A DNA stretch of 48,831 nucleotides from Anaerolineae bacterium (GTDB taxonomy: Bacteria > Chloroflexota > Anaerolineae > UBA7937 > B3-Chlor): NCBI GenBank assembly GCA_035530015.1, contig DATKVP010000280.1, forward strand, positions 1 to 48,831, read 5' to 3'. How positions within the stretch are numbered: position 1 is the first letter of the stretch; each line of letters opens with the position of its first letter. A program made the position numbers and the translations under genes. The notes under the pieces are model-generated. The model ran no database searches. It worked only from the letters and a program-made list of their open reading frames with translations, and was not told where the DNA came from. Positions 1 to 48,831 of this stretch are shown piece after piece.

Positions 1-1
1 C

Positions 2-295
2 CTGCAGGCGTCAATTGTCCGCTACCTGAACAGTCAGCAGGATGTGGTCGCTCGGGTCAACGGCCCCGGCCCCGCTCACGTCAACGGCGACCCGGACATC
101 TACTTCTGCGCCTACGGGCTGATGGGGCAGATCGAGTGCAAGCTGCCAGGTGAGACGCTGACCAAGGCCCAGCACTACCGTATCGGTGAGTGGGCCGAGG
201 CGTTCGCCTGGTGCACCGTGGCCACGTGCAAGCAGGACGCTGTGGATCTGCTGGCCGCCATGGGAGAGTACGCTTCGGTACACGCCCTGATCTAA
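2..295 (+). CDS. hypothetical protein, 5'-truncated at the window edge
   Basis: Frame 2 is open from base 2 to TAA 293-295 (...ASIVRYLNSQQDVV...EYASVHALI*). The track start at 44 is a GTG. A strong terminator follows. No motif recognised. Confidence 0.5.
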   Translation: MQASIVRYLNSQQDVVARVNGPGPAHVNGDPDIYFCAYGLMGQIECKLPGETLTKAQHYRIGEWAEAFAWCTVATCKQDAVDLLAAMGEYASVHALI

Positions 296-299
296 CCTG

Positions 300-333
300 A
301 AAAGGCCGCCAGGTTGCCCTGGCGGCCTGTTTT
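300..333. terminator. bidirectional rho-independent terminator
   Basis: Perfect 11-bp stem AGGCCGCCAGG (303-313) / CCTGGCGGCCT (318-328) with loop TTGC. It is flanked by an A-run upstream and GTTTT downstream, and lies between convergent genes ending at 295 (+) and 354 (-). Confidence 0.8.
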
Positions 334-355
334 GAGGTCAACAGATGTTGGCCTC
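334..355. repeat. palindrome family copy 1: GAGGTCAACA-GA-TGTTGGCCTC
   Basis: Read directly. 10-bp inverted arms with one mismatch. Intergenic, abutting the terminator. Confidence 0.9.
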
Positions 356-641
356 AGTACACCGGAATGCAGCTTGGCCTGCCGTGGCGGCTGCGCCGCA
401 CGTCGCGCTCCTTGCGGTCCGTGTCGTCTTCCAGCCACTCGTGCGCGGTCTGCTCGGACCACATCACGCGTTCCTCGTCCTCGGGCTCGTCCTCGGGCTC
501 GGGCGAATCCTCACGCATGAAGTCGCAGCCACACTGGCGGCAGCGGTACCACTCGCGCGCGTCGTGCTGAATGTGATTGTCCTCACCCACCCTGTACCAG
601 TCGAGCCTGCACCCCTGACCTCCGCACACCGGGCATGTCAT
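354..641 (-). CDS. small zinc-ribbon protein (MTCPVCGG...YRCRQCGC) with acidic C-terminal half
   Basis: ATG at 641 is preceded by AGGAGG and overlaps the upstream stop as ATGA. Two CxxC pairs. The track ORF 354..665 extends upstream without an RBS. Confidence 0.6.
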   Translation of the reverse strand: MTCPVCGGQGCRLDWYRVGEDNHIQHDAREWYRCRQCGCDFMREDSPEPEDEPEDEERVMWSEQTAHEWLEDDTDRKERDVRRSRHGRPSCIPVY

Positions 642-766
642 GACAGCACCTCCTCCTCGACCCACTCACCCCACCCCCACCCGCAGTGCCTGCACCGATA
701 GTAGTGAACATTCCCAAAGATGCCAAGATCTATGGGTCCGTCCGTCCCGCACTTCGGGCATGTCAT
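638..766 (-). CDS. 42-aa zinc-ribbon miniprotein, paralogue of 354..641 (below the ORF-track size cutoff)
   Basis: Hand translation: MTCPKCGTDGPIDLGIFGNVHYYRCRHCGWGWGEWVEEEVLS*. It has the same AGGAGGTGCTGTCATGACATGCCCG start context as the downstream gene. Confidence 0.55.
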   Translation of the reverse strand: MTCPKCGTDGPIDLGIFGNVHYYRCRHCGWGWGEWVEEEVLS

Positions 767-807
767 GACAGCACCTCCTTCATGAAGTTCTCCACACAGT
801 ACATGGC

Positions 808-1104
808 TCACTCTCCTTTCAGTTCCTTCAGCAGTCGTTGAAAGATGTCAGCTCGCGCGTCACCGTTGATGGCTCGATACAGCGCTGACCAGGCTGATAG
901 GTGATGCTCTGCCGTTTCTCGCGCGGCGACGACCCCATCCAGCATACGCAGCCCCTCCTCCGAACAGTGGATCATGTGGCGGCGCACGCAGGCCTCATCT
1001 TCCGCGATGCTGACCAGCAGACGCTGAAGCCGTTTCATCTCTCGCCTGGCGGCGTGGGACAGCTCCCACAGTCCTATCCCCGATGCGGCAAACGTGACGT
1101 CCAT
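808..1104 (-). CDS. hypothetical helical protein
   Basis: 98-aa ORF whose ATG shares one base with the ParB-like stop (TGATG). High GC3. Confidence 0.6.
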   Translation of the reverse strand: MDVTFAASGIGLWELSHAARREMKRLQRLLVSIAEDEACVRRHMIHCSEEGLRMLDGVVAARETAEHHLSAWSALYRAINGDARADIFQRLLKELKGE

Positions 1105-1814
1105 CAGACGCTCTGAGCGCTGATCCAGCGCTCCAGGGCCTCGCAGACCTCGTACACGTACTGCACCCGCTCACGCCACGTGTCGGCCTGCTTCGTGCTC
1201 ACACCCTCGGTGATCTTCGCGACGATGGCCGCAGCGACCTTGTCCGCCCCGCCACCCATCTTCGCCCCCGCGATCTTCCAGGCCACCGGGTCGCTGGTCT
1301 GCGCTTGCACCTTGCCGCCCTTGTCCACCTTGGGCTCGATCTTGGACTTGTGGCCGCTCATCTTGGCCTTCGGACTGACGGTGCCGACCGCATCTCGGTA
1401 GCGCTTGACGGTCATGTCGGACACGCCCAGGCGCTTGGCGATGGCGGCGTTCGACAGCTTGGCGAACGGCTTGAGTTGGATGATGGTGAGGATCGCCTTT
1501 CGCTTGTCCTCCGGCGTGAGGCTCAACCCGTGGCTGGCGTTGTCGGCGAACGTGGCCACCTCAGCGTCGGCCGCACTCTTGCAAGCGACCGTGGTGACCT
1601 CGATGTCCTTCAGCCCCGCCTTGACGGCCGCCGCGAGCCTGTGCGCGCCGCCGATCAACACCTGTGTCTTGGACTTGCCGACCTCGGCGACGGTCAGCGG
1701 AGGAAAGGTGGTCCCGGCCGCCATGAGCGCCGCATACTCCGCGACGGTCGCCGGGTCCGTGGCCTGTGTGCGGAACGTCCGCACGGGAAGCAGCACCAGC
1801 TCTTCGATCTTCAT
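1104..1814 (-). CDS. ParB/Srx-like N-terminal domain protein with central HTH
   Basis: VLIGGAHRLAAAVKAGL resembles the ParB-like nuclease-domain core (dGxHRxxA). NAAIAKRLGVSDMTVKRY is HTH-like. RBS AAGGAGG precedes the ATG. No ParA/Walker ATPase gene is nearby. Confidence 0.7.
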   Translation of the reverse strand: MKIEELVLLPVRTFRTQATDPATVAEYAALMAAGTTFPPLTVAEVGKSKTQVLIGGAHRLAAAVKAGLKDIEVTTVACKSAADAEVATFADNASHGLSLTPEDKRKAILTIIQLKPFAKLSNAAIAKRLGVSDMTVKRYRDAVGTVSPKAKMSGHKSKIEPKVDKGGKVQAQTSDPVAWKIAGAKMGGGADKVAAAIVAKITEGVSTKQADTWRERVQYVYEVCEALERWISAQSV

Positions 1815-1850
1815 CTTGACCTCCTTGGCTTGCCCTGAAGGGCAGCGAGT

Positions 1851-1873
1851 GAGGCCGGTGTGGTCCCGGCCTC
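1851..1873 (-). other. intergenic GC-rich stem-loop without a U-tract
   Basis: GAGGCCGG (1851-1858) / CCGGCCTC (1866-1873) with a 7-nt loop, between two minus-strand genes. Possibly an RNA processing or stability element. Confidence 0.4.
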
Positions 1874-1886
1874 CCGCGCTGACCTC

Positions 1887-2273
1887 CTACTCAAGGTTGG
1901 CGTATGGCGGCACCATCGTGTTGTAGCACCAGTGGACCTCGGCGTCGGGATTGAGGAACGCGTAGACGGTCATGGTATCTCCGACCACGTCGAGCGTGTT
2001 GGCTACCCTGTCGCGATATATGGTCACGCGGCCGTCCCTGGCCATGACCAGCGACTGGAGAGAGTGCGCGTCGAGGTACTCACCGTCGTTGCGGATGTCG
2101 TCCACCGCGGTCACGCTATCCCTGATTGAGCTGGTGGCAGCGTCCATGATGACTTCCATGACAGCGTTGACCCCTCGCCGGTAGAGTTTGACGACGCGAA
2201 ACTGATCGTTGCCGACTGGAGGATGGGTGATGATCTCCACAAGGCCGATCCCGTGCGAGGTGAGTGAGGACAT
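1887..2273 (-). CDS. hypothetical protein
   Basis: Start taken at the internal ATG 2273 (MSSLTSHGIGL...), preceded by AAGAAAGGAACAG. The track ORF extends to 2372 across the upstream gene. Confidence 0.55.
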   Translation of the reverse strand: MSSLTSHGIGLVEIITHPPVGNDQFRVVKLYRRGVNAVMEVIMDAATSSIRDSVTAVDDIRNDGEYLDAHSLQSLVMARDGRVTIYRDRVANTLDVVGDTMTVYAFLNPDAEVHWCYNTMVPPYANLE

Positions 2274-2307
2274 GATCTGTTCCTTTCTTGGTTCGGTCGT
2301 TGACTGA

Positions 2308-2487
2308 TCAGGCTTCGCGGCCCAGCTCCCAGCGCTCGGCCTGCTCCCTGGCTTCGGCCTCGGTCCGGCCAAAGAACACCGCGCCGCCTTCGACTTCGGC
2401 TATCCAGTCGTTGCACCCGGCGGCGATCTGCTCCTCCAGGTCCAGGTCAGGGATTGACGGACTCGCAACCTCGTACACGTCGATCAT
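2308..2487 (-). CDS. hypothetical small acidic protein
   Basis: MIDVYEVASP... has AAGGAGGAC 5 nt upstream. The alternative ATG at 2622 also has an RBS, but codon-3 GC drops sharply in 2488-2622, so the short form is preferred. Confidence 0.5.
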   Translation of the reverse strand: MIDVYEVASPSIPDLDLEEQIAAGCNDWIAEVEGGAVFFGRTEAEAREQAERWELGREA

Positions 2488-2648
2488 GATGTCCTCCTTT
2501 GATGGTTCCACACAAGGCACCTGCGGTAGCCTGGTTTTGCCTGCGTTGAGATGTTGGCCACCGGGCACCTTGCCCACTGTGGCCGGTAAGTTGTTTGTTT
2601 GTGGTGCCTTGTGTGCAGCCATCGTGACGTCCTTTCCTTACTGCAACC

Positions 2649-2677
2649 AGGTTACCATAGGCTTTCAATAGAGTCAA
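2649..2677 (-). promoter_or_regulatory. candidate sigma70-like leftward promoter
   Basis: On the minus strand: TTGACT (2677-2672), 17-nt spacer, TAACCT (2654-2649). The -35 element overlaps the left arm of the 2673-2715 palindrome. Confidence 0.35.
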
Positions 2678-2715
2678 CCATCACCACGGTCTGACCGTGG
2701 CGATGAGTGGTTGAC
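2673..2715. promoter_or_regulatory. nested imperfect palindrome in the divergent control region
   Basis: Outer arms GTCAACCA (2673-2680) and TGGTTGAC (2708-2715). Inner arms CCACGG (2684-2689) / CCGTGG (2695-2700) around TCTGA. The outer arms share the GTCAAC core of the dispersed palindrome family. Confidence 0.6.
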
Positions 2716-2748
2716 CGGTCTGTTACGCTGGAGGCCGGAGGACACGAC

Positions 2749-3270
2749 ATGGGACAGGCAGACATTGAGGCGTCGAGCAAGGCACGGTCGTTGGAGTGCG
2801 CCAAGCGCGACATGATGATCGATGGTGAGGTGGCCGAGATCGTCCGCACGAAGGTGCTGGCACAGCTCGATGGATTTACCTCTGACGAGAAGGATGACTT
2901 CCTGGCGGCGCTGATTGAGCACGGCAACATCGCCACGGCGTGCCGGCGTGTGGGCATCTCGCGCATGACGGCACACGCTGCACGGAAGCGCGACCCCGAG
3001 TTCGCGTGGCGCTGGGCTGAGATCATGGAGGCGTGGGTGGACGACATCGAGGCCGTGCTGATGCGGCAATGCCTCGATCCCAGCTCCGCCAACACCATCG
3101 CGAGGTTCTTCTACCTGAAGGCCCACCGAGGCAAGTACCGCGACGCGGTGCAGAACGCGGATCGCCCACAGCGGGCCGAGGTTCGCGTCGTCGTGGAGCT
3201 GCTTCCACCACGTGATCGGCCTGAAATGGTAATGGACGCAGAAGTCCTAGGGGAACCGAACCCTGACTAG
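2749..3270 (+). CDS. terS: terminase small subunit (HTH type), probable
   Basis: GGAGGA lies 8 nt before ATG 2749. The motif ACRRVGISRMTAHAARKRDPEFAWRWAEI...FFYLKAHRGKYRD is typical of HTH small terminases. It is the first gene of the rightward structural arm. Confidence 0.6.
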   Translation: MGQADIEASSKARSLECAKRDMMIDGEVAEIVRTKVLAQLDGFTSDEKDDFLAALIEHGNIATACRRVGISRMTAHAARKRDPEFAWRWAEIMEAWVDDIEAVLMRQCLDPSSANTIARFFYLKAHRGKYRDAVQNADRPQRAEVRVVVELLPPRDRPEMVMDAEVLGEPNPD

Positions 3271-3360
3271 AGGCAAAACCTACCTCATGGGTTCCCATAC
3301 TCCCAGTATCCCCGGAGCTGTGGATCGGGGGGTCAACCTCGGTCTACTCAGAGAACCAAG

Positions 3361-3382
3361 AAGGTCAACACCTGTTGACCTG
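3361..3382. repeat. palindrome family copy 2: AAGGTCAACA-CC-TGTTGACCTG
   Basis: Perfect 9-bp arms (3362-3381). Intergenic, about 225 bp upstream of the LAGLIDADG gene. Confidence 0.9.
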
Positions 3383-3397
3383 GCCGCCGTGGGCCTG

Positions 3398-3426
3398 TGC
3401 TGCCCTGCTGCCCTGCTGCCTTGCCC
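3398..3426 (+). repeat. short tandem repeat TGCTGCCC x3 plus a partial unit
   Basis: TGCTGCCC TGCTGCCC TGCTGCCT TGCCC read directly. A further TGCTGCC occurs at 3445-3451. The region is non-coding. Confidence 0.8.
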
Positions 3427-3486
3427 ATCGCGCCCTAAGCCCCCTGCTGCCAGGCACTTAGCGCAGGGCGCGGCGTGCCAGGCGGC

Positions 3487-3523
3487 GGGGCACCGGGGGA
3501 GGGGGGTGCGTCGTCGCGGGGGG
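3487..3523 (+). other. G-run cluster (potential G-quadruplex)
   Basis: GGGGcaccGGGGGaGGGGGGtgcgtcgtcgcGGGGGG. Additional G6 runs lie at 3327-3332, 3570-3575 and 3588-3593, all on the plus strand. Confidence 0.5.
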
Positions 3524-3558
3524 CGATGATGTAGGCAATTCCGGGTATATAGCCGGGC

Positions 3559-3587
3559 TTGACTTTTGAGGGGGGTAGTCCTACGCT
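3559..3587 (+). promoter_or_regulatory. candidate sigma70-like promoter
   Basis: TTGACT (3559-3564), 17-nt spacer, TACGCT (3582-3587). It would give a short leader carrying TAGGAGG before ATG 3606. Confidence 0.3.
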
Positions 3588-3605
3588 GGGGGGTAGGAGG
3601 ATACT

Positions 3606-4115
3606 ATGAGAGGATTTACTTGGTTCTGCGGGCTGTACGAGGGAGATGGTAGTTGCAATGGCTCACTGCACAATAGGCCTTACATTCAGCTCCAGATACA
3701 AATGACCGACAAGGACGTGCTGGACGAGGTTGTGAGGATCGTGGGTGGCGCTGTTTCCGGCCCATACGAGCGGGGCGACCACCCTCAGCTCACGAGGAAG
3801 GACGGAACACCGTGCCCCCAGAAGGACATGTGGGCGTGGAAAGCCACGGGGTCCAGCGAGGAGAAGTACTGGCTGGTGCGTAGGATGATCCCGTACATGT
3901 GCTCTCGGCGTCGCGGGCAGCTTGAGGCGATGTTGGAGAAATGGCTTGAGCACAAGGGGTGGTGCAAGCTCGAGGACTGGAAGCGCGATGCGGAGCCCCC
4001 GTCAAAAAAGGCCTTGATCATGCACCATCGAGCGCTTGGATGGGGCTATAAGCGGATAGCTCGGGAGCTGGGGATCACAAGGGATCTTGTGCGGTACCAC
4101 GTAAAGACTTCTTGA
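3606..4115 (+). CDS. single-motif LAGLIDADG homing-endonuclease-like protein with C-terminal HTH
   Basis: N-terminal WFCGLYEGDGSC matches the LAGLIDADG motif (xxGLxxGDGS). C-terminal GYKRIARELGITRDLVRYHV is HTH-like. GC3 is lower than in neighbouring genes. Strong RBS TAGGAGG. Confidence 0.7.
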   Translation: MRGFTWFCGLYEGDGSCNGSLHNRPYIQLQIQMTDKDVLDEVVRIVGGAVSGPYERGDHPQLTRKDGTPCPQKDMWAWKATGSSEEKYWLVRRMIPYMCSRRRGQLEAMLEKWLEHKGWCKLEDWKRDAEPPSKKALIMHHRALGWGYKRIARELGITRDLVRYHVKTS

Positions 4116-4162
4116 CATGTGGAGTTGCTTTGATCCACAATCTCTCCGCACGAGGCACGCCG

Positions 4163-4498
4163 ATGTCCGGCAGCCTCACAACGAAAGGACTCAGCATGGG
4201 AATGATTGCGGAGTGTGACCTGTGCAAGACCGCACGGGCCGAGGAAATGGAAATCCTGGAGATCAAGCTGTTCAGCTCCAACGGGCAGCCGCGCGAGGTG
4301 CTTGGGGCGATGATCTGCCCCGAGTGTCTGCATGCCCTCGGCTACGGTGACTTCCTTCATCGGTTCAAGTCGGCGGGCGCGGTGGACGTGGTGGCGCAGC
4401 AGCTCAGGCAGCAGCGCGCGCAGGCCCTCAACGCACCCCTCGACCAGCCGGTGCCCATCGACCCGAAGCTCGCCCACAGGATTCGGAACGCACGATGA
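4163..4498 (+). CDS. small Cys-containing (zinc-ribbon-like) protein
   Basis: ECDLCK...ICPECL. The start is uncertain: ATG 4163 or ATG 4196 (AAAGGA upstream). The track start at 4112 is a TTG. Confidence 0.5.
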   Translation: MSGSLTTKGLSMGMIAECDLCKTARAEEMEILEIKLFSSNGQPREVLGAMICPECLHALGYGDFLHRFKSAGAVDVVAQQLRQQRAQALNAPLDQPVPIDPKLAHRIRNAR

Positions 4499-5094
4499 GG
4501 CTCACAGAGAGACAGCAGCACTGGGCGCGGGCTCACGCCATGAGCGAGTGGGTGCAGCTCGCCCTCATCGGGCAGCGGGTCTTCCCGTACGACGGGGTGT
4601 ACGCTCACATGGACCCAGAGCCGTACGACAGGGGGCCGCATAAGCTGTTCTACGCGCTGGATGACGGGAGCGACGAGAAGCGACTGACGGACCACTATGG
4701 CACCGCGCGCGAGGTGAAGTGTGAGTGGCTCGTGTCCACCGAGGCCCTCGCCCAAATGTCCCCAAACGCCAAGACAGCGGCTGACCGAGACGCGCACGAG
4801 CGGTTCTTTTTTAACGTGGCGCAGGTCCTCGTCGAGGAAATACATGAACGCACTCACATGAACCCTAAGTGGGGTCAGGAGATGGTCACTGCTGGTAGCA
4901 CCGAGCGGTACTACTGGAAGCTCATCTACCACGGGTCGAACGACATGTGGAAGAAAATCAAATCAATGGACATTGACCGTGAAGCCGAGAAGACCACCCT
5001 CAGGGTCAGATTCAGGCTGCACGTGTGGCGCGACGTCACCACCACCTACAGCGAGGACCTGCCCCTCGACGAAAGGACGCACGATGAAAGCTAA
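4495..5094 (+). CDS. hypothetical protein
   Basis: 199-aa ORF with an ATGA overlap with the upstream stop. No motif recognised. Confidence 0.6.
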   Translation: MRLTERQQHWARAHAMSEWVQLALIGQRVFPYDGVYAHMDPEPYDRGPHKLFYALDDGSDEKRLTDHYGTAREVKCEWLVSTEALAQMSPNAKTAADRDAHERFFFNVAQVLVEEIHERTHMNPKWGQEMVTAGSTERYYWKLIYHGSNDMWKKIKSMDIDREAEKTTLRVRFRLHVWRDVTTTYSEDLPLDERTHDES

Positions 5095-5299
5095 ACTTGA
5101 GTTTGAGCTGCCGGAGGAAGCCGGGGCGTTCGAGGACGCGGCCAACGTGTGGAAGTACAAGTCGGTGGTGCGATCGGCGCTGGAGTCGATACGCGGCGAG
5201 CTGAAATACAACGACAACAGCGATGGTGGCGAGGCGGTGCTGACGTGGATGCGCGACATGATCATCCGTGAGCTGGACGAGTGGGGGTTGGACGTCTGA
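5084..5299 (+). CDS. hypothetical small protein
   Basis: MKAKLEFELPEE... AAAGGA lies upstream of ATG 5084. It overlaps the previous stop. Confidence 0.55.
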   Translation: MKAKLEFELPEEAGAFEDAANVWKYKSVVRSALESIRGELKYNDNSDGGEAVLTWMRDMIIRELDEWGLDV

Positions 5300-5550
5300 T
5301 GGCGATTCAAGAACGCACCTGTAAACGATGCAGCCACCACTGGGAGGTCTGGCGGCAGTTCATCAGGGACCTACCGATTCGGCCGGCGTGCCCCGAGTGT
5401 GGGAGCCGCGCCACCAAGGTTGAGATCATCGGGAGCGCTCCGGTACACTTCAAGGGCTACGGGTGGACGCCGAAACCAGGCACGGTCAACGACCTGCGGG
5501 ACATCAGGGGGATGGAAGACCCGAAGCTCGCGGAGGCGATGGATGACTGA
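5299..5550 (+). CDS. zinc-ribbon protein (CxxC...CPxCG, FmdB-like layout)
   Basis: MAIQERTCKRCSHHWE...ACPECGSRATKV. ATGA overlap with the upstream stop. Confidence 0.5.
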   Translation: MAIQERTCKRCSHHWEVWRQFIRDLPIRPACPECGSRATKVEIIGSAPVHFKGYGWTPKPGTVNDLRDIRGMEDPKLAEAMDD

Positions 5551-5761
5551 AGAGCCGTTCCTGCTTATTTCCAACACGGGGCCGGTGCGCTGCGCCAAGT
5601 GTGGGCGTGATATGCCCACCCCTGGTCGCATCGCGATCAAGACCATCGGCGACGCGCGGTACTACTGTGACTGTGTGACGGAGGACGAGATGCAGGGCAT
5701 CGTGGCGGAGTGGAACCAGTACATGGCGTTGGCCCAGATGCCGGACGCGAACCCACAATGA
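5543..5761 (+). CDS. small Cys-containing protein
   Basis: MTEEPF...RCAKCGRDM...YYCDC. GGAGG lies 6 nt upstream. It ends in an ATGA overlap with terL. Confidence 0.5.
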   Translation: MTEEPFLLISNTGPVRCAKCGRDMPTPGRIAIKTIGDARYYCDCVTEDEMQGIVAEWNQYMALAQMPDANPQ

Positions 5762-7131
5762 GCGAGGTACGCCTGAAGGTCGAGGGGACGGTCCCACAGA
5801 CTGAGTTTTGGCTGCGGGACGCTCGCTACAGGGCGTTCGTCGGCGGGGTGGGGTCCGGCAAGACCTACGCTGGGGTGTTGGAGATCCTGCGTCAACCCGA
5901 GGGAACTCGCGGTGCGGTCATCGCTCCGACGTACCGGATGCTGATGGACGCGACGCTCGACACGCTGATGAAGATCTTTGACAGAGCCGGCATCATCGAG
6001 AACTGGAGCAAGAGCGAGATGCGGTTGACTACGGTGCACGGCACCGACATCATCTTCCGGTCCGGCGACGACCCCGAGAAGCTGCGCGGCCCGAACCTGG
6101 GGTGGTTTTTCTTAGACGAGGCGGCCATGATGCCGGAGCTGGTGTGGGACATCATGCTCGGTCGGCTCAGGCTTGACCCAGGCCGCGCCTGGTGCACGAC
6201 CACGCCGAAGGGCATGAACTGGGTGCACCGACTGTTCGTCGGGGAAAAGAGGGAAGACTACGCGCTGACCCAGTGCTCGTCGCACTCGAACATCTTCCTT
6301 CCGAAGTACTTCCTCGACTCCCTGGAGAGCAAGTACAAGGGGGCGTGGAAGGAACAGGAGCTGATGGGTGAGTTCGTGGACTGGGTCAACGCGCCGGCCT
6401 ACGAAGACTTCCACCGGAACCTGCACGTCCGGCCCAACATGATGGAGGAATACCGTGACCGACTTCCGATCAAGCTCGCCGTTGACTTCAACGCCCGATG
6501 TATGGTCTGGCCTGTTATACAGGTCAACGGGAGAACCCCTCGTGTTCTTACGGAGATCGTACAGGTTGGGAGAACATCAATCCCAAAAATGGTCCAGGAG
6601 TTCAGGCTCGCGTTTCCGAATCACTCTGGAGGTGTTCAGATATTCGGTGACGCTTCTGGCCTTGGTCTGGCTGCCCAGACTGGTCAAAACTCCTTCGACG
6701 CGGTACTGGAAGCGTTTAGAGGATACCCGTCGCACATCGACCTCTGCGTCCCCAAAACGAATCCGCTTGTGAGGTCCAGCGTCAACTCGATGAACGCTGT
6801 GCTCCGCGGCACCGGAGAATGGGAGCCGCTGATGATCGACGAGAGCTGCGACATGATCATCCGTGACTTCGCGTTCGTTGAGTGGGACGCGAAGGGCACC
6901 AACCTACTGAAGATCGACGACTTGAACGACGAGCGCAGCACACTGACGCACGCGACCGACGCGCTGCGGTATTGGGCGAGTATTGACTCACCGATTTCAT
7001 CCGTGTATATCTCCAGGGAGGACGACAACTTTGTCGAGCTTCCACGCGAAGACGCTCGTAGGAGAGCATGGATGAAGCGGTTGAAAGGCGAGGAGCCAAA
7101 TCCAGATGGGCTTTTCGGTTTAGAGTTGTAG
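5758..7131 (+). CDS. terL: terminase large subunit
   Basis: Walker A VGGVGSGKTY and Walker B-like GWFFLDEAAMM, followed by a C-terminal nuclease-sized domain. Start taken at MSEVRL (ATG 5758). Confidence 0.85.
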   Translation: MSEVRLKVEGTVPQTEFWLRDARYRAFVGGVGSGKTYAGVLEILRQPEGTRGAVIAPTYRMLMDATLDTLMKIFDRAGIIENWSKSEMRLTTVHGTDIIFRSGDDPEKLRGPNLGWFFLDEAAMMPELVWDIMLGRLRLDPGRAWCTTTPKGMNWVHRLFVGEKREDYALTQCSSHSNIFLPKYFLDSLESKYKGAWKEQELMGEFVDWVNAPAYEDFHRNLHVRPNMMEEYRDRLPIKLAVDFNARCMVWPVIQVNGRTPRVLTEIVQVGRTSIPKMVQEFRLAFPNHSGGVQIFGDASGLGLAAQTGQNSFDAVLEAFRGYPSHIDLCVPKTNPLVRSSVNSMNAVLRGTGEWEPLMIDESCDMIIRDFAFVEWDAKGTNLLKIDDLNDERSTLTHATDALRYWASIDSPISSVYISREDDNFVELPREDARRRAWMKRLKGEEPNPDGLFGLEL

Positions 7132-7140
7132 GAGGACAAG

Positions 7141-7539
7141 ATGAGCGAGACTGGATACCCGGAAAGCAAGGCGGTAAGGAAGACACAGGTGAGGACTCAG
7201 ACCGCCACGATCGCGGACGGCCAGACGGTTGCTGCGAGCGCCCTCGACAAGCAGGCGCATGACTTCTGCGCGCTCGAGGTGGACACCGAGTTCGACGGCA
7301 CAAACCTGCGCTTCGGTGTTGCGAACACGCTGGCCGAGGTCACAGACGGGCTTACGCTGGCTGATGACGGACTTTCGTGGGAGGGGACGCTCGTGGAGAT
7401 TGATTGCTCGACCTACCGCAAGCAGAGTTTTGACCCATCGAAGTTCGCAATGTGGCGCTACATCGTGCCCATTAGCGACACCCCGCAGAGCGGCGCTGCG
7501 TGCGTGGTCACTGGTTATTTCCGCGACTTCCGGTCGTGA
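7141..7539 (+). CDS. hypothetical protein
   Basis: 132-aa ORF with RBS GGAGGA before the ATG. No motif recognised. It lies between terL and the portal gene. Confidence 0.55.
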   Translation: MSETGYPESKAVRKTQVRTQTATIADGQTVAASALDKQAHDFCALEVDTEFDGTNLRFGVANTLAEVTDGLTLADDGLSWEGTLVEIDCSTYRKQSFDPSKFAMWRYIVPISDTPQSGAACVVTGYFRDFRS

Positions 7540-7541
7540 TC

Positions 7542-8273
7542 ATGAGAGCGGGCGGGTACTTCATACCACCAAGTCCGTGGGTCACCACGGCTCTGCGCCA
7601 GGGCGGTGGGGACGAGGGTCCACCTTCGGAATCTAGCTCAGAGAATTTCAACGATATCGCCAATGGATCATGGCTCAAAGATGACGCCAACTGGTCGGAC
7701 TGGGACTTGGCCGCCTGGGGCGTTTCGTCCGATATTCTCGTTGAGAACATCCCCGGAAATTCAGGAAATCCCTACGTTGGAGACATGAGAGCCGGGGGCG
7801 GCGGCGGTAGAGCAGCATCATTCGACGGCGGTCACACATTTTCGGACGGCGTCGGTGACTGGTATTTTAGGATGCTCAACAATAACGGCGACTACGCGGT
7901 CGGGGTCTGGATCACGGACGGGACGCTGACGAATCGCATCATGTGCACTCAAACCCCGGCGGCGGGAGGTAGCGGAATCGGATATGAGCTTGCGATGGTG
8001 ACGGGTGGAACGCTTCACTTCGACACCATTTGGGGATCGCCGCCCAATAACACTTGGGTTTGGTGGCGACTCCGGTGTGACTGGGAGAACGAAACCGTCA
8101 AGTGCAAAGTGTGGACCGGCGACATCGGAGATGAGCCGGAGGCGTGGACACAGGAAGAAACAGAGGCCCTCCCGGTTGGTGTCAACCTAAGACTTTTATC
8201 TTCGGCAACGACCGCACAAGGTAATTGTAAGTGGGACGACATTTCAGAACTCTGGCTCGATACCGCCCCGTGA
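7542..8273 (+). CDS. hypothetical protein, possibly a concanavalin/LamG-like beta-sandwich
   Basis: Trp-rich (WVWWRLRCDWENETVKCKVW), Gly-rich linker, and lower GC3 than flanking genes. The fold assignment is only an impression. Confidence 0.45.
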   Translation: MRAGGYFIPPSPWVTTALRQGGGDEGPPSESSSENFNDIANGSWLKDDANWSDWDLAAWGVSSDILVENIPGNSGNPYVGDMRAGGGGGRAASFDGGHTFSDGVGDWYFRMLNNNGDYAVGVWITDGTLTNRIMCTQTPAAGGSGIGYELAMVTGGTLHFDTIWGSPPNNTWVWWRLRCDWENETVKCKVWTGDIGDEPEAWTQEETEALPVGVNLRLLSSATTAQGNCKWDDISELWLDTAP

Positions 8274-8289
8274 TAATAAAGGAGCAAAC

Positions 8290-10311
8290 ATGGATTTTGA
8301 ACAAGAAACACAGAACCCCGTCATCAGAGAAAGTGGTCTGGAGACGGGGAGTGATGCTCCGCTTCACATCCGCCTGGACCCGGACAACCCCAACGGCCTG
8401 CACTCCAAGCTGCTGAGTTCACTCCAGGACATCATTCGTGATGCCGACAAGCATATCCGCCAGCGCTACGACGACTGGGATGAGGTGGACAAGTACAACC
8501 GACTGTACCTCGATCTGTCTGCGCCGGCCACACGCGGTGACAAGTCCAAGGACTACGACAAGAAGGAGATGCCGTTCAAGGGCCAGGTGGCGGTCCCGCT
8601 GATCTATCACATCATCCAGACCCGCCTCGCTCACAACCACAGCGTCCTGTCCTCCACCGACCCATTCGCGCACCTCGAGAGCTACTCGTCGGATGGGTTC
8701 AGGAAGTCGCGCCTAATGGAGGCACGCCTAAACAAGGACTGCCGCGACTCCAGGATCGACCAGCACGTGTGGCAAGCGCTGTACGACGTGGAGCGCTACG
8801 GGATCTGCATGTGGAAGCTCGGGTGGCGCGAGGAGTACGAGATCGTGCCGGCGTGGCAGGTGTACGATCCGCAGGAAATCGTGATGCGCGGGATCGACCC
8901 AGAGGAGCCCATTGAGCAAGTTCGCACCCAGGGCAACCGAATTGAGACGGTGGACCCGAGAAACATGATCCTCGATCCAGCGGTGCCGAGCGCGCAGTGG
9001 TACAACATGGAGTACATCGGCGACGTGGCGTACGTGTCGTGGTTGGAGCTGGACTCGGCGCGCATGGAACGCAAGCAGGGTCCGTACATCAACGTAGACG
9101 CTGCTAGGAAGCTGGCCACCAGGGACCACAACCGGAGGAAGGACGACGGCAGGTGGATGGAGGGGACCTACGGCTACAAGTCCACCGACCAGTACCCTCT
9201 GCTGGAGATGGCCAACATCCAGTGGAGACTCATCCCATCGGAGTTTGGGCTCAGCCATGCCACTGAGCAGGAGATCTGGCAGTTCAGCGTGGTCAACGAG
9301 GACGTGATTGTTCGCGCGCACAGGCTGGAACAGGCCGGCGGGAAGCAGTTTACGTACTTCACGGCGCACGGCGATCTCGACATGCACTCACCGTGGGTGC
9401 CGAGCACTGGGCAGTTGCTGTTGGGGCTCCAGAGATTTGACAACTGGATCATCAACTCGCACGTGGCCAACACCAAAAAGACCGTCAACGACCAAATGGT
9501 CATCAACGATGACCTGATCAACAAGTCGGACCTTGCGAACCCATCGCCGGGCCGGATGATCCGACTGACGAGGGAAGGCAAGATCCTACACAAGACCGGG
9601 CGGTTGGGCATCAACCAGATGTACGCCCAGCTCAACATGACGAACGTCACCGCGCAGCACCTGGACACCCACACCATGATCGTCCAGACCGCACAGAGGT
9701 TGGCGGCCACCCCGGACAGCGTCGCGGGTATGCCGCTCCCGACCAAGCGCACGCTGGGCGAGATCGAGAACCTATCGAACGCCGCGCAACTCAGAATTGG
9801 CACCACAGCACAGCTTGTGGACGGTCAGCTCATCGGGCCGGCGATGATCGCGGCCGTGGACAACATCAAGGAGTTCGCTGACGTGGAGCAGATGGTCATG
9901 CTCACCGGACGCCTGGTCGAGCAGCTCGGGGGGAACATGGGAATGGGTGCTCCGTTTGAGGCCATCCGTGGGATGGACCTCCAGGGCGAGTACGAGTACA
10001 TGATCCGTACGCCCACAATGGCCAAGGACCCAGCGCGCCAGGCAGCAACGTGGGGGAACATCATGCAGGTGCTTTCGACCGCACCGCAGCTCATGAACCC
10101 CATGCCGGACGGGCGAGCGCTCAACCCGCACGCGATCTTCAATGAGCTGGTCCGCGCACTGGGCGTAGACTACTTCGACCAGTTCTACTTCCAGACCCGG
10201 CCCGCGCAGCCTCCGATTGTCGCAGGCAGCACTCAGGCCCAGGTCATGGGTCCTGAGCAGATTCAGGCTGGTGTCCAAGCAGGCAACCTTGTCCCGATGG
10301 GAGGGGCTTAA
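8290..10311 (+). CDS. portal protein, probable
   Basis: 673 aa, located just downstream of terL and upstream of the scaffold and capsid genes. RBS AAGGAG. Called by position and size. Confidence 0.65.
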   Translation: MDFEQETQNPVIRESGLETGSDAPLHIRLDPDNPNGLHSKLLSSLQDIIRDADKHIRQRYDDWDEVDKYNRLYLDLSAPATRGDKSKDYDKKEMPFKGQVAVPLIYHIIQTRLAHNHSVLSSTDPFAHLESYSSDGFRKSRLMEARLNKDCRDSRIDQHVWQALYDVERYGICMWKLGWREEYEIVPAWQVYDPQEIVMRGIDPEEPIEQVRTQGNRIETVDPRNMILDPAVPSAQWYNMEYIGDVAYVSWLELDSARMERKQGPYINVDAARKLATRDHNRRKDDGRWMEGTYGYKSTDQYPLLEMANIQWRLIPSEFGLSHATEQEIWQFSVVNEDVIVRAHRLEQAGGKQFTYFTAHGDLDMHSPWVPSTGQLLLGLQRFDNWIINSHVANTKKTVNDQMVINDDLINKSDLANPSPGRMIRLTREGKILHKTGRLGINQMYAQLNMTNVTAQHLDTHTMIVQTAQRLAATPDSVAGMPLPTKRTLGEIENLSNAAQLRIGTTAQLVDGQLIGPAMIAAVDNIKEFADVEQMVMLTGRLVEQLGGNMGMGAPFEAIRGMDLQGEYEYMIRTPTMAKDPARQAATWGNIMQVLSTAPQLMNPMPDGRALNPHAIFNELVRALGVDYFDQFYFQTRPAQPPIVAGSTQAQVMGPEQIQAGVQAGNLVPMGGA

Positions 10312-10658
10312 TGGACGACCGAGAGCGATACATTGAGGAGGAGCAGGCGTGGCTGAGTAAGTACGGGGACACGTACCGTGAGGCCATACAGAACATGTCA
10401 GACCCAACGTACGTACGGGGCCTGCTTCGTGGGATTGCCGACAAGCTAGGGAACGCACTGGCCTACAACCCGCGCGAAGATGAACCTCACGTGGCTGCCT
10501 TTATTCTAGGTGCTCTACAAGCAAAACTAGAAAAAGTCTTGACAGACATTGAGTTCGTAGATAAGTATGAAGAGCGCAGAGATGATCTGAACGCAACTTT
10601 CCAACCGCTGGATGACGGGAGCCATGGTGGCCCACCCGAGTCCATGGACGAGCTGTGA
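10311..10658 (+). CDS. hypothetical protein
   Basis: 115-aa ORF with a TAATG overlap with the portal stop. The 3' part has a lower-GC patch. Confidence 0.55.
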   Translation: MDDRERYIEEEQAWLSKYGDTYREAIQNMSDPTYVRGLLRGIADKLGNALAYNPREDEPHVAAFILGALQAKLEKVLTDIEFVDKYEERRDDLNATFQPLDDGSHGGPPESMDEL

Positions 10659-10699
10659 CGACCTGCACGCGGTGAGCGGGATCACAATGGGAGGGCAAA

Positions 10700-11743
10700 A
10701 TGCCCGATGACGAGACTGGACAGGATCAAGCCGACGAGGTCGAGAAGTTTCTCGACTCGGTAGGCGGTGAGAAGCCCCAGCAGAATGAACCAGAGGAGTC
10801 GGACGAGGTCACACCCGTTGAAGAGACCGAAGACGGCAAGACTCTGGAGGAAGCTGCCGAGGAGGCTGAGCCCGTCGTTGCCGAGGAAGACACTCCACCG
10901 GCCGAGGAGACAGGTCCCCAGGTCAGGCTGTACACCGTGCCAGACAGCGAGGTGTACGGCTCACTGCGTGGTCAGAAAGTAACCGCCGCGCAGTTGGAGG
11001 AAGCGGGTCTGATCGACAAGGTCATCACCCGTGACCATCAGGAAATGCACAACACCAAGCTCTACAACGAGCTGAAGCGCGAGCTGGCGCAGACGCGGCA
11101 GGACCTCACTCCAAAAGAGAAGCCGCCTGAGCCCATCGACCCTCGCACGTTCGGCGACGAGATAGAGCGAACGTACGTGCCTGCCCTGAAGAAGCTCGCA
11201 GATGCTGGCTCGTTTGAGCCGGACATTGTTGAGGCGTACCCACGCTTTGTCGGACACGTGGCACACCAGCTCGAGACCATGCGAATGGTCGGAGCGGGGC
11301 TGGTCAAGGCCGTCGAGGAGATGAAGGACTGGGCGGGGACACAGCAGAACACCACGGCGTACGAGAGAGGGATGGCGGCGCTGAACAGCTCCATGGAGCG
11401 ACTTGCCTCCAATGATCTGTACGCGTCACTTAGAGACCCTGGGGAGCGGACGGCGTTCATCGACTGGATGAAAGACGCCAACAACCCACAGCCGTGGAAG
11501 AAGATGAACATTGAGGAAGAGCTGGCCAGGCCAGAGAACCTCAGTGGCGCGTACGCCGCGTACCGCGCTGCCAACCCTGGTGTGCGAACGGCACCTGCCG
11601 CACCGGCAGACCGAACCCGCGCCAGGATGGCTGCACCTTCCGGTGGTAACGCCAGGACCCCGAAATCCAACGAACCGGTGAACGAGTTTGAGCAACTGAA
11701 AGACGAGCTGATCAAGTCACGGGCTGCTGCCTTTGGACGTTAG
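10700..11743 (+). CDS. scaffolding protein, probable
   Basis: Highly acidic N-terminus (E/D/T-rich) and a long helical body. It lies immediately upstream of the capsid gene. Confidence 0.6.
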   Translation: MPDDETGQDQADEVEKFLDSVGGEKPQQNEPEESDEVTPVEETEDGKTLEEAAEEAEPVVAEEDTPPAEETGPQVRLYTVPDSEVYGSLRGQKVTAAQLEEAGLIDKVITRDHQEMHNTKLYNELKRELAQTRQDLTPKEKPPEPIDPRTFGDEIERTYVPALKKLADAGSFEPDIVEAYPRFVGHVAHQLETMRMVGAGLVKAVEEMKDWAGTQQNTTAYERGMAALNSSMERLASNDLYASLRDPGERTAFIDWMKDANNPQPWKKMNIEEELARPENLSGAYAAYRAANPGVRTAPAAPADRTRARMAAPSGGNARTPKSNEPVNEFEQLKDELIKSRAAAFGR

Positions 11744-11750
11744 GCTTGGT

Positions 11751-11777
11751 TCCTCCAGTGTGAAAAAAACTGGAGGA
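11751..11777 (+). promoter_or_regulatory. stem-loop sequestering the capsid-gene Shine-Dalgarno sequence
   Basis: Perfect 9-bp stem TCCTCCAGT (11751-11759) / ACTGGAGGA (11769-11777) with loop GTGAAAAAA. The 3' arm contains GGAGGA, 8 nt before ATG 11786. Confidence 0.6.
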
Positions 11778-11785
11778 TTTGAAAA

Positions 11786-13147
11786 ATGCCCGCCGCAGAA
11801 ACAACCTACTTCGGGATGGAAGGGACCGGAAACTGGAGTCACCCCGACTATCGCCCGAAGAACTACCGACAGGCGGCGTTTGAGCTGTTTCCTGACAGCC
11901 CCTCGCCGTTCACCTATATCCTCTCGAAGCTGCCGACCTCGAGCGTCGATGACCCCGAGTTCAAGCTCTTCGAGTGGAGACTTCCCAAGCAGACCTGCAT
12001 CGTGCAGACTGAGCTTGCCGCCGGTACCGCCCTTCTTGAGGTCGATACCGTCGAGCTGTTCCAGTCTGGCGATGGGGCCGCGTACGCCGACGAGGGAACT
12101 GAGCCGGCGTACTCGTTCAAGCCCGGAGACATCCTGCGAGTTGAGGACATCGACGACTGCCTGTTCGGAAGCGCCGCGTCCAAGACTGGCAACCCGACCG
12201 ACACCGCCAACATAGCCGGCCCAGAGCTGGTCGTGGTGAAGACCATCACCGATGCCGACACCATCACCGTGTATCGCTACTGGGGCGGAACCAACGTGGA
12301 CGGTCCTTCGAGCACCACTCCGGTGTTCGGAACCATCCTCTCCGGGGCCGTGCTCCGGTGGGCCGGTTCGGTCTACCAGGAGGGGTCGCAGTCTCCGCTC
12401 TCTCTGACCAAGCGAGCCTCGGTCGTGTCGAACTACACCGGCATCTTCAAGGATGCGGTGAAGATCACCGGCACCGCCGAGCAGATGAAGACCAGGCCGT
12501 ACAAGCCCTGGCCGCAGTTCAAGGGCGAGTGCCTTGAGCGCCACATGATGAAGCTCGAGTGGGCTCTTCTGAATGGCGTGCCCGAGGAAACCACCTCGAT
12601 CGCCGTGCTCTCTGGAGACGGTTCCGAGTACTCTCGGACGACCGGTGGCTTCCGCTATTTTGTCGAGCAGGCGCATGGGTCCGTGGACTTCAGCGCTGGC
12701 GTGGACATCGACACTGTCGAGGACGAGATGGAATCTTCCTTCACCTACGGGTCGAAGGAGAAGGCCGGGATCACCGGCTACCGTGCCCTGAACGTGCTCA
12801 ACAAGATGGTCCGCAACAACTCGACCTGGAACTGGAACGCAGAGGCCCTGCCCAAAAAGCAGACCTACGGTCTCGAGGTGTTCCAGCTCCGGTGCCCGTT
12901 CGGTGTGTTGAACATCGTTCCCCACAAGCTGCTCGCCGAGTCGGCTGTGCAGACCCAGGACGTTCTGATTGTAGACACCAAGTACGTCGAGTACGTCTAC
13001 ATGAAGGGCAGGGACACCGCGTGGAAGGACAACGTCCAGCTTCCCGACGAAGACGCTCGCAAGGGCTACTTCATGACCGAGTGCGGTCTTCGGATGGCAC
13101 TCCCTGAGGTCCACAGTGTGTGGACAGGGCTGGCGGCGCTGGCCTAG
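11786..13147 (+). CDS. major capsid protein, probable
   Basis: 453 aa, after the scaffold gene, with a strong SD and followed by a terminator-like hairpin. Called by position. Confidence 0.7.
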   Translation: MPAAETTYFGMEGTGNWSHPDYRPKNYRQAAFELFPDSPSPFTYILSKLPTSSVDDPEFKLFEWRLPKQTCIVQTELAAGTALLEVDTVELFQSGDGAAYADEGTEPAYSFKPGDILRVEDIDDCLFGSAASKTGNPTDTANIAGPELVVVKTITDADTITVYRYWGGTNVDGPSSTTPVFGTILSGAVLRWAGSVYQEGSQSPLSLTKRASVVSNYTGIFKDAVKITGTAEQMKTRPYKPWPQFKGECLERHMMKLEWALLNGVPEETTSIAVLSGDGSEYSRTTGGFRYFVEQAHGSVDFSAGVDIDTVEDEMESSFTYGSKEKAGITGYRALNVLNKMVRNNSTWNWNAEALPKKQTYGLEVFQLRCPFGVLNIVPHKLLAESAVQTQDVLIVDTKYVEYVYMKGRDTAWKDNVQLPDEDARKGYFMTECGLRMALPEVHSVWTGLAALA

Positions 13148-13166
13148 GAACGAGCGCCATAATCAC

Positions 13167-13200
13167 GCCGGGGAGGCTTACCCCTCCCCGGCTTCCCTTG
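13167..13200 (+). terminator. stem-loop / partial terminator after the capsid gene
   Basis: GCCGGGGAGG (13167-13176) / CCTCCCCGGC (13183-13192) with a 6-nt loop, followed by TTCCCTT. Confidence 0.6.
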
Positions 13201-13212
13201 GGGGGACTTGTA

Positions 13213-13854
13213 ATGGGAATCAGATATAGATTCGATAACGGACGCATGAAAGTGCGGAACACCAACTCTCAGTTCGGTGGTGTTGATTATGGGAGTTCCT
13301 TGAGCGAGATCGAAAATTCAACCGCGAATCAGAAGTTCATCGCTCTCTACCACAAATCAACAGCCACAAGCGGAGACAACAGAACCATCTACGCCAGGCT
13401 CAACCTGGCCGGCGTCACCGCTGGGGCCGGCTACGGTGACTGCATCCGAGCGTGGGCCAAGGTCAGCGGAACCGGATACGCGTACGCGTGCGGCGTGCAC
13501 TCCACGTTGAGTGTGGACGCCGGAGCAACTGTCACTGGCGCTGGCGCTGGTCTCAGGGCCACCATCGGAGCTGCTGCCGCAAGCAGGACGCTGTCTGGCG
13601 CTCTGGCTGCGATCAACGCCGACTCGGACATCGGTGCCAACAACACTATGCCGAGCATCCATGGCTTCATCAGGTTCACCAACAGCGGATCTGTCGCACT
13701 GTCGAACTTGCTGGTGCTGCCGTCCGCTGCTGGGAACGGCACAATCTTCGCGGCTCACGACACGCAGGTCATGACCCACTCAATCCGAATTCTTGACAGC
13801 GCTGGGACGGCGTACTACGTCATGTGCACCAACGCTGCAACGAACAGGAGCTAG
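13213..13854 (+). CDS. virion structural protein (capsid decoration or fibre candidate)
   Basis: Start taken at MGIRYRF (ATG 13213), after the hairpin. Ala/Gly/Thr-rich beta-type composition. Called by position next to the capsid gene. Confidence 0.5.
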   Translation: MGIRYRFDNGRMKVRNTNSQFGGVDYGSSLSEIENSTANQKFIALYHKSTATSGDNRTIYARLNLAGVTAGAGYGDCIRAWAKVSGTGYAYACGVHSTLSVDAGATVTGAGAGLRATIGAAAASRTLSGALAAINADSDIGANNTMPSIHGFIRFTNSGSVALSNLLVLPSAAGNGTIFAAHDTQVMTHSIRILDSAGTAYYVMCTNAATNRS

Positions 13855-13856
13855 AG

Positions 13857-14012
13857 ATGGATCTGCTCGAGCAACTGTTGGAACGTCGCGATCAACTCAA
13901 GACAGACGAGGTGCAGGCGATTCACTCACTGGGGTTCGTCGCCGGCAGACTGGAGGAGCTTGAGACACTCATCAAGCTCATTGAAACACCAACAGAGGTC
14001 AGTGAAGACTGA
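13857..14012 (+). CDS. 51-aa coiled-coil miniprotein
   Basis: MDLLEQLLERRDQL... AGGAG lies upstream of the ATG. Confidence 0.45.
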   Translation: MDLLEQLLERRDQLKTDEVQAIHSLGFVAGRLEELETLIKLIETPTEVSED

Positions 14013-14021
14013 CACCAAGAC

Positions 14022-14050
14022 TGACCTGGGGGCTACGGCCCCCAGGTCTT
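14022..14050 (+). terminator. rho-independent terminator-like hairpin
   Basis: GACCTGGGGG (14022-14031) / CCCCCAGGTC (14038-14047) with a 6-nt loop, then TTT. Confidence 0.6.
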
Positions 14051-14065
14051 TGGAAGGGGAATATC

Positions 14066-14389
14066 GTGGAAATGAAACAGTACTTCGGAAAATTCAGCGG
14101 CAGGATCGCTGGAATTCCAAATTGGCACGGCGGCGTGTTCTTCACCGCGAACCGCCAGCTTCAGCAGCGCATCGAGAACCATCCCCGGTTCCACGCTGGC
14201 CTCATCACCGAGGTCAAGCAATCCCAGAAACCTCAAGAGGACGCGGGGTCAGATGCACCCACCTGGAGGGAGCACGTGGAGGGGCTGAAGTGGAACGACC
14301 TGCGTGCGCTGGCCAATGACCGGGGCATTGCACTGTTCCACAAGAAGACTGTAGACTTGGTCGAGGAGCTGGTCAAGCTGGGGGAGTAG
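14066..14389 (+). CDS. hypothetical protein with a SAP/Rho_N-like HeH C-terminus
   Basis: The C-terminal WNDLRALANDRGIALFHKKTVDLVEELVKL resembles a helix-extension-helix motif. The start could be GTG 14066 or ATG 14072. Confidence 0.45.
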   Translation: MEMKQYFGKFSGRIAGIPNWHGGVFFTANRQLQQRIENHPRFHAGLITEVKQSQKPQEDAGSDAPTWREHVEGLKWNDLRALANDRGIALFHKKTVDLVEELVKLGE

Positions 14390-15070
14390 ATGTTTATCGA
14401 AGAAGCCGCGCGGATTCTACAAGGCACGCTGGAAGTGGATGAGAACAGGTACCCTTTTTTAACCGCCATCCAGCACATCAATGAGGCGATGCTGCTGTTT
14501 GCTCGAATGTACGAAACGAGGCTCTCAGAGCACGAGGGGTACGTTCAGCTCAACGCTGAGCAGGAGGGGTTCAACTTATCCAGCCTATCTACAGTCTACA
14601 CGTATCCTGTCACCGCCGAGCGGGTGAGGGCGCTGTTCTACTGTACTGATTTCAGTAGTGCCATCAATGAACCAAACCCGTCCAACAGGGCTCAGTCTGA
14701 TTGGATACGACTGTTCCCAGCTCCGGTTTACGATGACCTTCTTCAGAAGTACAACTCCATTGAGCCCGGAGAGCCGTTGGCCTGGGCCTCGATGAACAAC
14801 ACCATCAAGATAAGACCCGTCACGGAGGACGCTATCTTCGTTCGTGTGATTTTTGACGCCGTACCACAGTACCTGGGTACTGGGGAAAACCTCTGGATGA
14901 ACACGGCACCGTACGCCTGCATCTACCAGGCGGCGCAGATTGCGTGCGTGTGGCTCGAGGACGAGCAGAGGGTGCCCGTGTACGAGAAGCTATTCTCGAT
15001 GCACATTGAGTCGATCAACGTCATGGACGCCGGGAGGGCCGATGGTCCGATCTCGATGTCGGAGGTATAA
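14390..15070 (+). CDS. virion structural protein (head-tail adaptor candidate)
   Basis: 226 aa, between the capsid module and the tail genes. Called by position only. Confidence 0.4.
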   Translation: MFIEEAARILQGTLEVDENRYPFLTAIQHINEAMLLFARMYETRLSEHEGYVQLNAEQEGFNLSSLSTVYTYPVTAERVRALFYCTDFSSAINEPNPSNRAQSDWIRLFPAPVYDDLLQKYNSIEPGEPLAWASMNNTIKIRPVTEDAIFVRVIFDAVPQYLGTGENLWMNTAPYACIYQAAQIACVWLEDEQRVPVYEKLFSMHIESINVMDAGRADGPISMSEV

Positions 15071-16420
15071 ATGGGAATTCTGAGTACGAGTAGGACGAGC
15101 AACGCCACCAAGATCGGCCAGACCGACAACTGGGACAGGGCGCTGGAGGAAGACATAGCCGCCATCTTGGGGTGCGACACGGACGTGACTTTCGTGAATC
15201 CCATCTTCGGTAGGCACCAAAACGACGCCGGGGTTAGTGATTCGGGGCTGGGGTACGTGAACACCGACGGCACTATCGCCGGGATTCTTCGGTTCTTGGC
15301 TAGCTCTGCTGACCCCGAGGTCGCGGCCGGCGTCGAGTTTGAGTCCTCGGCCGGTGACAGGTACAAGCTGTGCTGCGTCGGCAGTGAACTGAATCTGTAC
15401 TCGTGGGACTCAGGGGACGAAGAGTGGGACAAGATTGCGAGCCTTTCTAGTTCCTCGGAGACGTTCCTCGGGCTCAACGACGTTGACATCGGGTCGGACT
15501 ACGTAGACAAAGACGGGTACATCATTCAGGTTGTGGAGGACGGAGCAGACCCGCTCGGAGGGCACCTTGAGCTTGTTGAGTCTCCTGCCGTCAGCGGGGT
15601 TGAGTACATCAAGGACCTCGAAGATGTCGAGGACTACTTTGGGAATCCAGACTCGTTCCTGCGCGTTAACTCACTTGGGACCGGCACGACATGGGTCACG
15701 CAGGCTCCTGGTTCCGGCGCGGAGAAGCTCGCTGAACTGACCGACGTCGCTGGGGTGTCTGATCCCATTACTGCGTCCCAAGAGGGCAGTCGTCTGGAAT
15801 TGGTCAACCAGGGATCCATAATTTCTCCCAACAGGAAAGCGAAAGCCGTCCATCCACCGATGGCCCTCGCCCAGCTCTACGGCACCGATTTCAATCTCCT
15901 CAGCACCTCGAACTGGCAGGATCTTACGTGGAGGTGGGGCGTTACTGGGTCAGGCAACAACTGGACAAACTACGCGGGCGAGTTTACCTCGTCGATGCTG
16001 ATCGCAAACAACACCGCTGAGATATACCTCCCCAAAGACCGCATCGGCGTTTACAAGATCGAGCTGAGCCTCTACCTTAAAAATGTTGTCGGGACTGGGA
16101 TCTCGATGCAGGTTGTCAATGCTGGTACCGTTACCGGACCAGACTTCTACATCCTCCAGGCAGACTCCATGGTTTCGGTTCCTGTAGCTCAAGGCACCAT
16201 GAGTCTCCCGCTAACCCCGCCAATAACGATTCCAGTACCGACGTGGATTGCTCATCACCACGTCAAGACATCATTCACCTGCGTGTTGGTCAACACCGTA
16301 AACACACAACCAATCATCAAGATTCAAGCGAAGCTCCCCAACATCGCCGGGATTACGTCGGGAATAAACATCGGCAACAACGGTTGGTCATACACTGAAG
16401 TGTTCATCTACAGGGTCTGA
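15071..16420 (+). CDS. tail/fibre-associated structural protein
   Basis: 449 aa, Ser/Gly/Thr-rich beta composition with lower GC3. It lies in the tail module. Confidence 0.4.
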   Translation: MGILSTSRTSNATKIGQTDNWDRALEEDIAAILGCDTDVTFVNPIFGRHQNDAGVSDSGLGYVNTDGTIAGILRFLASSADPEVAAGVEFESSAGDRYKLCCVGSELNLYSWDSGDEEWDKIASLSSSSETFLGLNDVDIGSDYVDKDGYIIQVVEDGADPLGGHLELVESPAVSGVEYIKDLEDVEDYFGNPDSFLRVNSLGTGTTWVTQAPGSGAEKLAELTDVAGVSDPITASQEGSRLELVNQGSIISPNRKAKAVHPPMALAQLYGTDFNLLSTSNWQDLTWRWGVTGSGNNWTNYAGEFTSSMLIANNTAEIYLPKDRIGVYKIELSLYLKNVVGTGISMQVVNAGTVTGPDFYILQADSMVSVPVAQGTMSLPLTPPITIPVPTWIAHHHVKTSFTCVLVNTVNTQPIIKIQAKLPNIAGITSGINIGNNGWSYTEVFIYRV

Positions 16421-16422
16421 CA

Positions 16423-19068
16423 ATGGAGCGCGCCAATATCCTCGTCCCCACCGAGGGGGTCAGAGCTGACATCAATGACCTCGTTCACACCCCAAGCCAG
16501 ATGCGGCGCGGCAAGAACATCCTCGTATACGACGGGACGGTGCGCCCAAGACCTGGACTCAATCGAGAAGACATCGGCAACCTGATCAACAACTGGAAGC
16601 TGCTCGCCAGCGGGCATTCGTGCTTCTCTGCGTTTGAGGAGGGGTTCCTCATTTTTCAGGACTCCGCCGGAGACTGGTTCTACTCGGACGACCACGGCCT
16701 GACATGGTCAGCCGCAACGGTGAATGGCCCAGGAACTGTCGTAAAGCTACTGGCGCTCCACGGGACCAGCACCATCCTGGCGTGGGAGGCGGACTCGCTG
16801 TGGATCGCAGACACGAGCACGTTCGTTGACACGCTCACATTCACTGAACTCGGTGACTACAGGAACCCGGCTCAACCAGCGTCTGTTCACTTCGCAGACC
16901 CGGTATTTTACGACGACGTGCATGACGTCGTGTGGTGGCAGTGCTGGGGTCGCTGGGGTCGAAGTGCGAAGCTCAACTGTCTTGTCGATGCGTCGATTGC
17001 CACTGACGTCACCAGCCTGTCGTTCGGGCCAACAGCCGCAAACCCAGTCAAGATGAAGCTCATCGGATGTTCAAGGGCCGGGTCGTTCCCATACGCCAAC
17101 GTTGTTGACCCCAGATCTACCTCACCGAAGTTCCTCTACATGCAGTGGTCTGGGACTGTGGCATCGCCAGGAGACCCGCTGAATGAAACTCCGGCACTTA
17201 CCTACACGTCCGACCGGTGGTTCTACCGGCTGTGGTCGTTTGATTTTGTGCCAAACCCGTTTGCGACTGGGCTTACGTCCAACACACTTGCTTCGTTTTA
17301 CCTCAGCTCAGACCACATCAACGAAGACGACCTCACGTTCCTCGCTGACAGAGATCACGACGCGCACTTCAGGATGTGGTGCTACGAGGGCACGAGCGAC
17401 TGCATGGTTGGGATCAAGAACAAGAGGTCTGACGACACCAGGACCACGTGGCTTGAATTCGAGGACTTCCCCAGTGACAGCACGAGAATCTACAACATGC
17501 TGTCCTACGGTGACGGGTCTAACTACTTCTTTTTGGAATCAACAAATCAAGCTGGGCTGAACGAGGCGTGGTTCATCAACGGTCAAATTGCTGACGGGGT
17601 AGAGGGCGACACGGCACTCGGCACCGCCTTGAGCCTGTTCCAGGGGGATCTCTCGACAGAGCCCAGCGCGATCTTCTGCGGGACAACGGCACGCCTCCTG
17701 CATTTCAACCTTGCAAGTGACGCCTGGGAGGACCTGACACCGTACAACTGGGTGAACGTGACGCCGGACGAGATTGACGGGGACGCCGACACCAACCACT
17801 GGGTGTTCCGCGTCATGGAGAAGGGCAGCTCAAAGTACGTGCTCGCGACGAACGGGCAGCTACCGCCGTGCGCCTGGAAGGAAACGCTGGCCGAGTTCAG
17901 GCCGATAGGCGACGAGGACGAAGACCTTGAGATTGGAGTCGGAGAGGCACAGGCACCAATTGCCGACGCCATGGCTATCGCCAACAACAGACTCGTTCTT
18001 GGTCGTGGCAGCTCGGTATACCTTTCGGACCCACAGGACTTCGATAACGGTTACGACGTGGAATACAGACTCACCGACACGAGCGGCGACATTGTCGCCA
18101 TGCGTGAGCTGAATGCCATTACGATCGCCATCCTCAAGGAGGACGCTATCTATCATGGCATATCACAAGCTGAGTTCATGGGCGTTTCCGCCCCCATGCG
18201 GTTTGAACTTGTCAAGGCCGGTGTCGTAGGTCCATGCTCTGACGCAAGCGTGGTGTACCTTCCCGATGGCCGTCTTTGCTGGTTGGGTCGAGATGGGGGC
18301 GTTTATATCTACGATGGTGCTGTCCCCGTTGACGCAGGGCGCAACATTCGACACGCCATCTACAACTCAATCGACCAGGACAGGCTTGAGTGGGCTCACG
18401 CCACGGTCGATACACAACGTAACCTGCTTTGGATTTTTTTCCCGACAATCGCCGGGGGTATGTCCAGTGGAATCGTGCTGAGCATTGACCAGGGGCAGAG
18501 TTGGCCGTTCTGGACATTCAGGTACCCAGAAAGCTGGGACATGATGGCGTCCTTGCACGCCGTGATCGACATCGACCTTGTGTATGGCGACTTCGACGAG
18601 GACATCGGCCCGTCTTACGGGGATCTCGCTGAGGTCGCGTACGGAGACTTCGAGTCCCAGAGATGGAAGTTCCTCCTCATGAGGGGCAACACGTCTATTT
18701 ATCTACAGGACTGGAGCGCAGCACATGATGCCACGGTGCCGATCGACGTTGAAATGCATACGGGGTGGTACGACTTTGATGACCTGTATACGTACGACAC
18801 GTTTCACGAGATGCATCACCTGATCATGTGGGCGGTAACACTGAATCCGCCGCCTGGTGAGAACCTGCTCTATTGGACTCTTGTGTCTGAGCAGGGAAGG
18901 CCAGCGAGCACGAGGCGTCAATCGTCTCCGCTGTATAACACCGGTAGGGCCAAGACGTCATACAGGCAGACCGGGAGGAGACACAGGTTCGAGATGTCTG
19001 GTGAGGTCACCGAGGTGTTTCATTGGGGCGGCGCTACGGGGTTGTACTCTAGAAGGGGGAACAGATGA
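16423..19068 (+). CDS. large tail protein (tail tubular B / nozzle-like candidate)
   Basis: 881 aa. The N-terminal pattern ...GKNILVYDGTVRPRPGL is reminiscent of podovirus tubular protein B N-termini. Weak call. Confidence 0.45.
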   Translation: MERANILVPTEGVRADINDLVHTPSQMRRGKNILVYDGTVRPRPGLNREDIGNLINNWKLLASGHSCFSAFEEGFLIFQDSAGDWFYSDDHGLTWSAATVNGPGTVVKLLALHGTSTILAWEADSLWIADTSTFVDTLTFTELGDYRNPAQPASVHFADPVFYDDVHDVVWWQCWGRWGRSAKLNCLVDASIATDVTSLSFGPTAANPVKMKLIGCSRAGSFPYANVVDPRSTSPKFLYMQWSGTVASPGDPLNETPALTYTSDRWFYRLWSFDFVPNPFATGLTSNTLASFYLSSDHINEDDLTFLADRDHDAHFRMWCYEGTSDCMVGIKNKRSDDTRTTWLEFEDFPSDSTRIYNMLSYGDGSNYFFLESTNQAGLNEAWFINGQIADGVEGDTALGTALSLFQGDLSTEPSAIFCGTTARLLHFNLASDAWEDLTPYNWVNVTPDEIDGDADTNHWVFRVMEKGSSKYVLATNGQLPPCAWKETLAEFRPIGDEDEDLEIGVGEAQAPIADAMAIANNRLVLGRGSSVYLSDPQDFDNGYDVEYRLTDTSGDIVAMRELNAITIAILKEDAIYHGISQAEFMGVSAPMRFELVKAGVVGPCSDASVVYLPDGRLCWLGRDGGVYIYDGAVPVDAGRNIRHAIYNSIDQDRLEWAHATVDTQRNLLWIFFPTIAGGMSSGIVLSIDQGQSWPFWTFRYPESWDMMASLHAVIDIDLVYGDFDEDIGPSYGDLAEVAYGDFESQRWKFLLMRGNTSIYLQDWSAAHDATVPIDVEMHTGWYDFDDLYTYDTFHEMHHLIMWAVTLNPPPGENLLYWTLVSEQGRPASTRRQSSPLYNTGRAKTSYRQTGRRHRFEMSGEVTEVFHWGGATGLYSRRGNR

Positions 19069-21566
19069 CGACCGCGTCACAGCTAGCCGCCGAGCGATAC
19101 CCCGACACAGCCATCCCATCAGTGCTGTCGCTGCCACACCCCCCAGTGAACGCGGACGACTGTGTGAGGTACATTAGGCAACTCCATACCATTCTCAATC
19201 AGAGTCAGGCCAGGCTCGCTGAGGTGCTTAGGATCCTGAGCTACCACAGGAGTACCGTCAGCACCGACGCTGACACGGAGACTGGAGACGGCACCCAGAT
19301 CACCGGAGGCACCGCGACCATGCCGGCAGCAACGGAGAGTGGGGTCCAGCATGTGGACTACAACGTGACAACTGAGCAGGCGCGGTTCTTTGTAGACGGT
19401 GCCGACTCCGCTGGAGACCCGAAGTGGTATGAGGTCGGCGTTGGTCCGTGGTCTTCGAGGACAGTTGGATTCGAGGACAGGGATGATTCGGAGCTGACGT
19501 GGACAGACGGAACACTCAAACTGGAGATCAACCCAACGGGGACCGACTTCTCGTTTTGGGTTGATGGAATCAAGTTCGTTTCTACCGGAGACTTTGTAAC
19601 GATCACCGACACCGAGGGGATGTGGTACATCTACTACGATTCAGATGGCGATCTAGTAGCTACTCAGGTAGCTACACTGGAGACACTCATCCAAGGCAGC
19701 GCGCTTGTCGCCATCGTCTACTGGGATGCAGACAACAACACTGCCGTGTTCGTTGGTGATGAGCGCCACGGGCTCATGGACCCTGACGTGCATTACTATT
19801 TGCACGAGGCGTTCGGAACGACGCACAGCAGCGGCCTGACGCTTGGGGACATTCTTTCGGATGCGAGTGGTGCGCTCGACGCCCACGCCGAGCTGAGTGT
19901 GGCGTCAGGCGAGTTTGATGATGAGGACATCCACCACCAGTTCCCAGGTGCGGCGGCCCCTGCGGAGATCCCTATCATCTATAAGACCGGCGCTACCCCG
20001 GTGTGGAGAAAGAAGGCCGCAACCACAGCACCCATATACTTCGACACAGGAGTTCCGCAGTACAACTCATACTCAGCCCCAAACTGGGGGCTGTCGTCGA
20101 TCGCAAACACCAAGTTCTTCCTGATGCACATTATCGCAACCAACGACTACCGGGACGCCCACAAGATAGTGGCGTTGCTCGGTGAAGCTCAGTACAACAC
20201 CATCGGTGAGGCGCAGACTGGGGCAGAGCAGGAGATCAGCGACATCTACACTGGCGGGTTGCCAATGCCTGAGTTCCTGATTCTCGGCACGGTCATTTTC
20301 CAGTACGCCACGTCATACACAAACAGCTACGACTGCCGAATCCGCGCCACTGCCGAGGGGGACGACTACATCAACTGGCTTCAACAGGAACTGAGCCCAG
20401 GAACAGCCCCGACCTCGCACTCGCTCACTACAGGCCGCGATCTCCCAAACCAACACCCAGCAGACGCAGTGAGCACTGACACATCTGCGTTCGGGGGAGT
20501 GCTCAGCGCAGCAGACGACGAGGTTCAGGCTGCCCTAGATACGCTTGACGATCACCTACACGATTCAGACTACGTCAGCATCGTGAACCCGGCTGTAGCT
20601 GGGAACTTCCCTGCCCTGACTGCCGGTGGTGAGCTTACAGACTCCGGCTACGACGAAACGAGCTTCGCCACGGCAGCGCACGACCATGACGCTGACTACT
20701 CTCCTCTTGGGCACGACCACGACTCAGATTATCTGGCGTTGTCGGGGGGCACACTGACCGGAGACCTCCAGATAGGCGACTCTACAAACGTTGACCTCAT
20801 ATTTCACGACGGGACATCACCAATTGCGTTCATGAACTACAGCCCAAGCGGCTACTTCCAGCTTGGTACCGGTGGCGGTGATTGCGCGATTCTTTTTGAT
20901 AAGATCCTGACCATTTCGCCAATCCAGTGTGACAGTTACCTTTCGTGGAGGAACTTTGCTGATTCGGCTAACTACCCGTTCGTTAAGCTTGACACCGGCA
21001 ACAGATTCGTAATGGAAGCGAGCTACCCGACCTATCACGGTAATTACGCTGGTGGGAATTACTGGCTTGCTGCCACAGACGGTGACATCCACCAATACGG
21101 CACCGGGATAATTTCAAACGCGACAAGAGTCGAAACACCGGAGGTTCGCAGCAGGGAACATAGGGCCACAGCAACGTGCGCGTTGTTGAACAACACCAAC
21201 AAGGTGCTCGTCAGAGTTGATCTTTCCAACACAGAGGCCGTGGGCCTCATGATCCACTACAATGTAGTAATCAGGTACACAATTTTCGCAGCCACCCACT
21301 ACTTCACCGAAACCGGCCTGCTCATGTTCACGTGTGTTGACAACGCCGGGACGGTTACCAAAACGTCCGCAATTGTCGGCGCGACCAACGTCAACACCGG
21401 GGCGGGGACGTGCGCTATCTCAACGACGACTGGCAGCGGAACAAACTGGGGACAGGTCTACATCAAGGCATACCTTTCGGCTGGCGGAACGTTCGTTTCC
21501 TCGAAGTGTGATTACCATGTGCTGAACACCGATGTGAGCAACACAGCCCTGTCTAGCTGGGCCTAG
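19065..21566 (+). CDS. tail fibre / spike protein
   Basis: AHDHDADYSPLGHDHDSDYLALSGGTLTGDLQIGDS is a classic fibre motif (HxH repeats plus LSGGTxTG). 833 aa. Confidence 0.7.
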   Translation: MTTASQLAAERYPDTAIPSVLSLPHPPVNADDCVRYIRQLHTILNQSQARLAEVLRILSYHRSTVSTDADTETGDGTQITGGTATMPAATESGVQHVDYNVTTEQARFFVDGADSAGDPKWYEVGVGPWSSRTVGFEDRDDSELTWTDGTLKLEINPTGTDFSFWVDGIKFVSTGDFVTITDTEGMWYIYYDSDGDLVATQVATLETLIQGSALVAIVYWDADNNTAVFVGDERHGLMDPDVHYYLHEAFGTTHSSGLTLGDILSDASGALDAHAELSVASGEFDDEDIHHQFPGAAAPAEIPIIYKTGATPVWRKKAATTAPIYFDTGVPQYNSYSAPNWGLSSIANTKFFLMHIIATNDYRDAHKIVALLGEAQYNTIGEAQTGAEQEISDIYTGGLPMPEFLILGTVIFQYATSYTNSYDCRIRATAEGDDYINWLQQELSPGTAPTSHSLTTGRDLPNQHPADAVSTDTSAFGGVLSAADDEVQAALDTLDDHLHDSDYVSIVNPAVAGNFPALTAGGELTDSGYDETSFATAAHDHDADYSPLGHDHDSDYLALSGGTLTGDLQIGDSTNVDLIFHDGTSPIAFMNYSPSGYFQLGTGGGDCAILFDKILTISPIQCDSYLSWRNFADSANYPFVKLDTGNRFVMEASYPTYHGNYAGGNYWLAATDGDIHQYGTGIISNATRVETPEVRSREHRATATCALLNNTNKVLVRVDLSNTEAVGLMIHYNVVIRYTIFAATHYFTETGLLMFTCVDNAGTVTKTSAIVGATNVNTGAGTCAISTTTGSGTNWGQVYIKAYLSAGGTFVSSKCDYHVLNTDVSNTALSSWA

Positions 21567-21574
21567 GAGTAAAT

Positions 21575-21802
21575 ATGCCAGACGTAACGATTTCACTGAC
21601 CGCCGCACAGGCCCAGAGATTTGAGGCCGCGTGCCGGTCGAGGCTGCTCGGAGAGTATGTCGCCATGGGCGGCGACCCAAACCCCAATCCACTGGAATTC
21701 GGGGCATGGTGTTTCACTCGACTTGGGCAAGCTTTTACGCTAAATTATGAGAGAGAGGTGCACGATGCCGAGTTCAACCCTGACCCGTTCGAGAAAACAT
21801 AA
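21575..21802 (+). CDS. hypothetical small protein
   Basis: 75-aa ORF with AGGAG upstream. Confidence 0.5.
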   Translation: MPDVTISLTAAQAQRFEAACRSRLLGEYVAMGGDPNPNPLEFGAWCFTRLGQAFTLNYEREVHDAEFNPDPFEKT

Positions 21803-22074
21803 TGACTGAAAAATTATCTTCCACGCTCAAAGATTGGGTTGCCCCAATCCTGGCCGCTACGCTGACCGCGTTGACACTGTACGGTTGGGCCTTTGAGGCT
21901 CAGTTCAACAAACAAGTCGAGGCGCACAAGCCGGCCATGACAAGGGAGATTGAGATGAGGTTGGACAGGCAGCAGATCCAGATCGAACGCGACAGAATTG
22001 AGCTGATGAACCAGTTGGATAGACGCCTCACCAGGATCGAGACAATGCTTGAACAAATGAAGGGCAGCAAATGA
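21802..22074 (+). CDS. membrane protein with one TMD plus coiled coil (holin or lysis-regulator candidate)
   Basis: WVAPILAATLTALTLYGWAF is TMD-like, followed by a helical charged tail. It lies directly upstream of the endolysin gene. Confidence 0.45.
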   Translation: MTEKLSSTLKDWVAPILAATLTALTLYGWAFEAQFNKQVEAHKPAMTREIEMRLDRQQIQIERDRIELMNQLDRRLTRIETMLEQMKGSK

Positions 22075-22601
22075 TCACGTGTTTTGACGCCGGGCATGGA
22101 GGGCACGACCCTGGGGCCGTGTACCACGGGTGGGTCGAGAAGGACATCGCGTTGACGTGGGCGAAGCTCCTGGCGCGCACGCACGACGCCACCTGGGGTG
22201 ACTTCGGCTGTTCGTCGATGACCCGTACCGAAGACGTGTATCCCAGTTGGGACGCGCGCTACCACGAGGCCGAACACGCCGACGCCCTGGTGTCGGTCCA
22301 CGTCAACGCAGGTGGCGGGCGGGGATTTGAGGCGTGGTACCACTCCGAGGCGGGGCTCGCGCTGGCGGAGCAAATCATGGCGCTGTGGCCCGGTGAGTTC
22401 AGGCGCGGCGTGAAGCACGACAGCACAAGCAGGCTCGGGAGGCTTTCGATTCTCCAGGACACGAAGCCCCCGGCGGTGTTGCTGGAGCTGGGGTTCATCG
22501 ACAGCCCTGAAGACATGCGCCTGCTGCATGATCTTGATTTCGCGTTGATTGCCTCGCAGGCAATTATCGACGCTGTGGAGGACTGGTATGTCAACAGATG
22601 A
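22071..22601 (+). CDS. N-acetylmuramoyl-L-alanine amidase endolysin (Amidase_3-like)
   Basis: The motifs DAGHGGHDPGAV, SVHVNAGGG and PAVLLELGFIDSPEDMRLL are hallmarks of AmiA/B/C-type amidases. Confidence 0.85.
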   Translation: MITCFDAGHGGHDPGAVYHGWVEKDIALTWAKLLARTHDATWGDFGCSSMTRTEDVYPSWDARYHEAEHADALVSVHVNAGGGRGFEAWYHSEAGLALAEQIMALWPGEFRRGVKHDSTSRLGRLSILQDTKPPAVLLELGFIDSPEDMRLLHDLDFALIASQAIIDAVEDWYVNR

Positions 22602-22809
22602 AGACGAAAGATACAGGAGCAGAAAATGGATACTGTTCACCAGAACGCTGATAGGAGCAAGCGCCGCATGTACGGGCCTCGTAACTGTGCGTCTCCTTGG
22701 AGTGGAGACTGCGCCGGATGTATCTTCTATCTTGAATTTCTGGGGGCTCCTGAGTGCCTCTGTGCTCGGGGGCTATGGAGCCGTAAACCTGATAGGGAAG
22801 GGGAAGTAG
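22588..22809 (+). CDS. holin-like protein with two TMDs
   Basis: MSTDEDERYRSRKW, then TMDs ILFTRTLIGASAACTGLVTV and ILNFWGLLSASVLGGYGAVNLI. It overlaps the endolysin 3' end. Confidence 0.55.
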   Translation: MSTDEDERYRSRKWILFTRTLIGASAACTGLVTVRLLGVETAPDVSSILNFWGLLSASVLGGYGAVNLIGKGK

Positions 22810-22810
22810 G

Positions 22811-23224
22811 ATGTTACCGATCCCGTATCTGAAGGAAGTGCTCATCGGAGCCGTGGTGCTGCTCGTCGTTTTCATTGGCGTTCAGACAGCGCGGTTGTCA
22901 ATCTGCAAGTCCAACCTGCGGGCGTCACAGGCGGAACTCCAGAACGTCGTCAACATGCTGGAGCTGTCGAGGTCAACAGTTGTTGACCTCCGTGCCAAGA
23001 TCGACACACAGAACATCTTCCTGCGTGAGGCGCAGGCGCTTGGTATGTCGGCTCAGGCGGCGCAGGACGCGTCGCTCAGGATCGCTCGGGAGTTGGCGCT
23101 CGCCAAACAGAAGTTGGATTCTCTTTTACAAGAGCACTCAGCTCTGAAGAAGCGGGCCGAGAATCTCAACACCTGCGAGACCTACGAGCTGGTCTTGCAG
23201 AGTATCGCGGGGGTGCTGCCGTGA
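22811..23224 (+). CDS. i-spanin (Rz-like)
   Basis: N-terminal TMD VLIGAVVLLVVFIGV followed by a periplasmic coiled coil. Lysis-cassette position. Confidence 0.7.
   Translation: MLPIPYLKEVLIGAVVLLVVFIGVQTARLSICKSNLRASQAELQNVVNMLELSRSTVVDLRAKIDTQNIFLREAQALGMSAQAAQDASLRIARELALAKQKLDSLLQEHSALKKRAENLNTCETYELVLQSIAGVLP
22969..22990. repeat. palindrome family copy 3: GAGGTCAACA-GT-TGTTGACCTC (perfect 10-bp arms)
   Basis: Read directly. It lies inside the i-spanin gene and is translated as RSTVVDL. Confidence 0.95.
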
Positions 23225-23568
23225 ATAGATACAACAACTCTCCGTTCGACGGGTGTCTGATCCCGGCGCTGTGCCTGCTCATCTTCATCTGCTTCATGCT
23301 CAGTTTCATGGGTTGCGCCACCACCAAGTACGTGCCAAAGATTGAGTACCAGGAGGTGCTGATCTCACAACCGTGCATCATCTACATGGACATTCCTCCC
23401 AGGCCGTTCTACGAATCGTTCCCAGAGCTTGGGGGCGACAGCAAGGAGTGGGCGCTGGAAGTCGAGCGCGTCGTTCAGGCCAACCGAGCCAAGCGTGAGG
23501 CCTACATCGAGTCACTGCTCTTCTTGGTTGAGGAGCACAACAGATTGGAGCCGCAATGCAGTCCGTAG
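23221..23568 (+). CDS. o-spanin (Rz1-like outer-membrane lipoprotein)
   Basis: GTG start overlapping the i-spanin stop. Signal peptide with lipobox LSFMG|C, then a Pro-rich mature region. Separate (non-embedded) spanin architecture. Confidence 0.65.
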   Translation: MNRYNNSPFDGCLIPALCLLIFICFMLSFMGCATTKYVPKIEYQEVLISQPCIIYMDIPPRPFYESFPELGGDSKEWALEVERVVQANRAKREAYIESLLFLVEEHNRLEPQCSP

Positions 23569-24035
23569 TGATGGAAAAGGGTAGCCCGCACGCCTGGATG
23601 CTGATGCCGGCGTTCAGGGCACGCGTCATGGAGTTCGACCGCAGGTACTGTGTGGACGGGAACGCGACCAACATCGCAAACTTGTTCGAGACGTGCTTCG
23701 CCGCGGGAGACCCAAGGATGCTCGGCCTCGCGCTGATGGAGGTTGCGAACGGTGACGTCAAGATGGTGGGCCACCTCATTGCCGGCGTGGACACGTACCA
23801 CGGGGTTTCCACTGCCGTCATCTATCAGTATGAGAAAGACAATTTCGATGAGGATGTACAGGGGACCAACGACCTTGTACAATCGGTTGTGGATACTTGG
23901 GCGTTGGGCTTGGGCCTGCACGAGGTATCCGCCCTGGCCACAAGCCAGGGACGGGCAAAACACTTCGAGCGCTGGGGTTACCGGTACTCAGCTACGCTCG
24001 TAACAAGGAGAATCGGACATGGGGGGCAAGAATAG
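23556..24035 (+). CDS. hypothetical protein (weak GNAT-like C-terminal impression)
   Basis: 159 aa. The C-terminal ...GRAKHFERWGYRY loosely resembles the GNAT motif-B end. Not reliable. Confidence 0.4.
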   Translation: MQSVVMEKGSPHAWMLMPAFRARVMEFDRRYCVDGNATNIANLFETCFAAGDPRMLGLALMEVANGDVKMVGHLIAGVDTYHGVSTAVIYQYEKDNFDEDVQGTNDLVQSVVDTWALGLGLHEVSALATSQGRAKHFERWGYRYSATLVTRRIGHGGQE

Positions 24036-24285
24036 TTCGGGTAGCTCGACAACTCAGTCGGTTATCCCACCGTGGCTAAAGGGGATCATGGAGCCACTGC
24101 TGGGTGGATCGGCGACCAAGCTACAGGAGTTTCAAAATCAAGGTTGGGACGTGCTTCAGGGGAACCAGCCACAGCAGGGGGTCAGTCTCGAGGAGCTTGC
24201 CAGCCGGCAGGTCACGGCGGGTGGAAGCCAGATGCCGCCTAACAAGGCCATCCCCAAGACCCCCGAGGCCTATGGGGGTATGTGA
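24019..24285 (+). CDS. hypothetical small protein (internal virion candidate)
   Basis: AAGGAG lies before ATG 24019. Gly/Gln/Ser-rich. Confidence 0.5.
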   Translation: MGGKNSSGSSTTQSVIPPWLKGIMEPLLGGSATKLQEFQNQGWDVLQGNQPQQGVSLEELASRQVTAGGSQMPPNKAIPKTPEAYGGM

Positions 24286-25328
24286 TGCCGGAGCTAGCGT
24301 CTGAACAGGGCGGTAAGGGCAGCGGCGGTAAGCCCAGTGGCGGTGCGGCAGACTCTGTATTCCACGGTGATACCCAGGGTAGCGGCAAGTTCGCCATGGG
24401 CGGCGGCAACCCGTTCATGTCCGGCACGCCGGGGTACAACTCCGGTGGTGGCTTCTACGACTTCAATCCCCAGGCCATAGCAGGAGCGTCCCCCCTCCTA
24501 AACCAGGCCGGGAAGATGGCCGGTGGCCTAGGCCAGGCTGGCCAGGGTGGCGTGCAAGGCGCGTACGGAGCGCTCGGGCAGGCCGGTGACATGTACAGCG
24601 GCATGGGTGGTCTCAACCCCATGTACCAGGCGATGGTGGGAGGTGCCGGTGGGCTCCAGGGGCTCAGCGGTAACAGCCAGGAAGCGATGGACATGTATCG
24701 CTCACTCCCCGGCATCGCGGGCACGCAGGTCACCGGAGAGAACGTCAAAAACGATCCCGCCATCAAGGCCGCGAACGAGCAGTTCATGAAGACCATGGCT
24801 CCCATGATCAAGGACTCCGCCGGCCTCGCCGGCCTCGGGAAGTCCGGGGTAATGACCAACGCGCTGGCGTCACAGCAGGCGCAGACGCTGCTCCCGCTGA
24901 TCCAGGGCAGCCTCGGGCGCGAGGAGCGCGGCATCGACAGGCTCCTCGGCGGCACCCAGGCTGGGGCTCAGGGGTTGTTCGGCGGCGGTCAGCAGGAGAC
25001 CAATAGGCTGCTCTCACAGCTTGGCCTCTATGGCCAGGCTGGTGGTGCGATGCAGCAGGGCGAGCAGGCCGGGGCCTCTGGGCTCGCTGGTATCGGCGGT
25101 GCCCTTGCCGGGCTCGGTGGACAGGAGCAGAACATGCTCATGAACGCCATCGGCGGAATGAGCGGACTCGGAGGCGAGTTCCGAAACATCGAACAGCAGA
25201 TGCTTAACGCCCCGTACGAGGAGCAGATGCGGATGTACTCCGAGGCACTTAACTCGATGTACGGTCCGTTCGGGATGATTCCTGGGATGTTTGGGTCGGC
25301 AAGCACCACACAGGGAGGCAAGAAGTAA
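24285..25328 (+). CDS. Gly/Gln/Met/Ala-rich low-complexity protein (internal virion or ejection candidate)
   Basis: 347 aa with reiterated GGLGQAGQGG / GLAGIGGALAGLGG segments. It lies upstream of the giant ORF. Confidence 0.55.
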   Translation: MPELASEQGGKGSGGKPSGGAADSVFHGDTQGSGKFAMGGGNPFMSGTPGYNSGGGFYDFNPQAIAGASPLLNQAGKMAGGLGQAGQGGVQGAYGALGQAGDMYSGMGGLNPMYQAMVGGAGGLQGLSGNSQEAMDMYRSLPGIAGTQVTGENVKNDPAIKAANEQFMKTMAPMIKDSAGLAGLGKSGVMTNALASQQAQTLLPLIQGSLGREERGIDRLLGGTQAGAQGLFGGGQQETNRLLSQLGLYGQAGGAMQQGEQAGASGLAGIGGALAGLGGQEQNMLMNAIGGMSGLGGEFRNIEQQMLNAPYEEQMRMYSEALNSMYGPFGMIPGMFGSASTTQGGKK

Positions 25329-25882
25329 TGGCCGCCGGGGCAGTTCTTGGGTTGATCCTGCCGCTGGTTTATCAGGCGATCAGTGGGCAGAAGCAGAAAG
25401 AGCAGAACATGATGAGTCAGGCCACTGCCATGAACCAGGACCAGATGAGCCAGAACCAGCCACTGACGCTCGAAGGCATTCCCGTGCCCCAGGCTCAGGA
25501 AGCACAGGGTACGCTGGAGGACGTGTCGAAGAGCGCGTACAACAGGAAGATTGCCACGTTCGACAAGCAGATTGAAGTTACCGAGGAAGCACCGATGGTC
25601 GAACAGCTTCCGCTTCCGATCGAGGACTCTCCGCTGCAACAGGGCGCTGGGTACGACTCAGCTCAGATCGCAGGATTCGACCCCACTGAACTCGCAATGG
25701 CGCAGGCCGAGGTGCCTCCAGGCACGATCCAACCGGAAAAGAAGAGCGGCATGACTGGCCTCGAGATGGCGCAGCTTGGGCTCGCGCTGGGGTCCATGAT
25801 GTTCCAGGGGCAGCCTGGACCTCGGCCACCGTCGCTCCCCGGAAACTCGTTCTCGCCGATGCGGCCGGTGTTTAGGGGGTAG
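25328..25882 (+). CDS. membrane-anchored protein (internal virion candidate)
   Basis: N-terminal TMD AAGAVLGLILPLVYQAI. TAATG overlap with the upstream stop. Confidence 0.5.
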   Translation: MAAGAVLGLILPLVYQAISGQKQKEQNMMSQATAMNQDQMSQNQPLTLEGIPVPQAQEAQGTLEDVSKSAYNRKIATFDKQIEVTEEAPMVEQLPLPIEDSPLQQGAGYDSAQIAGFDPTELAMAQAEVPPGTIQPEKKSGMTGLEMAQLGLALGSMMFQGQPGPRPPSLPGNSFSPMRPVFRG

Positions 25883-25884
25883 AT

Positions 25885-26886
25885 ATGAAATTTCAGGATC
25901 TCCTGCCGGCGATCGGAGGCTTCGCTGCTGGGGCGATAAGCCCGCAGACCGGCAAGGCCGGCGTCGCCACGCTCGACATGATGACCAACATGAAGGACCG
26001 GAGACGCCAGAGGGAGATGGCCGACGAGAGGATGGACATGTCCCGCAGGTCGGAGGGCAGGTCGGAGCAGAGCTTCGAGTGGGCCAAGGCCAACAACCTC
26101 TATACCGCGAAGCAGCGTGAGGACGACGAGCACGAGAGGGCCATGGCGCGAAACGCAGCGGCCAAGGCCATGGAGAGCTTCAAGGGTTCCGCGTACCCAG
26201 AGTACTTCAACGACGAACTCATGGGAGCTGAAACGCGCGCACAGGTTGGGCAAATATCGACAAAGATCCACAACTTCGTCAGCAACACCCCCATGAGTCA
26301 GAAGGCCGCGGACGAGTACGCCGCCCAGCTTGGACCAGGTGAGATCGCTTACGTCACCGTCAGAGCCGAAAACGGGCAGCTCGTTCGCCAGGGTCTTCGC
26401 AACCCGAAGTACCCGTACAATCAGCGCTCAACTGAGCCTGGGCAACTCGGGTCACTCGAGGCGATCACCGACGTAAGTGACGCGATGACCGGATACGAGA
26501 ACGCTCAGATCACGTTTGCAGGTCAGCAGAAGGAGGCGCTGGACAAGGCTCACGAGGACATCCCAGACGCGACGATGTGGGGTAGTCCAGAGTACGAGGG
26601 TCAGATCGCTAAAGCCGGTGGCGGACCAATCAAAGTTCCTAGATCCAGCACTGCCACTCAACGCGGCAAGGTCCGTGACGCTGAAGCTGACGTCCAGTCG
26701 GCCATTGCAGATGTACACAAGTACTTTGCGGCATACCCTGAACTCAGACAGCAGATCATGGCAGCGCTGGCCCAGACGCTCGGCGACCAGGCCGCCGCCG
26801 CTCCCGCCGCTGCTCCGGCTGCTGGTTCCGGCCAGCCAGGCGGGGTAGTACAATCGCTGGTGGAGAGATACAACAACCAGCCGTAG
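25885..26886 (+). CDS. hypothetical protein (internal virion candidate)
   Basis: 333 aa, charged and helical, with an Ala/Pro-rich C-terminus. No motif recognised. Confidence 0.5.
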   Translation: MKFQDLLPAIGGFAAGAISPQTGKAGVATLDMMTNMKDRRRQREMADERMDMSRRSEGRSEQSFEWAKANNLYTAKQREDDEHERAMARNAAAKAMESFKGSAYPEYFNDELMGAETRAQVGQISTKIHNFVSNTPMSQKAADEYAAQLGPGEIAYVTVRAENGQLVRQGLRNPKYPYNQRSTEPGQLGSLEAITDVSDAMTGYENAQITFAGQQKEALDKAHEDIPDATMWGSPEYEGQIAKAGGGPIKVPRSSTATQRGKVRDAEADVQSAIADVHKYFAAYPELRQQIMAALAQTLGDQAAAAPAAAPAAGSGQPGGVVQSLVERYNNQP

Positions 26887-26895
26887 GGAGTGAAC

Positions 26896-29800
26896 ATGCC
26901 GGACTTCAAGGGACTCTTCTCAGACCCAGAGTTCTACCAACTCAACGACGATGAGAGGACGCAGGCCTATCAGCAGCTCGCGGCCAGCGCGCCGGACATG
27001 CAGGACCTGTCCCCAGAGCAGCACAACCAGTTCTTCCGTGAGATGGTGCGCCTCAACGCTCCACAACAGCAGCAGATGCGCCTGTCCGGCGGGGAGATCG
27101 AGCGCATCACCGGGCAGCCAACGGACGTGGAACCCATGGTCGTGCGCGACGAGCGCCTGCTGGCCCCGCAGATACCGGAGGGCGTCGGAGCGCCGGAGGA
27201 GCAGCTCCCACAGACTGACATCGGCCGGGGGATGCTCAAGGGCGCGGAGCAGGTGGCACAGAGCGCCTACGATACCAACGCCCTGCTGGGCGCGCTCGGC
27301 GTAGCGCCGCGCACCGCTGGCGCAGAGGCGGGGCGTGTGGCTCAGGGCGTAAGCCAGATGGCCGGTCAAGTGCCGGACCCGGAGGGGCTGCTCGGTCAGA
27401 TCGCGCAGCACGGGTCGCTGACGGCCATGATGATGCTCGCCACGGCTCCAGCAATGGCCGCGGGAGGCGTCGGAGGCATCTCCGCGGCCGGGGCAGGCAG
27501 CGGAGGCCTGGAAGCGCTCATGGAGGCCGGTGGGGTCTTCAATCAGCTCAAACAGCAGGGCATGTCGGAGGAGGAAGCGCTGTCCAAGGCCGGTGATGAC
27601 TTCGTGAAGCAGGCCATGCTGCTGATCGGGACCGAGGCCGCCCAGGCTGGCATCCTCGGGAAGCTCGGTAAGGACGGCGTCAAGATCGCCAAGGAGATCA
27701 TCGAGCGAGCTGGGTCGAAGGTCGGCAGGAGGGCCGTGCTGGAGACCGGCAAGGCACTCGCCGGGGGAGCCGGAGTATGGGAGCTGAACCGGCAGTTCGA
27801 GGGCGCACAGGAGTGGCTCCAGGAGGGCATCAACCAGTCGGTCATGGAGACAGCCGGGATGTTCGACAACACGGAGCAGCAGAAGGAGGCCTACAAGGTT
27901 GGGAAGCTCATCGGCGGCGTGTTCGGGTTCGTCCCGGCGGCGGCCGGTGCCGCCATTGGTGTGGCAGAGGCACCAGGCGCGGCCATCCAGGGCGCGAAGA
28001 CCGTGAGGGCCGCGGAGCAGATCGGGAAGATCCGGGACATCATCGCCAACCCGGAGGAGGCGGCGCGAGAGGGCAAGATCGAGCTTACGAGGCCCCAGGG
28101 ACCAGATCCCAAGGAGGCCCGCTTCCGGGCTACCGAGACGCTGGACTACCTGACGACAGAGGAGCGCCAGACGTTCGCCCTCGGTGAGCAGCCACTGGAC
28201 GTGGAGGAGATCGCACGGCGCACCGAGCGCCCGGTGGAGGAAGTCAAGGGCGAGATCGACACGCTCGACCAGGCCGCGCAGGATCTCATCAGCCCGCCGC
28301 GGCAGCCGGCCCAGCCGGCCCCCGAGCACGAGGCTGTTCTCCGGGCCATATCTGACGGCATCGAAAAGACAGCGCAGGAGGCGGAGGCCATCGGGCAGCC
28401 CGAGCTGGCGGCAGATCGGCGCGCCAGGATCGGCAAGGTCCAGATTGTTGAGCCGCAAAATCTCTTCGAGCGCGGCGCGGTTGGAGTTGCGAAGATCGGT
28501 CGAAGCGACCGCAGGGTCGTTCTCTTCACACAGCCGCGTATCGAGGGTGAGCCGGTACACGGCGGCGTCTTCGTGAAACCTGGGCTCATCGCGATCGACG
28601 TAAGCGACGGGATCGCTCCGAGGGCCATCATCGGGACAATCTTCCACGAGGTGGTTCACGACGCGAAGGTCAGCAACCCGGAGCTGTACGCTGGCGTCAT
28701 GGAGGCCATCAAGGGCACACCACTGTGGCAGAAGTCGGAAGACACCCTCCTGGGCGAGGTCAACGACGATGAGATCTTCGCGCACGTCATGGAGCAGTCG
28801 CACGTCGCCACCGACGTCCTGTACGCGCTGGCGAACTACGCTGCCGTTGAGGACATGGCCAAGGCACCGAGCAGGGTTCGGGCCGTCATCGAGTACCTCA
28901 CTGGGCTGTTTCGAGCTGTCGCCGGCAAGCTGAGGTTGACCTCGGACCTGGACGGCAAGAACCTGAAGCAGATGAAGCGCATCAGTGCGCTGTTCGCAGA
29001 CCCAGAGACAAAACGAAACGCGGCCAAGGCGATCCTGGAGCTGACCGACATGCTCAAGGCCGCGCCACAGGAGGCACAGGGTGAGGTAACGGAGGGACCG
29101 CAGTTCTCGCGGACGTTCTCACAGCTTCGTCAGGACGAGGGGATAACTCCACGGGGGCTGGACTCCATCAGCACGGAGACGAAGCGCTTCTTTGAGGTCA
29201 AGGAAAGCCTATTCAAAGACCTGCGTAAGGCCGGCGTTCCATCGGACGAGGCCTACGAGAGGGCGGCCGAGGGTGCCGACACGTGGGTGCGGAAGAACAT
29301 GAAGATCCTTGACGAGGAGGACCTAGACGACGAGCAGAAGATGCTCGTGGACTACGCCCAGGGTCTCGGAGTGCAGGTCAACTTCTACGAGGGCGGACAC
29401 AAGATGGCCGGAGGCCACTTCATGACCGAGGGGCAGATCTGGATCAACAACGGCACGAAGACACTGTGGACGTTCCGGCAGCTCGTGGCGCACGAGATGA
29501 TGCACGACTTCAAGCGCAGACACCCGGCGCTCTGGCGCAAGATTTTAAGCAAGGCGATCGAGCTTATGCCGGAGGAGTGGAAGGCCACCAGAGAGGAGGT
29601 TCTCAAGCTCGACTCTTACAAGATGCTTACTGGTGACAAGCTCGACAACGAGGTGTTGGCGTTCCTGATCCACAACAACGCAAACGATTTTTGGGGCGCT
29701 GTCCTGAAGGCCGGCAGCGAGGAGAACGCCCCGGTTGCGTTCAGGCGTTTCTTCACGTGGGTCGGCGAGTTTGTCAAGAAGCTCAGTGGACCCATGTTTG

Positions 29801-32800
29801 AGTGGGCAAAGAGCGTCGGCATCATCGGCATCGCTACTGACATGACGTCCCCCTCGGAGCAGTTGGGGCGCTTCGTTGTCGAGCAGTTTACAAGGGGGAC
29901 GGTGAAGGACGGAGAGTACCAGGTCTACAACCCGCAGGCGCACGAGAAGCGTGTCGCCGAGAAGAAAGCGACCATGAAGAAGGCAATCACACAACAACTC
30001 TCTCGGCATGCGCCGCTTGCGAAGCGATTCGCAGCAGACCTGGAAAGAGGCATCGTCCCTGAGCAGCCTGAGCAGATCCCGCTGTTCTCCACAGAGCGTG
30101 TGGGTTACCCGCCGCTGGCACAGACCCCCGCTGAGCTACGCACGTGGCGCGCCAAGCTCGCGAAGATGGTCTGGCGCGGAGTCAAGGGCAAGATGTGGTA
30201 CGAGCTGTCGGCCGCGGCAATACTCCAGATGTCCGGCGGGAACCTCGAGACGGCACGTAAGTTCACTAGACTGGTTGCCGTCTACTCACCCCAGACCGGC
30301 GTGATGACCAACTGGCACCGCGCACTTACAGCCTGGCAGCGATACATGGCTGGATACTCCAAGAGCGACTTTCTCAAAGAGCGACTCGGTAACGATGACA
30401 ACCACCAGAAGGCCGCGGCCATCCTCTACGACGACGCAGCGTGGGACGGGGAGAAGACCAACAGCTTCTTCAGTAACCTGTTCACCCTGCTCGACTCTGA
30501 GGTACCGGACCGCGCCACCATCGACCTGTGGATGATGCGGGCAATGGGGTTCTCAGGGGACGCTCCAAGCCCCACACAGTACAGGGCCATGGAGAAGGAA
30601 GTGAAGCGCCTGGCCAAGAAGCTCGACGTCGAGACGCACCAGGCTCAGGCCATGATCTGGGTCTACGCCAAGTCGGTGTGGGAAAGCAAGGAAGTGAAGG
30701 AGGCCGCGTACGCTGAAGCGGCGAAGCGGGACATGACCACACACGTGCCCAAGGTCGCCAACGGGAAGATCGTGAAGGACAAGCGCGGCAAGGTCATGAT
30801 GACCTCCACGCCTGAGTTCGAGGCGCTGTACAGGGGGACGTTCAACGCTGCGGTCAAGCGGGACCTCGGAGCCGACGTGACGCTGTACCCGATCTCAGAG
30901 CAGTCCATGACGACGTTCGCGACTGGGTTGGAACGCCGAGTGGCGACGATCTCCATGGAGGCCATCCCCGGCGTGGGGTGGTTCAAGAATCTGTCCAGCG
31001 CAGACATATCAACCAAGGTCTGGTTCACGCTTGGAGTTGAGCAGGCGCTCGTGGACGAGGTCGGCGACATCATCGGTCAGGAGATGGGCATCAGCCCGGT
31101 CGCGGACATCAACATGATGCTGCTTGGCAACTCCGCGTACTACGACGGTGGACGCATTCAGGTCAATCCGAGTAGACAGATCAAGGTCCCGGCGGCCGCC
31201 AAGGGCGGTGCCGAGAGCAGCTACATGTGGGACGCGGCCAGCAAGGACCAGGTCACGCTGTACGCCGTCATCCGAGGGATGCTCACGGGCCAGGAATCGG
31301 TCGCCGGCTACCGCAGGTTCGATCAGAACCCGGTGGTCGAAGAGCGCAACATGGCCGAACTGAGGATTGGAAATCGTCTGAGCTACGACCAACAGACGGA
31401 GCTGGTGGAGAAACTCACGAACGTCGTGAAGAGCCGCAGTGGGAAGCTCCAGGGGTGGGAGGTGGCGCTGTACCCAACTGAAGACGGCGTGGCGTTCATG
31501 AACACCACCGCGGCCAACATGACCAACCTCGAGTTCCATGACGTGGTCAAGGAGACCATCAGTGAGCTGAGTTTCAAGAAGGGTGCTAAAATGAGCACCT
31601 GGGCCGCGGACACGTTCTACGTGGAGGCCGAAAACGACACAGGGGAGGTAGACACCTATGGGCAAATCATCGCAGGGAGAACGGACATACTCAGAAGGGT
31701 GGAGGATCGGGTCGCCGATAAACTCTCGAAGCACTATCTTGCAGCGCAGGACAGGGGACTCGGAGACGCCCCAGAGTGGGCCGTTGCCTACAGAGACACG
31801 GAAACGACTCTTCGACGAGATGCTAAAAGCTACACGCACTACTGGCACTTCTCGGTCGCGGACGTAACCGATGAAGGTATCAAGCGAGATTTTGCGGGAA
31901 CTGGAGCCACTGGCCAAGAGGGACAACGTTTTCGTTTTGATCCGAATACCGGAAAGCTGGATCCAGAGAGTGCTGTTATCCATCTGTACCTGCCTACCGC
32001 ACGCGCTGAGGCGGCGGTTGTATCCAAGGCTTCGTTTATCAACAAGGTTATTGCCGATCTCCGCCTTATTCCCACCGACAGCGCAGGACTAGGTGACCTA
32101 TATCGTAAACACAACGGCGACGCCGTGGCCGTGGCTACTGAGCTACGGTCCATGGGCTACGACGGTATCGTGGACGTGGACCGAGGGATGGTGCAGGTCA
32201 ACCGCGACATCGACGTGTCTGAACTGGGAGAAGGACACGAGCTGACACCGAAGGAGCGACGCGCGTGGAAGGGCGCTCTGAGGCTGGAGGATATGGAGGA
32301 GGGCGAGAGCTATGACCACATCCGAGTCCCCCGTGTCCAGGAACTGAAGCGCGCTGACGTGGAGCATGTTGCCTCTCGGTTGACCGACGACGGTGTGGCG
32401 TACTTCCCCAAGGGCACCAATGAGCGCATGGTCAAGCAGTACTTTGACGAGGTGAGGTCAACGTCTGTTGGCCTCGTGGCCACGAAACCGAGGCGTCCGC
32501 AGTTCTCCACCAGCATCGTAGACCAGCACCAGGTCCCCGTCGGAGACATGAACGTCGTAGACGACGAGGTTGCGTACGGCACGCGGTACGCCACGCAGTC
32601 CGGCCCCGGCTGGAGCCTGCCTGGCATGGACCGATGGGACTGGTTCGTAAAATGGGCACAGGACAGTCTCGTTCAATTCAAACGCTTAAATGATGTGTTC
32701 ACGGACCACGGAATCGAGATCGGTGAGGAGATCAACGTCCGTCTGGCCGAGGAGCTGTACCACGGCAAGGTACAGGAGGCCACGAAGCGCATCGACGAGA

Positions 32801-35424
32801 AGTACCAGCAGCCACTACTGAGAGCCCTGCGAGCGCTTTCCAAGAGCAGGGCTGAGACGGAAGCAGATCTGCTCGCCAAGTTCGACCTGTACCTCCACGC
32901 GCGCCACGCGTCCGAGCGCAACGCGCACATCAGGGAGGTGTGGCACACCCGCAAGCTGGAGCAGGCGCAGTTCCACAAGAACAAGATCCAGGACAAGCTT
33001 GCGATCTACAAAGATGAGCTGAAGGACGCCGAGGGTAAGCTGCACAAGAAGCGCCTGGAGAACGCCATCAAGTTCTGGGAGATGCGGCTGGTCTCCGCCG
33101 AGCGCACCATCGAGACGATCGTCAACCAAAAGGACCTCGACTCCGGCATGAGCAACGCCGAGGCGATCGGTGTCTTCCAAAGCACGCGCATAGATGGGCT
33201 CGACAAGAGGTTCAGTGAGCTGGCACGACAGTACGTGGACACGATGCTCAAGGAGCGCCTGGACGCGCTGTACAGTGAGGGCCTGGTTGACGAGAAGACC
33301 TACAAGGCCGTGGCCAAGTACAAGCACTACGTGCCGCTGAAGGGCAAGTTCATTGAGGGTGACCTCGAGGAAATGATCGAGATGTACCACGCGTCTTCGT
33401 CTGGGTTCGACATCCGCGGCGCTGAGCTGCCGTTCGTCACCGGCCGGGAGAAGGGCAGCAAGATCAACCCGATCCTCGCGCAGGCGTTCGTGGACACCCT
33501 GTCCGCCACTGACCGCATCGAGCGCAACCGAGTGGCTGTGGCGCTGCTCGGGCTGGCCGAGGAGCACCCAAACCAGAACCTCTGGGAGGTCAACAAGACC
33601 GTCAAGAAGAGGATCTTCGACAAGAAGACCGGTACAGTCAAGGAGGTCGAGGACTGGTTCGCTCGCAACGAGGCCAACGTCATCGCCGCCAAGCGTGACG
33701 GGCAGACGTACTACGTGACCCTGAAAGATCGTGGCCTGGCTGAGGCCATGAAGGGGCTCGGTATCGAGAACCTCTGGAAGTGGGTGCGTGGAGTGCGTGT
33801 CGTCATGCGTACGCTGGCCCAGCTCTACACCACGTGGAACCCCGACTTCATCCTGACGAACTTCGCCCGTGACTGGCAGCAGGCGATCGTCAGCTCCACG
33901 ACTGACATGGGCTCGAAGGCCGCAGTTGAGGTCTCCAAGGAGGCGTTCAAGGCCGTGCGTGGCATCCTCGCAGCCAACTTCCCAGACGCCCTTGGGAAGC
34001 TGACCAACGAGTACACTGCCGAGTACCACGAGCTGAAGGAAGCCGGCGGCAAGGTGGGGTTCTTCGGGATGCGTGGTATCGACGACATGCAGCGGGCCAT
34101 CATCAACGACATGAAATCAGGGCACCAGGCGGCCACAATGCGCGGTCTCCGCAGGATCGGCAACTACATCGGGTCAATCAACGAGGCCACCGAGAACGGC
34201 ATCCGGCTCGCCACGTACGTGGTGGCCAAGCGACACGGTGCGACCAGGGCGCAGGCCGCGAGCCTGGCCAAGAACGTGTCGGTGAACTTCAACCGGCGTG
34301 GTGACGTTGGTGGTGCGATCGGCGCTGGGTACCTGTTCTTCAACGCTGGGGTGCAGGGCGTAGACAGGTTCTGGAAGTCGATGAAGACCCCCAGCGGCCA
34401 GAAGCTCGCCGCGATGTACCTGGGGATCGGCTTCATGACGGCAGTGTGGTCGCGTGCCACCATGGGTGACGACGACGACGGAGAGCCCAGGTACGACAAG
34501 ATTTCAAACTTCACCAAGATGAGGAACTGGATCATCGGCATCCCAGGCACCGACGGTGAGTTCGTACAGATCCCGATGCCATACGGTTTTGGAGTGTGGG
34601 GTCAGCTCGGAAAGGAGCTGGAGCATCTGATCTTCTCAGGAGACGATCGGCTAGAGGCGGCCGGTGAGGCCGCGCTGCGAATGCTCTCCGGGCTGACCAC
34701 GCATTTCTCTCCCATTGGTGAAACGAGCTTCGAGAACGGATGGTACGCCATGGCGCGGCCGATCATCCCCACACTGGCGGAGCCGTGGACCGACGTCCTC
34801 GCGAACGAGACCTACTGGGGCGGCAAGATCTACCCGGCGAAAGCACCGTGGGACAACCGTTCGGATTCAGCCAGGCACTACCCCGGCAGGACCGTGACCG
34901 AGCGGCTGATGATCGGAGCGACAAGCAAGCTGAACTACTGGACGGGTGGGAGCGAGTACCGCTCCGGCATCATAGACCTCAATCCCAACGCGCTGACGTA
35001 CATTCTCGATAGCTACATTGGCCCCACCGGGGGCTCCCTTAAACGTCCCATCAACCTCATCCAAAAGAAATGGGCGGGGGACGACACGACGTGGAACGAC
35101 TGGATCATCCTGCGCCGGTTCCTCGGCGAGACCGCACCACAGTACTACGTGCCCGGCGAGTTCTACGACGCCGTCGAGGACGTTACGTCCGCCGCAGACG
35201 AGCTGGAGTGGTACAAGAAGGGCAACGGCAGCCGCGACGACTACAGGAGGTGGAGCGACAGGCACGGGTGGAAGGTGGGGCTCGATAAAAGTTCTCGGCA
35301 AGCCCAGAAGGCGCTGCGTGAAATTCGGAAGTCCTCCTCGTTGAGCGACCAGGAAAAGCGGGACAGGTCGCTGGCGATACAGCGTGGTTTCATAAAGAGG
35401 TACTTGAACTCAGAGAAGCGCTAG
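26896..35424 (+). CDS. giant 2842-aa protein with two zincin-like HExxH modules (polyvalent / ejected virion protein candidate)
   Basis: Single uninterrupted ORF with GGGAG 5 nt before ATG 26896. HEVVH at 28645-28659 and HEMMH at 29491-29505 sit in similar contexts. Gly/Ala-rich hydrophobic N-terminal segments. A terminator follows. Confidence 0.8.
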   Translation: MPDFKGLFSDPEFYQLNDDERTQAYQQLAASAPDMQDLSPEQHNQFFREMVRLNAPQQQQMRLSGGEIERITGQPTDVEPMVVRDERLLAPQIPEGVGAPEEQLPQTDIGRGMLKGAEQVAQSAYDTNALLGALGVAPRTAGAEAGRVAQGVSQMAGQVPDPEGLLGQIAQHGSLTAMMMLATAPAMAAGGVGGISAAGAGSGGLEALMEAGGVFNQLKQQGMSEEEALSKAGDDFVKQAMLLIGTEAAQAGILGKLGKDGVKIAKEIIERAGSKVGRRAVLETGKALAGGAGVWELNRQFEGAQEWLQEGINQSVMETAGMFDNTEQQKEAYKVGKLIGGVFGFVPAAAGAAIGVAEAPGAAIQGAKTVRAAEQIGKIRDIIANPEEAAREGKIELTRPQGPDPKEARFRATETLDYLTTEERQTFALGEQPLDVEEIARRTERPVEEVKGEIDTLDQAAQDLISPPRQPAQPAPEHEAVLRAISDGIEKTAQEAEAIGQPELAADRRARIGKVQIVEPQNLFERGAVGVAKIGRSDRRVVLFTQPRIEGEPVHGGVFVKPGLIAIDVSDGIAPRAIIGTIFHEVVHDAKVSNPELYAGVMEAIKGTPLWQKSEDTLLGEVNDDEIFAHVMEQSHVATDVLYALANYAAVEDMAKAPSRVRAVIEYLTGLFRAVAGKLRLTSDLDGKNLKQMKRISALFADPETKRNAAKAILELTDMLKAAPQEAQGEVTEGPQFSRTFSQLRQDEGITPRGLDSISTETKRFFEVKESLFKDLRKAGVPSDEAYERAAEGADTWVRKNMKILDEEDLDDEQKMLVDYAQGLGVQVNFYEGGHKMAGGHFMTEGQIWINNGTKTLWTFRQLVAHEMMHDFKRRHPALWRKILSKAIELMPEEWKATREEVLKLDSYKMLTGDKLDNEVLAFLIHNNANDFWGAVLKAGSEENAPVAFRRFFTWVGEFVKKLSGPMFEWAKSVGIIGIATDMTSPSEQLGRFVVEQFTRGTVKDGEYQVYNPQAHEKRVAEKKATMKKAITQQLSRHAPLAKRFAADLERGIVPEQPEQIPLFSTERVGYPPLAQTPAELRTWRAKLAKMVWRGVKGKMWYELSAAAILQMSGGNLETARKFTRLVAVYSPQTGVMTNWHRALTAWQRYMAGYSKSDFLKERLGNDDNHQKAAAILYDDAAWDGEKTNSFFSNLFTLLDSEVPDRATIDLWMMRAMGFSGDAPSPTQYRAMEKEVKRLAKKLDVETHQAQAMIWVYAKSVWESKEVKEAAYAEAAKRDMTTHVPKVANGKIVKDKRGKVMMTSTPEFEALYRGTFNAAVKRDLGADVTLYPISEQSMTTFATGLERRVATISMEAIPGVGWFKNLSSADISTKVWFTLGVEQALVDEVGDIIGQEMGISPVADINMMLLGNSAYYDGGRIQVNPSRQIKVPAAAKGGAESSYMWDAASKDQVTLYAVIRGMLTGQESVAGYRRFDQNPVVEERNMAELRIGNRLSYDQQTELVEKLTNVVKSRSGKLQGWEVALYPTEDGVAFMNTTAANMTNLEFHDVVKETISELSFKKGAKMSTWAADTFYVEAENDTGEVDTYGQIIAGRTDILRRVEDRVADKLSKHYLAAQDRGLGDAPEWAVAYRDTETTLRRDAKSYTHYWHFSVADVTDEGIKRDFAGTGATGQEGQRFRFDPNTGKLDPESAVIHLYLPTARAEAAVVSKASFINKVIADLRLIPTDSAGLGDLYRKHNGDAVAVATELRSMGYDGIVDVDRGMVQVNRDIDVSELGEGHELTPKERRAWKGALRLEDMEEGESYDHIRVPRVQELKRADVEHVASRLTDDGVAYFPKGTNERMVKQYFDEVRSTSVGLVATKPRRPQFSTSIVDQHQVPVGDMNVVDDEVAYGTRYATQSGPGWSLPGMDRWDWFVKWAQDSLVQFKRLNDVFTDHGIEIGEEINVRLAEELYHGKVQEATKRIDEKYQQPLLRALRALSKSRAETEADLLAKFDLYLHARHASERNAHIREVWHTRKLEQAQFHKNKIQDKLAIYKDELKDAEGKLHKKRLENAIKFWEMRLVSAERTIETIVNQKDLDSGMSNAEAIGVFQSTRIDGLDKRFSELARQYVDTMLKERLDALYSEGLVDEKTYKAVAKYKHYVPLKGKFIEGDLEEMIEMYHASSSGFDIRGAELPFVTGREKGSKINPILAQAFVDTLSATDRIERNRVAVALLGLAEEHPNQNLWEVNKTVKKRIFDKKTGTVKEVEDWFARNEANVIAAKRDGQTYYVTLKDRGLAEAMKGLGIENLWKWVRGVRVVMRTLAQLYTTWNPDFILTNFARDWQQAIVSSTTDMGSKAAVEVSKEAFKAVRGILAANFPDALGKLTNEYTAEYHELKEAGGKVGFFGMRGIDDMQRAIINDMKSGHQAATMRGLRRIGNYIGSINEATENGIRLATYVVAKRHGATRAQAASLAKNVSVNFNRRGDVGGAIGAGYLFFNAGVQGVDRFWKSMKTPSGQKLAAMYLGIGFMTAVWSRATMGDDDDGEPRYDKISNFTKMRNWIIGIPGTDGEFVQIPMPYGFGVWGQLGKELEHLIFSGDDRLEAAGEAALRMLSGLTTHFSPIGETSFENGWYAMARPIIPTLAEPWTDVLANETYWGGKIYPAKAPWDNRSDSARHYPGRTVTERLMIGATSKLNYWTGGSEYRSGIIDLNPNALTYILDSYIGPTGGSLKRPINLIQKKWAGDDTTWNDWIILRRFLGETAPQYYVPGEFYDAVEDVTSAADELEWYKKGNGSRDDYRRWSDRHGWKVGLDKSSRQAQKALREIRKSSSLSDQEKRDRSLAIQRGFIKRYLNSEKR
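32454..32475. repeat. palindrome family copy 4: GAGGTCAACG-TC-TGTTGGCCTC
   Basis: Read directly. It lies inside the giant ORF and is translated as RSTSVGL. Confidence 0.85.
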
Positions 35425-35477
35425 GTCATACTAGCCGTGACCTCCTTTCTTCGAGGCCCGCAACGGGCCGCATTAAA

Positions 35478-35519
35478 GAGTCCCCCCGTCGAGTCTAACT
35501 CCGGGGGGCTCGCTTTTTT
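35478..35519 (+). terminator. rho-independent terminator after the giant gene
   Basis: GAGTCCCCCC / GGGGGGCTC stem followed by a T6 run (35514-35519). A second small hairpin GGCCCG-CAA-CGGGCC lies just upstream. Confidence 0.65.
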
Positions 35520-35522
35520 GGG

Positions 35523-35551
35523 TTGACACCAGTTGGTAAAGGTGAGACAAT
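35523..35551 (+). promoter_or_regulatory. candidate sigma70-like promoter for the replication/early arm
   Basis: TTGACA (35523-35528), 17-nt spacer, GACAAT (35546-35551). It lies directly after the terminator and before the SNF2 gene. Confidence 0.45.
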
Positions 35552-35572
35552 ATTAATGAAAGGAGATTGCAT

Positions 35573-37198
35573 GTGCTAGAACTCAGCGAGATTGGTGGTC
35601 GTATCGCTGTGACCGGAGATACCTATCCGGTCGCTGACCTGCTGAAGGTCATTCCTGGGTACAGGTGGGAAAAGGCGCTCAGGGCCTGGACGTACCCGCT
35701 TACCCCCCACAGTCTCAACCTACTCAAGACTGCGTTTCCAGATGCAAGGTCAACACTTGTTGACCTCGAAACAAAAACCGACCTTCTGAAACAGGCCATG
35801 GAAGCAAAGGCGGCCGACAGGTTCATCCCGTTCGAGACCAGGATGAGGCCGTGGCTGCACCAGATGCGCTCGTTCTACTTCGCCAAGTATCGCCTCATGG
35901 CCCAGGGTGGGGCGATGCTGGCGCTCGATATGGGCACCGGCAAGTCCAAGGTGACGATCGACCTGATCAACGAGTTCGACTGCAAGCGCGTGCTGATCAC
36001 GTGCCCGCCGAACGTGATGGACGTGTGGCCCGAGCAGTTCGAGGAACACAGTCCGGCGCATCATCGCGTCTACGTCTGCAACCGGAAGCACTCGGTGGCG
36101 CGCAGGTGGAAGGAAGCCGAACAGTTCATGGAGGAGCACCACGGATGTGGCATCGTGGTCGTCAACCACGAGGCGGTGTGGATGCCGGGGTTCCGAAATG
36201 AGGCGCTCGCGTGGCCATGGGACATGCTGGTCGTGGACGAGTGTCACCGAGCGAAGCTCGCCAGTGGAAAGCTGAGCCGATACCTGCACCGCCTGTCCAA
36301 GCACATCCCGCTACGCCTGGGCCTCACGGGCACCCCGTGCCCCCACAGCATTGACGACTTCTACGCGCAGGCCAGGTTCATCGACGAGTCGGTGCACGGC
36401 ACCAACCACCAGGTGTACAAGTCCAAGTACATGGTACAGATACCTGGGCACAACGACAGCTACCAGAAGGTCATTGGCTTCAAGAACATGGACGACTGGA
36501 ACGAGAAGTTCCACAGCATGGCCATCCGCGTGGAGGCCGACGACGTGCTGGATCTGCCGGCGTGCGTACACACTACCAGGTACTGCGACCTAAGCCCCGA
36601 GGAAGAGACCGCCTACAACGACATGAAGCACGAGCTGATCGCCGAGGTCAAGGGCGGGGTCATCACCGCGGCGAACGCGCTGGTGAAGCTGCTGCGTCTG
36701 GCACAGATCGTACAGGGCACCGTGACCAACGCGATGGGAGACAGTGTAGAGATCGGAGTGTCCAAGAAGACGGTGCTCATCGATACGTTCCACGAGATCC
36801 CCACCAGCGAACCGGTGATCGTGTTTTGCCGATTCAAGTGCGACCTAAAGAACATCAAACTCGCAGCCGCCCGCGGCGGCCGTGACAGCTACGAGCTGTC
36901 CGGGGCATGCAAGGAGCTGGACGAGTGGAAGGCCAACGGCGGCGTTCTCGCCGTACAGATTCAGTCCGGTGGCGTCGGCATCAGTATGGTGCAGGCCAAG
37001 TACTGCATCTACATGTCGAAAGACTTCTCACTCGGGAACTACGAGCAGTCGTTGGCCCGCATCAAGCGGCCTGGGCAGAATCGTAACGTTACATACATTC
37101 ACATCCTCGCGAGGGGCACGATCGACGAGACGATCAACAAGGCGCTTGCCCAGCGCAAGGACACGATCGAGGCGATCCTCGAAGAAATGGGAAGTTAG
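35573..37198 (+). CDS. SNF2-family helicase / DNA-dependent ATPase
   Basis: Motif I LDMGTGKSK, motif II VVDECHR, motif III LGLTGTP. GTG 35573 is preferred because AAAGGAG lies 7 nt upstream. The track's TTG at 35567 is too close to the SD. Confidence 0.85.
   Translation: MLELSEIGGRIAVTGDTYPVADLLKVIPGYRWEKALRAWTYPLTPHSLNLLKTAFPDARSTLVDLETKTDLLKQAMEAKAADRFIPFETRMRPWLHQMRSFYFAKYRLMAQGGAMLALDMGTGKSKVTIDLINEFDCKRVLITCPPNVMDVWPEQFEEHSPAHHRVYVCNRKHSVARRWKEAEQFMEEHHGCGIVVVNHEAVWMPGFRNEALAWPWDMLVVDECHRAKLASGKLSRYLHRLSKHIPLRLGLTGTPCPHSIDDFYAQARFIDESVHGTNHQVYKSKYMVQIPGHNDSYQKVIGFKNMDDWNEKFHSMAIRVEADDVLDLPACVHTTRYCDLSPEEETAYNDMKHELIAEVKGGVITAANALVKLLRLAQIVQGTVTNAMGDSVEIGVSKKTVLIDTFHEIPTSEPVIVFCRFKCDLKNIKLAAARGGRDSYELSGACKELDEWKANGGVLAVQIQSGGVGISMVQAKYCIYMSKDFSLGNYEQSLARIKRPGQNRNVTYIHILARGTIDETINKALAQRKDTIEAILEEMGS
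35746..35767. repeat. palindrome family copy 5: AAGGTCAACA-CT-TGTTGACCTC
   Basis: Read directly. It lies inside the SNF2 gene and is translated as RSTLVDL. Confidence 0.9.
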
Positions 37199-37202
37199 GA
37201 CA

Positions 37203-37685
37203 ATGTTGAACGGGTGTAGGGGCTTTACTGCTGCTGTCAAGCAGTTGTTTGCCGAAGACCGTGAAGCCACTGGGGATGATGTTACTCTTCCCAGGATTTT
37301 GCCTGACGGATGGGAGATTGATCACGATGAAAGGGTCGTCAGAATCTACGAAGAGGTCAATCAAAACCCAATCAGACTAGCGAAGCTGGCAAAAATCATC
37401 GACCTGTGGTGGTACCTCGACTACATCGAGTGGTGCCTCGAATGTTTCACAACGACTGCGTGGGGTGGGTTTTCTCGCGTCCCCCTTGAGTGGTTCGTGT
37501 ACGAAGACTTCAACTACCTCCTGGACGTCTACAAGTGGGACATGACGCTTGGCAGCTTCGTAAGGGAACAGAAAAAGATCATCGGCACTCAACCGTGGAA
37601 GAGAACAATGTCACAAACACTAAAGGGGGTTACAGTTGTATCGAATCACCAGACCGTACAGTCAATACAAGACCAAACCCAATGA
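37203..37685 (+). CDS. hypothetical protein
   Basis: Start taken at MLNGCRG (ATG 37203), just after the SNF2 stop. Trp-rich. No motif recognised. Confidence 0.5.
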   Translation: MLNGCRGFTAAVKQLFAEDREATGDDVTLPRILPDGWEIDHDERVVRIYEEVNQNPIRLAKLAKIIDLWWYLDYIEWCLECFTTTAWGGFSRVPLEWFVYEDFNYLLDVYKWDMTLGSFVREQKKIIGTQPWKRTMSQTLKGVTVVSNHQTVQSIQDQTQ

Positions 37686-38010
37686 GGTCACGCTCGCCGT
37701 ACACGTTGACTCGCACGGCACGCCGAAGGCCACCTTTGAGATCGGCGAGACCGTGTTGAAGACGCTCGGGTGGTACGCCGGGGACGACTACATTGACCTG
37801 TACGTGGACGACAGCCCAGACGATCCGGCCGCCAACGTCGTCATGCTCAAGCCGGGCACGAGCTACAAGGTCCGGGCTGCCAGGGGAAACTCCGGCAAGG
37901 GCGTCGTTGTACTCCCTGCCGCGGCCATCAACGCAGAGGAATGGCCGTCTACAAGGACCACCGTAAACCACGAGGCGAATTTCTCCGCCCTGTACCTGGA
38001 CATTTCATGA
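37636..38010 (+). CDS. hypothetical protein
   Basis: TTG start with AAGGGGG 6 nt upstream. It overlaps the previous gene by 50 nt. Confidence 0.45.
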   Translation: MYRITRPYSQYKTKPNEVTLAVHVDSHGTPKATFEIGETVLKTLGWYAGDDYIDLYVDDSPDDPAANVVMLKPGTSYKVRAARGNSGKGVVVLPAAAINAEEWPSTRTTVNHEANFSALYLDIS

Positions 38011-38624
38011 GCTTCATCATCGACGGCACGTGCGAGTTTATTCACATCCCCAAGACCGCGGGGGTGTGGATCGAGAACGTCTGCAAGCCGTGGATCGAGA
38101 TCGCCGGCACAAACCACGACCGCGGTGGTCGGCACAGTGGTGCTCTCACGAAAATGCGTAGCTTCGCGGTGGCTCGTGAGCCATACTCGTGGATGCAGAG
38201 CTGTGTTGGCTACACCCAAAAGCGCTGGATCATCGTCGAGAAGAACTACCCAGGGTGGTTCCTTCAGTGTGAGTACAAGCGAATCGGTCGCGACCTGAAG
38301 ACGCTGAGGATCAAGAACGTGCACGTCAACAAGGTCCTCGAGGAGTACCTCAAGAAGATGCCGGGAGAGTACAGCCGGGCCACGCTGACGTGGTACGAGA
38401 ACGCCGACAGGCTGGTGAACTTCGGCCACCTGCACGACGACCTCATGGCCACGCTCAGGGCTTTCAAGTGTCCCCACGCGCACCGCATCGAAGTGAAGGC
38501 CAAGAACACTGAGCCAATGAACACGTCGAAGGACAAGCAAACACAGGCCAGCCCGGAGCTGATTCAAGCGCTTCGAGAGGCCGAACACGAGTGGTACGAC
38601 CACACAAAAGGGGGACAAGGATGA
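38007..38624 (+). CDS. sulfotransferase-like protein (Sulfotransfer_2-type motifs)
   Basis: FIHIPKTAG resembles the 5'-PSB loop (hIPKTGGT), and VAREPYSWMQS resembles the 3'-PB motif (RxPxxRxxS). ATGA overlap at the start. Confidence 0.55.
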   Translation: MSFIIDGTCEFIHIPKTAGVWIENVCKPWIEIAGTNHDRGGRHSGALTKMRSFAVAREPYSWMQSCVGYTQKRWIIVEKNYPGWFLQCEYKRIGRDLKTLRIKNVHVNKVLEEYLKKMPGEYSRATLTWYENADRLVNFGHLHDDLMATLRAFKCPHAHRIEVKAKNTEPMNTSKDKQTQASPELIQALREAEHEWYDHTKGGQG

Positions 38625-39046
38625 TCGACACTGCACTGATCCGTAGATTCATGGACCACCGCATTCGACGCTTTCGTGCCGAGGATGACCTGAGGGCCAT
38701 GAAGAACGAAGAGAAAGACATGGCGAGACAGATCAACTCGATGCTTGCGTCAGAAAGCGCCGGCAAGGTCAACATCGATGGCCACACCGTGTATCCCATG
38801 CGGGTGATGCGCGCCAGCACCGTGGGCGGCTGCATGCCGATGCTCATTGACGGATTCAAGAACCTCGGGATGGACTCCATCGTCAGTCAGACGATCAACG
38901 CGCAGACGCTCACCGGGTTCGTGAACGAGTACGACCCGGACCGGATGATGAGCGCCGAAGAACTGGCGGAGAAGCTGCCCGACGAGATCCGAGAGTTCAT
39001 CAACCTGTACGAGGACCTCATGGTCGGTGTTCGGAAGAGCGGATGA
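38621..39046 (+). CDS. hypothetical protein
   Basis: 141-aa ORF with GGGGGA upstream and an ATGA overlap. Confidence 0.55.
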   Translation: MIDTALIRRFMDHRIRRFRAEDDLRAMKNEEKDMARQINSMLASESAGKVNIDGHTVYPMRVMRASTVGGCMPMLIDGFKNLGMDSIVSQTINAQTLTGFVNEYDPDRMMSAEELAEKLPDEIREFINLYEDLMVGVRKSG

Positions 39047-39231
39047 ACGACGCCACGTACATTGACATCTTGGAAGGTGTTACAATAGCGGCCTGGAAAC
39101 TGAGGAAGAAGGCCACACAAAAAAACCTGGACAGGCTTGACAAGGCCCTGCGTCGATACGACAGGATACTGGGATGGAACGGTGTCCTCCGAGACTCGAA
39201 AACAGGACAATGGAAAGGACGTGTGCTGTGA
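39043..39231 (+). CDS. hypothetical small protein
   Basis: 62-aa ORF with an ATGA overlap. Confidence 0.5.
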   Translation: MNDATYIDILEGVTIAAWKLRKKATQKNLDRLDKALRRYDRILGWNGVLRDSKTGQWKGRVL

Positions 39232-39566
39232 GTGACATTGTGGAGCGGTTGCGGAACCTAGCAAAAGCCTATCCGATTGATGTTTTCCCAGAGCCAGCAC
39301 CGGGCCAACACGGGAAAACGGTCGATCAATGTTCGGCGTCGATGGGGCGACACTTCTCCGGGGTGTTTACTGAAGCCGCCGTTCGCATCGAGGAACTGGT
39401 CGCATTCGCGCACATGCTTGGGATCTGGGCACAGGACGGCTTCGTGTCGTGGTCACTGGTTGACAAGGACTCACTGTACAAAATAGGTGAGGCGTACATG
39501 AAGCTGTTCCCGGCCAGGGATATTGATAAGGTTTTTGATGAGGTGCTGGAGGCCGACGATGAGTGA
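39228..39566 (+). CDS. small protein, first 'SD...DDE' cassette
   Basis: GTG AGT GAC start overlaps the upstream stop (GTGA). The product (V)SDIVERLRNL... ends in ...VLEADDE*. Confidence 0.5.
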   Translation: MSDIVERLRNLAKAYPIDVFPEPAPGQHGKTVDQCSASMGRHFSGVFTEAAVRIEELVAFAHMLGIWAQDGFVSWSLVDKDSLYKIGEAYMKLFPARDIDKVFDEVLEADDE

Positions 39567-39663
39567 CGGCTTATTTATCGTTGTGACAGTGATCTCGGTT
39601 GCTGTTTTGTTGCCGGTGCTCATAAGAGTTTACTCTGACTGGATTGATAGGTGGTTGAGATGA
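39559..39663 (+). CDS. 34-aa single-TMD miniprotein (not in the ORF track)
   Basis: Hand translation: MSDGLFIVVTVISVAVLLPVLIRVYSDWIDRWLR*. It starts in the conserved ATGAGTGAC junction and ends in an ATGA overlap with the next gene. Confidence 0.45.
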   Translation: MSDGLFIVVTVISVAVLLPVLIRVYSDWIDRWLR

Positions 39664-39917
39664 GTGACATTGCAGAACAACTGCTGCTCTATCGGAGGGA
39701 TGTAGACATTCAGTGGGGCGTCCTGTACGACAAGATCGGCGAAGCCGCCGACGAGATCAAGCGCCTTCGCTCTGCCCTTGAGGAAATCAGCCTCGGCAAA
39801 GGGCCGTACAATCGCAACCCCCTGATCCACGCGGAAAACATAATTGAGGACATGAAGGCCATCGCCATCGGAGCACTCAATGGGACGTGGAAGCCGGAGG
39901 CCGACGGTGGGCTGTGA
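39660..39917 (+). CDS. small protein with AADEIKRLR motif
   Basis: MSDIAEQLLLYRR...EAADEIKRLRSALEE. Paralogous motif to the 40160 gene. Confidence 0.55.
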   Translation: MSDIAEQLLLYRRDVDIQWGVLYDKIGEAADEIKRLRSALEEISLGKGPYNRNPLIHAENIIEDMKAIAIGALNGTWKPEADGGL

Positions 39918-39921
39918 CACG

Positions 39922-40167
39922 ATGGTCACCTGCGAAAGCTGCCGCGAAACCATTGACTGCGGCTACGGCTCCTATCGCTCATTCAACCTCCGGGAAGAAC
40001 GTGGAATAAAAAAACACCTCCACTGCAAAGGACCAGTAACCGCATGGTCCCACGACTGGTGCTACCACAAAGGCGACGACCTGATGATCCAGGCACGAGC
40101 CGGTGGCGACCTGTATATCGAAAACGAGAAAACGTTCAAGCAAATACCGGAGGCCGACGATGAGTGA
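39922..40167 (+). CDS. small Cys-rich protein
   Basis: MVTCESCRETIDCGYG...HCKG... ends in ...IPEADDE* within the conserved junction. Confidence 0.5.
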   Translation: MVTCESCRETIDCGYGSYRSFNLREERGIKKHLHCKGPVTAWSHDWCYHKGDDLMIQARAGGDLYIENEKTFKQIPEADDE

Positions 40168-40528
40168 CCAAATCAGCACATACGCCTACAGGGACATTGC
40201 TGAAAACACAACATGGCTCAGGGCACAGGCTGAATACTGGAACAAGGTGAAAAATATTGATGTGAGTACCATTCCTGGTCTGCTCGCAGCAGCAGCCGAC
40301 GAAATCGAACGCCTCCGCGCCGAGCTTGCCAACTGTCAAAACGGTGCCGAGATTCAGCGCGAGATGATCGACGCGATGTCCCGCAACTACGACGCAGCGC
40401 ATGGAGGTGACGCCGAGCCGCCACTGTGGGTATTGGAATGTGGTTCCTGTGGCGGCACTCATTGGGCAGAATACACGTCACCCTGGGGCAAAAAGACTTG
40501 CCGAGACTGTGGTGCGGACGATGAGTGA
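40160..40528 (+). CDS. small protein with AADEIERLR motif and C-terminal zinc ribbon
   Basis: MSDQISTY...AAADEIERLRAELANC...CGSCGG...CRDCGADDE*. Confidence 0.55.
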   Translation: MSDQISTYAYRDIAENTTWLRAQAEYWNKVKNIDVSTIPGLLAAAADEIERLRAELANCQNGAEIQREMIDAMSRNYDAAHGGDAEPPLWVLECGSCGGTHWAEYTSPWGKKTCRDCGADDE

Positions 40529-40715
40529 CACAAGCTACGACGAAGATGTTGTTGCCGCGTTGGTGCTTCAGCACCTTGGGGAATGTCCAGATCTCGGCAC
40601 TGGTCTTTTCCGGGCCAGGGTGACGTGGTGCGCCCTCGGGGAATGCCCAGAGCGGAGAGAAGCAGACCGTCGAATCCGTGACCTCGACGCAGCGAAGGGA
40701 GGCGACGATGAGTGA
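40521..40715 (+). CDS. 64-aa small protein
   Basis: MSDTSYDED... has an internal repeat LGECPD / LGECPE and ends in ...GGDDE*. Confidence 0.5.
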   Translation: MSDTSYDEDVVAALVLQHLGECPDLGTGLFRARVTWCALGECPERREADRRIRDLDAAKGGDDE

Positions 40716-41187
40716 CCTAAGACACGTCTACGATGACGGGTGGGACGCGCTGAAATCAGTTCTGTACCCGGAGTTTGGCAAAGATTACATGATCGCCAAG
40801 GAGCCGATGGTCTGGGATGCGGCTCACAAACTCAAGCGACAAGACGACCGCATCGAGGAGTTGTTGGCAGGGATTGGGCGGTGCGAACGGAGAGCCGAGG
40901 CAGACATGAATACAATCCGTGCCCTGAGAAAAGAAAACGAAAAGCTGGTAGACGAATGCTGCCAACTCAAAGAGGGGTACACGTCAATCCGTGTTCAGTT
41001 TGCCACGTTTACCAAGACGGTTGGTGGAGCCTTCGCGAATGCGTTCAAGGAGGGATTCATGGAGGGCTGGATGGATGGGAAGCATGGAACCAGCCCAGAC
41101 CCATCCCCTGTGGTGGATGCCGCATGGGAGAAAAGCAAGCACATCAACTTCATCAACATGGTTGACTGCGGAGGTGGCGATGAGTGA
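40708..41187 (+). CDS. hypothetical protein
   Basis: MSDLRHVYDDGW... has a coiled-coil middle and ends in ...CGGGDE*. Confidence 0.55.
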   Translation: MSDLRHVYDDGWDALKSVLYPEFGKDYMIAKEPMVWDAAHKLKRQDDRIEELLAGIGRCERRAEADMNTIRALRKENEKLVDECCQLKEGYTSIRVQFATFTKTVGGAFANAFKEGFMEGWMDGKHGTSPDPSPVVDAAWEKSKHINFINMVDCGGGDE

Positions 41188-41638
41188 CGTGAGACGTGTG
41201 ATTGTGGACAGCACCAAGGAGATACTGGAGGAGGCGTCCGGTTTCATGTTGGAGGCTGAAGGAACTGATTTCATAGTTGATGACCCCGGCGGCACCCACG
41301 CCCTACTCCCGTGGGAGGAGTACACTCGGCTGCTTGATGCAATTCGGATATTTGAATTGGGGTGGCCCGAAGATGACGCCCCGGAGGAGGAGTATGAGCG
41401 AATGCAGCGGGTGGCCGAGGAGTTCGGAAGCACATGGGGGCATTTAACAGATCAGCAGAGGGGACATTTTGCGGAGGTTTCGCCGTTCGCAAGGAAATCC
41501 CATAACGCCGAGCTGGAGAGTGTGGACGAGCCGTGCGAGACGTGCGGGGGGAGCGGGAAGGTCGCTTCGCCGCCGTCGGCGTTTGGTGTTGACCCGCCAA
41601 CTGAACTATGCCCCGACTGTGGCGCGGTGTGGAAATGA
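41180..41638 (+). CDS. hypothetical protein with C-terminal zinc ribbon
   Basis: MSDVRRVIVD...CETCGGSGKV...CPDCGAVWK*. Confidence 0.55.
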   Translation: MSDVRRVIVDSTKEILEEASGFMLEAEGTDFIVDDPGGTHALLPWEEYTRLLDAIRIFELGWPEDDAPEEEYERMQRVAEEFGSTWGHLTDQQRGHFAEVSPFARKSHNAELESVDEPCETCGGSGKVASPPSAFGVDPPTELCPDCGAVWK

Positions 41639-41940
41639 CTAGCATCAACGTAATGGGTGTGCCGTACACGCTCGAGCTGGTGGACGTGGTGGACGACCAG
41701 GACGATACCATCATCGGCCGGGTGGTGTTCGAGGAACAGAAGATCCAGGTCAGGTCCTCCATGGGACCTGAGGCCGTCAGAGCCACCGTGCTCCACGAGC
41801 TGATCCACGCCATCGACAACGAGTGCAACCTCGGCCGCAACGGGCACCTCCCCGAGGCAATAGTGTCGCGTGTCGCGTCATCCCTGTTCATCACACTTGC
41901 GCTAAACCCGTCACTCGCGAAACGGCTGTTCGATGTATAG
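41635..41940 (+). CDS. small HExxH protein (putative zinc metallopeptidase)
   Basis: 101 aa with ATVLHELIHAIDNE. ATGA overlap at the start. Confidence 0.5.
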   Translation: MTSINVMGVPYTLELVDVVDDQDDTIIGRVVFEEQKIQVRSSMGPEAVRATVLHELIHAIDNECNLGRNGHLPEAIVSRVASSLFITLALNPSLAKRLFDV

Positions 41941-42214
41941 GGCTGTCCTGCTTGCGGCGTTACTGTGCCCGCTCCAGGTCCACCAGGGTGAGCGCGTGAG
42001 ACTGACGGTGTTCTACGCACACGAGGGCGGCAGCTACTACAAGACCGGCGAGGTCCAGACTGCGGCCGTAGACGGCGAAGCAAACGTCACGGCGGAGGGG
42101 CACCCGGTAGGCGCAAGGTGGATGGTCAACGGTGTCGAGGTGAAACGCTGTGGAGTGGAGTACCTATTCACAGATGGTTTTGAGGGTGGTGACACAGGGA
42201 AGTGGAATGATTGA
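41933..42214 (+). CDS. hypothetical protein with a signal-peptide-like N-terminus
   Basis: MYRAVLLAALLCPLQV... 93 aa. Weak RBS. Confidence 0.45.
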   Translation: MYRAVLLAALLCPLQVHQGERVRLTVFYAHEGGSYYKTGEVQTAAVDGEANVTAEGHPVGARWMVNGVEVKRCGVEYLFTDGFEGGDTGKWND

Positions 42215-42329
42215 TGTTGTGCTGCTCTTTGTTTTCCTGTACACTGGCATGCGAGCCGCCGAGCACATCGGCGGTATTATCAACCCCATCTTCCGGGAAA
42301 GGAAGAAAAAGGAGAACGGATATGTCTAA
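42207..42329 (+). CDS. 40-aa single-TMD miniprotein (not in the ORF track)
   Basis: Hand translation: MIDVVLLFVFLYTGMRAAEHIGGIINPIFRERKKKENGYV*. It fills the otherwise RBS-less 5' extension of track ORF 42211..42942 and overlaps both neighbours. Confidence 0.4.
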   Translation: MIDVVLLFVFLYTGMRAAEHIGGIINPIFRERKKKENGYV

Positions 42330-42942
42330 TGGCGTCGGACCCGTGGGTTACTTCTACACGTCGCAGATGTTCATGGAGCTGATGAGGGAGGTGTTCCAGA
42401 AGGTCGGTGACTCAATCACCGCCAGGGGCAACGTCTACCACAGGGGGGCGTTCTACGAGGATGCTGCCCTCGCCATCGGTATTCTCTGTGACCGCAACTT
42501 CGCTTCGATGAAGGAGAGCGAATACAACTGGCGGTGGTGGGCTGATGAGCTGAAGAAGCGTGCCCTGGCTGTCGGGACGGACGCGCCGAACGCCATGAAG
42601 CTCCCCGGTCGATGGAAGGAGGACCGGGACGGATACGAGAACACCACCAACTACCTCGACCTCTGCTGGCGGCAGATGTTTGGGGCATTCCATGAGGAAG
42701 AGATTGATTACCAGACCTCTCCCATGGGAGACACCACCCCCGCCGAGTGCGTCAAGATCACCTGGCACTTCCTGCGCTGGCTGGAGAAGACCCTCAAGTA
42801 CAAGAAGTTGGAATGGCAGTGGGTCGGGGCCTGCAAGGATGAGCTGCTGGCAGTCTTCACCAGGATGGGTGAGACGACGACGGCCGGCGGTTGGACTCCT
42901 GGTGGTGGCCCGATGCCGCCGATCTCGTGGCCTGGTCAGTAG
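42322..42942 (+). CDS. hypothetical protein
   Basis: Start taken at MSNGVGPVGY, with AAAAGGAGAA 5 nt upstream. Trp-rich. Confidence 0.55.
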   Translation: MSNGVGPVGYFYTSQMFMELMREVFQKVGDSITARGNVYHRGAFYEDAALAIGILCDRNFASMKESEYNWRWWADELKKRALAVGTDAPNAMKLPGRWKEDRDGYENTTNYLDLCWRQMFGAFHEEEIDYQTSPMGDTTPAECVKITWHFLRWLEKTLKYKKLEWQWVGACKDELLAVFTRMGETTTAGGWTPGGGPMPPISWPGQ

Positions 42943-42978
42943 TGTCCTAACATCAACTCTTAAACATAGGAGGTCTGA

Positions 42979-43692
42979 ATGTCCGACGCGATCGCGAAAG
43001 CTGGAACGTTCGCAGCCCTGGCCGTCCCCGAAGGTGACTTCGGGCTCCAGGACATCGTCACCATCAACATGGGCGGTCAGGGGATCGACCCCAACAAACT
43101 TGACCGTGTCAAGGTACCAAGCGGTGGCAACCTGGCGTGGGAGGTCATCGACGAAAACGGAGAGCCAGAGCCCAGGAAAGAGCTGGTCGGCGTCATCGTT
43201 GGTCAGTTCCCGACCAGGGTGTACTACGCAACCGAGTACACCGGAGGCAACGAGTCCCCGGACTGCTCCAGCCAGGACGGCATCAACGGAGTACCACAGG
43301 AGTCCGGCCTCGGGTACGGTGGCAAGTGCTCGTCGTGCCCCAAGTCCCAGTGGGCCAACGGCCAGAAGCCGGAGTGCTCGCAGCGCAAGAAGCTGCTGCT
43401 GCTTGAACCGGACTCTATCCTGCCGCTGGTCATCGACGTGCCACCCACGTCGCTCGACCCCGTGGACAAGTACCTGCTTCGCATCACGAAGAAGAAGGTC
43501 CTGTTCTTCCAGTGTGTGACCAGCCTCAAGCTGTCCAAGGAGAAGAACAAGGGCGGCATTGAATATGCGCGCATCGCCCCTGGGTTCGTCCGGGTCTTGG
43601 ACGCTGACGAGCGGGCCTCGGCGTTCGCCATCTACAAGGGCCTGTCACAGGCGTTCTCGTCGGCGTCTCTGGAAGACGAGCCCCCGTACTAG
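42979..43692 (+). CDS. hypothetical protein with a 4-Cys cluster and acidic C-terminal tail (ssDNA-binding or recombination candidate)
   Basis: The cluster is SPDCSS...GGKCSSCPKSQW...PECSQ. The tail ...SASLEDEPPY* resembles the acidic/aromatic tails of SSBs. Strong RBS TAGGAGG. The functional call is speculative. Confidence 0.3.
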   Translation: MSDAIAKAGTFAALAVPEGDFGLQDIVTINMGGQGIDPNKLDRVKVPSGGNLAWEVIDENGEPEPRKELVGVIVGQFPTRVYYATEYTGGNESPDCSSQDGINGVPQESGLGYGGKCSSCPKSQWANGQKPECSQRKKLLLLEPDSILPLVIDVPPTSLDPVDKYLLRITKKKVLFFQCVTSLKLSKEKNKGGIEYARIAPGFVRVLDADERASAFAIYKGLSQAFSSASLEDEPPY

Positions 43693-43711
43693 GCCAACAG
43701 GTGTTGACCTC
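43690..43711. repeat. palindrome family copy 6: TAGGCCAACA-GG-TGTTGACCTC
   Basis: Read directly. It starts on the TAG stop codon of the previous gene and abuts the terminator. Confidence 0.85.
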
Positions 43712-43738
43712 AGCCCCGCCCACGTGGGCGGGGCTTTT
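43712..43738 (+). terminator. rho-independent terminator
   Basis: AGCCCCGCCCAC / GTGGGCGGGGCT 12-bp self-complementary stem, followed by TTTT. Confidence 0.8.
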
Positions 43739-43756
43739 CACCACAAAGGAGAACCC

Positions 43757-44104
43757 ATGAGAAACGTAGGGAAGCGCGCCAAATTCAGCACCAACCTTCG
43801 GGCCGTTGAGGCGCAGACACTCACGAACCGATGTGACCTCGAGAAGATGATGGGCCTGACGCAGGACGCGATCGAAGACGTGATGAAGGTTGTGCTGGCC
43901 GACATGCGGCAGACCACGCGTCTGACCGATCTGGAGCTGGAACGCCTACGTACTCAGGCTGGGGATCTTGAGGAGGAGAAGCAGGACCTGTTGACGTACG
44001 CGAACACGCTCCTCCACCACCACATGTGGGAAGCGTGGTGGAAGTTGCGGCCGTGGGATCGTGGGATCAACTGGAAGATGAGGCCAGACAGATGCCTTCG
44101 GTAG
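43757..44104 (+). CDS. hypothetical protein
   Basis: Start taken at MRNVGKRAK, with AAAGGAGAA upstream. Coiled-coil middle. Confidence 0.55.
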   Translation: MRNVGKRAKFSTNLRAVEAQTLTNRCDLEKMMGLTQDAIEDVMKVVLADMRQTTRLTDLELERLRTQAGDLEEEKQDLLTYANTLLHHHMWEAWWKLRPWDRGINWKMRPDRCLR

Positions 44105-45714
44105 GAAACTTCTTCGCTGAGCTGTACGGGCGCTGTGAAGACGGGTACACCATGTACGGTCCAATCAAAGGCCCGTTTAAGGCCTCTAGGACGTCCTCTC
44201 GCTGGGAGGAGTTGGTACAGGGGCAGGAGGACGTCTATTTCCGCCTGTGCCCCCTGGGGGCCGTTCCTGAGTCAGGGAGGGGCACACAGCGGGAGAGCAT
44301 TGCACTCCCGTTCCTGTGGCTCGACCTCGACTGCGGGGTCCACAACAACGGGAAGCAGTACTTCCCAACCATAGAGGAGGCAATTCAGTGGGTCAAAAAC
44401 TATCTGCCGTGGACCGCTATCGTCACGTCAGGCACTGGTGTGCACGCCTACTGCGTGCTCTCAGAGCCCCTGTCCATCAACGACGACGCGTCGTTCGAGC
44501 GTGCCTACGCGCTGTCAGCGAGGTTCCAGCAGTGGGCGCGGGACATGTGCAAGTACGACATCGACAGCACCCACGACCTGGCGCGTGTCCTGCGTGTGCC
44601 GGGTACCATCCACTCGGGGATCGGGAAAGTTGTGAAAATATACGAGCTGAGAACTGGGGAGGTGGCGAACACGGAGATGATGGAGTCCTTGCCTGTGCTG
44701 AAACAGCACACGCTGCCTACATCACAGTCCACCGAACGCGGGTTCGTGTTGGACCCGAACAGGCCGCTGGACACTGGGCTGCTGATGCAGATGAGCATGA
44801 ACAACCCAAAGTTCACGGAGACCTGGATGCGGCAAAGGCAGCCGGCGGATCCCAGCGCCAGCGGCTGGCGTTTCTCGATGATTTCTTTTCTGATGAACGC
44901 CGGGCTGGACCGACAGGACGTAGTGGACCTCACGCTGCGCTTTCTCATCGACCAGTGCAGGTACCTCCCAGGGGAGCTGAAGCTCGACAGACCAGATGTG
45001 TGGGCAGCAGAGATGACCAAGTGCAAGGTCGAAGACCTGAACATGGACGAGCTGGAGGAACTGATCGAGACTGCTTCCATTGACGACAGGATTGAGGCGA
45101 TCGCAGGTCTCATGGAGTTCCCACAACCTCAGCGACTCAAGGGGCTGTCCAGGTTCCTCGTGATGTCCAGCGACGACGAGGCCTCAGGTGACGTGTTCCA
45201 GCTACACATAGAGGTGCCGAACCAGGGAGTGGTGAAGGTAGAACTGAAGGACATCATGTCACGCACAGCGTGCCGCAAGACGATCTTCTCAAAGACCGGG
45301 ATCTGCCTACCGTACTACTCTGGCGGTGCTGCCGGTGCAGCCAACAAAAAGTGGGAACAGGCCGTTCAGGTGGCGTGGCACGCCGCTGAGGTGTACGAGC
45401 CTGTGCAGAGTGAGAGTGCTGAGCTGCTGATGCAGGCCATCAAGTCACAGATCAACACCGAGCTTGCGGCATCAGTTGAGGAGTCCAAGAGCACCGGCAA
45501 CCCATACAAGGACGGGGACACGTACGTGGTGCCGACGGCCGCGCTGAACACGAGGGCTCGGACGATGTACCCCGAGCTGCGCTCCAACCGCGAGCTGCAC
45601 GCGGCCGTCCGCGAGCTACGATCGGTCGGCATCGAGAAGCGTCCGCAGATGTACAACGGGGTCAGAATGGCGTGCCTTTTGGTGCCCGCAAAGTTGGTAG
45701 AGGACGCGTCGTGA
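44092..45714 (+). CDS. AEP-family primase-polymerase (prim-pol)
   Basis: FLWLDLDCG (DxD), TSGTGVHAYCV (sGxGxH) and VLRVPGTIH (hRhPGT) match archaeo-eukaryotic primase motifs. No Walker A helicase domain is seen. Confidence 0.75.
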   Translation: MPSVGNFFAELYGRCEDGYTMYGPIKGPFKASRTSSRWEELVQGQEDVYFRLCPLGAVPESGRGTQRESIALPFLWLDLDCGVHNNGKQYFPTIEEAIQWVKNYLPWTAIVTSGTGVHAYCVLSEPLSINDDASFERAYALSARFQQWARDMCKYDIDSTHDLARVLRVPGTIHSGIGKVVKIYELRTGEVANTEMMESLPVLKQHTLPTSQSTERGFVLDPNRPLDTGLLMQMSMNNPKFTETWMRQRQPADPSASGWRFSMISFLMNAGLDRQDVVDLTLRFLIDQCRYLPGELKLDRPDVWAAEMTKCKVEDLNMDELEELIETASIDDRIEAIAGLMEFPQPQRLKGLSRFLVMSSDDEASGDVFQLHIEVPNQGVVKVELKDIMSRTACRKTIFSKTGICLPYYSGGAAGAANKKWEQAVQVAWHAAEVYEPVQSESAELLMQAIKSQINTELAASVEESKSTGNPYKDGDTYVVPTAALNTRARTMYPELRSNRELHAAVRELRSVGIEKRPQMYNGVRMACLLVPAKLVEDAS

Positions 45715-45733
45715 AATCCGGGTGTATAGCGAA

Positions 45734-45767
45734 GGGTGAGGAGGGTTTTGCCTCCCCCTTTTTTTTT
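45734..45767 (+). terminator. rho-independent terminator
   Basis: GGAGG (45740-45744) / CCTCC (45751-45755), with additional G:C pairs possible, followed by a T9 run (45759-45767). Confidence 0.7.
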
Positions 45768-45769
45768 GA

Positions 45770-45901
45770 GTACCCTTTTACCGGTCAAGTTGTTTATAAT
45801 GAGTAGTTTACGTACCCATATTTTTACCCATAGCCTTTCTATAGTACGGGTACTCGCAGACACTCGGTCTCATTTAGTCCCATTTTGGTACACTTTTTAC
45901 C
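45770..45901 (+). repeat. AT-rich block with three GTAC(C/A)C-(N0-4)-TTTTACC repeats
   Basis: GTACCCTTTTACC (45770-45782), GTACCCATATTTTTACC (45812-45828), GTACACTTTTTACC (45888-45901). Also a perfect TATAAT at 45795-45800 and GTCTCATT twice. Confidence 0.7.
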
Positions 45902-45913
45902 GACATTTATTAC

Positions 45914-47617
45914 TTGTCTCATTCTCGTTTACGGAAGTCCTTGGGGAACCGACCACCATGTGGAGGCAAAACGTACCACAAGGTTCGCCATATACCCGTA
46001 GGTGCCCCAGTGCGTGAAAACCACTACACCATCGTGGGAGCCCCCGGCTCCGGCAAGACCACCGCACTTGTGGGTAGGATCGCCAAGGCCGTGGGTGAAA
46101 CAATGTACGGCGGCGACATCATGATCTGTTCCCTGACCAGGACAGCGGCACACGAGATCGCTGAACGTGTCAAGCTGAAGGTCCCCGGTGTTGAGTTCCC
46201 GCATGTCGGCACCATCCACGCGCTTGCGCTGCGTGCACTCAAGGTCATCGGTGACAACGTAAACCTTGTGTATGAAGAGGAGCACATTCGTGACTTCAAC
46301 CAGATCTACAAACGAAAACTCCCGCTTAATCTCGGAAACACGCTGTTCGATCCCGAGGGGCGGAACCGGTCGCTCATCCAACTTGCAGACGTCGATCGCA
46401 GACGAGCTTCTGGTCAACCCTCCTCTGAGTGGCCCTTTGTGACCCAGCAGTTTCACCACCAGTGGGAGGCGTGGAAGGGACTCCGAGGGCTGCTGGACTT
46501 CACGGATCTGATCGTGCGGGCCACCGCGGTGTGCCAGCGCCACCCAGCAAACCCGAAGTACATCTTTGTGGACGAGGCCCAGGACCTGAGCCGCCTAGAG
46601 ATGGGCTTGATTCGTCAGTGGGCGGAGGCCACCGAGAAGACCATCGTGGCCGGCGACGACCAACAGGCGCTGTACGAGTGGCGTGGTGCCAGTGTTCAGG
46701 ATTTCATCATGTTCGCTCCGAGTGAACACCAGTACGTTCTGCCACGGAGCTACCGCATGAGCCGAGCGATCTACGACCAGGCCAAGAAGTTCGGTGACAA
46801 GATCTCGATCAAGATCGAGAAGAAGTTTGATCCGGTCGGTGAAGGTGGCGTGGTTCTGAAGCGCCAGGCCATGAACCTAATGTCTGCGATCAACGCCGAC
46901 CTCGACGATGATGAGATCAACAGTGTCATGCTGCTGGCGAGCTGCGGCTACATGCTGAACCCGTACCTCAAGGAGCTGCGGAAGGCCGGTGTCCCGTTCC
47001 ACAACCCGTACCGCTCGCGGGCCGAGGGCAAGACCTGGAACCCACTGGGATCCAAGTACGCCAACGCGTTCAGGTACTTTCTGATGCCGAGCGAAGGTCA
47101 ACAGATGTGGACCTGGCAGCAGCTCTGGCGCGTGGCCAGCCCCATGAACAACAAGTACTTTCGCTTCATAGAGGCCGTGGCTGCCAACAGGCACAGCAAA
47201 AGGATGGTGGAACTGGACTTCTTTGACGAGTTCGATCTTGACGAGCTGTTCGTTGCAGCCTACCGAGGTGACTACAGGGCTTACTTCGACATGCTCGACA
47301 GGAAGCACAGGCTCGGCACCTCCCCTGGGTTCATAACTCCAATGAGCTACATCAAGCGAGTGTTGGACGCGCACGGTCGTCGTGCGCTGGACACCGCACC
47401 CAAGCTCGTCGTTGGCACGATACACAGCGTCAAGGGAGGTGAGTCTGACGCCGTGTACGTGCTTCCGACTCTGTCCCCGGAGGCGCAACGCAACATGAAC
47501 ACGAGGGCAGGACGAGACAGCGTGCTCCGCACGTTCTACGTCGGAGTGTCGCGCGCCAAGCACAAGCTGGTGCTGGTCCAGGACCCCAAGAACGCAAGGA
47601 GGTCAATGTGGCTATAA
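45914..47617 (+). CDS. UvrD/Rep-like superfamily-1 helicase
   Basis: Walker A GAPGSGKTT, motif II FVDEAQDL, VGTIHSVKGGESDAV and YVGVSRAKHKLVLV. The start is uncertain: TTG 45914 or in-frame GTG 46010, just before Walker A. Confidence 0.8.
   Translation: MSHSRLRKSLGNRPPCGGKTYHKVRHIPVGAPVRENHYTIVGAPGSGKTTALVGRIAKAVGETMYGGDIMICSLTRTAAHEIAERVKLKVPGVEFPHVGTIHALALRALKVIGDNVNLVYEEEHIRDFNQIYKRKLPLNLGNTLFDPEGRNRSLIQLADVDRRRASGQPSSEWPFVTQQFHHQWEAWKGLRGLLDFTDLIVRATAVCQRHPANPKYIFVDEAQDLSRLEMGLIRQWAEATEKTIVAGDDQQALYEWRGASVQDFIMFAPSEHQYVLPRSYRMSRAIYDQAKKFGDKISIKIEKKFDPVGEGGVVLKRQAMNLMSAINADLDDDEINSVMLLASCGYMLNPYLKELRKAGVPFHNPYRSRAEGKTWNPLGSKYANAFRYFLMPSEGQQMWTWQQLWRVASPMNNKYFRFIEAVAANRHSKRMVELDFFDEFDLDELFVAAYRGDYRAYFDMLDRKHRLGTSPGFITPMSYIKRVLDAHGRRALDTAPKLVVGTIHSVKGGESDAVYVLPTLSPEAQRNMNTRAGRDSVLRTFYVGVSRAKHKLVLVQDPKNARRSMWL
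47094..47115. repeat. palindrome family copy 7 (most degenerate): AAGGTCAACA-GA-TGTGGACCTG
   Basis: Read directly. It lies inside the helicase gene in a different codon phase (EGQQMWTW). Confidence 0.7.
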
Positions 47618-47790
47618 CTGGAGACTTCATCGAGGTGCTGCTGTACATGGAGGATTGGAGAGAGGGTGGCAGGTGCGCCGGAGACGCCGGAGACCAGCAC
47701 AAGATCGCGCTGATGAATATATTGCTACGCATCTTGGACGACCCGAAAAACAACACCATCGTGATGCGATGGAGAGAGGAAGGAGAATGA
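47608..47790 (+). CDS. hypothetical small protein
   Basis: GTG start with AAGGAGG 5 nt upstream. 60 aa. Confidence 0.55.
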   Translation: MAITGDFIEVLLYMEDWREGGRCAGDAGDQHKIALMNILLRILDDPKNNTIVMRWREEGE

Positions 47791-48056
47791 TGATGACCCC
47801 ATGCCCAAGGTGCGGATTTTTCAACTGCCACGGTGACTGTGAGGAGATGCCGGCGCGGTTCGACGTTGTCGCTCACCCGGAGCACTATACACAAGGCGAG
47901 ATCGAAGTGATTGACGCCATCGTGGACTGGAAGCTGAACTACTGCCTAGGCAACGTTCTCAAGTACGTGGCTCGCTGCAACCACAAAGGCAACAAGCGCC
48001 AGGACCTGCTGAAGGCCAGGCAATACATCGACTTTGAATTGGAGAAGAACACATGA
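47787..48056 (+). CDS. DUF3310-like small phage protein with N-terminal Cys cluster
   Basis: HPEHYTQGEIEVIDAI...GNVLKYVARCNHKGNKRQDLLKARQYI matches my recollection of the DUF3310 pattern (KY..R...K....DL.KA..Y). AGGAGA precedes the ATG. Confidence 0.5.
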   Translation: MMMTPCPRCGFFNCHGDCEEMPARFDVVAHPEHYTQGEIEVIDAIVDWKLNYCLGNVLKYVARCNHKGNKRQDLLKARQYIDFELEKNT

Positions 48057-48247
48057 AAGGCTGGATGTACCTGAAGGTTGAGATTGACGACATAGATCTG
48101 TGTCATACGTTCCACCCCAAGATGAGCTGCTGGACCGGTAAGACCGAAGACCTCACGAGGCAGGACTTCCACCGCGAGGTGGCCACGTTCATCAAGAAAG
48201 CCGAAGCGATGTTCGACCTTTCAGACGTACTGAAAGAAGCGGAATGA
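48053..48247 (+). CDS. hypothetical small protein
   Basis: 64-aa ORF with an ATGA overlap. Confidence 0.5.
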   Translation: MKGWMYLKVEIDDIDLCHTFHPKMSCWTGKTEDLTRQDFHREVATFIKKAEAMFDLSDVLKEAE

Positions 48248-48546
48248 AATACATGGACATCTGGGCCAAGCCGCAACAACACTTTTCAAAAGTGTTGGAA
48301 TCCCAGGGTCTCCGTGGCCGGGTCAAGGACTGGCCGGCCGACGCACAGGCCGCGTTCAAGGACCTCAAGAACCAGCTCTGGAAGTGGAGCAAGAAGCACG
48401 AGGCCGGCGGTCAACGACAGGGCCTCGGGCTCATCGCGTACATGGGCGTCAAGGCCGCATGGGAGGACACACCTCCAAAGACGACCATCAACTGTGAAAC
48501 AGAGGAGGACACATGGAGTACGATACTGAACTTGTCAAGAAAGTGA
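48244..48546 (+). CDS. hypothetical protein
   Basis: 100-aa ORF with an ATGA overlap. Confidence 0.5.
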   Translation: MKYMDIWAKPQQHFSKVLESQGLRGRVKDWPADAQAAFKDLKNQLWKWSKKHEAGGQRQGLGLIAYMGVKAAWEDTPPKTTINCETEEDTWSTILNLSRK

Positions 48547-48831
48547 AGGTCATGGTTGGACAAGGCCGCGGAGATCACGTGATTGCCGATAACCTCGGCA
48601 TCACGAGGCACATGGCCCGACGCATCATGCAGTACCTGAAGGGCAGTCCAATAGAACCGCACCTTCAGTCCATTGAGGAGACGGACAGCACCATGCAGGC
48701 GTCTGCTGTTTGCCAGGCCCGCAGCCTCGAGGCCCTGCTCGACATGCTCGACGTGGACCTCAACGCGTGGTACGTGGAACGCTGGGTCGGCAACCAGTGG
48801 GGCGACGGCAGCATGTGGCAGATAAAGGCGT
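48513..48831 (+). CDS. hypothetical HTH-like protein, 3'-truncated at the window edge
   Basis: GAGGAGG lies 5 nt before ATG 48513. The product MEYDTELVKKVKVMVGQGRGDHVIADNLGITRHMARRIMQYL is HTH-like. The frame is open to the last base. Confidence 0.55.
   Translation, partial: MEYDTELVKKVKVMVGQGRGDHVIADNLGITRHMARRIMQYLKGSPIEPHLQSIEETDSTMQASAVCQARSLEALLDMLDVDLNAWYVERWVGNQWGDGSMWQIKA

What the first reader, a model, noticed from the sequence alone, without database searches (positions are those of the whole stretch)
334..47115. Seven dispersed copies of a 20-22 bp palindrome (G)AGGTCAACA-NN-TGTTGACCT(C)
Seven copies were read directly from the sequence. They are 334-355 GAGGTCAACAGATGTTGGCCTC, 3361-3382 AAGGTCAACACCTGTTGACCTG, 22969-22990 GAGGTCAACAGTTGTTGACCTC (perfect 10-bp arms), 32454-32475 GAGGTCAACGTCTGTTGGCCTC, 35746-35767 AAGGTCAACACTTGTTGACCTC, 43690-43711 TAGGCCAACAGGTGTTGACCTC and 47094-47115 AAGGTCAACAGATGTGGACCTG. 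The arms are conserved while the central 2 bp vary freely (GA, CC, GT, TC, CT, GG, GA). That pattern is what a dimeric DNA-binding protein site looks like, not a simple duplication. A fixed 16-nt core is expected far less than once by chance in about 49 kb (4^16 is about 4e9). Three of the seven copies lie in the small amount of intergenic DNA, and two of those abut terminators. The divergent control region at 2673-2715 carries inverted GTCAAC half-sites of the same flavour. Candidate partners encoded here are the ParB-like/HTH protein, by analogy with KorB, a ParB-family global regulator with palindromic operators scattered over plasmid RK2. The LAGLIDADG-HTH protein and the HTH small terminase are the other candidates. 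As RNA, each copy could also fold into a 9-bp stem with a tetraloop. I cannot assign the function. This looks like a genome-wide cis-element network that standard annotation would miss.
Basis: partly seen in the sequence, partly recalled or inferred. Interest (0 to 1): 0.8.

Follow-up and report, generated by a model that had tools for sequence, protein, structure and literature searches.

The report
Conserved palindromic protein-binding sites across phage genome
An uncultivated phage lineage keeps seven or eight copies of one 20-bp palindrome at the same genome positions, even inside genes, most likely as docking sites for its own ParB/KorB-like DNA-binding protein.

Summary
Seven copies of AGGTCAACA-NN-TGTTGACCT (at most 2 mismatches) lie at the stated coordinates, against 0 expected in shuffles. 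The window is a nearly complete phage genome with an SU10-type capsid, no ParA and no integrase.

Ten or more related metagenomic phages (about 45-80% protein identity), several of them found without using the motif, carry it in the same eight syntenic slots. These include slots inside the polyvalent-protein, SNF2 and UvrD genes. The 18 specified bases are 91% identical between orthologous sites. The central dinucleotide is 36% identical and the flanks 41%.

Base identity is conserved, not just complementarity. A9/T12, which cannot pair in a hairpin, are conserved, and uncompensated mismatches persist. Sites inside genes use minor codons, and their deviations follow coding limits (a Trp codon, avoidance of TGA). 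Sites are occasionally lost or relocated within the same gene. Exact copies are at chance level in 185,579 species genomes, so this is not a host repeat.

The best reading is a set of operator/parS-like sites for a dimeric HTH protein. The most likely partner is the phage's ParB-fold protein (1104-1814), whose model matches Spo0J, KorB and Noc and whose HTH is invariant. Binding and function are inferred only. The LAGLIDADG-HTH gene is a mobile insert and is excluded.

The parts
335..354 (.). Site S1, AGGTCAACAGATGTTGGCCT. It lies between the stop codon of the last gene of the leftward block (354-665, - strand) and the bidirectional terminator hairpin at 305-326.
   Evidence: Orthologous sites are present in relatives B, C, E, F, G, H, I and J and absent in A.
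3362..3381 (.). Site S2, AGGTCAACACCTGTTGACCT (perfect). It is intergenic, 92 bp downstream of the small terminase gene.
   Evidence: The orthologous site lies 150-210 bp downstream of terS in all ten relatives A-J.
14237..14256 (.). Decayed remnant of slot S8 (GGGTCAGATGCACCCACCTG) inside gene 14066-14389. Relatives A and B carry a perfect site here, and H has one about 300 bp further on.
22970..22989 (.). Site S3, AGGTCAACAGTTGTTGACCT (perfect; 22-bp palindrome 22969-22990). It lies inside gene 22811-23224, codons 54-60 (R S T V V D L).
   Evidence: A perfect site sits at the same codon position in relative B although the protein is only 37% identical.
32455..32474 (.). Site S4, AGGTCAACGTCTGTTGGCCT. 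It lies inside the 2844-aa polyvalent protein gene (26890-35424), at codon about 1856 (R S T S V G L).
   Evidence: The same position is occupied in A, F and G-like L106, and is decaying in K/L104.
35747..35766 (.). Site S5, AGGTCAACACTTGTTGACCT (perfect). It lies inside the SNF2 helicase gene (35567-37198), at codon about 61 (R S T L V D L).
   Evidence: The same position is occupied in A and F. G-like L106, K/L104 and L107 instead carry a site at SNF2 codon about 162.
43691..43710 (.). Site S6, AGGCCAACAGGTGTTGACCT. Its first two bases are the AG of the TAG stop codon of gene 42979-43692. The intrinsic terminator at 43713-43739 follows directly.
   Evidence: The same stop-site-terminator arrangement is seen in A, B, C, F, G and J.
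47095..47114 (.). Site S7, AGGTCAACAGATGTGGACCT. It lies inside the UvrD-type helicase gene (45914-47617), at codon about 394 (G Q Q M W T W). The T15G deviation is a Trp codon.
   Evidence: The same position and the same TGTGGAC variant occur in A, B, C, F, G, H and J.
1104..1814 (-). Gene for a 236-aa ParB/Srx-fold plus HTH protein, the proposed binding partner (inferred).
   Evidence: PHROG ParB-like partition protein, E 9e-14. Weak HTH hits at residues 103-142. The AlphaFold2 model (pLDDT 78.5) matches Spo0J 1VZ0, KorB 8QA9/8QA8, Noc 7NG0/7NFU and ParB 6SDK/6T1F at Foldseek probability 1.00. The helix-turn-helix 'KLS..A....GVSDM..KRYRD' is invariant in 12 homologues that are 46-64% identical overall.
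2649..2677 (-). Sigma-70-like promoter TTGACT-17-TAACCT for the leftward block that contains the ParB-like gene (consensus match only).
   Evidence: Equivalent TTGAC(A/T)-17-TAnnnT elements are present in relatives I and J.

Best explanation
The seven copies (eight slots in the lineage) are high-affinity, dyad-symmetric binding sites in duplex DNA for a dimeric helix-turn-helix protein encoded by the phage. Each site has two 9-bp half-sites, AGGTCAACA, whose centres lie 11 bp (about one helical turn) apart. The most likely partner is the ParB/KorB/Noc-fold protein of 1104-1814, expressed from the leftward promoter. A dimer would bind each palindrome through its invariant recognition helix. From these points, 2-11 kb apart around the whole chromosome, the protein would act on the genome as a whole. 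By analogy with KorB, Noc and ParB it would nucleate spreading, sliding or bridging that organises, silences or shields the phage DNA. Shown: the sites are real, lineage-specific, under strong purifying selection at the DNA level, and not a host repeat. Inferred: that a protein binds them, that it is the ParB-like protein, and what the binding achieves.
For: Non-chance occurrence:
- 7 sites against 0 in shuffles.

Orthologous conservation:
- Relatives were found through the ParB-like, terL and SNF2 proteins, independently of the motif. They carry it in the same slots.
- Pairwise identity is 91% in the 18 specified bases, 36% in the centre and 41% in the 30-nt flanks.
- S3 is perfect in two genomes whose host protein is only 37% identical.

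Sequence recognition rather than structure:
- G3, C5, A7, C8, G13, T14 and G16 are invariant in 34 non-redundant sites.
- A9 and T12, which cannot pair around a 2-nt centre, are 94% and 88% conserved.
- Pair 4/17 is broken on one side in 9 of 34 sites, about equally on either arm. Pair 6/15 is broken in 7 of 34. Neither is compensated.

DNA-level selection inside genes:
- Minor codons are used: TCA 13%, ACA 16%, GTT 15%, GGT 21%, CAA 17%.
- Three non-homologous proteins in the window (S3-S5) and the S8 host protein in relatives A and B encode R-S-T-x-V-D/G-L.
- Deviations match coding limits: Trp at S7, and TGT TGA avoided at the second SNF2 slot.
- Sites arise by substitution without indels.

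Turnover with retention of a site in the same region:
- The SNF2 site sits at codon 61 or codon 162; S8 is shifted in H, lost in the window; S1 is lost in A.
- Spacing is somewhat more even than random (P = 0.046).

Partner:
- ParB-like fold with an HTH DNA-binding domain.
- The recognition helix is invariant, while the terS HTH varies.
- The two lineages with changes in the first HTH helix (H, I) are the ones whose sites differ at the outer two positions. In I the change is symmetric, to GAGTCAAC...GTTGACTC.
- The HTH gives weak sigma-70 region 4 hits, and each half-site contains TTGAC.
Against: - No binding data exist; the assignment to the ParB-like protein is by elimination and analogy.
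- All members of the lineage share most genes, so co-occurrence does not single out this protein.
- The protein has GGAHRLAAA where canonical CTP-dependent ParB, KorB and Noc have GERRxRA (the canonical motif is quoted from general knowledge). Clamp-type sliding may therefore not apply.
- It has no sequence-level match to any solved ParB, and Pfam ParB_N is only weak.
- No ParA is encoded, so a classical partition role is unlikely.
- The motif bears no resemblance to parS, OB or NBS sequences.
- Five of the seven copies could also form stable hairpins as RNA (-11 to -13.5 kcal/mol).
- The symmetric change in lineage I is equally what a stem would show.
Confidence: 0.5

Rival explanations
1. 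The sites are duplex-DNA binding sites for a different dimeric protein. This could be another small conserved phage protein of unknown function, such as the zinc-ribbon proteins 354-665 or 5281-5550 or other products of the leftward block. It could also be a host transcription factor or nucleoid protein that the phage exploits.
For: All the evidence that the sites are sequence-specific duplex elements applies equally. Many conserved phage genes have no annotation. The identical 20-mer is used as a paired operator between a TetR-family gene and an FAD monooxygenase gene in Kribbella, Nocardia and an Actinomycetota MAG. This shows that unrelated HTH dimers can use this sequence.
Against: No TetR-like or other classical repressor domain was found in the phage proteins scanned. 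A host global regulator with this consensus should leave several exact copies in host genomes. The scan of 185,579 species genomes gave only 36 scattered single-locus hits, none with phage-like context. The ParB-like protein is the only conserved protein here with a fold known to bind palindromes in multi-site networks.
Confidence: 0.24
2. The palindromes act as hairpins in single-stranded nucleic acid. As RNA they would be stem-loops for mRNA processing, stability or attenuation. As ssDNA hairpins they would be used for priming or as N4-type hairpin promoters.
For: Five of seven fold as an 8-9 bp stem with a tetraloop at -11 to -13.5 kcal/mol. S1 and S6 lie between a stop codon and an intrinsic terminator. 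Lineage I shows a symmetric double change at the two outer pairs, which is formally compensatory. The phage encodes a large injected polyvalent protein and a primase-polymerase-like protein.
Against: Base identity, not pairing, is conserved. Apart from lineage I there is no compensatory change in 34 sites. Single-sided changes give C.A on the mRNA strand as often as G.U (5 against 4 at pair 4/17). An A.G mismatch in the middle of the stem is fixed at S7 in eight genomes. S6 and S7 fold weakly (-6 and -7.5 kcal/mol), yet they are the most widely conserved slots. A9/T12 would lie in the loop but are conserved as a complementary pair. In lineage H the outer positions do not pair. There is no Rfam match, no T-tract and no -10 element at promoter spacing.
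Confidence: 0.1
3. The sites are packaging or replication signals. They would be multiple pac-like sites read by the HTH small terminase, or multiple origins read by the primase-polymerase/helicase module.
For: S2 lies 90-200 bp downstream of terS in every relative. terS has an HTH. S5, S6 and S7 lie in or next to replication genes.
Against: The terS recognition helix varies between relatives while the motif core is invariant. pac sites and origins are normally single or clustered, not eight dispersed identical palindromes (general knowledge). Sites also lie in lysis, head-tail and polyvalent-protein genes.
Confidence: 0.06
4. The sites are targets of the homodimeric LAGLIDADG-type homing endonuclease encoded at 3606-4115, which would recognise a 22-bp pseudo-palindrome.
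For: The ORF has a single GLYEGDGS LAGLIDADG-like motif plus an HTH. Single-motif enzymes cut palindromic sites of about 22 bp (general knowledge). The gene sits 170 bp from S2.
Against: The gene (window 3550-4107) is replaced by 22 bp in a 99.9%-identical contig, and it is absent from all relatives A-J that keep the motif. The genome that carries the gene also carries seven intact sites, so it would cut itself.
Confidence: 0.02
5. The sites are a host REP-like repeat, a miniature mobile element, or chance.
For: None beyond the fact that they are short dispersed palindromes.
Against: Zero sites are expected by chance. Across 596 Gb of genomes there are only 36 single-copy hits, none phage-related. 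Slots are orthologous, and sites appear and disappear by point substitution without indels or target duplications.
Confidence: 0.01

Closest known systems
KorB and its OB operators on IncP plasmid RK2
   Same: A ParB-fold protein with a central HTH binds a short palindrome present in multiple copies scattered over a roughly 50-60 kb replicon. Some copies lie far from promoters. KorB acts genome-wide (PMC11790492: a CTPase clamp that slides up to 1.5 kb from OB). KorB structures 8QA8/8QA9 are among the best fold matches.
   Different: The motif sequence is unrelated (OB core TTTAGCGGCTAAA). No KorA-like or IncC/ParA partner was found. The GERR motif is replaced by GGAHR. Here most sites lie inside ORFs at conserved codon positions. 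The replicon is an apparently lytic phage.
Noc and its NBS sites; chromosomal ParB and parS
   Same: A ParB-fold dimer binds 14-16 bp palindromes at many dispersed positions and spreads from them. Noc 7NG0/7NFU/7OL9, Spo0J 1VZ0 and ParB 6SDK/6T1F are top fold matches.
   Different: Those proteins are cellular, CTP-dependent and work with membrane or SMC/ParA partners (general knowledge). The phage protein has no sequence-level similarity to them. The site has 9-bp arms with a free 2-bp centre.
Dispersed centromere sites of the linear plasmid-prophage N15 (SopB sites), recalled from memory
   Same: A phage genome with several copies of a palindromic ParB-family binding site scattered among unrelated genes.
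   Different: N15 is a plasmid prophage with SopA (ParA) and a protelomerase. No ParA, integrase or protelomerase was detected here.
Genome-wide operator sets of temperate phages (L5 gp71 stoperators, P1 C1 operators), recalled from memory
   Same: One phage-encoded DNA-binding protein with about 10-30 sites spread over the phage genome.
   Different: Those sites are asymmetric, mostly intergenic and orientation-dependent, and they serve an immunity repressor. Here the sites are perfect dyads, mostly intragenic, and no immunity or lysogeny module is seen.
Phage ParB-like activators of thymine dioxygenases (PMC13229309)
   Same: A ParB homologue in phages with a non-segregation role.
   Different: Those ParBs lack a DNA-binding domain and pair with a 5mYOX enzyme. 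The protein here has an HTH, and no dioxygenase was detected.

Membership tests
ParB-family multi-site DNA-binding system (ParB-parS, KorB-OB, Noc-NBS) | Multiple copies of a short palindromic site on the replicon | tested here: met
   Seven copies of a 20-bp dyad in the window and eight orthologous slots in the lineage.
ParB-family multi-site DNA-binding system (ParB-parS, KorB-OB, Noc-NBS) | A protein with the ParB/Srx N-terminal domain followed by an HTH DNA-binding domain, encoded on the same replicon | tested here: met
   PHROG ParB-like, E 9e-14. The AF2 model matches Spo0J, KorB, Noc and ParB over about 130-150 residues at Foldseek probability 1.00, E 2e-5.
ParB-family multi-site DNA-binding system (ParB-parS, KorB-OB, Noc-NBS) | CTP-binding arginine motif GERRxRA in the N-terminal domain (clamp mechanism) | tested here: not met
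   The aligned position reads (V/I)GG(A/F/M)HR(L/V)AAA in nearly all of the 12 homologues, with G56, H58 and R59 invariant. It resembles the Srx/'ParB-like nuclease' HR motif. Nucleotide binding as such was not tested.
ParB-family multi-site DNA-binding system (ParB-parS, KorB-OB, Noc-NBS) | Specific binding of the protein to the palindrome | not testable with these tools
   Needs EMSA, ChIP or protein-DNA co-folding.
Type I ParABS partition system | A ParA (deviant Walker A, KGGxGK[ST]) ATPase gene next to parB | tested here: not met
   There is no ParA/CbiA hit in the Pfam, PHROG or NCBIfam scans. The only Walker A motifs are in terL, UvrD and SNF2.
Host REP/BIME-like repeated palindromes | High copy number in bacterial chromosomes | tested here: not met
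   There are 36 single-locus exact matches in 596 Gb from 185,579 species, and none has phage genes nearby. The host itself is unknown, so absence from it is not proven.
Intrinsic terminators | G+C-rich hairpin followed by a U-tract, located downstream of genes | tested here: not met
   No T-tract follows the sites. Four of seven lie inside ORFs. S1 and S6 have separate canonical terminators next to them.
Structured RNA element | Pairing maintained by compensatory substitutions while sequence drifts | tested here: not met
   Sequence is conserved and mismatches are uncompensated. The only symmetric double change is in lineage I. No Rfam family matched.
Homing-endonuclease target sites (homodimeric LAGLIDADG) | The endonuclease gene co-occurs with, and disrupts or lies next to, its target, and the carrier genome lacks cleavable sites | tested here: not met
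   The gene is absent from relatives that keep all sites, and the carrier genome keeps seven intact sites.
Sigma-70 promoters | A -35 TTGACA-like hexamer with a -10 TAnnnT hexamer 16-18 bp downstream | tested here: not met
   Each arm contains TTGACC, but no -10-like hexamer (best 3 of 6) follows at 16-18 bp on either strand at any site.

The most novel reading that the evidence does not exclude
An apparently lytic phage uses a ParA-less, possibly CTP-independent ParB-fold protein. Its roughly eight loading sites are spaced around the whole chromosome and are maintained even inside essential ORFs by recoding. Together they would coat, compact, silence or shield its own replicating genome. This would be a phage 'chromosome-organising' system and would give a function to the widespread but uncharacterised ParB-like/HTH proteins of virulent phages.
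Probability: 0.3. Interest if true: 0.8.

Novelty: new variant of a known kind. Interest (0 to 1): 0.66.

Why it matters
ParB-like/HTH proteins are common in phage genomes, and most have no known role or target. Here a candidate target is defined to the base, with the proviso that the protein-site link is inferred rather than shown. Comparative evidence shows that each site is under selection strong enough to override codon preference and to dictate seven amino acids in unrelated proteins. That makes the function directly testable, with one protein and one 22-bp duplex. The case also shows that protein-coding regions of phages can carry conserved regulatory or architectural DNA signals that gene-centred annotation does not see. 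If the protein acts like KorB or Noc, it would extend ParB-type long-range DNA organisation or silencing to lytic viruses.

Tried and rejected
- Megablast of 12 kb against 50,697 phage records found no match. Only distant portal homologues were found.
- Rfam gave no family.
- Sequence searches of the ParB-like protein and of its family profile against PDB gave nothing meaningful. Only the fold search worked.
- Three of the literature searches (dispersed palindromes with ParB-like proteins in phages; the motif itself; phage-encoded ParB) returned nothing relevant. A fourth gave the KorB paper and a phage ParB-dioxygenase paper. The latter concerns ParBs without a DNA-binding domain.
- Distant terL relatives (25-35% identity) share no other genes and have no repeated palindromes.
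- The metagenome scan with SNF2 gave one extra relative.
- Viral-contig scans with the tail protein and gp23556 gave no new genomes, so S3 rests on two genomes only.
- Promoter hypothesis: rejected because there is no -10 element.
- Isolated half-sites: 5 against about 2 expected, not convincing.
- Mobile-element origin: rejected because sites arise by substitution without indels.
- The Anaerolineae MAG hit L051 is a lone intergenic hairpin unrelated to the phage.

Full report
**1. Observation**

- AGGTCAACANNTGTTGACCT with up to 3 mismatches finds 7 sites and nothing else. Shuffles give 0.00.
- The 12-base core GTCAAC-N4-GTTGAC with up to 1 mismatch finds the same 7, against 0.10 expected.
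- The central dinucleotide differs from site to site.

**2. Genome context**

- The window is 57-64% G+C. Nearly all genes are on the + strand, from terS (2707-3270) round to the window end.
- A small leftward block (354-2622) contains the ParB-like gene 1104-1814.
- Recognisable genes:
  - terL 5710-7131;
  - an SU10-type portal and major capsid protein;
  - an endolysin at 22071-22601;
  - a 2844-aa polyvalent protein (LPD38, DUF7178);
  - SNF2 and UvrD helicases;
  - a primase-polymerase-like protein.
- No ParA, integrase or repressor was found.
- The window is not quite a closed circle. A 99.9%-identical contig has about 905 bp more between the window's end and its start.
- Three sites are intergenic. 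S1 lies between a stop codon and a terminator. S2 lies 92 bp after terS. S6 overlaps a TAG stop and is followed by a terminator.
- Four sites lie inside ORFs: gp22811, the polyvalent protein, SNF2 and UvrD.

**3. Relatives**

- No cultured phage is close.
- Scanning IMG/VR for the motif found three contigs with several copies each. These turned out to be relatives with 50-80% protein identity.
- Relatives were then retrieved without using the motif. Homologues of the ParB-like protein were used. terL was used. SNF2 was used.
- Every relative with at least about 50% identity carries the motif in the same syntenic slots:
  - S1: between the end of the rightward unit and the end of the leftward block.
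  - S2: downstream of terS, in all ten relatives.
  - S8: head-tail region. It is perfect in A and B, shifted in H, and decayed in the window at 14237-14256.
  - S3: gp22811 codon 54.
  - S4: polyvalent protein, codon about 1856.
  - S5: SNF2, codon about 61.
  - S6: at the stop codon of gp42979, followed by a terminator.
  - S7: UvrD, codon about 394.
- Between orthologous sites the 18 specified positions are 91% identical. The two central positions are 36% identical and the 30-nt flanks 41%.
- S3 is perfect in two genomes whose host protein is 37% identical.

**4. Duplex site or hairpin?**

In 34 non-redundant sites:
- Seven positions are invariant and the rest nearly so, so base identity is conserved and not merely complementarity.
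- A9 and T12 flank a 2-nt centre and cannot pair in a hairpin, yet they are 94% and 88% conserved as a complementary pair.
- Pair 4/17 is broken on one side in 9 sites. In 5 of them this gives C.A on the mRNA strand and in 4 it gives G.U. It is never compensated.
- Pair 6/15 is A.G at S7 in every genome.

As RNA, S6 and S7 fold weakly (-6 and -7.5 kcal/mol, against -11 to -13.5 for the others). They are nevertheless the most widely conserved slots.

The deviations have coding explanations:
- S7 reads GGT CAA CAG ATG TGG ACC, and its G15 is part of a Trp codon.
- In reading frame 1 the consensus would read TGT TGA. The frame-1 sites in SNF2 therefore carry TGT TGG or TGT GGA.
- Four of the five in-ORF slots use frame 0 and impose R-S-T-x-V-D/G-L on unrelated proteins, using minor codons (TCA 13%, ACA 16%, GTT 15%).

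Sites appear and vanish by substitution, without indels. This excludes a mobile element.

The sites are not terminators, since they have no T-tract and separate terminators lie alongside them. They are not promoters, since no -10 element follows. They match no Rfam family.

**5. Not a host repeat**

The exact consensus occurs at 36 loci in 596 Gb from 185,579 species. Each locus has one copy, the loci are scattered over unrelated taxa, and none has phage genes nearby.

One recurrent hit is instructive. In Kribbella, Nocardia and an Actinomycetota MAG, the same 20-mer occurs twice, 57 bp apart, between a TetR-family gene and an FAD monooxygenase gene. That is a classical operator arrangement. 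The sequence is therefore of the kind that HTH dimers read. The occurrence is convergent and unrelated to the phage.

**6. Turnover**

- S5 sits at SNF2 codon 61 in W, A and F. In G-like L106, K/L104 and L107 it sits at codon 162 instead.
- S8 moved about 300 bp in H and was lost in the window. S1 is absent from A.
- Each genome thus keeps 7-8 sites, with gaps of 2-11 kb. The largest gap is smaller than for random placement (P = 0.046).
- This pattern fits a function that needs sites distributed along the chromosome rather than at exact nucleotides.
- A more distant relative (L107, SNF2 47% identical) has one site in 15 kb. L108 (44% identical) has none in 12 kb.

**7. Partner**

- The LAGLIDADG-like ORF 3606-4115 has the motif GLYEGDGS. 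It lies in a 558-bp segment that is replaced by 22 bp in a 99.9%-identical contig. It is missing from all relatives. It is a free-standing homing endonuclease gene and not the partner.
- The terS HTH varies between relatives (ISRMTAHAARKRD, ISRRAVNTAAERD, VSRRTAITARQRD) while the motif core does not.
- The ParB-like protein remains.
  - It hits the PHROG 'ParB-like partition protein' family at 9e-14.
  - Its AlphaFold2 model has pLDDT 78.5, with a disordered linker at 147-187.
  - The best PDB matches are Spo0J 1VZ0, KorB 8QA9/8QA8, Noc 7NG0/7NFU/7OL9 and ParB 6SDK/6T1F, over the N-terminal domain plus the HTH.
  - The segment KLSNAAxAKRLGVSDMTxKRYRD is essentially invariant in 12 homologues that are 46-64% identical overall.
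  - The two lineages with substitutions in the first HTH helix (H: KLSHTKAAALLG; I: KLSNVKAAQRMG) are the two whose sites differ at the outer two positions. In I the change is symmetric, to GAGTCAAC...GTTGACTC, in four of four half-sites.
  - This is suggestive only, because all lineage members share most genes.

Against canonical ParB behaviour:
- Box II reads GGAHRLAAA and not GERRxRA.
- There is no sequence-level PDB match.
- There is no ParA.

**8. Control region**

The GTCAAC/GTTGAC pair at 2673-2715 is the outer end of a separate imperfect palindrome upstream of terS. Read leftward, it gives TTGACT-17-TAACCT directly upstream of the first gene of the leftward block. Relatives I and J have equivalent GGGGG-TTGAC(A/T)-17-TAnnnT elements. 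It is a promoter-like element and not a motif half-site.

**9. Conclusion**

The finding is real. The sites are best explained as a lineage-specific network of dyad-symmetric protein-binding sites. Their most probable partner is the phage's own ParB/KorB/Noc-fold HTH protein.

The closest known system by architecture is KorB-OB on RK2 (PMC11790492). Membership of the CTP-clamp ParB family is not established, because the GERR motif is not met, and classical ParABS partition is excluded. What the binding does is inference; it could be genome organisation, long-range silencing, or shielding of the DNA.

Noticed in passing
window 3550-4107 (ORF 3606-4115): A free-standing homing endonuclease gene with a single LAGLIDADG-like motif (GLYEGDGS) and a C-terminal HTH. 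The 558-bp segment is replaced by 22 bp in a 99.9%-identical contig (L087) and is absent from all relatives. It sits 170 bp from site S2, which is intact in both forms.
   Followed up: yes
window ends (48513-48831 and 1-295), compared with L087: The window is not a closed circle. The near-identical contig has about 905 bp between the window's end and its start. A gene of about 345-424 aa (C-terminus hits PHROG 'endonuclease' phrog_93; no Pfam domain) is cut by the window ends.
   Followed up: partly
window 2673-2715: A 43-bp imperfect palindrome (GTCAACCATCACCACGGTC T GACCGTGGCGATGAGTGGTTGAC) lies immediately upstream of terS. It overlaps the -35 of a leftward sigma-70-like promoter (2649-2677, - strand). 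It may be a separate operator or a pac-related element, and it is not conserved as such in relatives.
   Followed up: partly
L007-L013 (IMG/VR contigs with a 35%-identical ParB-like protein): A different phage lineage (about 47% G+C) has its own 20-bp palindromes. L008, L009 and L013 have AGAAAAATT-NN-AATTTTTCT, and L007 and L012 have AGAAATSATTAATSATTTCT. They are intergenic and partly clustered around a gene of about 240 aa. The ParB-like recognition helix differs (..LVESVRG against ..LVNLVRG) in step with the palindrome type. This may be the same kind of protein-site pairing, or operators of another regulator.
   Followed up: partly
L069, L071, L072, L074, L082 (Kribbella, Nocardia, Actinomycetota MAG): The identical 20-mer AGGTCAACANNTGTTGACCT, plus a degenerate second copy 57 bp away, lies in the divergent intergenic region between a TetR-family (TetR_C_16) gene and an FAD-dependent monooxygenase gene. 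This is a presumptive TetR operator pair that is convergent with the phage motif.
   Followed up: partly
window 26890-35424: A 2844-aa polyvalent protein (LPD38 at 2533-2740, DUF7178 at 1098-1261) is conserved at 45-64% identity in relatives. It is probably a virion-delivered multifunctional protein, and most of its length has no recognisable domain.
   Followed up: no
L104 4392, L106 10473, L107 10479, compared with window 35747: The binding site inside the SNF2 gene has turned over. It is at codon about 61 in W, A and F and at codon about 162 in three other lineages. At the second position the consensus is altered (TGT TGG or TGT GGA) because the perfect motif would create a TGA stop in that frame.
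   Followed up: yes
window 48277-48297 and 14025-14046: Two other perfect palindromes are unrelated to the motif. CAACACTTTTCAAAAGTGTTG lies inside gene 48244-48546. CCTGGGGGCTACGGCCCCCAGG lies between 13824-14012 and 14066-14389 and is likely a terminator after the capsid genes.
   Followed up: no

What the first reader, a model, noticed from the sequence alone, without database searches (positions are those of the whole stretch)
3606..4115. Free-standing single-motif LAGLIDADG protein fused to an HTH, wedged between terS and terL
The N-terminus WFCGLYEGDGSC is a clear LAGLIDADG motif with the acidic residue retained. The protein has one motif and is 169 aa, which is the homodimeric class. 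Members of that class such as I-CreI recognise about 22-bp pseudo-palindromic targets and tolerate variation in the central bases. That is the geometry of the palindrome family found seven times in this genome, and the best intergenic copy lies about 225 bp upstream of this gene. The C-terminus (GYKRIARELGITRDLVRYHV) is HTH-like. A LAGLIDADG-plus-HTH architecture is known from the WhiA regulators, where the nuclease fold has become a DNA-binding scaffold. The gene has lower GC3 than its neighbours, which is consistent with mobility. Free-standing LAGLIDADG genes, outside an intron or intein, are uncommon in phages compared with HNH and GIY-YIG enzymes. Whether this protein is an active homing nuclease, a domesticated regulator of the palindromes, or unrelated to them is open.
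Basis: partly seen in the sequence, partly recalled or inferred. Interest (0 to 1): 0.6.

Follow-up and report, generated by a model that had tools for sequence, protein, structure and literature searches.

The report
Free-standing LAGLIDADG homing endonuclease gene
This phage gene encodes a small selfish DNA-cutting enzyme (LAGLIDADG type, with an extra DNA-binding tail) that was inserted at a promoter between the packaging genes; it is an ordinary mobile nuclease and is not tied to the palindromes scattered through the genome.

Summary
The ORF at 3606-4115 (+, 169 aa) is real. [quoted passage not shown] I-CreI is its best solved structural match. A C-terminal three-helix HTH follows.

On its own the sequence is weak against Pfam. 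It belongs to a large, uncharacterised phage and bacterial subfamily (842 representatives, over 2,000 clusters). That subfamily's profile hits solved LAGLIDADG enzymes at E about 1e-9. The acidic metal ligand (D14 = I-CreI D20) is kept, and so is every family-invariant residue, including R101 at the I-CreI K98 position.

The gene is a sporadic insertion. Three related phage lineages (terL 75-83% identical) have terS, the intergenic region and the next gene in the same order but lack it. Only a 99.8% identical twin contig carries it. The roughly 550-bp cassette sits at the -35 element of a conserved promoter, and CTTGAC is repeated at both ends.

The 20-bp palindrome family is real (7 copies, 0 expected). 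Relatives that lack the gene keep it at syntenic positions, so it is independent of this protein. The WhiA analogy fails on domain number, catalytic residues and profile hits. The GC3 argument is not significant (z = -0.35).

Verdict: a new member of a known kind, of modest interest.

The parts
3606..4115 (+). Complete ORF of the LAGLIDADG-HTH protein (169 aa plus the TGA stop)
   Evidence: An intact, 99.4% identical copy lies on an independent ENA contig.
3606..3965 (+). LAGLIDADG core domain, residues 1-120. Motif FCGLYEGDG is residues 7-15 and the catalytic acid is D14. Conserved D35/D37 (MTDKD), G47-G48, W76/W78, P96 and R101-R102 are all present.
   Evidence: The AF2 model with an MSA has topology H2-14, E15-20, E26-33, H36-46, E49-54, E75-79, H84-97, H100-118, with pLDDT 88-98 except the loop at residues 51-70 (about 80). 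Foldseek's top PDB hits are I-CreI (E 4e-5, prob 1.0), I-Vdi141I and I-OnuI. The family profile hits I-HjeMI and I-AniI at 1e-9 and I-CvuI at 2e-4. Invariant residues are. hhalign to I-CreI is.
3996..4109 (+). C-terminal helix-turn-helix tail, residues 131-168
   Evidence: Pfam Sigma70_r4_2 E 1.4e-4, HTH_23 7e-4, HTH_28 0.03, all below gathering. phrog_3855 'HTH DNA binding protein' 1.4e-3. Three helices at 134-144, 148-155 and 159-168 in the model, but pLDDT is only 50-62. Other family members carry HTH tails at the same place.
3595..3600 (+). Shine-Dalgarno AGGAGG, 5 nt before the ATG
   Evidence: read directly from the sequence
3558..3563 (+). Left copy of CTTGAC. Its upstream context (GTAGGC, a hairpin, then CTTGAC) is homologous to the single promoter -35 of the gene-less relative L016. 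A weak promoter may drive the gene (TTGACT, 17 nt, TACGCT).
   Evidence: The promoter scan did not score it because the -10 matches only 3 of 6.
4111..4116 (+). Right copy of CTTGAC. The ORF's TGA stop (4113-4115) lies inside this -35 hexamer. Homology with the gene-less relatives resumes here (ACTTCTTGACA in L006).
4112..4141 (+). Conserved sigma-70-like promoter of the downstream operon (TTGACA, 18 nt, CACAAT; 10 of 12). The insertion left it intact.
   Evidence: The alignment with L005 and L006 includes the 5' leader up to the next gene.
3540..3557 (+). Terminator-like hairpin after terS (TCCGGGTATATAGCCGGG followed by CTTGACTTTT), immediately left of the cassette

Best explanation
The ORF is a free-standing homing endonuclease gene of the LAGLIDADG family, of the single-domain class that works as a homodimer, like I-CreI.

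Proposed mechanism:
- Two subunits pack their N-terminal LAGLIDADG helices (residues 2-14) against each other.
- Each subunit supplies one acidic residue (D14) to bind divalent metal at the centre of a roughly 20-bp, near-symmetric target.
- The four-stranded beta-sheet reads one half-site. Q28, Q30 and Q32 occupy the I-CreI S40, T42 and Q44 positions.
- R101 (I-CreI K98 position) and D35 (Q47 position) complete the active-site periphery.
- The C-terminal HTH adds contacts to flanking DNA. This is analogous to the nuclease-plus-HTH layout of phage GIY-YIG and HNH homing enzymes.
- During mixed infection the enzyme would cut related phage genomes that lack the gene, in or near the terS-downstream intergenic and promoter region. 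Repair from the gene-carrying genome would then copy the cassette in.

Shown here: the fold, the motif, retention of all family-invariant residues, an intact ORF in two assemblies, the intergenic free-standing position, absence from the syntenic site in three related lineages, and insertion at a promoter -35 without destroying the promoter.

Inferred, not shown: dimerisation, cleavage activity, the identity of the target and the role of the HTH.

The dispersed 20-bp palindromes are not its sites.
For: Fold and family:
- An AF2 model with a 30-sequence MSA has mean pLDDT 80.8. The core is 88-98 (about 80 in the loop at residues 51-70) and has the LAGLIDADG topology.
- The first 44 Foldseek PDB matches are all LAGLIDADG enzymes or inteins that contain one, with I-CreI first.
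- The top BFVD matches are phage LAGLIDADG proteins.
- phmmer finds 842 relatives. These are a mix of single-motif proteins (median 138 aa) and tandem two-motif proteins (median 280 aa), the classic LAGLIDADG pattern.
- 59 of 95 members hit Pfam LAGLIDADG_3 and 25 hit LAGLIDADG_1.
- The family profile against PDB gives I-HjeMI 1.4e-9, I-AniI 3.8e-9 and I-CvuI 1.7e-4 over the full domain.

Catalytic residues:
- G9, G15, D35, D37, R101 and R102 are invariant. E12, G13 and E14 are at least 90% conserved, and the query has D14 at the last of these.
- hhalign maps D14 to I-CreI D20, D35 to Q47 and P96 to P93, which places R101 at K98.

Mobility:
- terS, the intergenic region and the g4112 homologue are contiguous, without the gene, in L003/4/5/17, L006 and L016.
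- An HMM scan of 54 terL-related loci finds the family only in the window and its twin.
- The junctions map to a duplicated CTTGAC.
- No intron is present.

Family lifestyle: homologues are free-standing ORFs next to DNA polymerase A, in structural modules and inside tRNA arrays of Bixzunavirus and Coruscant phages.

Literature: free-standing HEGs invade intergenic sites (PMC13619312). Phage HEGs cluster near terminase genes and combine a nuclease end with a DNA-binding end (PMC10448857).
Against: - The sequence alone is below Pfam's gathering score for LAGLIDADG_3 (15.8 bits against 22.5, E 0.017), and phmmer against PDB finds nothing. The family assignment rests on the profile and the model.
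- No member of this subfamily has been characterised, so nuclease activity is assumed from conserved residues.
- D35 replaces the Q or K seen at this position in I-CreI and I-DmoI.
- The HTH model has low confidence (pLDDT 50-62).
- The gene's composition is not distinguishable from the rest of the genome, so there is no compositional sign of recent transfer.
- The related gene-less phages are too diverged (terS about 50% aa identity) to define a target or a co-conversion tract.
- No closer empty site was found.
Confidence: 0.8

Rival explanations
1. Domesticated, non-cutting regulator, analogous to WhiA. The LAGLIDADG-HTH protein binds the seven 20-bp palindromes, or the adjacent promoter, and controls transcription or packaging.
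For: The layout of a LAGLIDADG domain plus a C-terminal sigma-70-region-4-like HTH resembles WhiA (PMC3384342). A perfect palindrome lies 225 bp upstream. A homodimer would fit a 20-bp dyad. The ORF abuts a promoter, and I-TevI is a precedent for a homing enzyme that also represses a promoter (PMC3384342).
Against: Relatives with no homologue in the DNA held keep 4-6 copies of the same palindrome, including the syntenic ones (control). The gene is a sporadic insertion. The catalytic acid and the basic residue that WhiA has lost are retained and are conserved across the family. There are no WhiA Pfam hits at E up to 1 and no WhiA structure among the top 50 fold matches.
Confidence: 0.06
2. A decaying or already inactive homing endonuclease gene. 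It is a correct family member but no longer cuts, and persists only because deletion has not yet happened.
For: Homing endonuclease genes commonly degenerate after fixation (PMC13619312). The gene's composition is fully matched to the genome, so it may not be recent. The query has a 13-residue loop insertion (residues 56-68) relative to the family. The twin contig differs by one non-synonymous change, H141Y.
Against: The ORF is full length with a strong SD. Every invariant or near-invariant family position is kept. It is intact in two independent assemblies. There are no frameshifts or stops.
Confidence: 0.12
3. A packaging accessory nuclease that cooperates with terminase, as the HK97 gp74 HNH protein does at the cos site. 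It would have been recruited because it lies in the terS-terL module.
For: The position is between terS and terL. PMC10448857 discusses this dual reading for nucleases upstream of terminases.
Against: It is absent from relatives whose terL is 75-83% identical and whose packaging module is otherwise collinear. I know of no LAGLIDADG protein with this role (own knowledge). It is separated from terL by 4-5 other ORFs.
Confidence: 0.02

Closest known systems
I-CreI / I-CvuI / I-MsoI / I-Vdi141I: homodimeric single-motif LAGLIDADG homing endonucleases
   Same: [quoted passage not shown] These are the best structural matches (I-CreI E 4e-5, rmsd about 3 A over about 122 columns). The acidic metal ligand aligns (D14 = D20), there is a basic residue at the K98 position, and polar residues sit on beta-2 at base-contacting positions.
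   Different: Sequence identity is about 13-15%. Those enzymes are encoded in introns of organellar or archaeal rRNA genes, whereas this one is free-standing in a phage intergenic region. D replaces Q47. A C-terminal HTH replaces the I-CreI C-terminal helices. The target and the activity are unknown.
The uncharacterised phage and bacterial 'LAGLIEGEG...MTDxDV...GPY...W.W...P.LG.RR' subfamily. Examples: Mycobacterium phage LittleE 'HNH endonuclease', Streptomyces phage Faust 'LAGLIDADG endonuclease', Synechococcus phage ACG-2014f, Cyanophage PP, Bixzunavirus gp160-type, Streptomyces phage Coruscant; also phrog_5046.
   Same: This is the protein's own family: 842 representatives at E below 1e-3 and 2,161 clusters at E up to 1e-5. 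Members share the same invariant residues, are free-standing ORFs in phage genomes, and often carry an HTH or a Cys-rich tail after the core.
   Different: The nearest non-twin relative is only 38% identical. Most members have E rather than D at the catalytic position. Many are tandem two-domain forms. None sits at this locus in related phages.
WhiA / DUF199 transcription factors
   Same: LAGLIDADG fold followed by a C-terminal HTH that resembles sigma-70 region 4.
   Different: WhiA has two LAGLIDADG domains in one chain, has lost the acidic and basic catalytic residues, cannot cut DNA, and is a conserved chromosomal gene of Gram-positive bacteria (PMC3384342). Here there is one domain, the catalytic residues are retained, the gene is a sporadic phage insertion, and there are no WhiA profile or fold hits.
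Free-standing phage homing endonucleases of other folds, with a nuclease end and a DNA-binding end (T4 Seg and Mob proteins; I-TevI-like GIY-YIG; I-HmuI-like HNH; T5orf172 enzymes of ICP1)
   Same: The same lifestyle: small intergenic cassettes next to essential genes such as terminase, sporadic among close relatives, with a nuclease domain plus an HTH-type DNA-binding module (PMC10448857, PMC3943268).
   Different: The catalytic fold is different. In LAGLIDADG enzymes the nuclease domain is itself the main DNA reader, so the extra HTH is an addition and not the sole targeting module.

Membership tests
LAGLIDADG homing endonucleases (single-motif, homodimeric class) | LAGLIDADG motif ending in an acidic metal-binding residue | tested here: met
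   FCGLYEGDG is residues 7-15. D14 aligns with I-CreI D20. The position is E in at least 90% of 95 relatives.
LAGLIDADG homing endonucleases (single-motif, homodimeric class) | [quoted passage not shown] | tested here: met
   The AF2 model has core pLDDT 88-98, about 80 in one loop. The first 44 Foldseek PDB hits are all LAGLIDADG enzymes or inteins that contain one, with I-CreI first.
LAGLIDADG homing endonucleases (single-motif, homodimeric class) | Significant match to curated family profiles | tested here: inconclusive
   The query alone gives LAGLIDADG_3 at E 0.017 and 15.8 bits, below the 22.5-bit cut-off. At family level it is met: 59 of 95 relatives hit LAGLIDADG_3 (best 9e-8) and 25 hit LAGLIDADG_1, and the profile against PDB gives 1.4e-9.
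LAGLIDADG homing endonucleases (single-motif, homodimeric class) | Conserved basic residue and polar residue at the active-site periphery (I-CreI K98 and Q47) | tested here: met
   R101 is invariant and lies one residue past the end of the hhalign block (P96 = P93, S100 = L97), so R101 = K98 by register. D35 is invariant and aligns with Q47, so it is acidic rather than amide.
LAGLIDADG homing endonucleases (single-motif, homodimeric class) | Homodimer acting on a near-palindromic target of about 20-22 bp; double-strand cleavage with 4-nt 3' overhangs | not testable with these tools
   No multimer prediction or biochemistry was available. Dimerisation is inferred from the single motif and from the existence of tandem two-motif relatives.
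LAGLIDADG homing endonucleases (single-motif, homodimeric class) | Mobility: present or absent at one site among otherwise collinear relatives | tested here: met
   Absent between terS and the g4112 homologue in three lineages (L003/4/5/17, L006, L016). Present only in the 99.8% identical twin L002.
WhiA / DUF199 | Two LAGLIDADG-like domains in one chain plus a C-terminal HTH | tested here: not met
   There is one domain (residues 1-120) plus an HTH.
WhiA / DUF199 | [quoted passage not shown] | tested here: not met
   D14 and R101 are retained and conserved across the family.
WhiA / DUF199 | Match to the WhiA profiles or structure | tested here: not met
   No WhiA family appears among Pfam hits at E up to 1. 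No WhiA chain appears in the top 50 Foldseek PDB matches.
HNH endonucleases (the label of phrog_5046 and of GenBank homologues) | beta-beta-alpha-metal HNH motif | tested here: not met
   No HNH Pfam family hit. The phrog_5046 match covers residues 4-129, which is the LAGLIDADG core. The fold is LAGLIDADG. The label is a misannotation.
Terminase-associated packaging nucleases (HK97 gp74 type) | Conserved together with the terminase across related phages | tested here: not met
   Relatives with terL 75-83% identical lack it.

The most novel reading that the evidence does not exclude
The C-terminal HTH makes this a bipartite-recognition LAGLIDADG enzyme. Under this reading the HTH also acts at the promoter the cassette has split: the cassette is bracketed by two copies of the -35 element and its stop codon lies inside the downstream one. 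The protein would then double as a repressor or modulator of the downstream structural operon or of its own expression, as I-TevI does, and this subfamily would be a modular 'nuclease plus tail' branch of LAGLIDADG enzymes with targets well over 22 bp.
Probability: 0.1. Interest if true: 0.5.

Novelty: new member of a known kind. Interest (0 to 1): 0.3.

Why it matters
This case shows a selfish nuclease cassette inserted exactly at a promoter -35 while leaving a working promoter for the downstream packaging and structural genes.

More broadly, it flags a large phage and bacterial LAGLIDADG subfamily (over 2,000 clusters). No member has been characterised, many are mislabelled 'HNH endonuclease' or 'hypothetical', and the C-terminal DNA-binding tails vary between HTH and Cys-rich types. 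Reviews still describe LAGLIDADG enzymes as organellar and archaeal.

Such enzymes could be new meganuclease scaffolds. For this genome, the practical result is negative: the dispersed palindromes need another explanation.

Tried and rejected
- Single-sequence AF2 gave an unusable model (pLDDT 41.8).
- phmmer of the protein against PDB gave only chance hits to reovirus sigma-2.
- The word-indexed homologue search found only the twin. The exhaustive phmmer search was needed.
- A 93-row alignment that included tandem two-domain relatives (A3) was built. I did not use it for folding because second-domain residues aligned onto the HTH.
- Palindromes as cleavage or binding sites: rejected, because gene-less relatives keep them.
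- GC3 as evidence of foreign origin: rejected (z = -0.35).
- Intron or intein context: no group I or II intron by Rfam at E up to 1, and the ORF interrupts no gene.
- A metagenome scan with terS for a closer empty site found nothing. The terL-profile scan gave 50 loci, but none closer than 79% terL identity.
- I looked for a near-palindromic candidate target at the empty site. L006 has CACACTT-CTTGAC-AAGTGTG around the -35, but L005 and L016 do not share it, so I treat it as a weak lead only.
I could therefore not test at read level for gene-less variants in the source sample.

Full report
**1. The observation**

The window is one whole contig (C280, 48,831 bp) of a 2.3-Mb, 425-contig metagenome bin. 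It is a tailed-phage genome. It encodes terS (2707-3270, phrog_4044), terL (5710-7131, phrog_2 and Pfam Terminase_6N), an SU10-type portal and major capsid protein, and a 2,844-aa virion protein.

The ORF at 3606-4115 (+) is exactly as described:
- 169 aa, with an ATG start preceded by AGGAGG at 3595-3600.
- WFCGLYEGDGSC at residues 6-17.
- GYKRIARELGITRDLVRYHV at residues 147-166.

It lies between terS and terL, but 4-5 further small ORFs (4112-5761) separate it from terL.

The palindrome AGGTCAACANNTGTTGACCT occurs seven times, at 335, 3362, 22970, 32455, 35747, 43691 and 47095, against none in 100 shuffles. Three copies are intergenic and four lie inside ORFs. The copy at 3362-3381 ends 225 bp before the ATG.

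The GC3 statement is numerically true against the two immediate neighbours (0.724 against 0.777 and 0.783). It is meaningless genome-wide, because 19 of 51 predicted genes are as low or lower (z = -0.35).

**2. What the protein is**

Taken alone, the sequence is weak:
- Pfam LAGLIDADG_3 at E 0.017, below the gathering score.
- Sigma70_r4_2 at 1.4e-4 and HTH_23 at 7e-4 for residues 131-166.
- phrog_5046, labelled 'HNH endonuclease', at 3e-12 over residues 4-129.
- Nothing by phmmer against PDB.
- Only a 99% twin by the word-indexed search.

The exhaustive phmmer search of 1.8 billion representatives found 842 relatives at E below 1e-3. They are a mixture of single-motif proteins (median 138 aa) and tandem two-motif proteins (median 280 aa). 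This is the classic LAGLIDADG pattern of homodimeric and fused monomeric forms.

In a 95-sequence alignment, G9, G15, D35, D37, R101 and R102 are invariant. W6, E12, G13, E14, G47, G48, W78 and P96 are at least 90% conserved. The query keeps all of them, with D rather than E at position 14.

Family-level evidence for the fold:
- 59 of the 95 relatives hit Pfam LAGLIDADG_3 and 25 hit LAGLIDADG_1.
- The alignment's profile hits solved LAGLIDADG enzymes: I-HjeMI 1.4e-9, I-AniI 3.8e-9, the bI3 maturase 3.8e-8, and I-CvuI 1.7e-4 over the whole domain.
- A profile search of the 5.8-billion-protein collection gave 2,161 clusters at E up to 1e-5.

Single-sequence AF2 failed (pLDDT 41.8). With a 30-sequence alignment of eligible relatives, the model reached mean pLDDT 80.8, with 88-98 over residues 1-118 apart from one loop at residues 51-70 (about 80). 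The order of elements is helix 2-14, strands 15-20 and 26-33, helix 36-46, strands 49-54 and 75-79, and helices 84-97 and 100-118. Three short helices follow at 134-168 with low confidence (pLDDT 50-62).

Foldseek against PDB returned LAGLIDADG homing endonucleases, or inteins containing one, in its first 44 matches. I-CreI is first (E 3.6e-5 to 1e-4, probability 1.0, rmsd about 3 A over about 122 columns). I-Vdi141I and I-OnuI variants follow. No WhiA chain is in the top 50.

Against predicted viral structures, the best matches are phage proteins annotated as LAGLIDADG, 'DNA endonuclease' or 'HNH endonuclease'. They come from Mycobacterium phage LittleE, Cyanophage PP, Sphingobium phage Lacusarx, Synechococcus phage ACG-2014f and Streptomyces phage Faust.

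I ran a profile-sequence alignment to I-CreI, with the I-CreI sequence typed from my memory of UniProt P05725. It maps:
- WFCGLYEGDGS onto YLAGFVDGDGS, so D14 = D20.
- IQMTD onto FQVTQ, so D35 = Q47 and Q32 = Q44.
- MIPYMCS onto LQPFLKL, so P96 = P93. By register, the invariant R101 falls on K98.

[quoted passage not shown] This protein meets both.

**3. The gene is a sporadic insertion**

A tblastn and HMM survey covered five IMG/VR or ENA loci and 50 metagenome loci related through terL. The gene is present only in a twin contig (L002). That contig is 99.84% identical over 14.1 kb, with 23 SNPs, one of them in the gene (H141Y).

Three other lineages lack it: L003/4/5/17 (terL 79%), L006 (83%) and L016 (75%). 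They are otherwise collinear. All three have terS, an intergenic region of about 360-430 bp, and the homologue of ORF 4112-4498 in the same order, and where the DNA reaches upstream of terS (L003/5/17, L006) the ParB-like gene is there as well. In L006 one extra small ORF sits between the intergenic region and the 4112-4498 homologue.

Their intergenic region has the same landmarks as the window: the palindrome, a G-rich block (GGGGGAGGGGGG), GTAGGC, a short hairpin, and a TTGACA promoter followed by a conserved leader.

In the window, the upstream landmarks end at CTTGAC (3558-3563). The promoter and leader resume at CTTGAC (4111-4116; TTGACA, 18 nt, CACAAT). The roughly 550 bp in between are just the SD and the ORF, whose TGA stop lies inside the downstream -35 hexamer.

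The cassette therefore sits at the promoter's -35, bracketed by a 6-bp direct repeat, and the downstream operon keeps an intact promoter. Rfam finds no intron, and the ORF interrupts no gene.

This is the expected picture for a free-standing HEG, which is limited to intergenic targets (PMC13619312). Such genes typically sit near terminase or other essential genes in phages (PMC10448857).

Homologues elsewhere have the same lifestyle:
- An HTH-bearing relative lies immediately upstream of a DNA polymerase A gene.
- Another lies in a structural module.
- The GenBank homologues in Bixzunavirus mycobacteriophages and in Streptomyces phage Coruscant sit alone inside tRNA arrays.

**4. The palindromes are not its sites**

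The IMG/VR records behind L005, L006 and L003 (37.8, 45.2 and 17.5 kb) carry 6, 6 and 4 copies of GGTCAACANNTGTTGACC with up to 2 mismatches. The reversed control pattern gives 0. The copies include those syntenic with the window's 335 and 3362 copies.

The family profile finds no LAGLIDADG homologue anywhere in those records. The same profile finds the window's gene at E 1.6e-37.

The palindromes therefore predate the insertion and function without it. Seven cleavable sites in the enzyme's own genome would in any case be incompatible with an active nuclease.

There is one caveat. The records are 19-84% complete, so a homologue in the unsampled parts cannot be strictly excluded.

A better candidate binder is the ParB-like HTH protein (1104-1814, minus strand). 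Its hits are weak: ParB_N, NCBIfam 'plasmid partitioning protein' at 2.8e-5, and HTH_23 at 1.4e-4. It is conserved at about 54% identity in all relatives that reach that far. This is a lead only.

**5. Mechanism and rivals**

Best reading (0.8): an I-CreI-like homodimeric homing endonuclease with an accessory HTH. It would cut gene-less relatives near the terS-downstream promoter region in mixed infections and be copied in by recombinational repair.
- Shown: fold, motif, conserved active-site residues, intact ORF, presence/absence polymorphism and the insertion anatomy.
- Inferred: dimerisation, cutting, the target and the role of the HTH.

Rivals:
- An inactive remnant (0.12). This cannot be excluded without an assay, but nothing in the sequence is degraded.
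- A WhiA-like regulator of the palindromes or the promoter (0.06). Section 4 and the retained catalytic residues contradict it.
- An HK97-gp74-like packaging cofactor (0.02). Its absence from relatives with near-identical terminases contradicts it.

**6. Novelty**

Free-standing LAGLIDADG genes in phages are already annotated in public records, and tblastn finds relatives in 66 GenBank phage records. This is therefore a new member of a known kind.

What is under-appreciated is the size of this particular subfamily and its complete lack of characterised members. The nearest solved structures are reached only by profile or fold comparison. The subfamily also has modular tails:
- About 45% of single-motif members extend at least 30 aa past the core.
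- 21 of 98 single-motif members have a CxxC in the tail.
- A minority of the 95 aligned members carry HTH tails; each HTH family is hit by at most 7 of them.

Reviews still place LAGLIDADG enzymes in organelles and archaea (PMC3943268, PMC13619312).

The earlier scan note on the seven palindromes (e1-3694004) gives the same coordinates as I found. It did not change my reading.

Noticed in passing
window 335-354, 3362-3381, 22970-22989, 32455-32474, 35747-35766, 43691-43710, 47095-47114; also the IMG/VR records behind L003, L005 and L006: The 20-bp palindrome AGGTCAACANNTGTTGACCT is a lineage-wide element. Related phages carry 4-6 copies each, partly at syntenic positions, and L016 has a variant (ATGCCAACAGATGTTGGCAT). 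Two intergenic copies sit next to terminator hairpins (303-328 and 43712-43735). Three of the four intragenic copies are in the same reading frame (R-S-T-x-V-D/G-L). The ParB-like HTH protein (1104-1814, minus strand), conserved at about 54% in the relatives, is a candidate binder, by analogy with parS or centromere-type sites.
   Followed up: partly
window 3495-3535; L005 about 3190-3240; L006 about 3790-3840; L016 about 590-640: A G-rich block (GGGGGAGGGGGG[T/C]GCGT ... GTAGGC) between the palindrome and the promoter is almost invariant, even though terS is only about 50% identical among these phages. It has four or more G-runs, so it could form a G-quadruplex. It might be a packaging (pac) or regulatory element.
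   Followed up: no
window 7222-7323 (ORF 7141-7539) compared with L002: 17 of the 23 SNPs between the window and its 99.84% identical twin contig cluster in about 100 bp of one small gene just after terL. This looks like a short recombination patch.
   Followed up: no
phrog_5046; GenBank MT711976.1 79665-80114 (Coruscant) and MN428066.1 91704-92141 (JPickles gp160): Homologues of this LAGLIDADG protein are labelled 'HNH endonuclease' or 'hypothetical protein'. Both GenBank examples sit alone inside phage tRNA gene arrays, a classic site for free-standing homing endonuclease genes.
   Followed up: partly
family alignment A2 (e.g. P0250, P0256, P0263, P0259, P0224): Many single-domain relatives replace the HTH with a Cys-rich tail (C-P-x-G-H ... 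R-x-C-x2-C). It is probably a zinc-binding DNA-binding module, and it may be the origin of the 'HNH' label.
   Followed up: no
L006 3900-3925 (gene-less relative): The promoter -35 in L006 lies at the centre of a 20-bp near-palindrome, CACACTT-CTTGAC-AAGTGTG. This is at the point where the window's cassette is inserted. L005 and L016 do not share it, so it may be an operator or a chance match. It is a weak lead for the enzyme's target.
   Followed up: partly

What the first reader, a model, noticed from the sequence alone, without database searches (positions are those of the whole stretch)
26896..35424. 2842-aa single ORF with two duplicated HExxH (zincin-like) modules, preceded by low-complexity and membrane proteins
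This ORF occupies about 17% of the window. Two HExxH motifs, IFHEVVHDAK (His at 28645) and LVAHEMMHDFK (His at 29491), sit in parallel contexts. In each, a Gly-Gly-containing beta-like segment precedes the motif and a D-x-E-(I/V)-(F/L)-A-x-(V/L) segment follows it. This suggests an internal duplication of a metallopeptidase-like domain. The N-terminal roughly 400 aa has Gly/Ala-rich hydrophobic stretches (LTAMMMLATAPAMAAGGVGGISAAGAG and LIGGVFGFVPAAAGAAIGVA) that could insert in membranes. The gene follows three ORFs with features of internal or ejection proteins (Gly/Gln/Met-rich, TMD-bearing) and lies after the lysis cassette. That arrangement resembles the giant 'polyvalent' virion proteins of some podoviruses and conjugative elements, which are thought to be delivered with the DNA and to bundle several anti-host activities. 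A local YVPLKGKF (from 33331) is only loosely reminiscent of what I recall as a 'PLxRFG' family signature. More than 1800 aa downstream of the second HExxH have no motif I can name by eye.
Basis: partly seen in the sequence, partly recalled or inferred. Interest (0 to 1): 0.65.

Follow-up and report, generated by a model that had tools for sequence, protein, structure and literature searches.

The report
Giant cysteine-free phage ejection polyprotein
This 2842-residue gene of an uncultured short-tailed phage is a new member of the known "polyvalent" giant virion proteins that are shot into the host with the DNA, here carrying two copies of a zinc-protease-like module, so it is a well-dissected example of a known kind and not a new kind of system.

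Summary
One ORF (26896-35424, 2842 aa) has exactly two HExxH motifs, at His584 and His866. They sit in ~180-aa modules that align with each other.

The protein is an LPD38-type phage polyvalent protein (Pfam LPD38, 93.8 bits). Its last ~960 aa are shared with giant proteins of Stx, Vibrio, Ralstonia and Bcep22-like phages. Two of these have been found in virions by mass spectrometry.

Across 26 related modules only H, E, H and a downstream Glu are invariant. An AlphaFold model (pLDDT 84.6) gives helix, three strands, HExxH helix and Glu helix. It matches segments of other phage polyvalent proteins (Foldseek 5e-5). It matches no solved zincin significantly, and no Pfam peptidase model.

New points:
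- The protein and the three upstream ORFs contain no cysteine, like the T7, N4 and P22 ejection proteins.
- Hydrophobic segments sit only near the two ends across the family.
- A conserved [FY]-S-[RTIVKM] motif marks all three domain junctions.
- aa 1640-1790 is a tentative ADP-ribosyltransferase.

Most likely mechanism: the protein is packaged in the capsid, ejected unfolded, and delivers cargo domains. Self-cleavage by the two zincins is inferred only.

It is a new member of a known kind.

The parts
26896..35424 (+). Giant ORF, 2842 aa, no cysteine. An LPD38-type phage polyvalent / ejection protein.
   Evidence: ORF and translation. Pfam LPD38 and DUF7178. PHROG 14770/616/10691. 0 Cys against 0.96% in 16 other window ORFs.
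26896..27063 (+). N-terminal leader, aa 1-56 (MPDFKGLFSDPEFYQ...). Conserved in all seven clade members.
   Evidence: Alignment. Local phmmer.
27424..27480 (+). Gly/Ala-rich hydrophobic segment 1, aa 177-195. Candidate membrane-interacting element.
   Evidence: Hydropathy peak 1.42. N-terminal hydrophobic peaks are a family trait.
27907..27972 (+). Gly/Ala-rich hydrophobic segment 2, aa 338-359.
   Evidence: Hydropathy peak 1.92. Family-wide clustering of such peaks at the two ends.
28177..28248 (+). Winged-helix / HTH-like motif, aa 428-451 (LDVEEIARRTERPVEEV).
   Evidence: Pfam DprA_WH, E = 3e-5, 24.4 bits against a cutoff of 22.9 when the N-terminal 500 aa are scanned alone. The surrounding region (aa ~369-480) matches all clade relatives.
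28498..28995 (+). Zincin-like module 1, aa 535-700. H584-E585-x-x-H588, with candidate third ligand E626.
   Evidence: AlphaFold two-module model: strands 26-31, 44-47 and 50-54, then the HExxH helix 61-79; pLDDT 68-85.
29098..29112 (+). Junction motif 1, P-Q-F-S-R (aa 735-739), inside a low-confidence linker.
   Evidence: Conserved [FY]-S at this position in all 7 relatives despite variable linkers. Model pLDDT < 50 over aa 681-759.
29293..29850 (+). Zincin-like module 2, aa 800-985. H866-E867-x-x-H870, with E919.
   Evidence: Invariant H, E, H, E in 26 modules. AlphaFold pLDDT 84.6, pTM 0.76, topology helix / 3 strands / HExxH helix / Glu helix. BFVD Foldseek hits to polyvalent proteins, E down to 5e-5.
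30079..30093 (+). Junction motif 2, P-L-F-S-T (aa 1062-1066).
   Evidence: A comparable A-Y-S-R-(A/G)-G motif lies ~16-22 residues upstream of the DUF7178 match in dozens of other giant proteins.
30094..30711 (+). DUF7178 domain, aa 1067-1272. Function unknown; enzyme-like invariant residues (WYE, YSP, K..F..N, D.WM, Q.QA..W).
   Evidence: Pfam DUF7178 1.3e-9. PHROG 3842. Found in >500 giant proteins. Invariant columns.
30763..31800 (+). Extension domain, aa ~1290-1635, that travels with DUF7178. Function unknown.
   Evidence: 89 of 238 local proteins. No Pfam or PDB relative.
31813..32265 (+). Candidate divergent ADP-ribosyltransferase (ART-PolyVal-like), aa 1640-1790. H1651, Y1698 and D1756 align with the H-Y-D triad. 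Tentative.
   Evidence: hhalign probability 84.7%, E = 6.7e-6, against <=1.1% for 15 control comparisons. A plain HMM sees only the GYDG motif. The H-Y-D definition is from PMC5512222.
32281..32496 (+). Small conserved domain, aa 1796-1867, preceding the C-terminal module.
   Evidence: Local phmmer: the C-terminal ~90 residues of the aa 1635-1880 query still match P0002 and P0005, which lack the ART-like part.
32497..32511 (+). Junction motif 3, P-Q-F-S-T (aa 1868-1872), immediately before the C-terminal module.
   Evidence: The same kind of motif lies at this boundary in Stx2-86 gp35 (YYSRTS) and Vibrio K249 (MFSKEV/GFSIPD). It occurs in 24 of 67 family members against 6.4% expected.
32533..35421 (+). 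Conserved C-terminal module, aa 1880-2842. Always C-terminal in the family. Candidate packaging/ejection chassis.
   Evidence: tblastn ~29% identity over 92-96% to Vibrio and Stx phage giant proteins. Median 21 residues follow the match end in 121 proteins. Invariant motifs.
33328..33351 (+). YVPLKGKF motif, aa 2145-2152, inside the C-terminal module.
   Evidence: Y and P invariant, V and L >=90% conserved in 30 family members. Position.
34486..35109 (+). Pfam LPD38 domain, aa 2531-2738. The family's C-terminal hydrophobic helix lies just upstream, at aa ~2504-2519.
   Evidence: LPD38 1.8e-26, 93.8 bits against a cutoff of 27. C-terminal hydrophobic peaks in relatives. Position of the window's equivalent segment.
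24282..26886 (+). Three upstream cysteine-free ORFs (348, 184 and 333 aa). Gly/Gln/Met-rich or with N-terminal hydrophobic segments. Candidate co-ejected proteins.
   Evidence: Translations. 0 Cys each. Same gene order in relative contig L004. No Pfam or PHROG family.

Best explanation
**Identity and route of action.** The gene encodes a phage-type large polyvalent protein of the LPD38 family. It is made late, packaged inside the capsid, and expelled through the short tail with the DNA.

**Architecture (shown).**
- A conserved N-terminal region with Gly/Ala-rich hydrophobic segments.
- A conserved ~960-aa C-terminal module containing LPD38.
- Between them, exchangeable cargo: two paralogous zincin-like modules (H584/E585/H588/E626 and H866/E867/H870/E919), DUF7178 with its extension domain, and a possible ADP-ribosyltransferase.
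- The protein has no cysteine.

**Mechanism (inferred).** The protein threads out unfolded. Its terminal hydrophobic segments engage the host envelope, together with the three upstream cysteine-free proteins. The cargo reaches the periplasm or cytoplasm.

**Least certain step.** The two zincins bind zinc and cut the polyprotein, or its co-ejected partners, in the flexible inter-domain linkers. The candidate sites are the conserved [FY]-S-[RTIVKM] junctions at aa 737, 1064 and 1870. This would release separate working pieces.
For: **Family membership.**
- Pfam LPD38, 93.8 bits.
- C-terminal homology to giant proteins of Stx, Vibrio, Ralstonia and Burkholderia phages.
- The module is always C-terminal.
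- The cargo of relatives varies: InPase, LPD5, LPD1, ART-PolyVal, ddrB-ParB, MuF_C.

**Virion location of homologues.**
- phi24B gp47 is abundant in virions by MS but absent from the cryo-EM model, and was proposed to be an ejection protein.
- JC1 gp69 was detected in virions with 51 unique peptides.

**Context.** The gene closes a structural module with an SU10-type portal and no tail-tube or tape-measure genes. The same gene order occurs in a relative.

**Cysteine.**
- The ORF and its three upstream neighbours have no Cys.
- 201 giant family-related proteins have 87 Cys in 588,729 aa.
- Proven ejection proteins also have none: T7 gp15/gp16, N4 gp50/51/52 and P22 gp7/20/16.

**Hydrophobic segments.** In 123 family members the peaks fall 81 in the first 20% of length, 86 in the last 20%, and 20 in the middle 60%.

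**Zincin modules.**
- Invariant H, E, H, E.
- AlphaFold topology.
- BFVD matches to polyvalent proteins, followed at lower rank by SprT-, IrrE- and M48-named proteins.
- M48 and Spartan lead the non-significant PDB list.
- The recurrent sub-threshold Pfam hits are all zincins.

**Junction motif.**

**Self-processing idea.** Iyer et al. 2017 proposed it for this protein class.
Against: - No experiment exists on this protein.
- No Pfam peptidase model, including MPTase-PolyVal, matches the modules even at E <= 10.
- No solved zincin matches significantly (best E = 0.66).
- The junction motif is not linked to having a zincin. 11 of 24 motif-bearing relatives have no HExxH, and 41 of 123 family members have none. 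Cleavage there by the in-cis zincins is therefore weakly supported.
- N4 vRNAP, which also carries an HExxH domain, is packaged unprocessed according to Iyer et al..
- The hydrophobic segments are weak and Gly/Ala-rich. They are not classical transmembrane helices.
- The C-terminal module has no structural or functional assignment.
Confidence: 0.6

Rival explanations
1. The protein is packaged and ejected as above, but the two zincins act on host molecules and not on the polyprotein. They could clear a path through the cell wall or periplasm, as the phi24B authors propose for gp47's metallopeptidase. Or they could cleave host defence or other proteins as injected effectors.
For: - The protein has no recognisable lysozyme or transglycosylase, unlike T7 gp16 and the DC1 (Bcep22-like) giant protein.
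- The phi24B preprint assigns a peptidoglycan-degrading role to gp47's metallopeptidase.
- The junction motif is independent of HExxH presence.
- Many polyvalent cargo domains are host-directed effectors.
Against: - The nearest named folds are SprT, IrrE and M48. From general knowledge these are protein or peptide proteases, whereas known cell-wall metallopeptidases use other folds and motifs.
- No target is known.
- Each module sits just upstream of a conserved junction.
Confidence: 0.25
2. The zincin-like modules are structural. They would be a metal-binding or even inactive scaffold needed for encapsidation or folding, as is thought for the HExxH-bearing C1 region of N4 vRNAP. There would be no proteolysis at all.
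For: - N4 vRNAP is packaged unprocessed, and its HExxH region is required for encapsidation.
- The N4 structure paper reports the motif but no protease activity.
- No significant match to any characterised peptidase.
Against: H, E, H and the distal Glu are the only invariant residues across 26 modules that are otherwise 13-31% identical. This pattern is typical of a retained catalytic metal site. The general-base Glu in particular is dispensable for mere metal binding.
Confidence: 0.12
3. The ORF is an ordinary tail component, either a tape-measure-like or a repeat-built structural protein. The HExxH motifs would be incidental.
For: Very large size, and a position at the end of the structural genes.
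Against: - No tandem repeats in the ORF.
- No tape-measure, tail-tube or sheath families in the window, and a podovirus-type SU10 portal.
- An LPD38 hit and homologues in short-tailed phages.
- phi24B gp47 is absent from the resolved tail.
- Two HExxH motifs against 0.064 expected, conserved in all relatives.
Confidence: 0.03

Closest known systems
phi24B gp47 / Stx2-86 gp35 (933W-type Stx phages): 2783-2811-aa LPD5-LPD1-MuF_C-LPD38 protein
   Same: - ~29% identity over the last ~900 aa.
- Giant size and no cysteine.
- Last gene of the virion module.
- A [FY]SR-type motif at the start of the C-terminal module.
- Two HExxH motifs in the Stx2-86 protein.
- gp47 is virion-associated and was proposed to be an ejection protein.
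   Different: The cargo is entirely different: LPD5, LPD1 and MuF_C there, against twin zincins of another clade, DUF7178 and a candidate ART here. The capsid lineage of the window phage is unrelated.
Bcep22 gp75 / JC1 gp69 / Ralstonia Cimandef gp14 ('DarB-like antirestriction', ~4500 aa)
   Same: - Shared C-terminal module, 24-25% identity over 66-78% of the query.
- Encoded on the same strand directly after virion structural genes.
- JC1 gp69 was detected in purified virions.
   Different: Those proteins carry helicase, methylase and transglycosylase cargo (annotations). No such domain is present here. The label 'DarB-like' should not be transferred.
Zincin-like MPTase domains of polyvalent proteins (Iyer et al. 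2017)
   Same: - An HExxH helix and a Glu on a later helix, after a three-stranded sheet and an N-terminal helix.
- One to several copies per protein, with variable inserts between the two helices.
- Fold matches to polyvalent-protein segments in BFVD.
   Different: - No match to any Pfam peptidase model.
- Asp or Asn directly follows the second His, not three residues later as in the clade described in the paper.
- Which of the paper's 12 clades this is could not be checked.
N4 virion RNA polymerase gp50 (3500 aa)
   Same: A giant, cysteine-free, encapsidated and ejected protein. It has an internal HExxH domain followed by a ~110-kDa helical C-terminal region with no known structural relatives.
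   Different: There is no RNA polymerase module here and no detectable sequence similarity. N4 lacks LPD38 according to Iyer's phage-domain lists (inference).
T7 gp14/15/16 and P22 gp7/20/16 ejection proteins
   Same: - Encoded as a cluster at the end of the virion genes.
- Cysteine-free.
- Released with the DNA.
   Different: They are several separate, smaller proteins. There is no sequence similarity. T7 gp16 carries a transglycosylase domain that is absent here.

Membership tests
Phage-type large polyvalent protein with LPD38 (Pfam PF18857; Iyer et al. 2017) | LPD38 domain above Pfam's gathering score | tested here: met
   93.8 bits against a cutoff of 27, aa 2531-2738.
Phage-type large polyvalent protein with LPD38 (Pfam PF18857; Iyer et al. 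2017) | Several unrelated domains in one very large polypeptide, with the domain set varying among relatives | tested here: met
   Two zincin-like modules, DUF7178, its extension, a candidate ART and LPD38 here. Relatives carry InPase, LPD5, LPD1, ART-PolyVal, ddrB-ParB and MuF_C. Clade member P0005 has a different central domain.
Phage-type large polyvalent protein with LPD38 (Pfam PF18857; Iyer et al. 2017) | Encoded among phage late / virion genes | tested here: met
   Terminase, SU10-type portal, capsid, fibre-like and lysis genes lie upstream on the same strand. Same order in L004.
Phage-type large polyvalent protein with LPD38 (Pfam PF18857; Iyer et al. 2017) | Packaged in the virion and delivered into the host | not testable with these tools
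   Shown only for homologues. The cysteine-free composition shared with proven ejection proteins is indirect support.
Zincin (gluzincin-type) metallopeptidase domain | HExxH on a helix, plus a third ligand Glu on a later helix | tested here: met
   H584/E585/H588 + E626 and H866/E867/H870 + E919. The four residues are the only invariant columns in 26 modules. Both motifs fall in predicted helices.
Zincin (gluzincin-type) metallopeptidase domain | Backing helix and three-stranded sheet before the active-site helix | tested here: met
   AlphaFold model of aa 800-985: H13-24, E28-33, E42-45, E48-52, H61-76 (HExxH), H114-128 (Glu); pLDDT 84.6. Coordinates could not be inspected, so ligand geometry is unverified.
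Zincin (gluzincin-type) metallopeptidase domain | Significant sequence or structure match to a characterised zincin family | tested here: inconclusive
   - Pfam gives only sub-threshold hits: M78, YgjP, WLM, DUF2268, and DUF6782 at 4.6e-5 in one relative.
- In the PDB Foldseek search the best E is 0.66, although M48 enzymes and Spartan lead the list.
- BFVD is significant only against other polyvalent proteins. SprT- and IrrE-named proteins follow at probability 0.8-0.87.
Zincin (gluzincin-type) metallopeptidase domain | Zinc binding and peptidase activity | not testable with these tools
   Needs biochemistry.
P1 DarB-like antirestriction protein | Helicase and DNA methyltransferase domains | tested here: not met
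   No helicase or methylase family in Pfam, NCBIfam or PHROGs. The similarity to 'DarB-like' phage proteins is confined to the C-terminal module.
Tape-measure protein | Tape-measure family match, repeats, and tail-tube/chaperone neighbours | tested here: not met
ART-PolyVal (Tox-ART-HYD2 clade) ADP-ribosyltransferase | H in strand 1, Y in strand 2, D in strand 5, and a match to the family profile | tested here: inconclusive
   - hhalign gives 84.7%, E = 6.7e-6. H1651, Y1698 and D1756 align with YHGT, PVY and GYDG, and are conserved in six relatives.
- Pfam ART-PolyVal does not hit.
- A plain HMM gives only 4.5 bits on the GYDG motif.

The most novel reading that the evidence does not exclude
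LPD38-type giants may be built on a general 'ejectable polyprotein' chassis. It has four features:
- Near-total cysteine avoidance.
- Membrane-seeking segments only at the two ends.
- Exchangeable cargo in the middle.
- A short conserved [FY]-S-[RTIVKM] motif at each domain junction.

The junction motif would be a dedicated cleavage or hand-over site. In this phage the twin zincins would cut at aa 737, 1064 and 1870, releasing four pieces in the host.

If so, the cysteine-free signature would also give a simple sequence rule for finding ejected proteins in uncultured phages.
Probability: 0.2. Interest if true: 0.6.

Novelty: new member of a known kind. Interest (0 to 1): 0.4.

Why it matters
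Giant polyvalent proteins take up a fifth of some phage genomes, and almost nothing is known about how they work. This example comes from an uncultured lineage whose capsid genes are barely related to any isolated phage.

It shows that the LPD38 C-terminal module travels between very different short-tailed phages with swappable cargo. It also defines an uncatalogued clade of twin zincin modules with clear candidate catalytic residues.

Three simple features are directly testable by virion proteomics and point mutants:
- Cysteine avoidance, shared with the T7, N4 and P22 ejection proteins.
- End-located hydrophobic segments.
- A conserved junction motif.

If the junction motif proves to be a cleavage site, it would put on a testable footing the still-unproven idea that polyvalent proteins are cut into working parts after injection.

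Tried and rejected
**Searches on the ORF or the HExxH region that found nothing.**
- Megablast of the ORF against phage genomes: no match.
- Word-indexed protein search with the HExxH region alone: no hit. Relatives exist, since the exhaustive search found four clusters, so this was an index limitation.
- NCBIfam: nothing.
- PDB sequence searches with the whole protein and with profiles of the modules, DUF7178 and the C-terminal module: only chance matches.
- IMG/VR scan with the HExxH region: no relative.

**Structure searches.**
- Foldseek with the two-module model (pLDDT 64.6) gave long, meaningless helical alignments. I therefore spent the second structure job on one module alone, and the C-terminal module and DUF7178 were not modelled.
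- A first C-terminal alignment was too large to submit.

**Domain comparisons.** hhalign of DUF7178, its extension and the small aa 1796-1870 domain against ART, InPase, LPD5 and MuF_C profiles: no relation.

**Upstream ORFs.** Pfam and PHROGs give no family for the three upstream ORFs.

**Ideas rejected or weakened.**
- Tape-measure protein and DarB-like identity: rejected (see membership tests).
- The junction motif as specific to zincin-bearing proteins: weakened, because it shows no association with HExxH presence.
- The 'PLxRFG' recollection: could not be tied to any family.
Full report
**1. The observation**

The frame is open from 26890. The likely start is ATG 26896, behind a GGGAG ribosome-binding site, and the stop ends at 35424. 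This gives 2842 aa, or 17.5% of the window.

There are exactly two HExxH motifs, at His584 (nt 28645) and His866 (nt 29491). Composition predicts 0.064. The two ~180-aa modules align over ~140 aa at 23% identity, E = 2e-5.

The two Gly/Ala-rich hydrophobic strings are the only hydropathy peaks in the protein. YVPLKGKF begins at nt 33328, one codon before the stated position. The ORF contains no tandem repeats.

**2. The genomic setting**

All genes around the ORF are on the + strand, in this order:
- terminase large subunit (5710-7131);
- an SU10-type portal (8290-10311);
- major capsid protein (11786-13147);
- two large fibre-like ORFs;
- a lysis block containing an Amidase_3 endolysin (22071-22601);
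- three ORFs with no known family (24282-26886);
- the giant ORF;
- an SNF2 helicase.

There are no tail-tube, sheath or tape-measure genes, so a short-tailed phage is likely. The capsid protein has only seven distant matches among isolated phages. The ORF has no nucleotide-level match in phage genomes. The same gene order (amidase, three ORFs of 346, 153 and 331 aa, giant ORF, SNF2) is found on the contig of a 46%-identical relative.

**3. What the protein is**

Pfam finds LPD38 (aa 2531-2738, 93.8 bits against a cutoff of 27) and DUF7178 (aa 1096-1259). Three PHROG families of giant proteins cover aa ~1920-2813.

By tblastn the last ~900 aa are 24-29% identical to the C-termini of giant proteins in these phages:
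- 933W-type Stx phages;
- Vibrio crassostreae phages;
- Ralstonia phages (Cimandef, Gervaise);
- Bcep22-like Burkholderia phages.

In 121 related proteins this module is always at the C-terminus, with a median of 21 residues after the match. The parts upstream vary: InPase, LPD5, LPD1, ART-PolyVal, ddrB-ParB, MuF_C, helicases and methylases.

Iyer et al. 2017 list LPD38 as confined to phage-type polyvalent proteins. Two homologues have been detected in virions. JC1 gp69 gave 51 unique peptides. phi24B gp47 was abundant by MS but absent from the cryo-EM model, and its authors proposed it as an ejection protein.

The label 'DarB-like' used for some homologues should not be transferred, because no helicase or methylase domain is present.

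**4. The HExxH modules**

Only four 50%-identity clusters in 1.84 billion representatives share this region (P0001, P0002, P0003 and P0005). Two further relatives came from the word-indexed search. All have exactly two HExxH motifs at equivalent positions.

A profile of the 14 modules detects single related modules in 23 other giant proteins. In a 26-module alignment, 13-31% identical to module 2, the only invariant residues are H866, E867, H870 and E919. One Gly is ~90% conserved. This is the gluzincin pattern that Iyer et al. describe for polyvalent-protein metallopeptidases.

An AlphaFold model of aa 800-985 (pLDDT 84.6, pTM 0.76) has this order of elements:
- a helix;
- three strands;
- the HExxH helix;
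- two inserted helices;
- the helix carrying E919.

Module 1 has the same order in the two-module model.

Foldseek against viral predicted structures gives four hits at E <= 1e-3, and 16 with probability >= 0.95. Every named target among them is a polyvalent-type or large multidomain phage protein. SprT-like, IrrE-like and M48-named proteins follow lower in the list.

Foldseek against the PDB gives nothing significant (best E = 0.66). However, eight of the top nine hits are M48-type zinc peptidases: ZMPSTE24, BepA and the putative peptidase 3c37. Spartan's SprT domain aligns at 4.7 A over 76 columns.

Pfam gives no hit for the window's modules. For relatives it gives only sub-threshold hits, and the recurrent ones are all zincin families.

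My reading is that this is a real, probably catalytic, zincin-like domain of an uncatalogued clade. The fold assignment stays short of proof.

**5. The rest of the anatomy**

| Region (aa) | Feature | Evidence |
|---|---|---|
| 1-480 | Clade-specific region: conserved 56-aa leader, two hydrophobic segments, winged-helix-like motif at 428-451 | |
| 1067-1272 and ~1290-1635 | DUF7178 and a companion domain; >500 giant proteins; invariant polar residues; no known relative | |
| 1640-1790 | Candidate ART-PolyVal-like domain | |
| 1796-1867 | Small conserved domain | |

For aa 1640-1790, an ART-PolyVal profile built from relatives scores 84.7% in hhalign, E = 6.7e-6. Fifteen control comparisons scored <= 1.1%. 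H1651, Y1698 and D1756 fall on the family's H-Y-D triad. A plain HMM sees only the GYDG motif, so this assignment is tentative.

**6. Features bearing on mechanism**

*(a) Cysteine.*
- The ORF and the three ORFs before it contain no Cys in 3707 aa. Sixteen other window ORFs have 0.96%, giving P ~ 1e-12 for the giant ORF alone.
- 201 giant family-related proteins have 87 Cys in 588,729 residues, and 151 of them have none.
- Experimentally established ejection proteins are also Cys-free, while most neighbouring virion proteins are not. These are T7 gp15 and gp16, N4 gp50, gp51 and gp52, and P22 gp7, gp20 and gp16.
- I take this as compositional support that all four window ORFs leave the capsid. 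One plausible reason, which is my inference, is that they cross the oxidising periplasm unfolded.

*(b) Hydrophobic segments.* In 123 LPD38 proteins, hydrophobic 19-residue peaks fall 81 in the first fifth of the length, 86 in the last fifth, and only 20 in the middle 60%. This fits a conserved two-ended chassis with cargo in between.

*(c) Junction motif.*
- P-Q-F-S-R (aa 735), P-L-F-S-T (aa 1062) and P-Q-F-S-T (aa 1868) sit at the three inter-domain junctions. Composition predicts 0.0025 such motifs.
- An [FY]-S-[RTIVKM] core is kept at each junction in all seven clade members, despite indel-rich linkers.
- The same kind of motif lies ~16-22 residues upstream of the DUF7178 match in many other proteins.
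- It also precedes the C-terminal module in Stx2-86 gp35, in Vibrio K249, and in 24 of 67 family members, against 6.4% expected.
- It is not associated with the presence of HExxH. It may therefore be a site for another protease, or a structural boundary element.

**7. Mechanism**

*Shown:*
- family membership;
- modular architecture;
- a conserved metal-site signature;
- composition and context typical of ejection proteins.

*Inferred:*
- packaging in the capsid;
- ejection in an unfolded state;
- engagement of the envelope through the terminal segments, together with the three upstream proteins;
- delivery of the cargo domains.

*Least certain:* the twin zincins cut the polyprotein at the junctions. 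This is the processing idea of Iyer et al.. Against it, N4 vRNAP is packaged unprocessed, and the junction motif is independent of HExxH.

*Rivals:* host-directed proteolysis, as the phi24B authors suggest; a purely structural zincin-like scaffold; or a tail structural protein. The last is effectively excluded.

**8. Novelty**

The kind is known: polyvalent proteins were described in 2017, LPD38 is in Pfam, and homologues have virion proteomics. This protein is a new member with a new cargo combination, in a poorly sampled phage lineage.

Three points may be new and are easily tested: cysteine avoidance as a signature of ejected proteins, the two-ended hydrophobic layout, and the junction motif. 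Neither Iyer et al. 2017 nor the 2026 N4 structure paper uses the word cysteine. I could not, however, search the whole literature.

Noticed in passing
window 24282-35424, and 10700-11743: Four consecutive ORFs (348, 184, 333 and 2842 aa) and the scaffold-position ORF between portal and capsid contain no cysteine, while the other window ORFs average ~1%. The proven ejection proteins of T7 (gp15, gp16), N4 (gp50-52) and P22 (gp7, 20, 16), plus the P22 scaffold and needle, are likewise cysteine-free.
   Followed up: yes
window 21802-23568: The lysis block lies between the tail-fibre genes and the ejection-protein genes. It contains a 90-aa ORF with a hydrophobic N-terminal segment, an Amidase_3 endolysin (22071-22601), a small two-TM-like ORF (22626-22809), a 137-aa ORF with an N-terminal TM segment (22811-23224), and a 115-aa ORF whose sequence SFMGC resembles a lipobox (23221-23568). 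The last two look like separate i- and o-spanins, which would imply a Gram-negative host.
   Followed up: partly
window 35567-37198; L004 13728-15359: An SNF2-family helicase gene directly follows the giant ORF, both here and in a 46%-identical relative. In other phages SNF2 modules are fused inside the polyvalent protein, so here the helicase may be a split-off partner.
   Followed up: no
P0005 (2778 aa relative), aa ~1190-1800: One clade member keeps both zincin modules, the junction motifs and the C-terminal module. It replaces DUF7178 and its extension with an unrelated Cys-containing domain (e.g. TTPCGYCYVESAREKF). This is a clean example of cargo swapping within one chassis.
   Followed up: partly
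P0152, P0153, P0005, between the two zincin modules: Three relatives carry an extra ~50-aa insert (…EEPTxIPxGE…YxVxR…GKVxAxxxFxxxKxAKAYxxSVxG) just before junction 1. The window protein lacks it.
   Followed up: no
window 24282-25328: A 348-aa ORF that is extremely rich in Gly, Gln, Met and Ala, with short imperfect DNA repeats (24309-24344, 24818-24837). It matches no protein family, and its composition is reminiscent of disordered internal proteins.
   Followed up: partly
window 1-2000: This is the only part of the window with negative GC skew, and it holds a minus-strand ORF (1104-1814) with HTH/sigma-70 region-4-like motifs. It is probably a divergently transcribed regulatory gene. No terminal repeat links the two window ends.
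   Followed up: partly
window 28177-28248 (aa 428-451): A DprA-type winged-helix-like motif sits in the N-terminal region of the giant protein, within a stretch (aa ~369-480) shared by all clade relatives. It may be a DNA-binding element of an ejected protein.
   Followed up: partly

What the first reader, a model, noticed from the sequence alone, without database searches (positions are those of the whole stretch)
39228..41188. Seven consecutive gene junctions share the overlapping stop/start ATGAGTGA(C)
Junctions at 39228, 39559, 39660, 40160, 40521, 40708 and 41180 all contain (A/G)TGAGTGAC. Five of the upstream ORFs end in ...D-E-TGA (EADDE, EADDE, GADDE, GGDDE, GGGDE). Every downstream ORF starts with M/V-S-D in the +2 frame through an 8-nt overlap, or a 4-nt overlap at two junctions. 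Two junctions sit within an identical 20-mer, GGAGGCCGACGATGAGTGAC (39548-39567 and 40149-40168). Two others differ only slightly: GGAGGCGACGATGAGTGAC at 40698-40716 and GGAGGTGGCGATGAGTGAC at 41170-41188. The Gly/Glu-Ala codons of the upstream C-terminus provide the GGAGG Shine-Dalgarno sequence for the next gene. The cassettes themselves are otherwise dissimilar small proteins. Several have zinc ribbons, two share an AADEI(E/K)RLR motif, and one is a 34-aa TMD peptide. A reiterated junction of this length could be an obligatory termination-reinitiation coupling signal. It could also act as a short homology 'linker' that allows cassette shuffling, loss and gain by recombination, as proposed for boundary sequences in mosaic phages. 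Arrays of small, fast-evolving early genes are also where anti-defence genes are typically found.
Basis: partly seen in the sequence, partly recalled or inferred. Interest (0 to 1): 0.65.

Follow-up and report, generated by a model that had tools for sequence, protein, structure and literature searches.

The report
Standardised stop/start junction between phage cassettes
A run of small genes of unknown function in an uncultivated phage is stitched together by one repeated overlapping stop/start signal, and related phage fragments show genes swapped exactly at that signal, so it probably serves both coupled translation and gene shuffling.

Summary
(A/G)TGAGTGAC occurs seven times in the window, all on the + strand within 39228-41188 (1.4 expected; 0 of 100 shuffles reach 7). 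Each is a gene junction.

The octamer carries TGA in both frames other than that of the ATG, so it ends an upstream gene in either frame (4-nt or 8-nt overlap). All seven second codons are the rare Ser codon AGT.

The core design is not special to this phage. The exact 20-mer GGAGGCCGACGATGAGTGAC sits at ...EADDE*/MSD... junctions of unrelated gene pairs in 28 viral and 99 cellular loci. That is convergence on a coupled-translation junction.

The array-specific uniformity is not explained by convergence. Three related metagenomic fragments (L252-L254) and one distant relative (L258) use the same junction but hold different cassettes in a different order. Identity of 91-93% runs up to ATGAGTGAC and, in the two alignments that reach it, stops right after it. 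Tail-plus-junction blocks of 22-45 nt are attached to unrelated cassettes.

Most likely this is a translational-coupling junction that also acts as a short recombination linker. It is a new variant of known ideas. Coupling itself is inferred, not shown.

The parts
39043..39231 (+). C0, a 62-aa ORF. Its TGA (39229-39231) lies inside the first junction.
39228..39236 (+). Junction 1, GTGAGTGAC, with a 4-nt overlap (GTGA). It has a weak SD-like AAGGA upstream and is the least certain start.
39228..39566 (+). C1, 112 aa (MSDIVERLRNL...EADDE). Some pipelines start it at ATG 39342 instead.
39548..39567 (+). Junction 2, GGAGGCCGACGATGAGTGAC, with an 8-nt overlap.
39559..39663 (+). C2, a 34-aa hydrophobic (putative transmembrane) mini-protein.
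39660..39668 (+). Junction 3, ATGAGTGAC, with a 4-nt overlap (ATGA) and AGGTGG upstream.
39660..39917 (+). C3, 85 aa, carrying the AADEIKRLR motif. L252 holds a version that is 94% identical in protein from residue 32 but has a different N-terminus.
39896..39918 (+). Variant junction GGAGGCCGACG GTG GGC TGT GAC, with a GTG start at 39907 and an 11-nt overlap. L252 has the canonical junction at the homologous site.
39907..40167 (+). C4, an 86-aa Cys-rich protein with tail EADDE.
40149..40168 (+). Junction 4, GGAGGCCGACGATGAGTGAC, with an 8-nt overlap.
40160..40528 (+). C5, a 122-aa composite. The N-terminal module has the AADEIERLR motif (homolog P0004). The C-terminal 41-aa zinc-ribbon module is found on a different protein, P0005.
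40403..40412 (+). GGAGGTGACG inside C5. This is where homology to L252 begins, at a junction-like SD sequence that marks the module boundary.
40510..40529 (+). Junction 5, TGGTGCGGACGATGAGTGAC, with an 8-nt overlap. Homology to L252 ends exactly at 40529.
40521..40715 (+). C6, 64 aa, with tail GGDDE. Its last ~34 nt plus the junction recur on the unrelated cassette Y in L254.
40697..40716 (+). Junction 6, GGGAGGCGACGATGAGTGAC, with an 8-nt overlap.
40708..41187 (+). C7, 159 aa. L253 and L254 carry it at about 92% protein identity from codon 47 onward, with a different N-terminal module.
41164..41188 (+). Junction 7, GACTGCGGAGGTGGCGATGAGTGAC (tail DCGGGDE), with an 8-nt overlap. The identical 22-26 nt sit at three successive junctions of L253.
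41180..41638 (+). C8, 152 aa, with a CxxCGG...CPDCG zinc ribbon. Its end is joined to C9 by a plain ATGA overlap.

Best explanation
The region is a hypervariable array of small accessory genes. It lies inside the long early or replication operon of a novel phage of about 49 kb.

Each gene is a cassette that begins with ATG-AGT-GAC. Most end in an acidic tail (G/A)-D-D-E, whose codons supply a GGAGG Shine-Dalgarno sequence 5-6 nt before the next ATG.

ATGAGTGA has TGA at offsets +1 and +5. A ribosome arriving in either of the two other frames therefore terminates on top of the next start codon. It most likely re-initiates there, held by the Shine-Dalgarno pairing (translational coupling; inferred).

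Because every cassette carries the same 9-nt core, extended to 20-45 nt with the tail, the junction also offers short homology. Cassettes are exchanged, duplicated, fused or lost at this homology, both between related phages and between positions in the array. The comparative pattern is shown here. The recombination mechanism behind it is inferred.
For: Anatomy of the array:
- All 7 motifs lie in 2 kb on one strand, against 1.4 expected in the whole window.
- The called frames have the best codon score.
- No promoter or convincing terminator lies inside the array. A promoter-like site lies at 35523 and terminator-like sites at 35423 and 45740.

Selection for the overlapping stop:
- AGT makes up 9.5% of Ser codons in the long ORFs of this genome, yet it is used at 7 of 7 second codons.
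- The non-overlapping MSD start at 42979 uses TCC instead.
- The same octamer serves 4-nt and 8-nt overlaps here and in relatives.

Generality of the design:
- The exact 20-mer is a ...EADDE*/MSD... junction in 28 of 28 viral loci and 99 of 99 cellular loci, between unrelated proteins.

Sharing beyond convergence:
- None of about 22 overlapping junctions elsewhere in this genome uses the motif.
- Across 122 unrelated GGAGG-N6-ATGAGTGAC sites the spacer is diverse. The chance that two share a spacer is about 0.003. Here three junctions share the spacer CCGACG.
- Extra same-strand ATGAGTGA sites cluster in phage loci (5.3 per 100 kb, against 1.2 on the opposite strand). They do not cluster in cellular loci (0.9 per 100 kb).

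Relatives:
- L252, L253 and L254 use the same junction at their boundaries. The exceptions are one ATGAGTAGTGAC variant in L253 and L254 and one plain TGATG join in L253. Cassette content and order differ from the window.
- Window homology ends exactly at the C of the motif for L252/C5 and L253/C7. For L252/C3 it ends at the start codon.
- The 25-mer of the C7|C8 junction sits between three different cassette pairs in L253.
- L253 and L254 are 99.8% identical over 1105 nt, then diverge about 28 nt before a junction. There L254 carries the tail and junction of window cassette C6 on the unrelated cassette Y.
- The distant relative L258 has an array of about 18 genes with 7 such junctions and its own repeated extended junction, CTGGAGGACCGATGAGTGAC.

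Other support:
- The cassettes are compositionally distinct from the other small genes of the phage (codon score p=6e-4, GC3 p=1.4e-4).
- In the distantly related phage THSA-485A, the interval between the SNF2 gene and the homolog of the 237-aa gene (window 42979-43692, phrog_23155) is about 1.7-1.8 kb. Here it is 5.8 kb.
Against: - Nothing here shows that translation of a downstream cassette depends on the upstream one. Four junctions have a strong SD and no junction shows a sequestering structure (z from -1.7 to +1.4), so independent initiation is possible.
- The comparative evidence rests on three short metagenomic fragments (1.2-2.1 kb) and one distant contig.
- Breakpoints at gene boundaries are expected from selection alone, whatever the recombination mechanism.
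- Other breakpoints lie inside cassettes, at the AADEIERLR/RIEEL motif and at an internal GGAGG. The junction is therefore not the only crossover site.
- Part of the MSD uniformity may be inherited. C1, C3, C5 and C7 may be old paralogs.
- Convergence can by itself produce identical 20-mers.
Confidence: 0.6

Rival explanations
1. The junction is only an efficient, convergently evolved translational-coupling site. It plays no part in recombination. Exchanges happen anywhere by illegitimate recombination, and selection keeps only those that fall at gene boundaries.
For: The identical 20-mer arises independently at more than 100 unrelated junctions, including ordinary cellular operons. Overlaps of 1, 4 and 8 nt are common in prokaryotes (bioRxiv 10.64898/2026.09.10.750558; PMC6728339). 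The literature holds that most phage mosaic joints lack conserved boundary sequences (PMC3029335). This genome uses overlapping junctions throughout.
Against: This does not explain why the motif is confined to the array (none of about 22 other overlapping junctions has it). It does not explain why 22-45 nt, including tail codons not needed for initiation (GACTGC..., GACGCAGCGAAG...), are identical on unrelated cassettes within and between genomes. It also does not explain why each lineage has its own repeated extended junction.
Confidence: 0.25
2. The repeated junction is simply inherited. The array is an old tandem multigene family whose members diverged beyond recognition, except for the start context (kept under selection) and a short helical motif.
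For: C1, C3, C5 and C7 share an (A)ADEIERLR-type motif at a similar distance from an MSD(I/L) N-terminus. hhalign gives 81% probability between two N-terminal-module alignments. L258 and L006 hold several clear paralogs with the same motif and start.
Against: The cassettes cannot be aligned end to end. Comparisons of C1, C3 and C7 against the profiles reach only 13-26% probability over 11-30 columns. Unrelated cassette types (the transmembrane mini-peptide C2, Cys-rich C4 and C6, zinc-ribbon C8, and the new cassettes X and Y) carry the same junction. Descent does not explain a recent replacement at a junction between genomes that are 99.8% identical.
Confidence: 0.12
3. The motif is a DNA- or RNA-level site for something else, such as a protein-binding, methylation or nuclease site or a structured RNA. 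Its position at gene starts would then be incidental.
For: The 9-mer is strictly invariant, including the C at the third-codon wobble position, at 7 of 7 sites. At unselected viral ATGAGTGA sites that base is C in only 29% of cases.
Against: Every copy is in phase with a start and a stop. The motif is strand-specific (L258 has 7 copies on + and 0 on -). There is no Rfam match, no conserved fold and no inverted repeat at the junctions. Variants keep the coding logic (ATGAGTAGTGAC, ATGGCGAGTGAC, GTGGGCTGTGAC) rather than a fixed site.
Confidence: 0.03

Closest known systems
Translational coupling by termination-reinitiation at overlapping stop/start codons (ATGA, TGATG; Huber et al. 2019, PMC6728339; review PMC12548453)
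   Same: The genes are co-directional in one operon, the stop overlaps the next start by 4 or 8 nt, and the SD lies inside the upstream coding sequence.
   Different: One invariant 9-mer is reused at 7-8 successive junctions. The octamer holds stops in both alternative frames, so one start context serves either upstream frame. The genes are small proteins of unknown function, not subunits of a known complex. Coupling was not measured here.
PeSL regulatory cassettes that mediate modular shuffling in hyperplastic regions of T4-type phages (Arbiol et al. 2010, PMC2839356; PMC4122927)
   Same: A short regulatory sequence is repeated between small non-essential genes of unknown function in a hypervariable region. 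Insertions, deletions and replacements between relatives have their ends in the repeat.
   Different: A PeSL is an intergenic early promoter plus a stem-loop terminator. Here the repeat is a translational signal (SD plus overlapping start and stop) embedded in coding sequence, with a 9-nt core that extends to 20-45 nt with the tail. It has no promoter, terminator or stem-loop. Mini-circles could not be tested.
Short conserved boundary ('linker') sequences proposed for mosaic phages (Susskind and Botstein; Clark et al.; as cited in PMC3029335)
   Same: Short homology at gene boundaries is flanked by non-homologous modules, and exchange joints fall within it.
   Different: Such sequences are reported as absent from most mosaic joints (PMC3029335). 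Here the boundary sequence is present at every junction of the array, and it has an evident function of its own in translation.
Tightly packed arrays of small early genes with ATGA overlaps in lambdoid phages, such as the nin region (recalled from memory, not checked here)
   Same: Small accessory genes sit in an early operon and are joined by overlapping stops and starts.
   Different: Those junctions are plain ATGA without an extended, invariant sequence.

Membership tests
Translationally coupled overlapping gene pairs | Co-directional neighbouring genes in one transcription unit | tested here: met
   All cassettes lie on the + strand. No promoter or convincing terminator was found between 35.5 and 45.7 kb.
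Translationally coupled overlapping gene pairs | The upstream stop codon overlaps or abuts the downstream start codon | tested here: met
   There are 4-nt overlaps at 39228 and 39660, 8-nt overlaps at five junctions and an 11-nt overlap at 39907.
Translationally coupled overlapping gene pairs | Downstream translation depends on translation and termination of the upstream gene | not testable with these tools
   This needs reporters or ribosome profiling. Indirect evidence only: the rare AGT codon is kept at 7 of 7 starts to preserve the stop. No SD-masking structure was found.
Recombination linkers / boundary sequences (including PeSL-type modular shuffling) | The same short sequence is repeated at module boundaries within a genome | tested here: met
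   Window. L253: 22-26 nt at three junctions. L258: CTGGAGGACCGATGAGTGAC at two junctions and a one-base variant at a third.
Recombination linkers / boundary sequences (including PeSL-type modular shuffling) | In related genomes the repeat is flanked by non-homologous modules, and homology ends in the repeat | tested here: met
   This rests on only three short fragments.
PeSL cassettes specifically | The repeat consists of an early sigma-70 promoter plus a stem-loop terminator | tested here: not met
   There are no promoter- or terminator-like sites at the junctions and no significant fold. The array works like PeSL shuffling but is not a member of that family.
Recent tandem duplication array | Units can be aligned end to end at the protein or DNA level | tested here: not met
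   All-against-all blastp finds only patches of 13-34 aa. DNA identity is confined to about -12 to +9 around the start. Profile comparisons are weak.
Integron-type gene cassettes | attC-like imperfect inverted repeats at cassette ends and an adjacent integrase | tested here: not met
   There are no inverted repeats at the junctions. No recombinase family was found among the neighbouring genes.

The most novel reading that the evidence does not exclude
ATGAGTGAC together with its SD-bearing acidic tail is a natural 'standard part'. It would be a frame-tolerant plug-and-play adaptor that lets GC-rich phages of several lineages (this one, L258, L006, L001/L004) insert, swap and fuse small accessory genes by short-homology recombination, while guaranteeing translation of the newcomer. 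Junction periodicity could then be used to find hypervariable accessory (possibly anti-defence) gene arrays, and missed mini-genes, directly from sequence.
Probability: 0.3. Interest if true: 0.7.

Novelty: new variant of a known kind. Interest (0 to 1): 0.5.

Why it matters
If the junction really does both jobs, it is one of the clearest sequence-level examples of the old 'linker' model of phage mosaicism. The linker would be a translation signal rather than a promoter or terminator. That would explain how phages can turn over small accessory genes quickly without losing their expression.

It also has practical uses:
- The motif marks real mini-genes that standard gene callers miss or truncate. 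Examples here are the 34-aa C2, the 64-aa C6, and the starts of C1 and C4.
- It flags hypervariable arrays worth screening for host-takeover or anti-defence activity.
- It suggests a compact natural design for polycistronic constructs.

If the junction is only a coupling site, the finding is ordinary.

Tried and rejected
- Close relatives were sought by megablast and tblastn against isolated phages, with no result. SNF2 gave at best 30% identity.
- IMG/VR scans with SNF2, the 237-aa protein (window 42979-43692, phrog_23155) and C7 gave one distant low-GC contig without the motif, or nothing.
- Both metagenome scans found nothing. That collection evidently lacks the small contigs that carry the relatives.
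- The word-index protein search returned only self hits for C8 and the DUF7307 protein, and a concatenated query failed outright. Relatives appeared only through the full HMMER search with C5.
- L257, a hit to the lineage junction, is a chance match in an RNA-virus polymerase contig.
- A jackhmmer run linking C5 to C7 was discounted, because mosaic proteins cause profile drift.
- An RF2-type or dnaX-type programmed frameshift was considered and rejected from the sequence. GAG-TGA is not slippery and the SD spacing fits initiation, not frameshifting.
- Known RNA families gave no match.
- Obligatory coupling through a masking hairpin gave no consistent structure. Only the variant junction 39872-39961 folds unusually well.
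- Pfam and PHROGs matched no cassette or relative.
Full report
**1. What the window is**

The 48,831-nt window is essentially a whole genome of an uncultivated tailed phage with 59% GC. Nearly all genes are on the + strand. The same sequence is a 48,831-nt NCBI record. It also occurs at 99.9% identity or more in ENA, JGI and Logan assemblies.

It has no close cultivated relative.

The finding lies in a long operon. A promoter-like site at 35523 follows a terminator-like hairpin after a 2,842-aa gene. The next good terminator-like site is at 45740. The operon encodes an SNF2 helicase, a DUF7307 protein, a phrog_23155 protein of 237 aa (window 42979-43692), a primase-polymerase-like protein and a UvrD helicase.

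Thermoanaerobacterium phage THSA-485A has the same arrangement of SNF2 followed by the homolog of the 237-aa gene. There only about 1.7-1.8 kb lie between them, against 5.8 kb here. The array therefore sits in an expandable slot of a conserved replication module.

**2. The observation**

RTGAGTGAC occurs seven times, all on the + strand between 39228 and 41188. Shuffles give 1.4 matches for the whole window on both strands, and 0 of 100 shuffles reach 7. Each copy is the start of one ORF and holds the stop of the preceding one.

The called frames score far better than the other two frames in codon usage. Each junction-defined ORF has been called by at least one public pipeline:

- C1 as 112 aa from GTG 39228
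- C4 as 86 aa from GTG 39907
- the 34-aa C2
- the 64-aa C6

It has the same SD and spacer as two canonical junctions, one extra codon and an 11-nt overlap. The relative L252 has the canonical ATGAGTGAC at the homologous position. Eight successive junctions therefore share one design.

Sequence conservation is confined to about -12 to +9 around the start codon. The flanks are at random-level identity.

**3. Anatomy and the coupling reading**

ATGAGTGA contains TGA at offset +1 and again at offset +5. These are the two frames other than that of the ATG. The window uses the first TGA at two junctions (4-nt overlap) and the second at five (8-nt overlap). Relatives use both as well.

AGT makes up only 9.5% of Ser codons in the long ORFs of this phage, yet it is the second codon at 7 of 7 junctions. 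The gene at 42979 also starts M-S-D but sits after a 36-nt gap, and it uses TCC. AGT is therefore kept for the stop codon it creates.

Four junctions have GGAGG 5-6 nt before the ATG, read as Glu-Ala or Gly-Gly in the upstream tail. The other three have weaker SD-like purine runs.

The genome uses -1, -4, -8 and -11 overlaps throughout. This fits general translational coupling as described in PMC6728339 and PMC12548453. Overlaps of 1, 4 and 8 bp are the common classes (bioRxiv 10.64898/2026.09.10.750558).

No motif junction has a significant RNA fold that would mask the start. Coupling is therefore plausible, but an obligatory dependence is not indicated. This step is inferred, not shown.

**4. 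The core design is convergent and general**

The exact 20-mer GGAGGCCGACGATGAGTGAC occurs in 28 IMG/VR contigs. In every case it is a ...EADDE*/MSD... junction, and the flanking proteins are unrelated.

It also occurs in 99 loci of bacterial and archaeal genomes, again always as that junction. In 87 of them both ORFs are at least 40 codons long. These loci include ordinary operons whose downstream proteins read like AddA/AddB-type helicases, CNNM/TlyC-type membrane proteins, a Der-type GTPase and glycerol kinase. These identifications were judged by eye from the N-terminal sequences and were not run against family libraries. About 30 of the loci are one orthologous Micromonospora locus.

Identity of a 20-mer is therefore not in itself evidence of shared ancestry.

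**5. What convergence does not explain**

- *Confinement to the array.* Within this genome the motif is confined to the array. None of about 22 other overlapping junctions has it. The four other 8-nt overlaps are ATGACTGA, ATGTATAG, ATGATTGA and ATGTCTAA.
- *Spacer sharing.* Among 122 unrelated GGAGG-N6-ATGAGTGAC sites the spacer is diverse. CCGACG accounts for 2 of 122, and the chance that two sites share a spacer is about 0.003. Three window junctions share it.
- *The base after the octamer.* At unselected viral ATGAGTGA sites this base is C in 29% of cases. Here it is C at 7 of 7.
- *Clustering in phages.* Phage loci that hold one such junction hold further same-strand copies at 5.3 per 100 kb, against 1.2 on the opposite strand. 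Cellular loci hold them at 0.9 per 100 kb. Arrays comparable to this one occur in unrelated phages:
  - L006 has six junctions, several EIERLRA-motif proteins and a position upstream of exonuclease/RecT-like genes.
  - L004 has three junctions in 260 nt, including a 28-aa membrane peptide.
- *Composition.* The cassettes differ from the other small genes of the phage. Median per-codon score is 0.015 against 0.15 (p=6e-4), and GC3 is lower (p=1.4e-4).

**6. Relatives**

A full HMMER search with C5 found two partial homologs.

- P0004 (101 aa) matches the N-terminal 98 residues of C5 but ends in DCGGGDE, which is the tail of C7.
- P0005 (152 aa) is a mosaic of four parts:
  - an N-terminus like that of C1 (MSDIVDELRDL)
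  - an AADEIERL motif
  - a zinc ribbon like that of C8
  - the last 41 residues of C5 (85% identity by blastp)

Their contigs are L252 (1.2 kb, from the same ENA study as the window) and L253 and L254 (2.1 and 1.2 kb, JGI). These contigs use ATGAGTGAC at their gene boundaries. The exceptions are one ATGAGTAGTGAC variant in L253 and L254 and one plain TGATG join in L253.

Gene order in the relatives differs from the window order C0 to C8:

| Contig | Gene order |
|---|---|
| L252 | C8-like, then the C1/C5 mosaic P0005, then a cassette with a C2-like N-terminus and the C3 body, then new cassette X |
| L253 | C8-like, then C5 N-terminal-like (P0004), then C7-like, then new cassette Y, then C4-like |

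At the DNA level:

| Relative segment | Window segment | Identity | Where homology ends |
|---|---|---|---|
| L252 598-718 | 40403-40529 | 93% | At the C of the motif; starts exactly at an internal GGAGGTGACG |
| L252 742-899 | 39752-39909 | 91% | At the next start codon |
| L253 865-1208 | 40845-41188 | 91% | At the C of the motif; Y then replaces C8 |

Further observations from the relatives:

- The 25-mer GACTGCGGAGGTGGCGATGAGTGAC lies between C7 and C8 in the window. It lies between three different cassette pairs in L253.
- L253 and L254 differ at 2 of 1,105 positions, then diverge about 28 nt before a junction. From there L254 carries the tail and junction of window cassette C6 (91% over 45 nt), attached to the unrelated cassette Y.
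- Other breakpoints fall inside cassettes, at the AADEIERLR/RIEEL motif.
- The distant relative L258 (25-kb IMG/VR contig, 40% protein identity or less over longer matches) has an array of about 18 genes. It contains many motif-bearing paralogs, a 32-aa membrane peptide and a C8-like gene. It has seven ATGAGT(G/A)A junctions, all on one strand, and its own repeated extended junction CTGGAGGACCGATGAGTGAC.
- In several independent assemblies of the window phage, contigs end inside the array. This weakly hints at population heterogeneity there.

**7. Interpretation**

The best reading has three parts.

- The ATGAGTGAC core with an SD-bearing acidic tail is a translational-coupling junction of a widespread, convergent type.
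- In this phage lineage the array is an old, fast-turning-over family region. It holds MSD...AADEIERLR small proteins, Cys-rich or zinc-ribbon proteins and membrane mini-peptides. Its junctions are kept uniform.
- The uniform junction, with 20-45 nt of tail, is a preferred site of homologous or short-homology exchange. Other short conserved patches share this role.

The closest precedent is PeSL-mediated modular shuffling in T4-type hyperplastic regions (PMC2839356, PMC4122927), together with the older boundary-sequence model (as cited in PMC3029335). Here the repeated element is a translational signal inside coding sequence rather than a promoter plus terminator. I therefore class the finding as a new variant of a known kind.

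The main caveats are these:

- There is no functional test of coupling.
- The comparative material is sparse.
- Selection alone would place surviving breakpoints at gene boundaries.
- Part of the MSD uniformity may come from paralogy.

Cassette functions remain unknown.

Noticed in passing
window 26896-35424 (+): There is a single 2,842-aa ORF with DUF7178 and LPD38 (large polyvalent protein-associated) domains. It ends just before a terminator-like hairpin (35423-35443) and a promoter-like site (35523-35551).
   Followed up: no
window 39872-39961 (+): The one junction that has lost the canonical motif (C3/C4) lies in an unusually stable predicted RNA structure (-38.6 kcal/mol, z=-3.5, 0 of 200 shuffles). 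This may be an alternative way of controlling initiation of C4.
   Followed up: partly
window 40160-40528 (C5); L252 259-717 (P0005): C5 is a composite. Its last 41 aa form a zinc-ribbon module. This module recurs at 85% protein identity (blastp) at the end of a different mosaic protein. At the DNA level it is bounded by GGAGGTGACG on the left and ATGAGTGAC on the right. This suggests that former cassettes can fuse in frame.
   Followed up: partly
window C1, C3, C5, C7; L258 8266-11834; L006 (reverse strand) 5746-7284; L022: A short helical motif, (A)A-D-E-I-E-R-L-R, recurs about 30-50 residues from an MSD(I/L)... N-terminus in many small phage proteins of unrelated contigs. No Pfam or PHROG family covers it. 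It also coincides with internal recombination breakpoints.
   Followed up: partly
window 39559-39663 (C2); L004 60-146; L258 9003-9101: Membrane mini-peptides of 28-34 aa, each starting at an ATGAGT(G/A)AC junction, recur inside such arrays in three otherwise unrelated phages.
   Followed up: no
window 41635-41940 (+): C9, directly after the array, has an HExxH motif and matches phrog_1233 (E=1.5e-13; a related PHROG family is annotated as a peptidase). It is joined to C8 by a plain ATGA overlap.
   Followed up: no
L251 (Meiothermus phage MMP7) 7545, 8389, 16878: Another GC-rich phage reuses a different 8-nt overlap (ATGGCTAG twice, ATGCCTAG once). This suggests that lineages have their own preferred junction sequence.
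   Followed up: no
L152-L249 (about 30 Micromonospora genomes): The exact 20-mer junction is conserved across many Micromonospora species, between a long gene ending ...TEADDE and a 134-aa gene starting MSDLSTRPIAA. Here it is a stably inherited cellular coupling junction.
   Followed up: no
window 39188-41528 (ends of L259, L260, L031, L032, L033, L256): Contigs from four independent samples that are otherwise identical to the window end inside the array. Five of the ends fall between 40124 and 40687. This may reflect strain-level structural variation, or only low coverage.
   Followed up: partly
L011 6062-6102 and L016 1342-1382: Two otherwise dissimilar IMG/VR phages share 41 identical nt spanning the same 20-mer junction and the first 9 codons (MSDRIDELV). 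They share a second identical 24-nt island inside the gene, with unrelated sequence in between. This is a mosaic pattern like the one seen in the window's lineage.
   Followed up: partly
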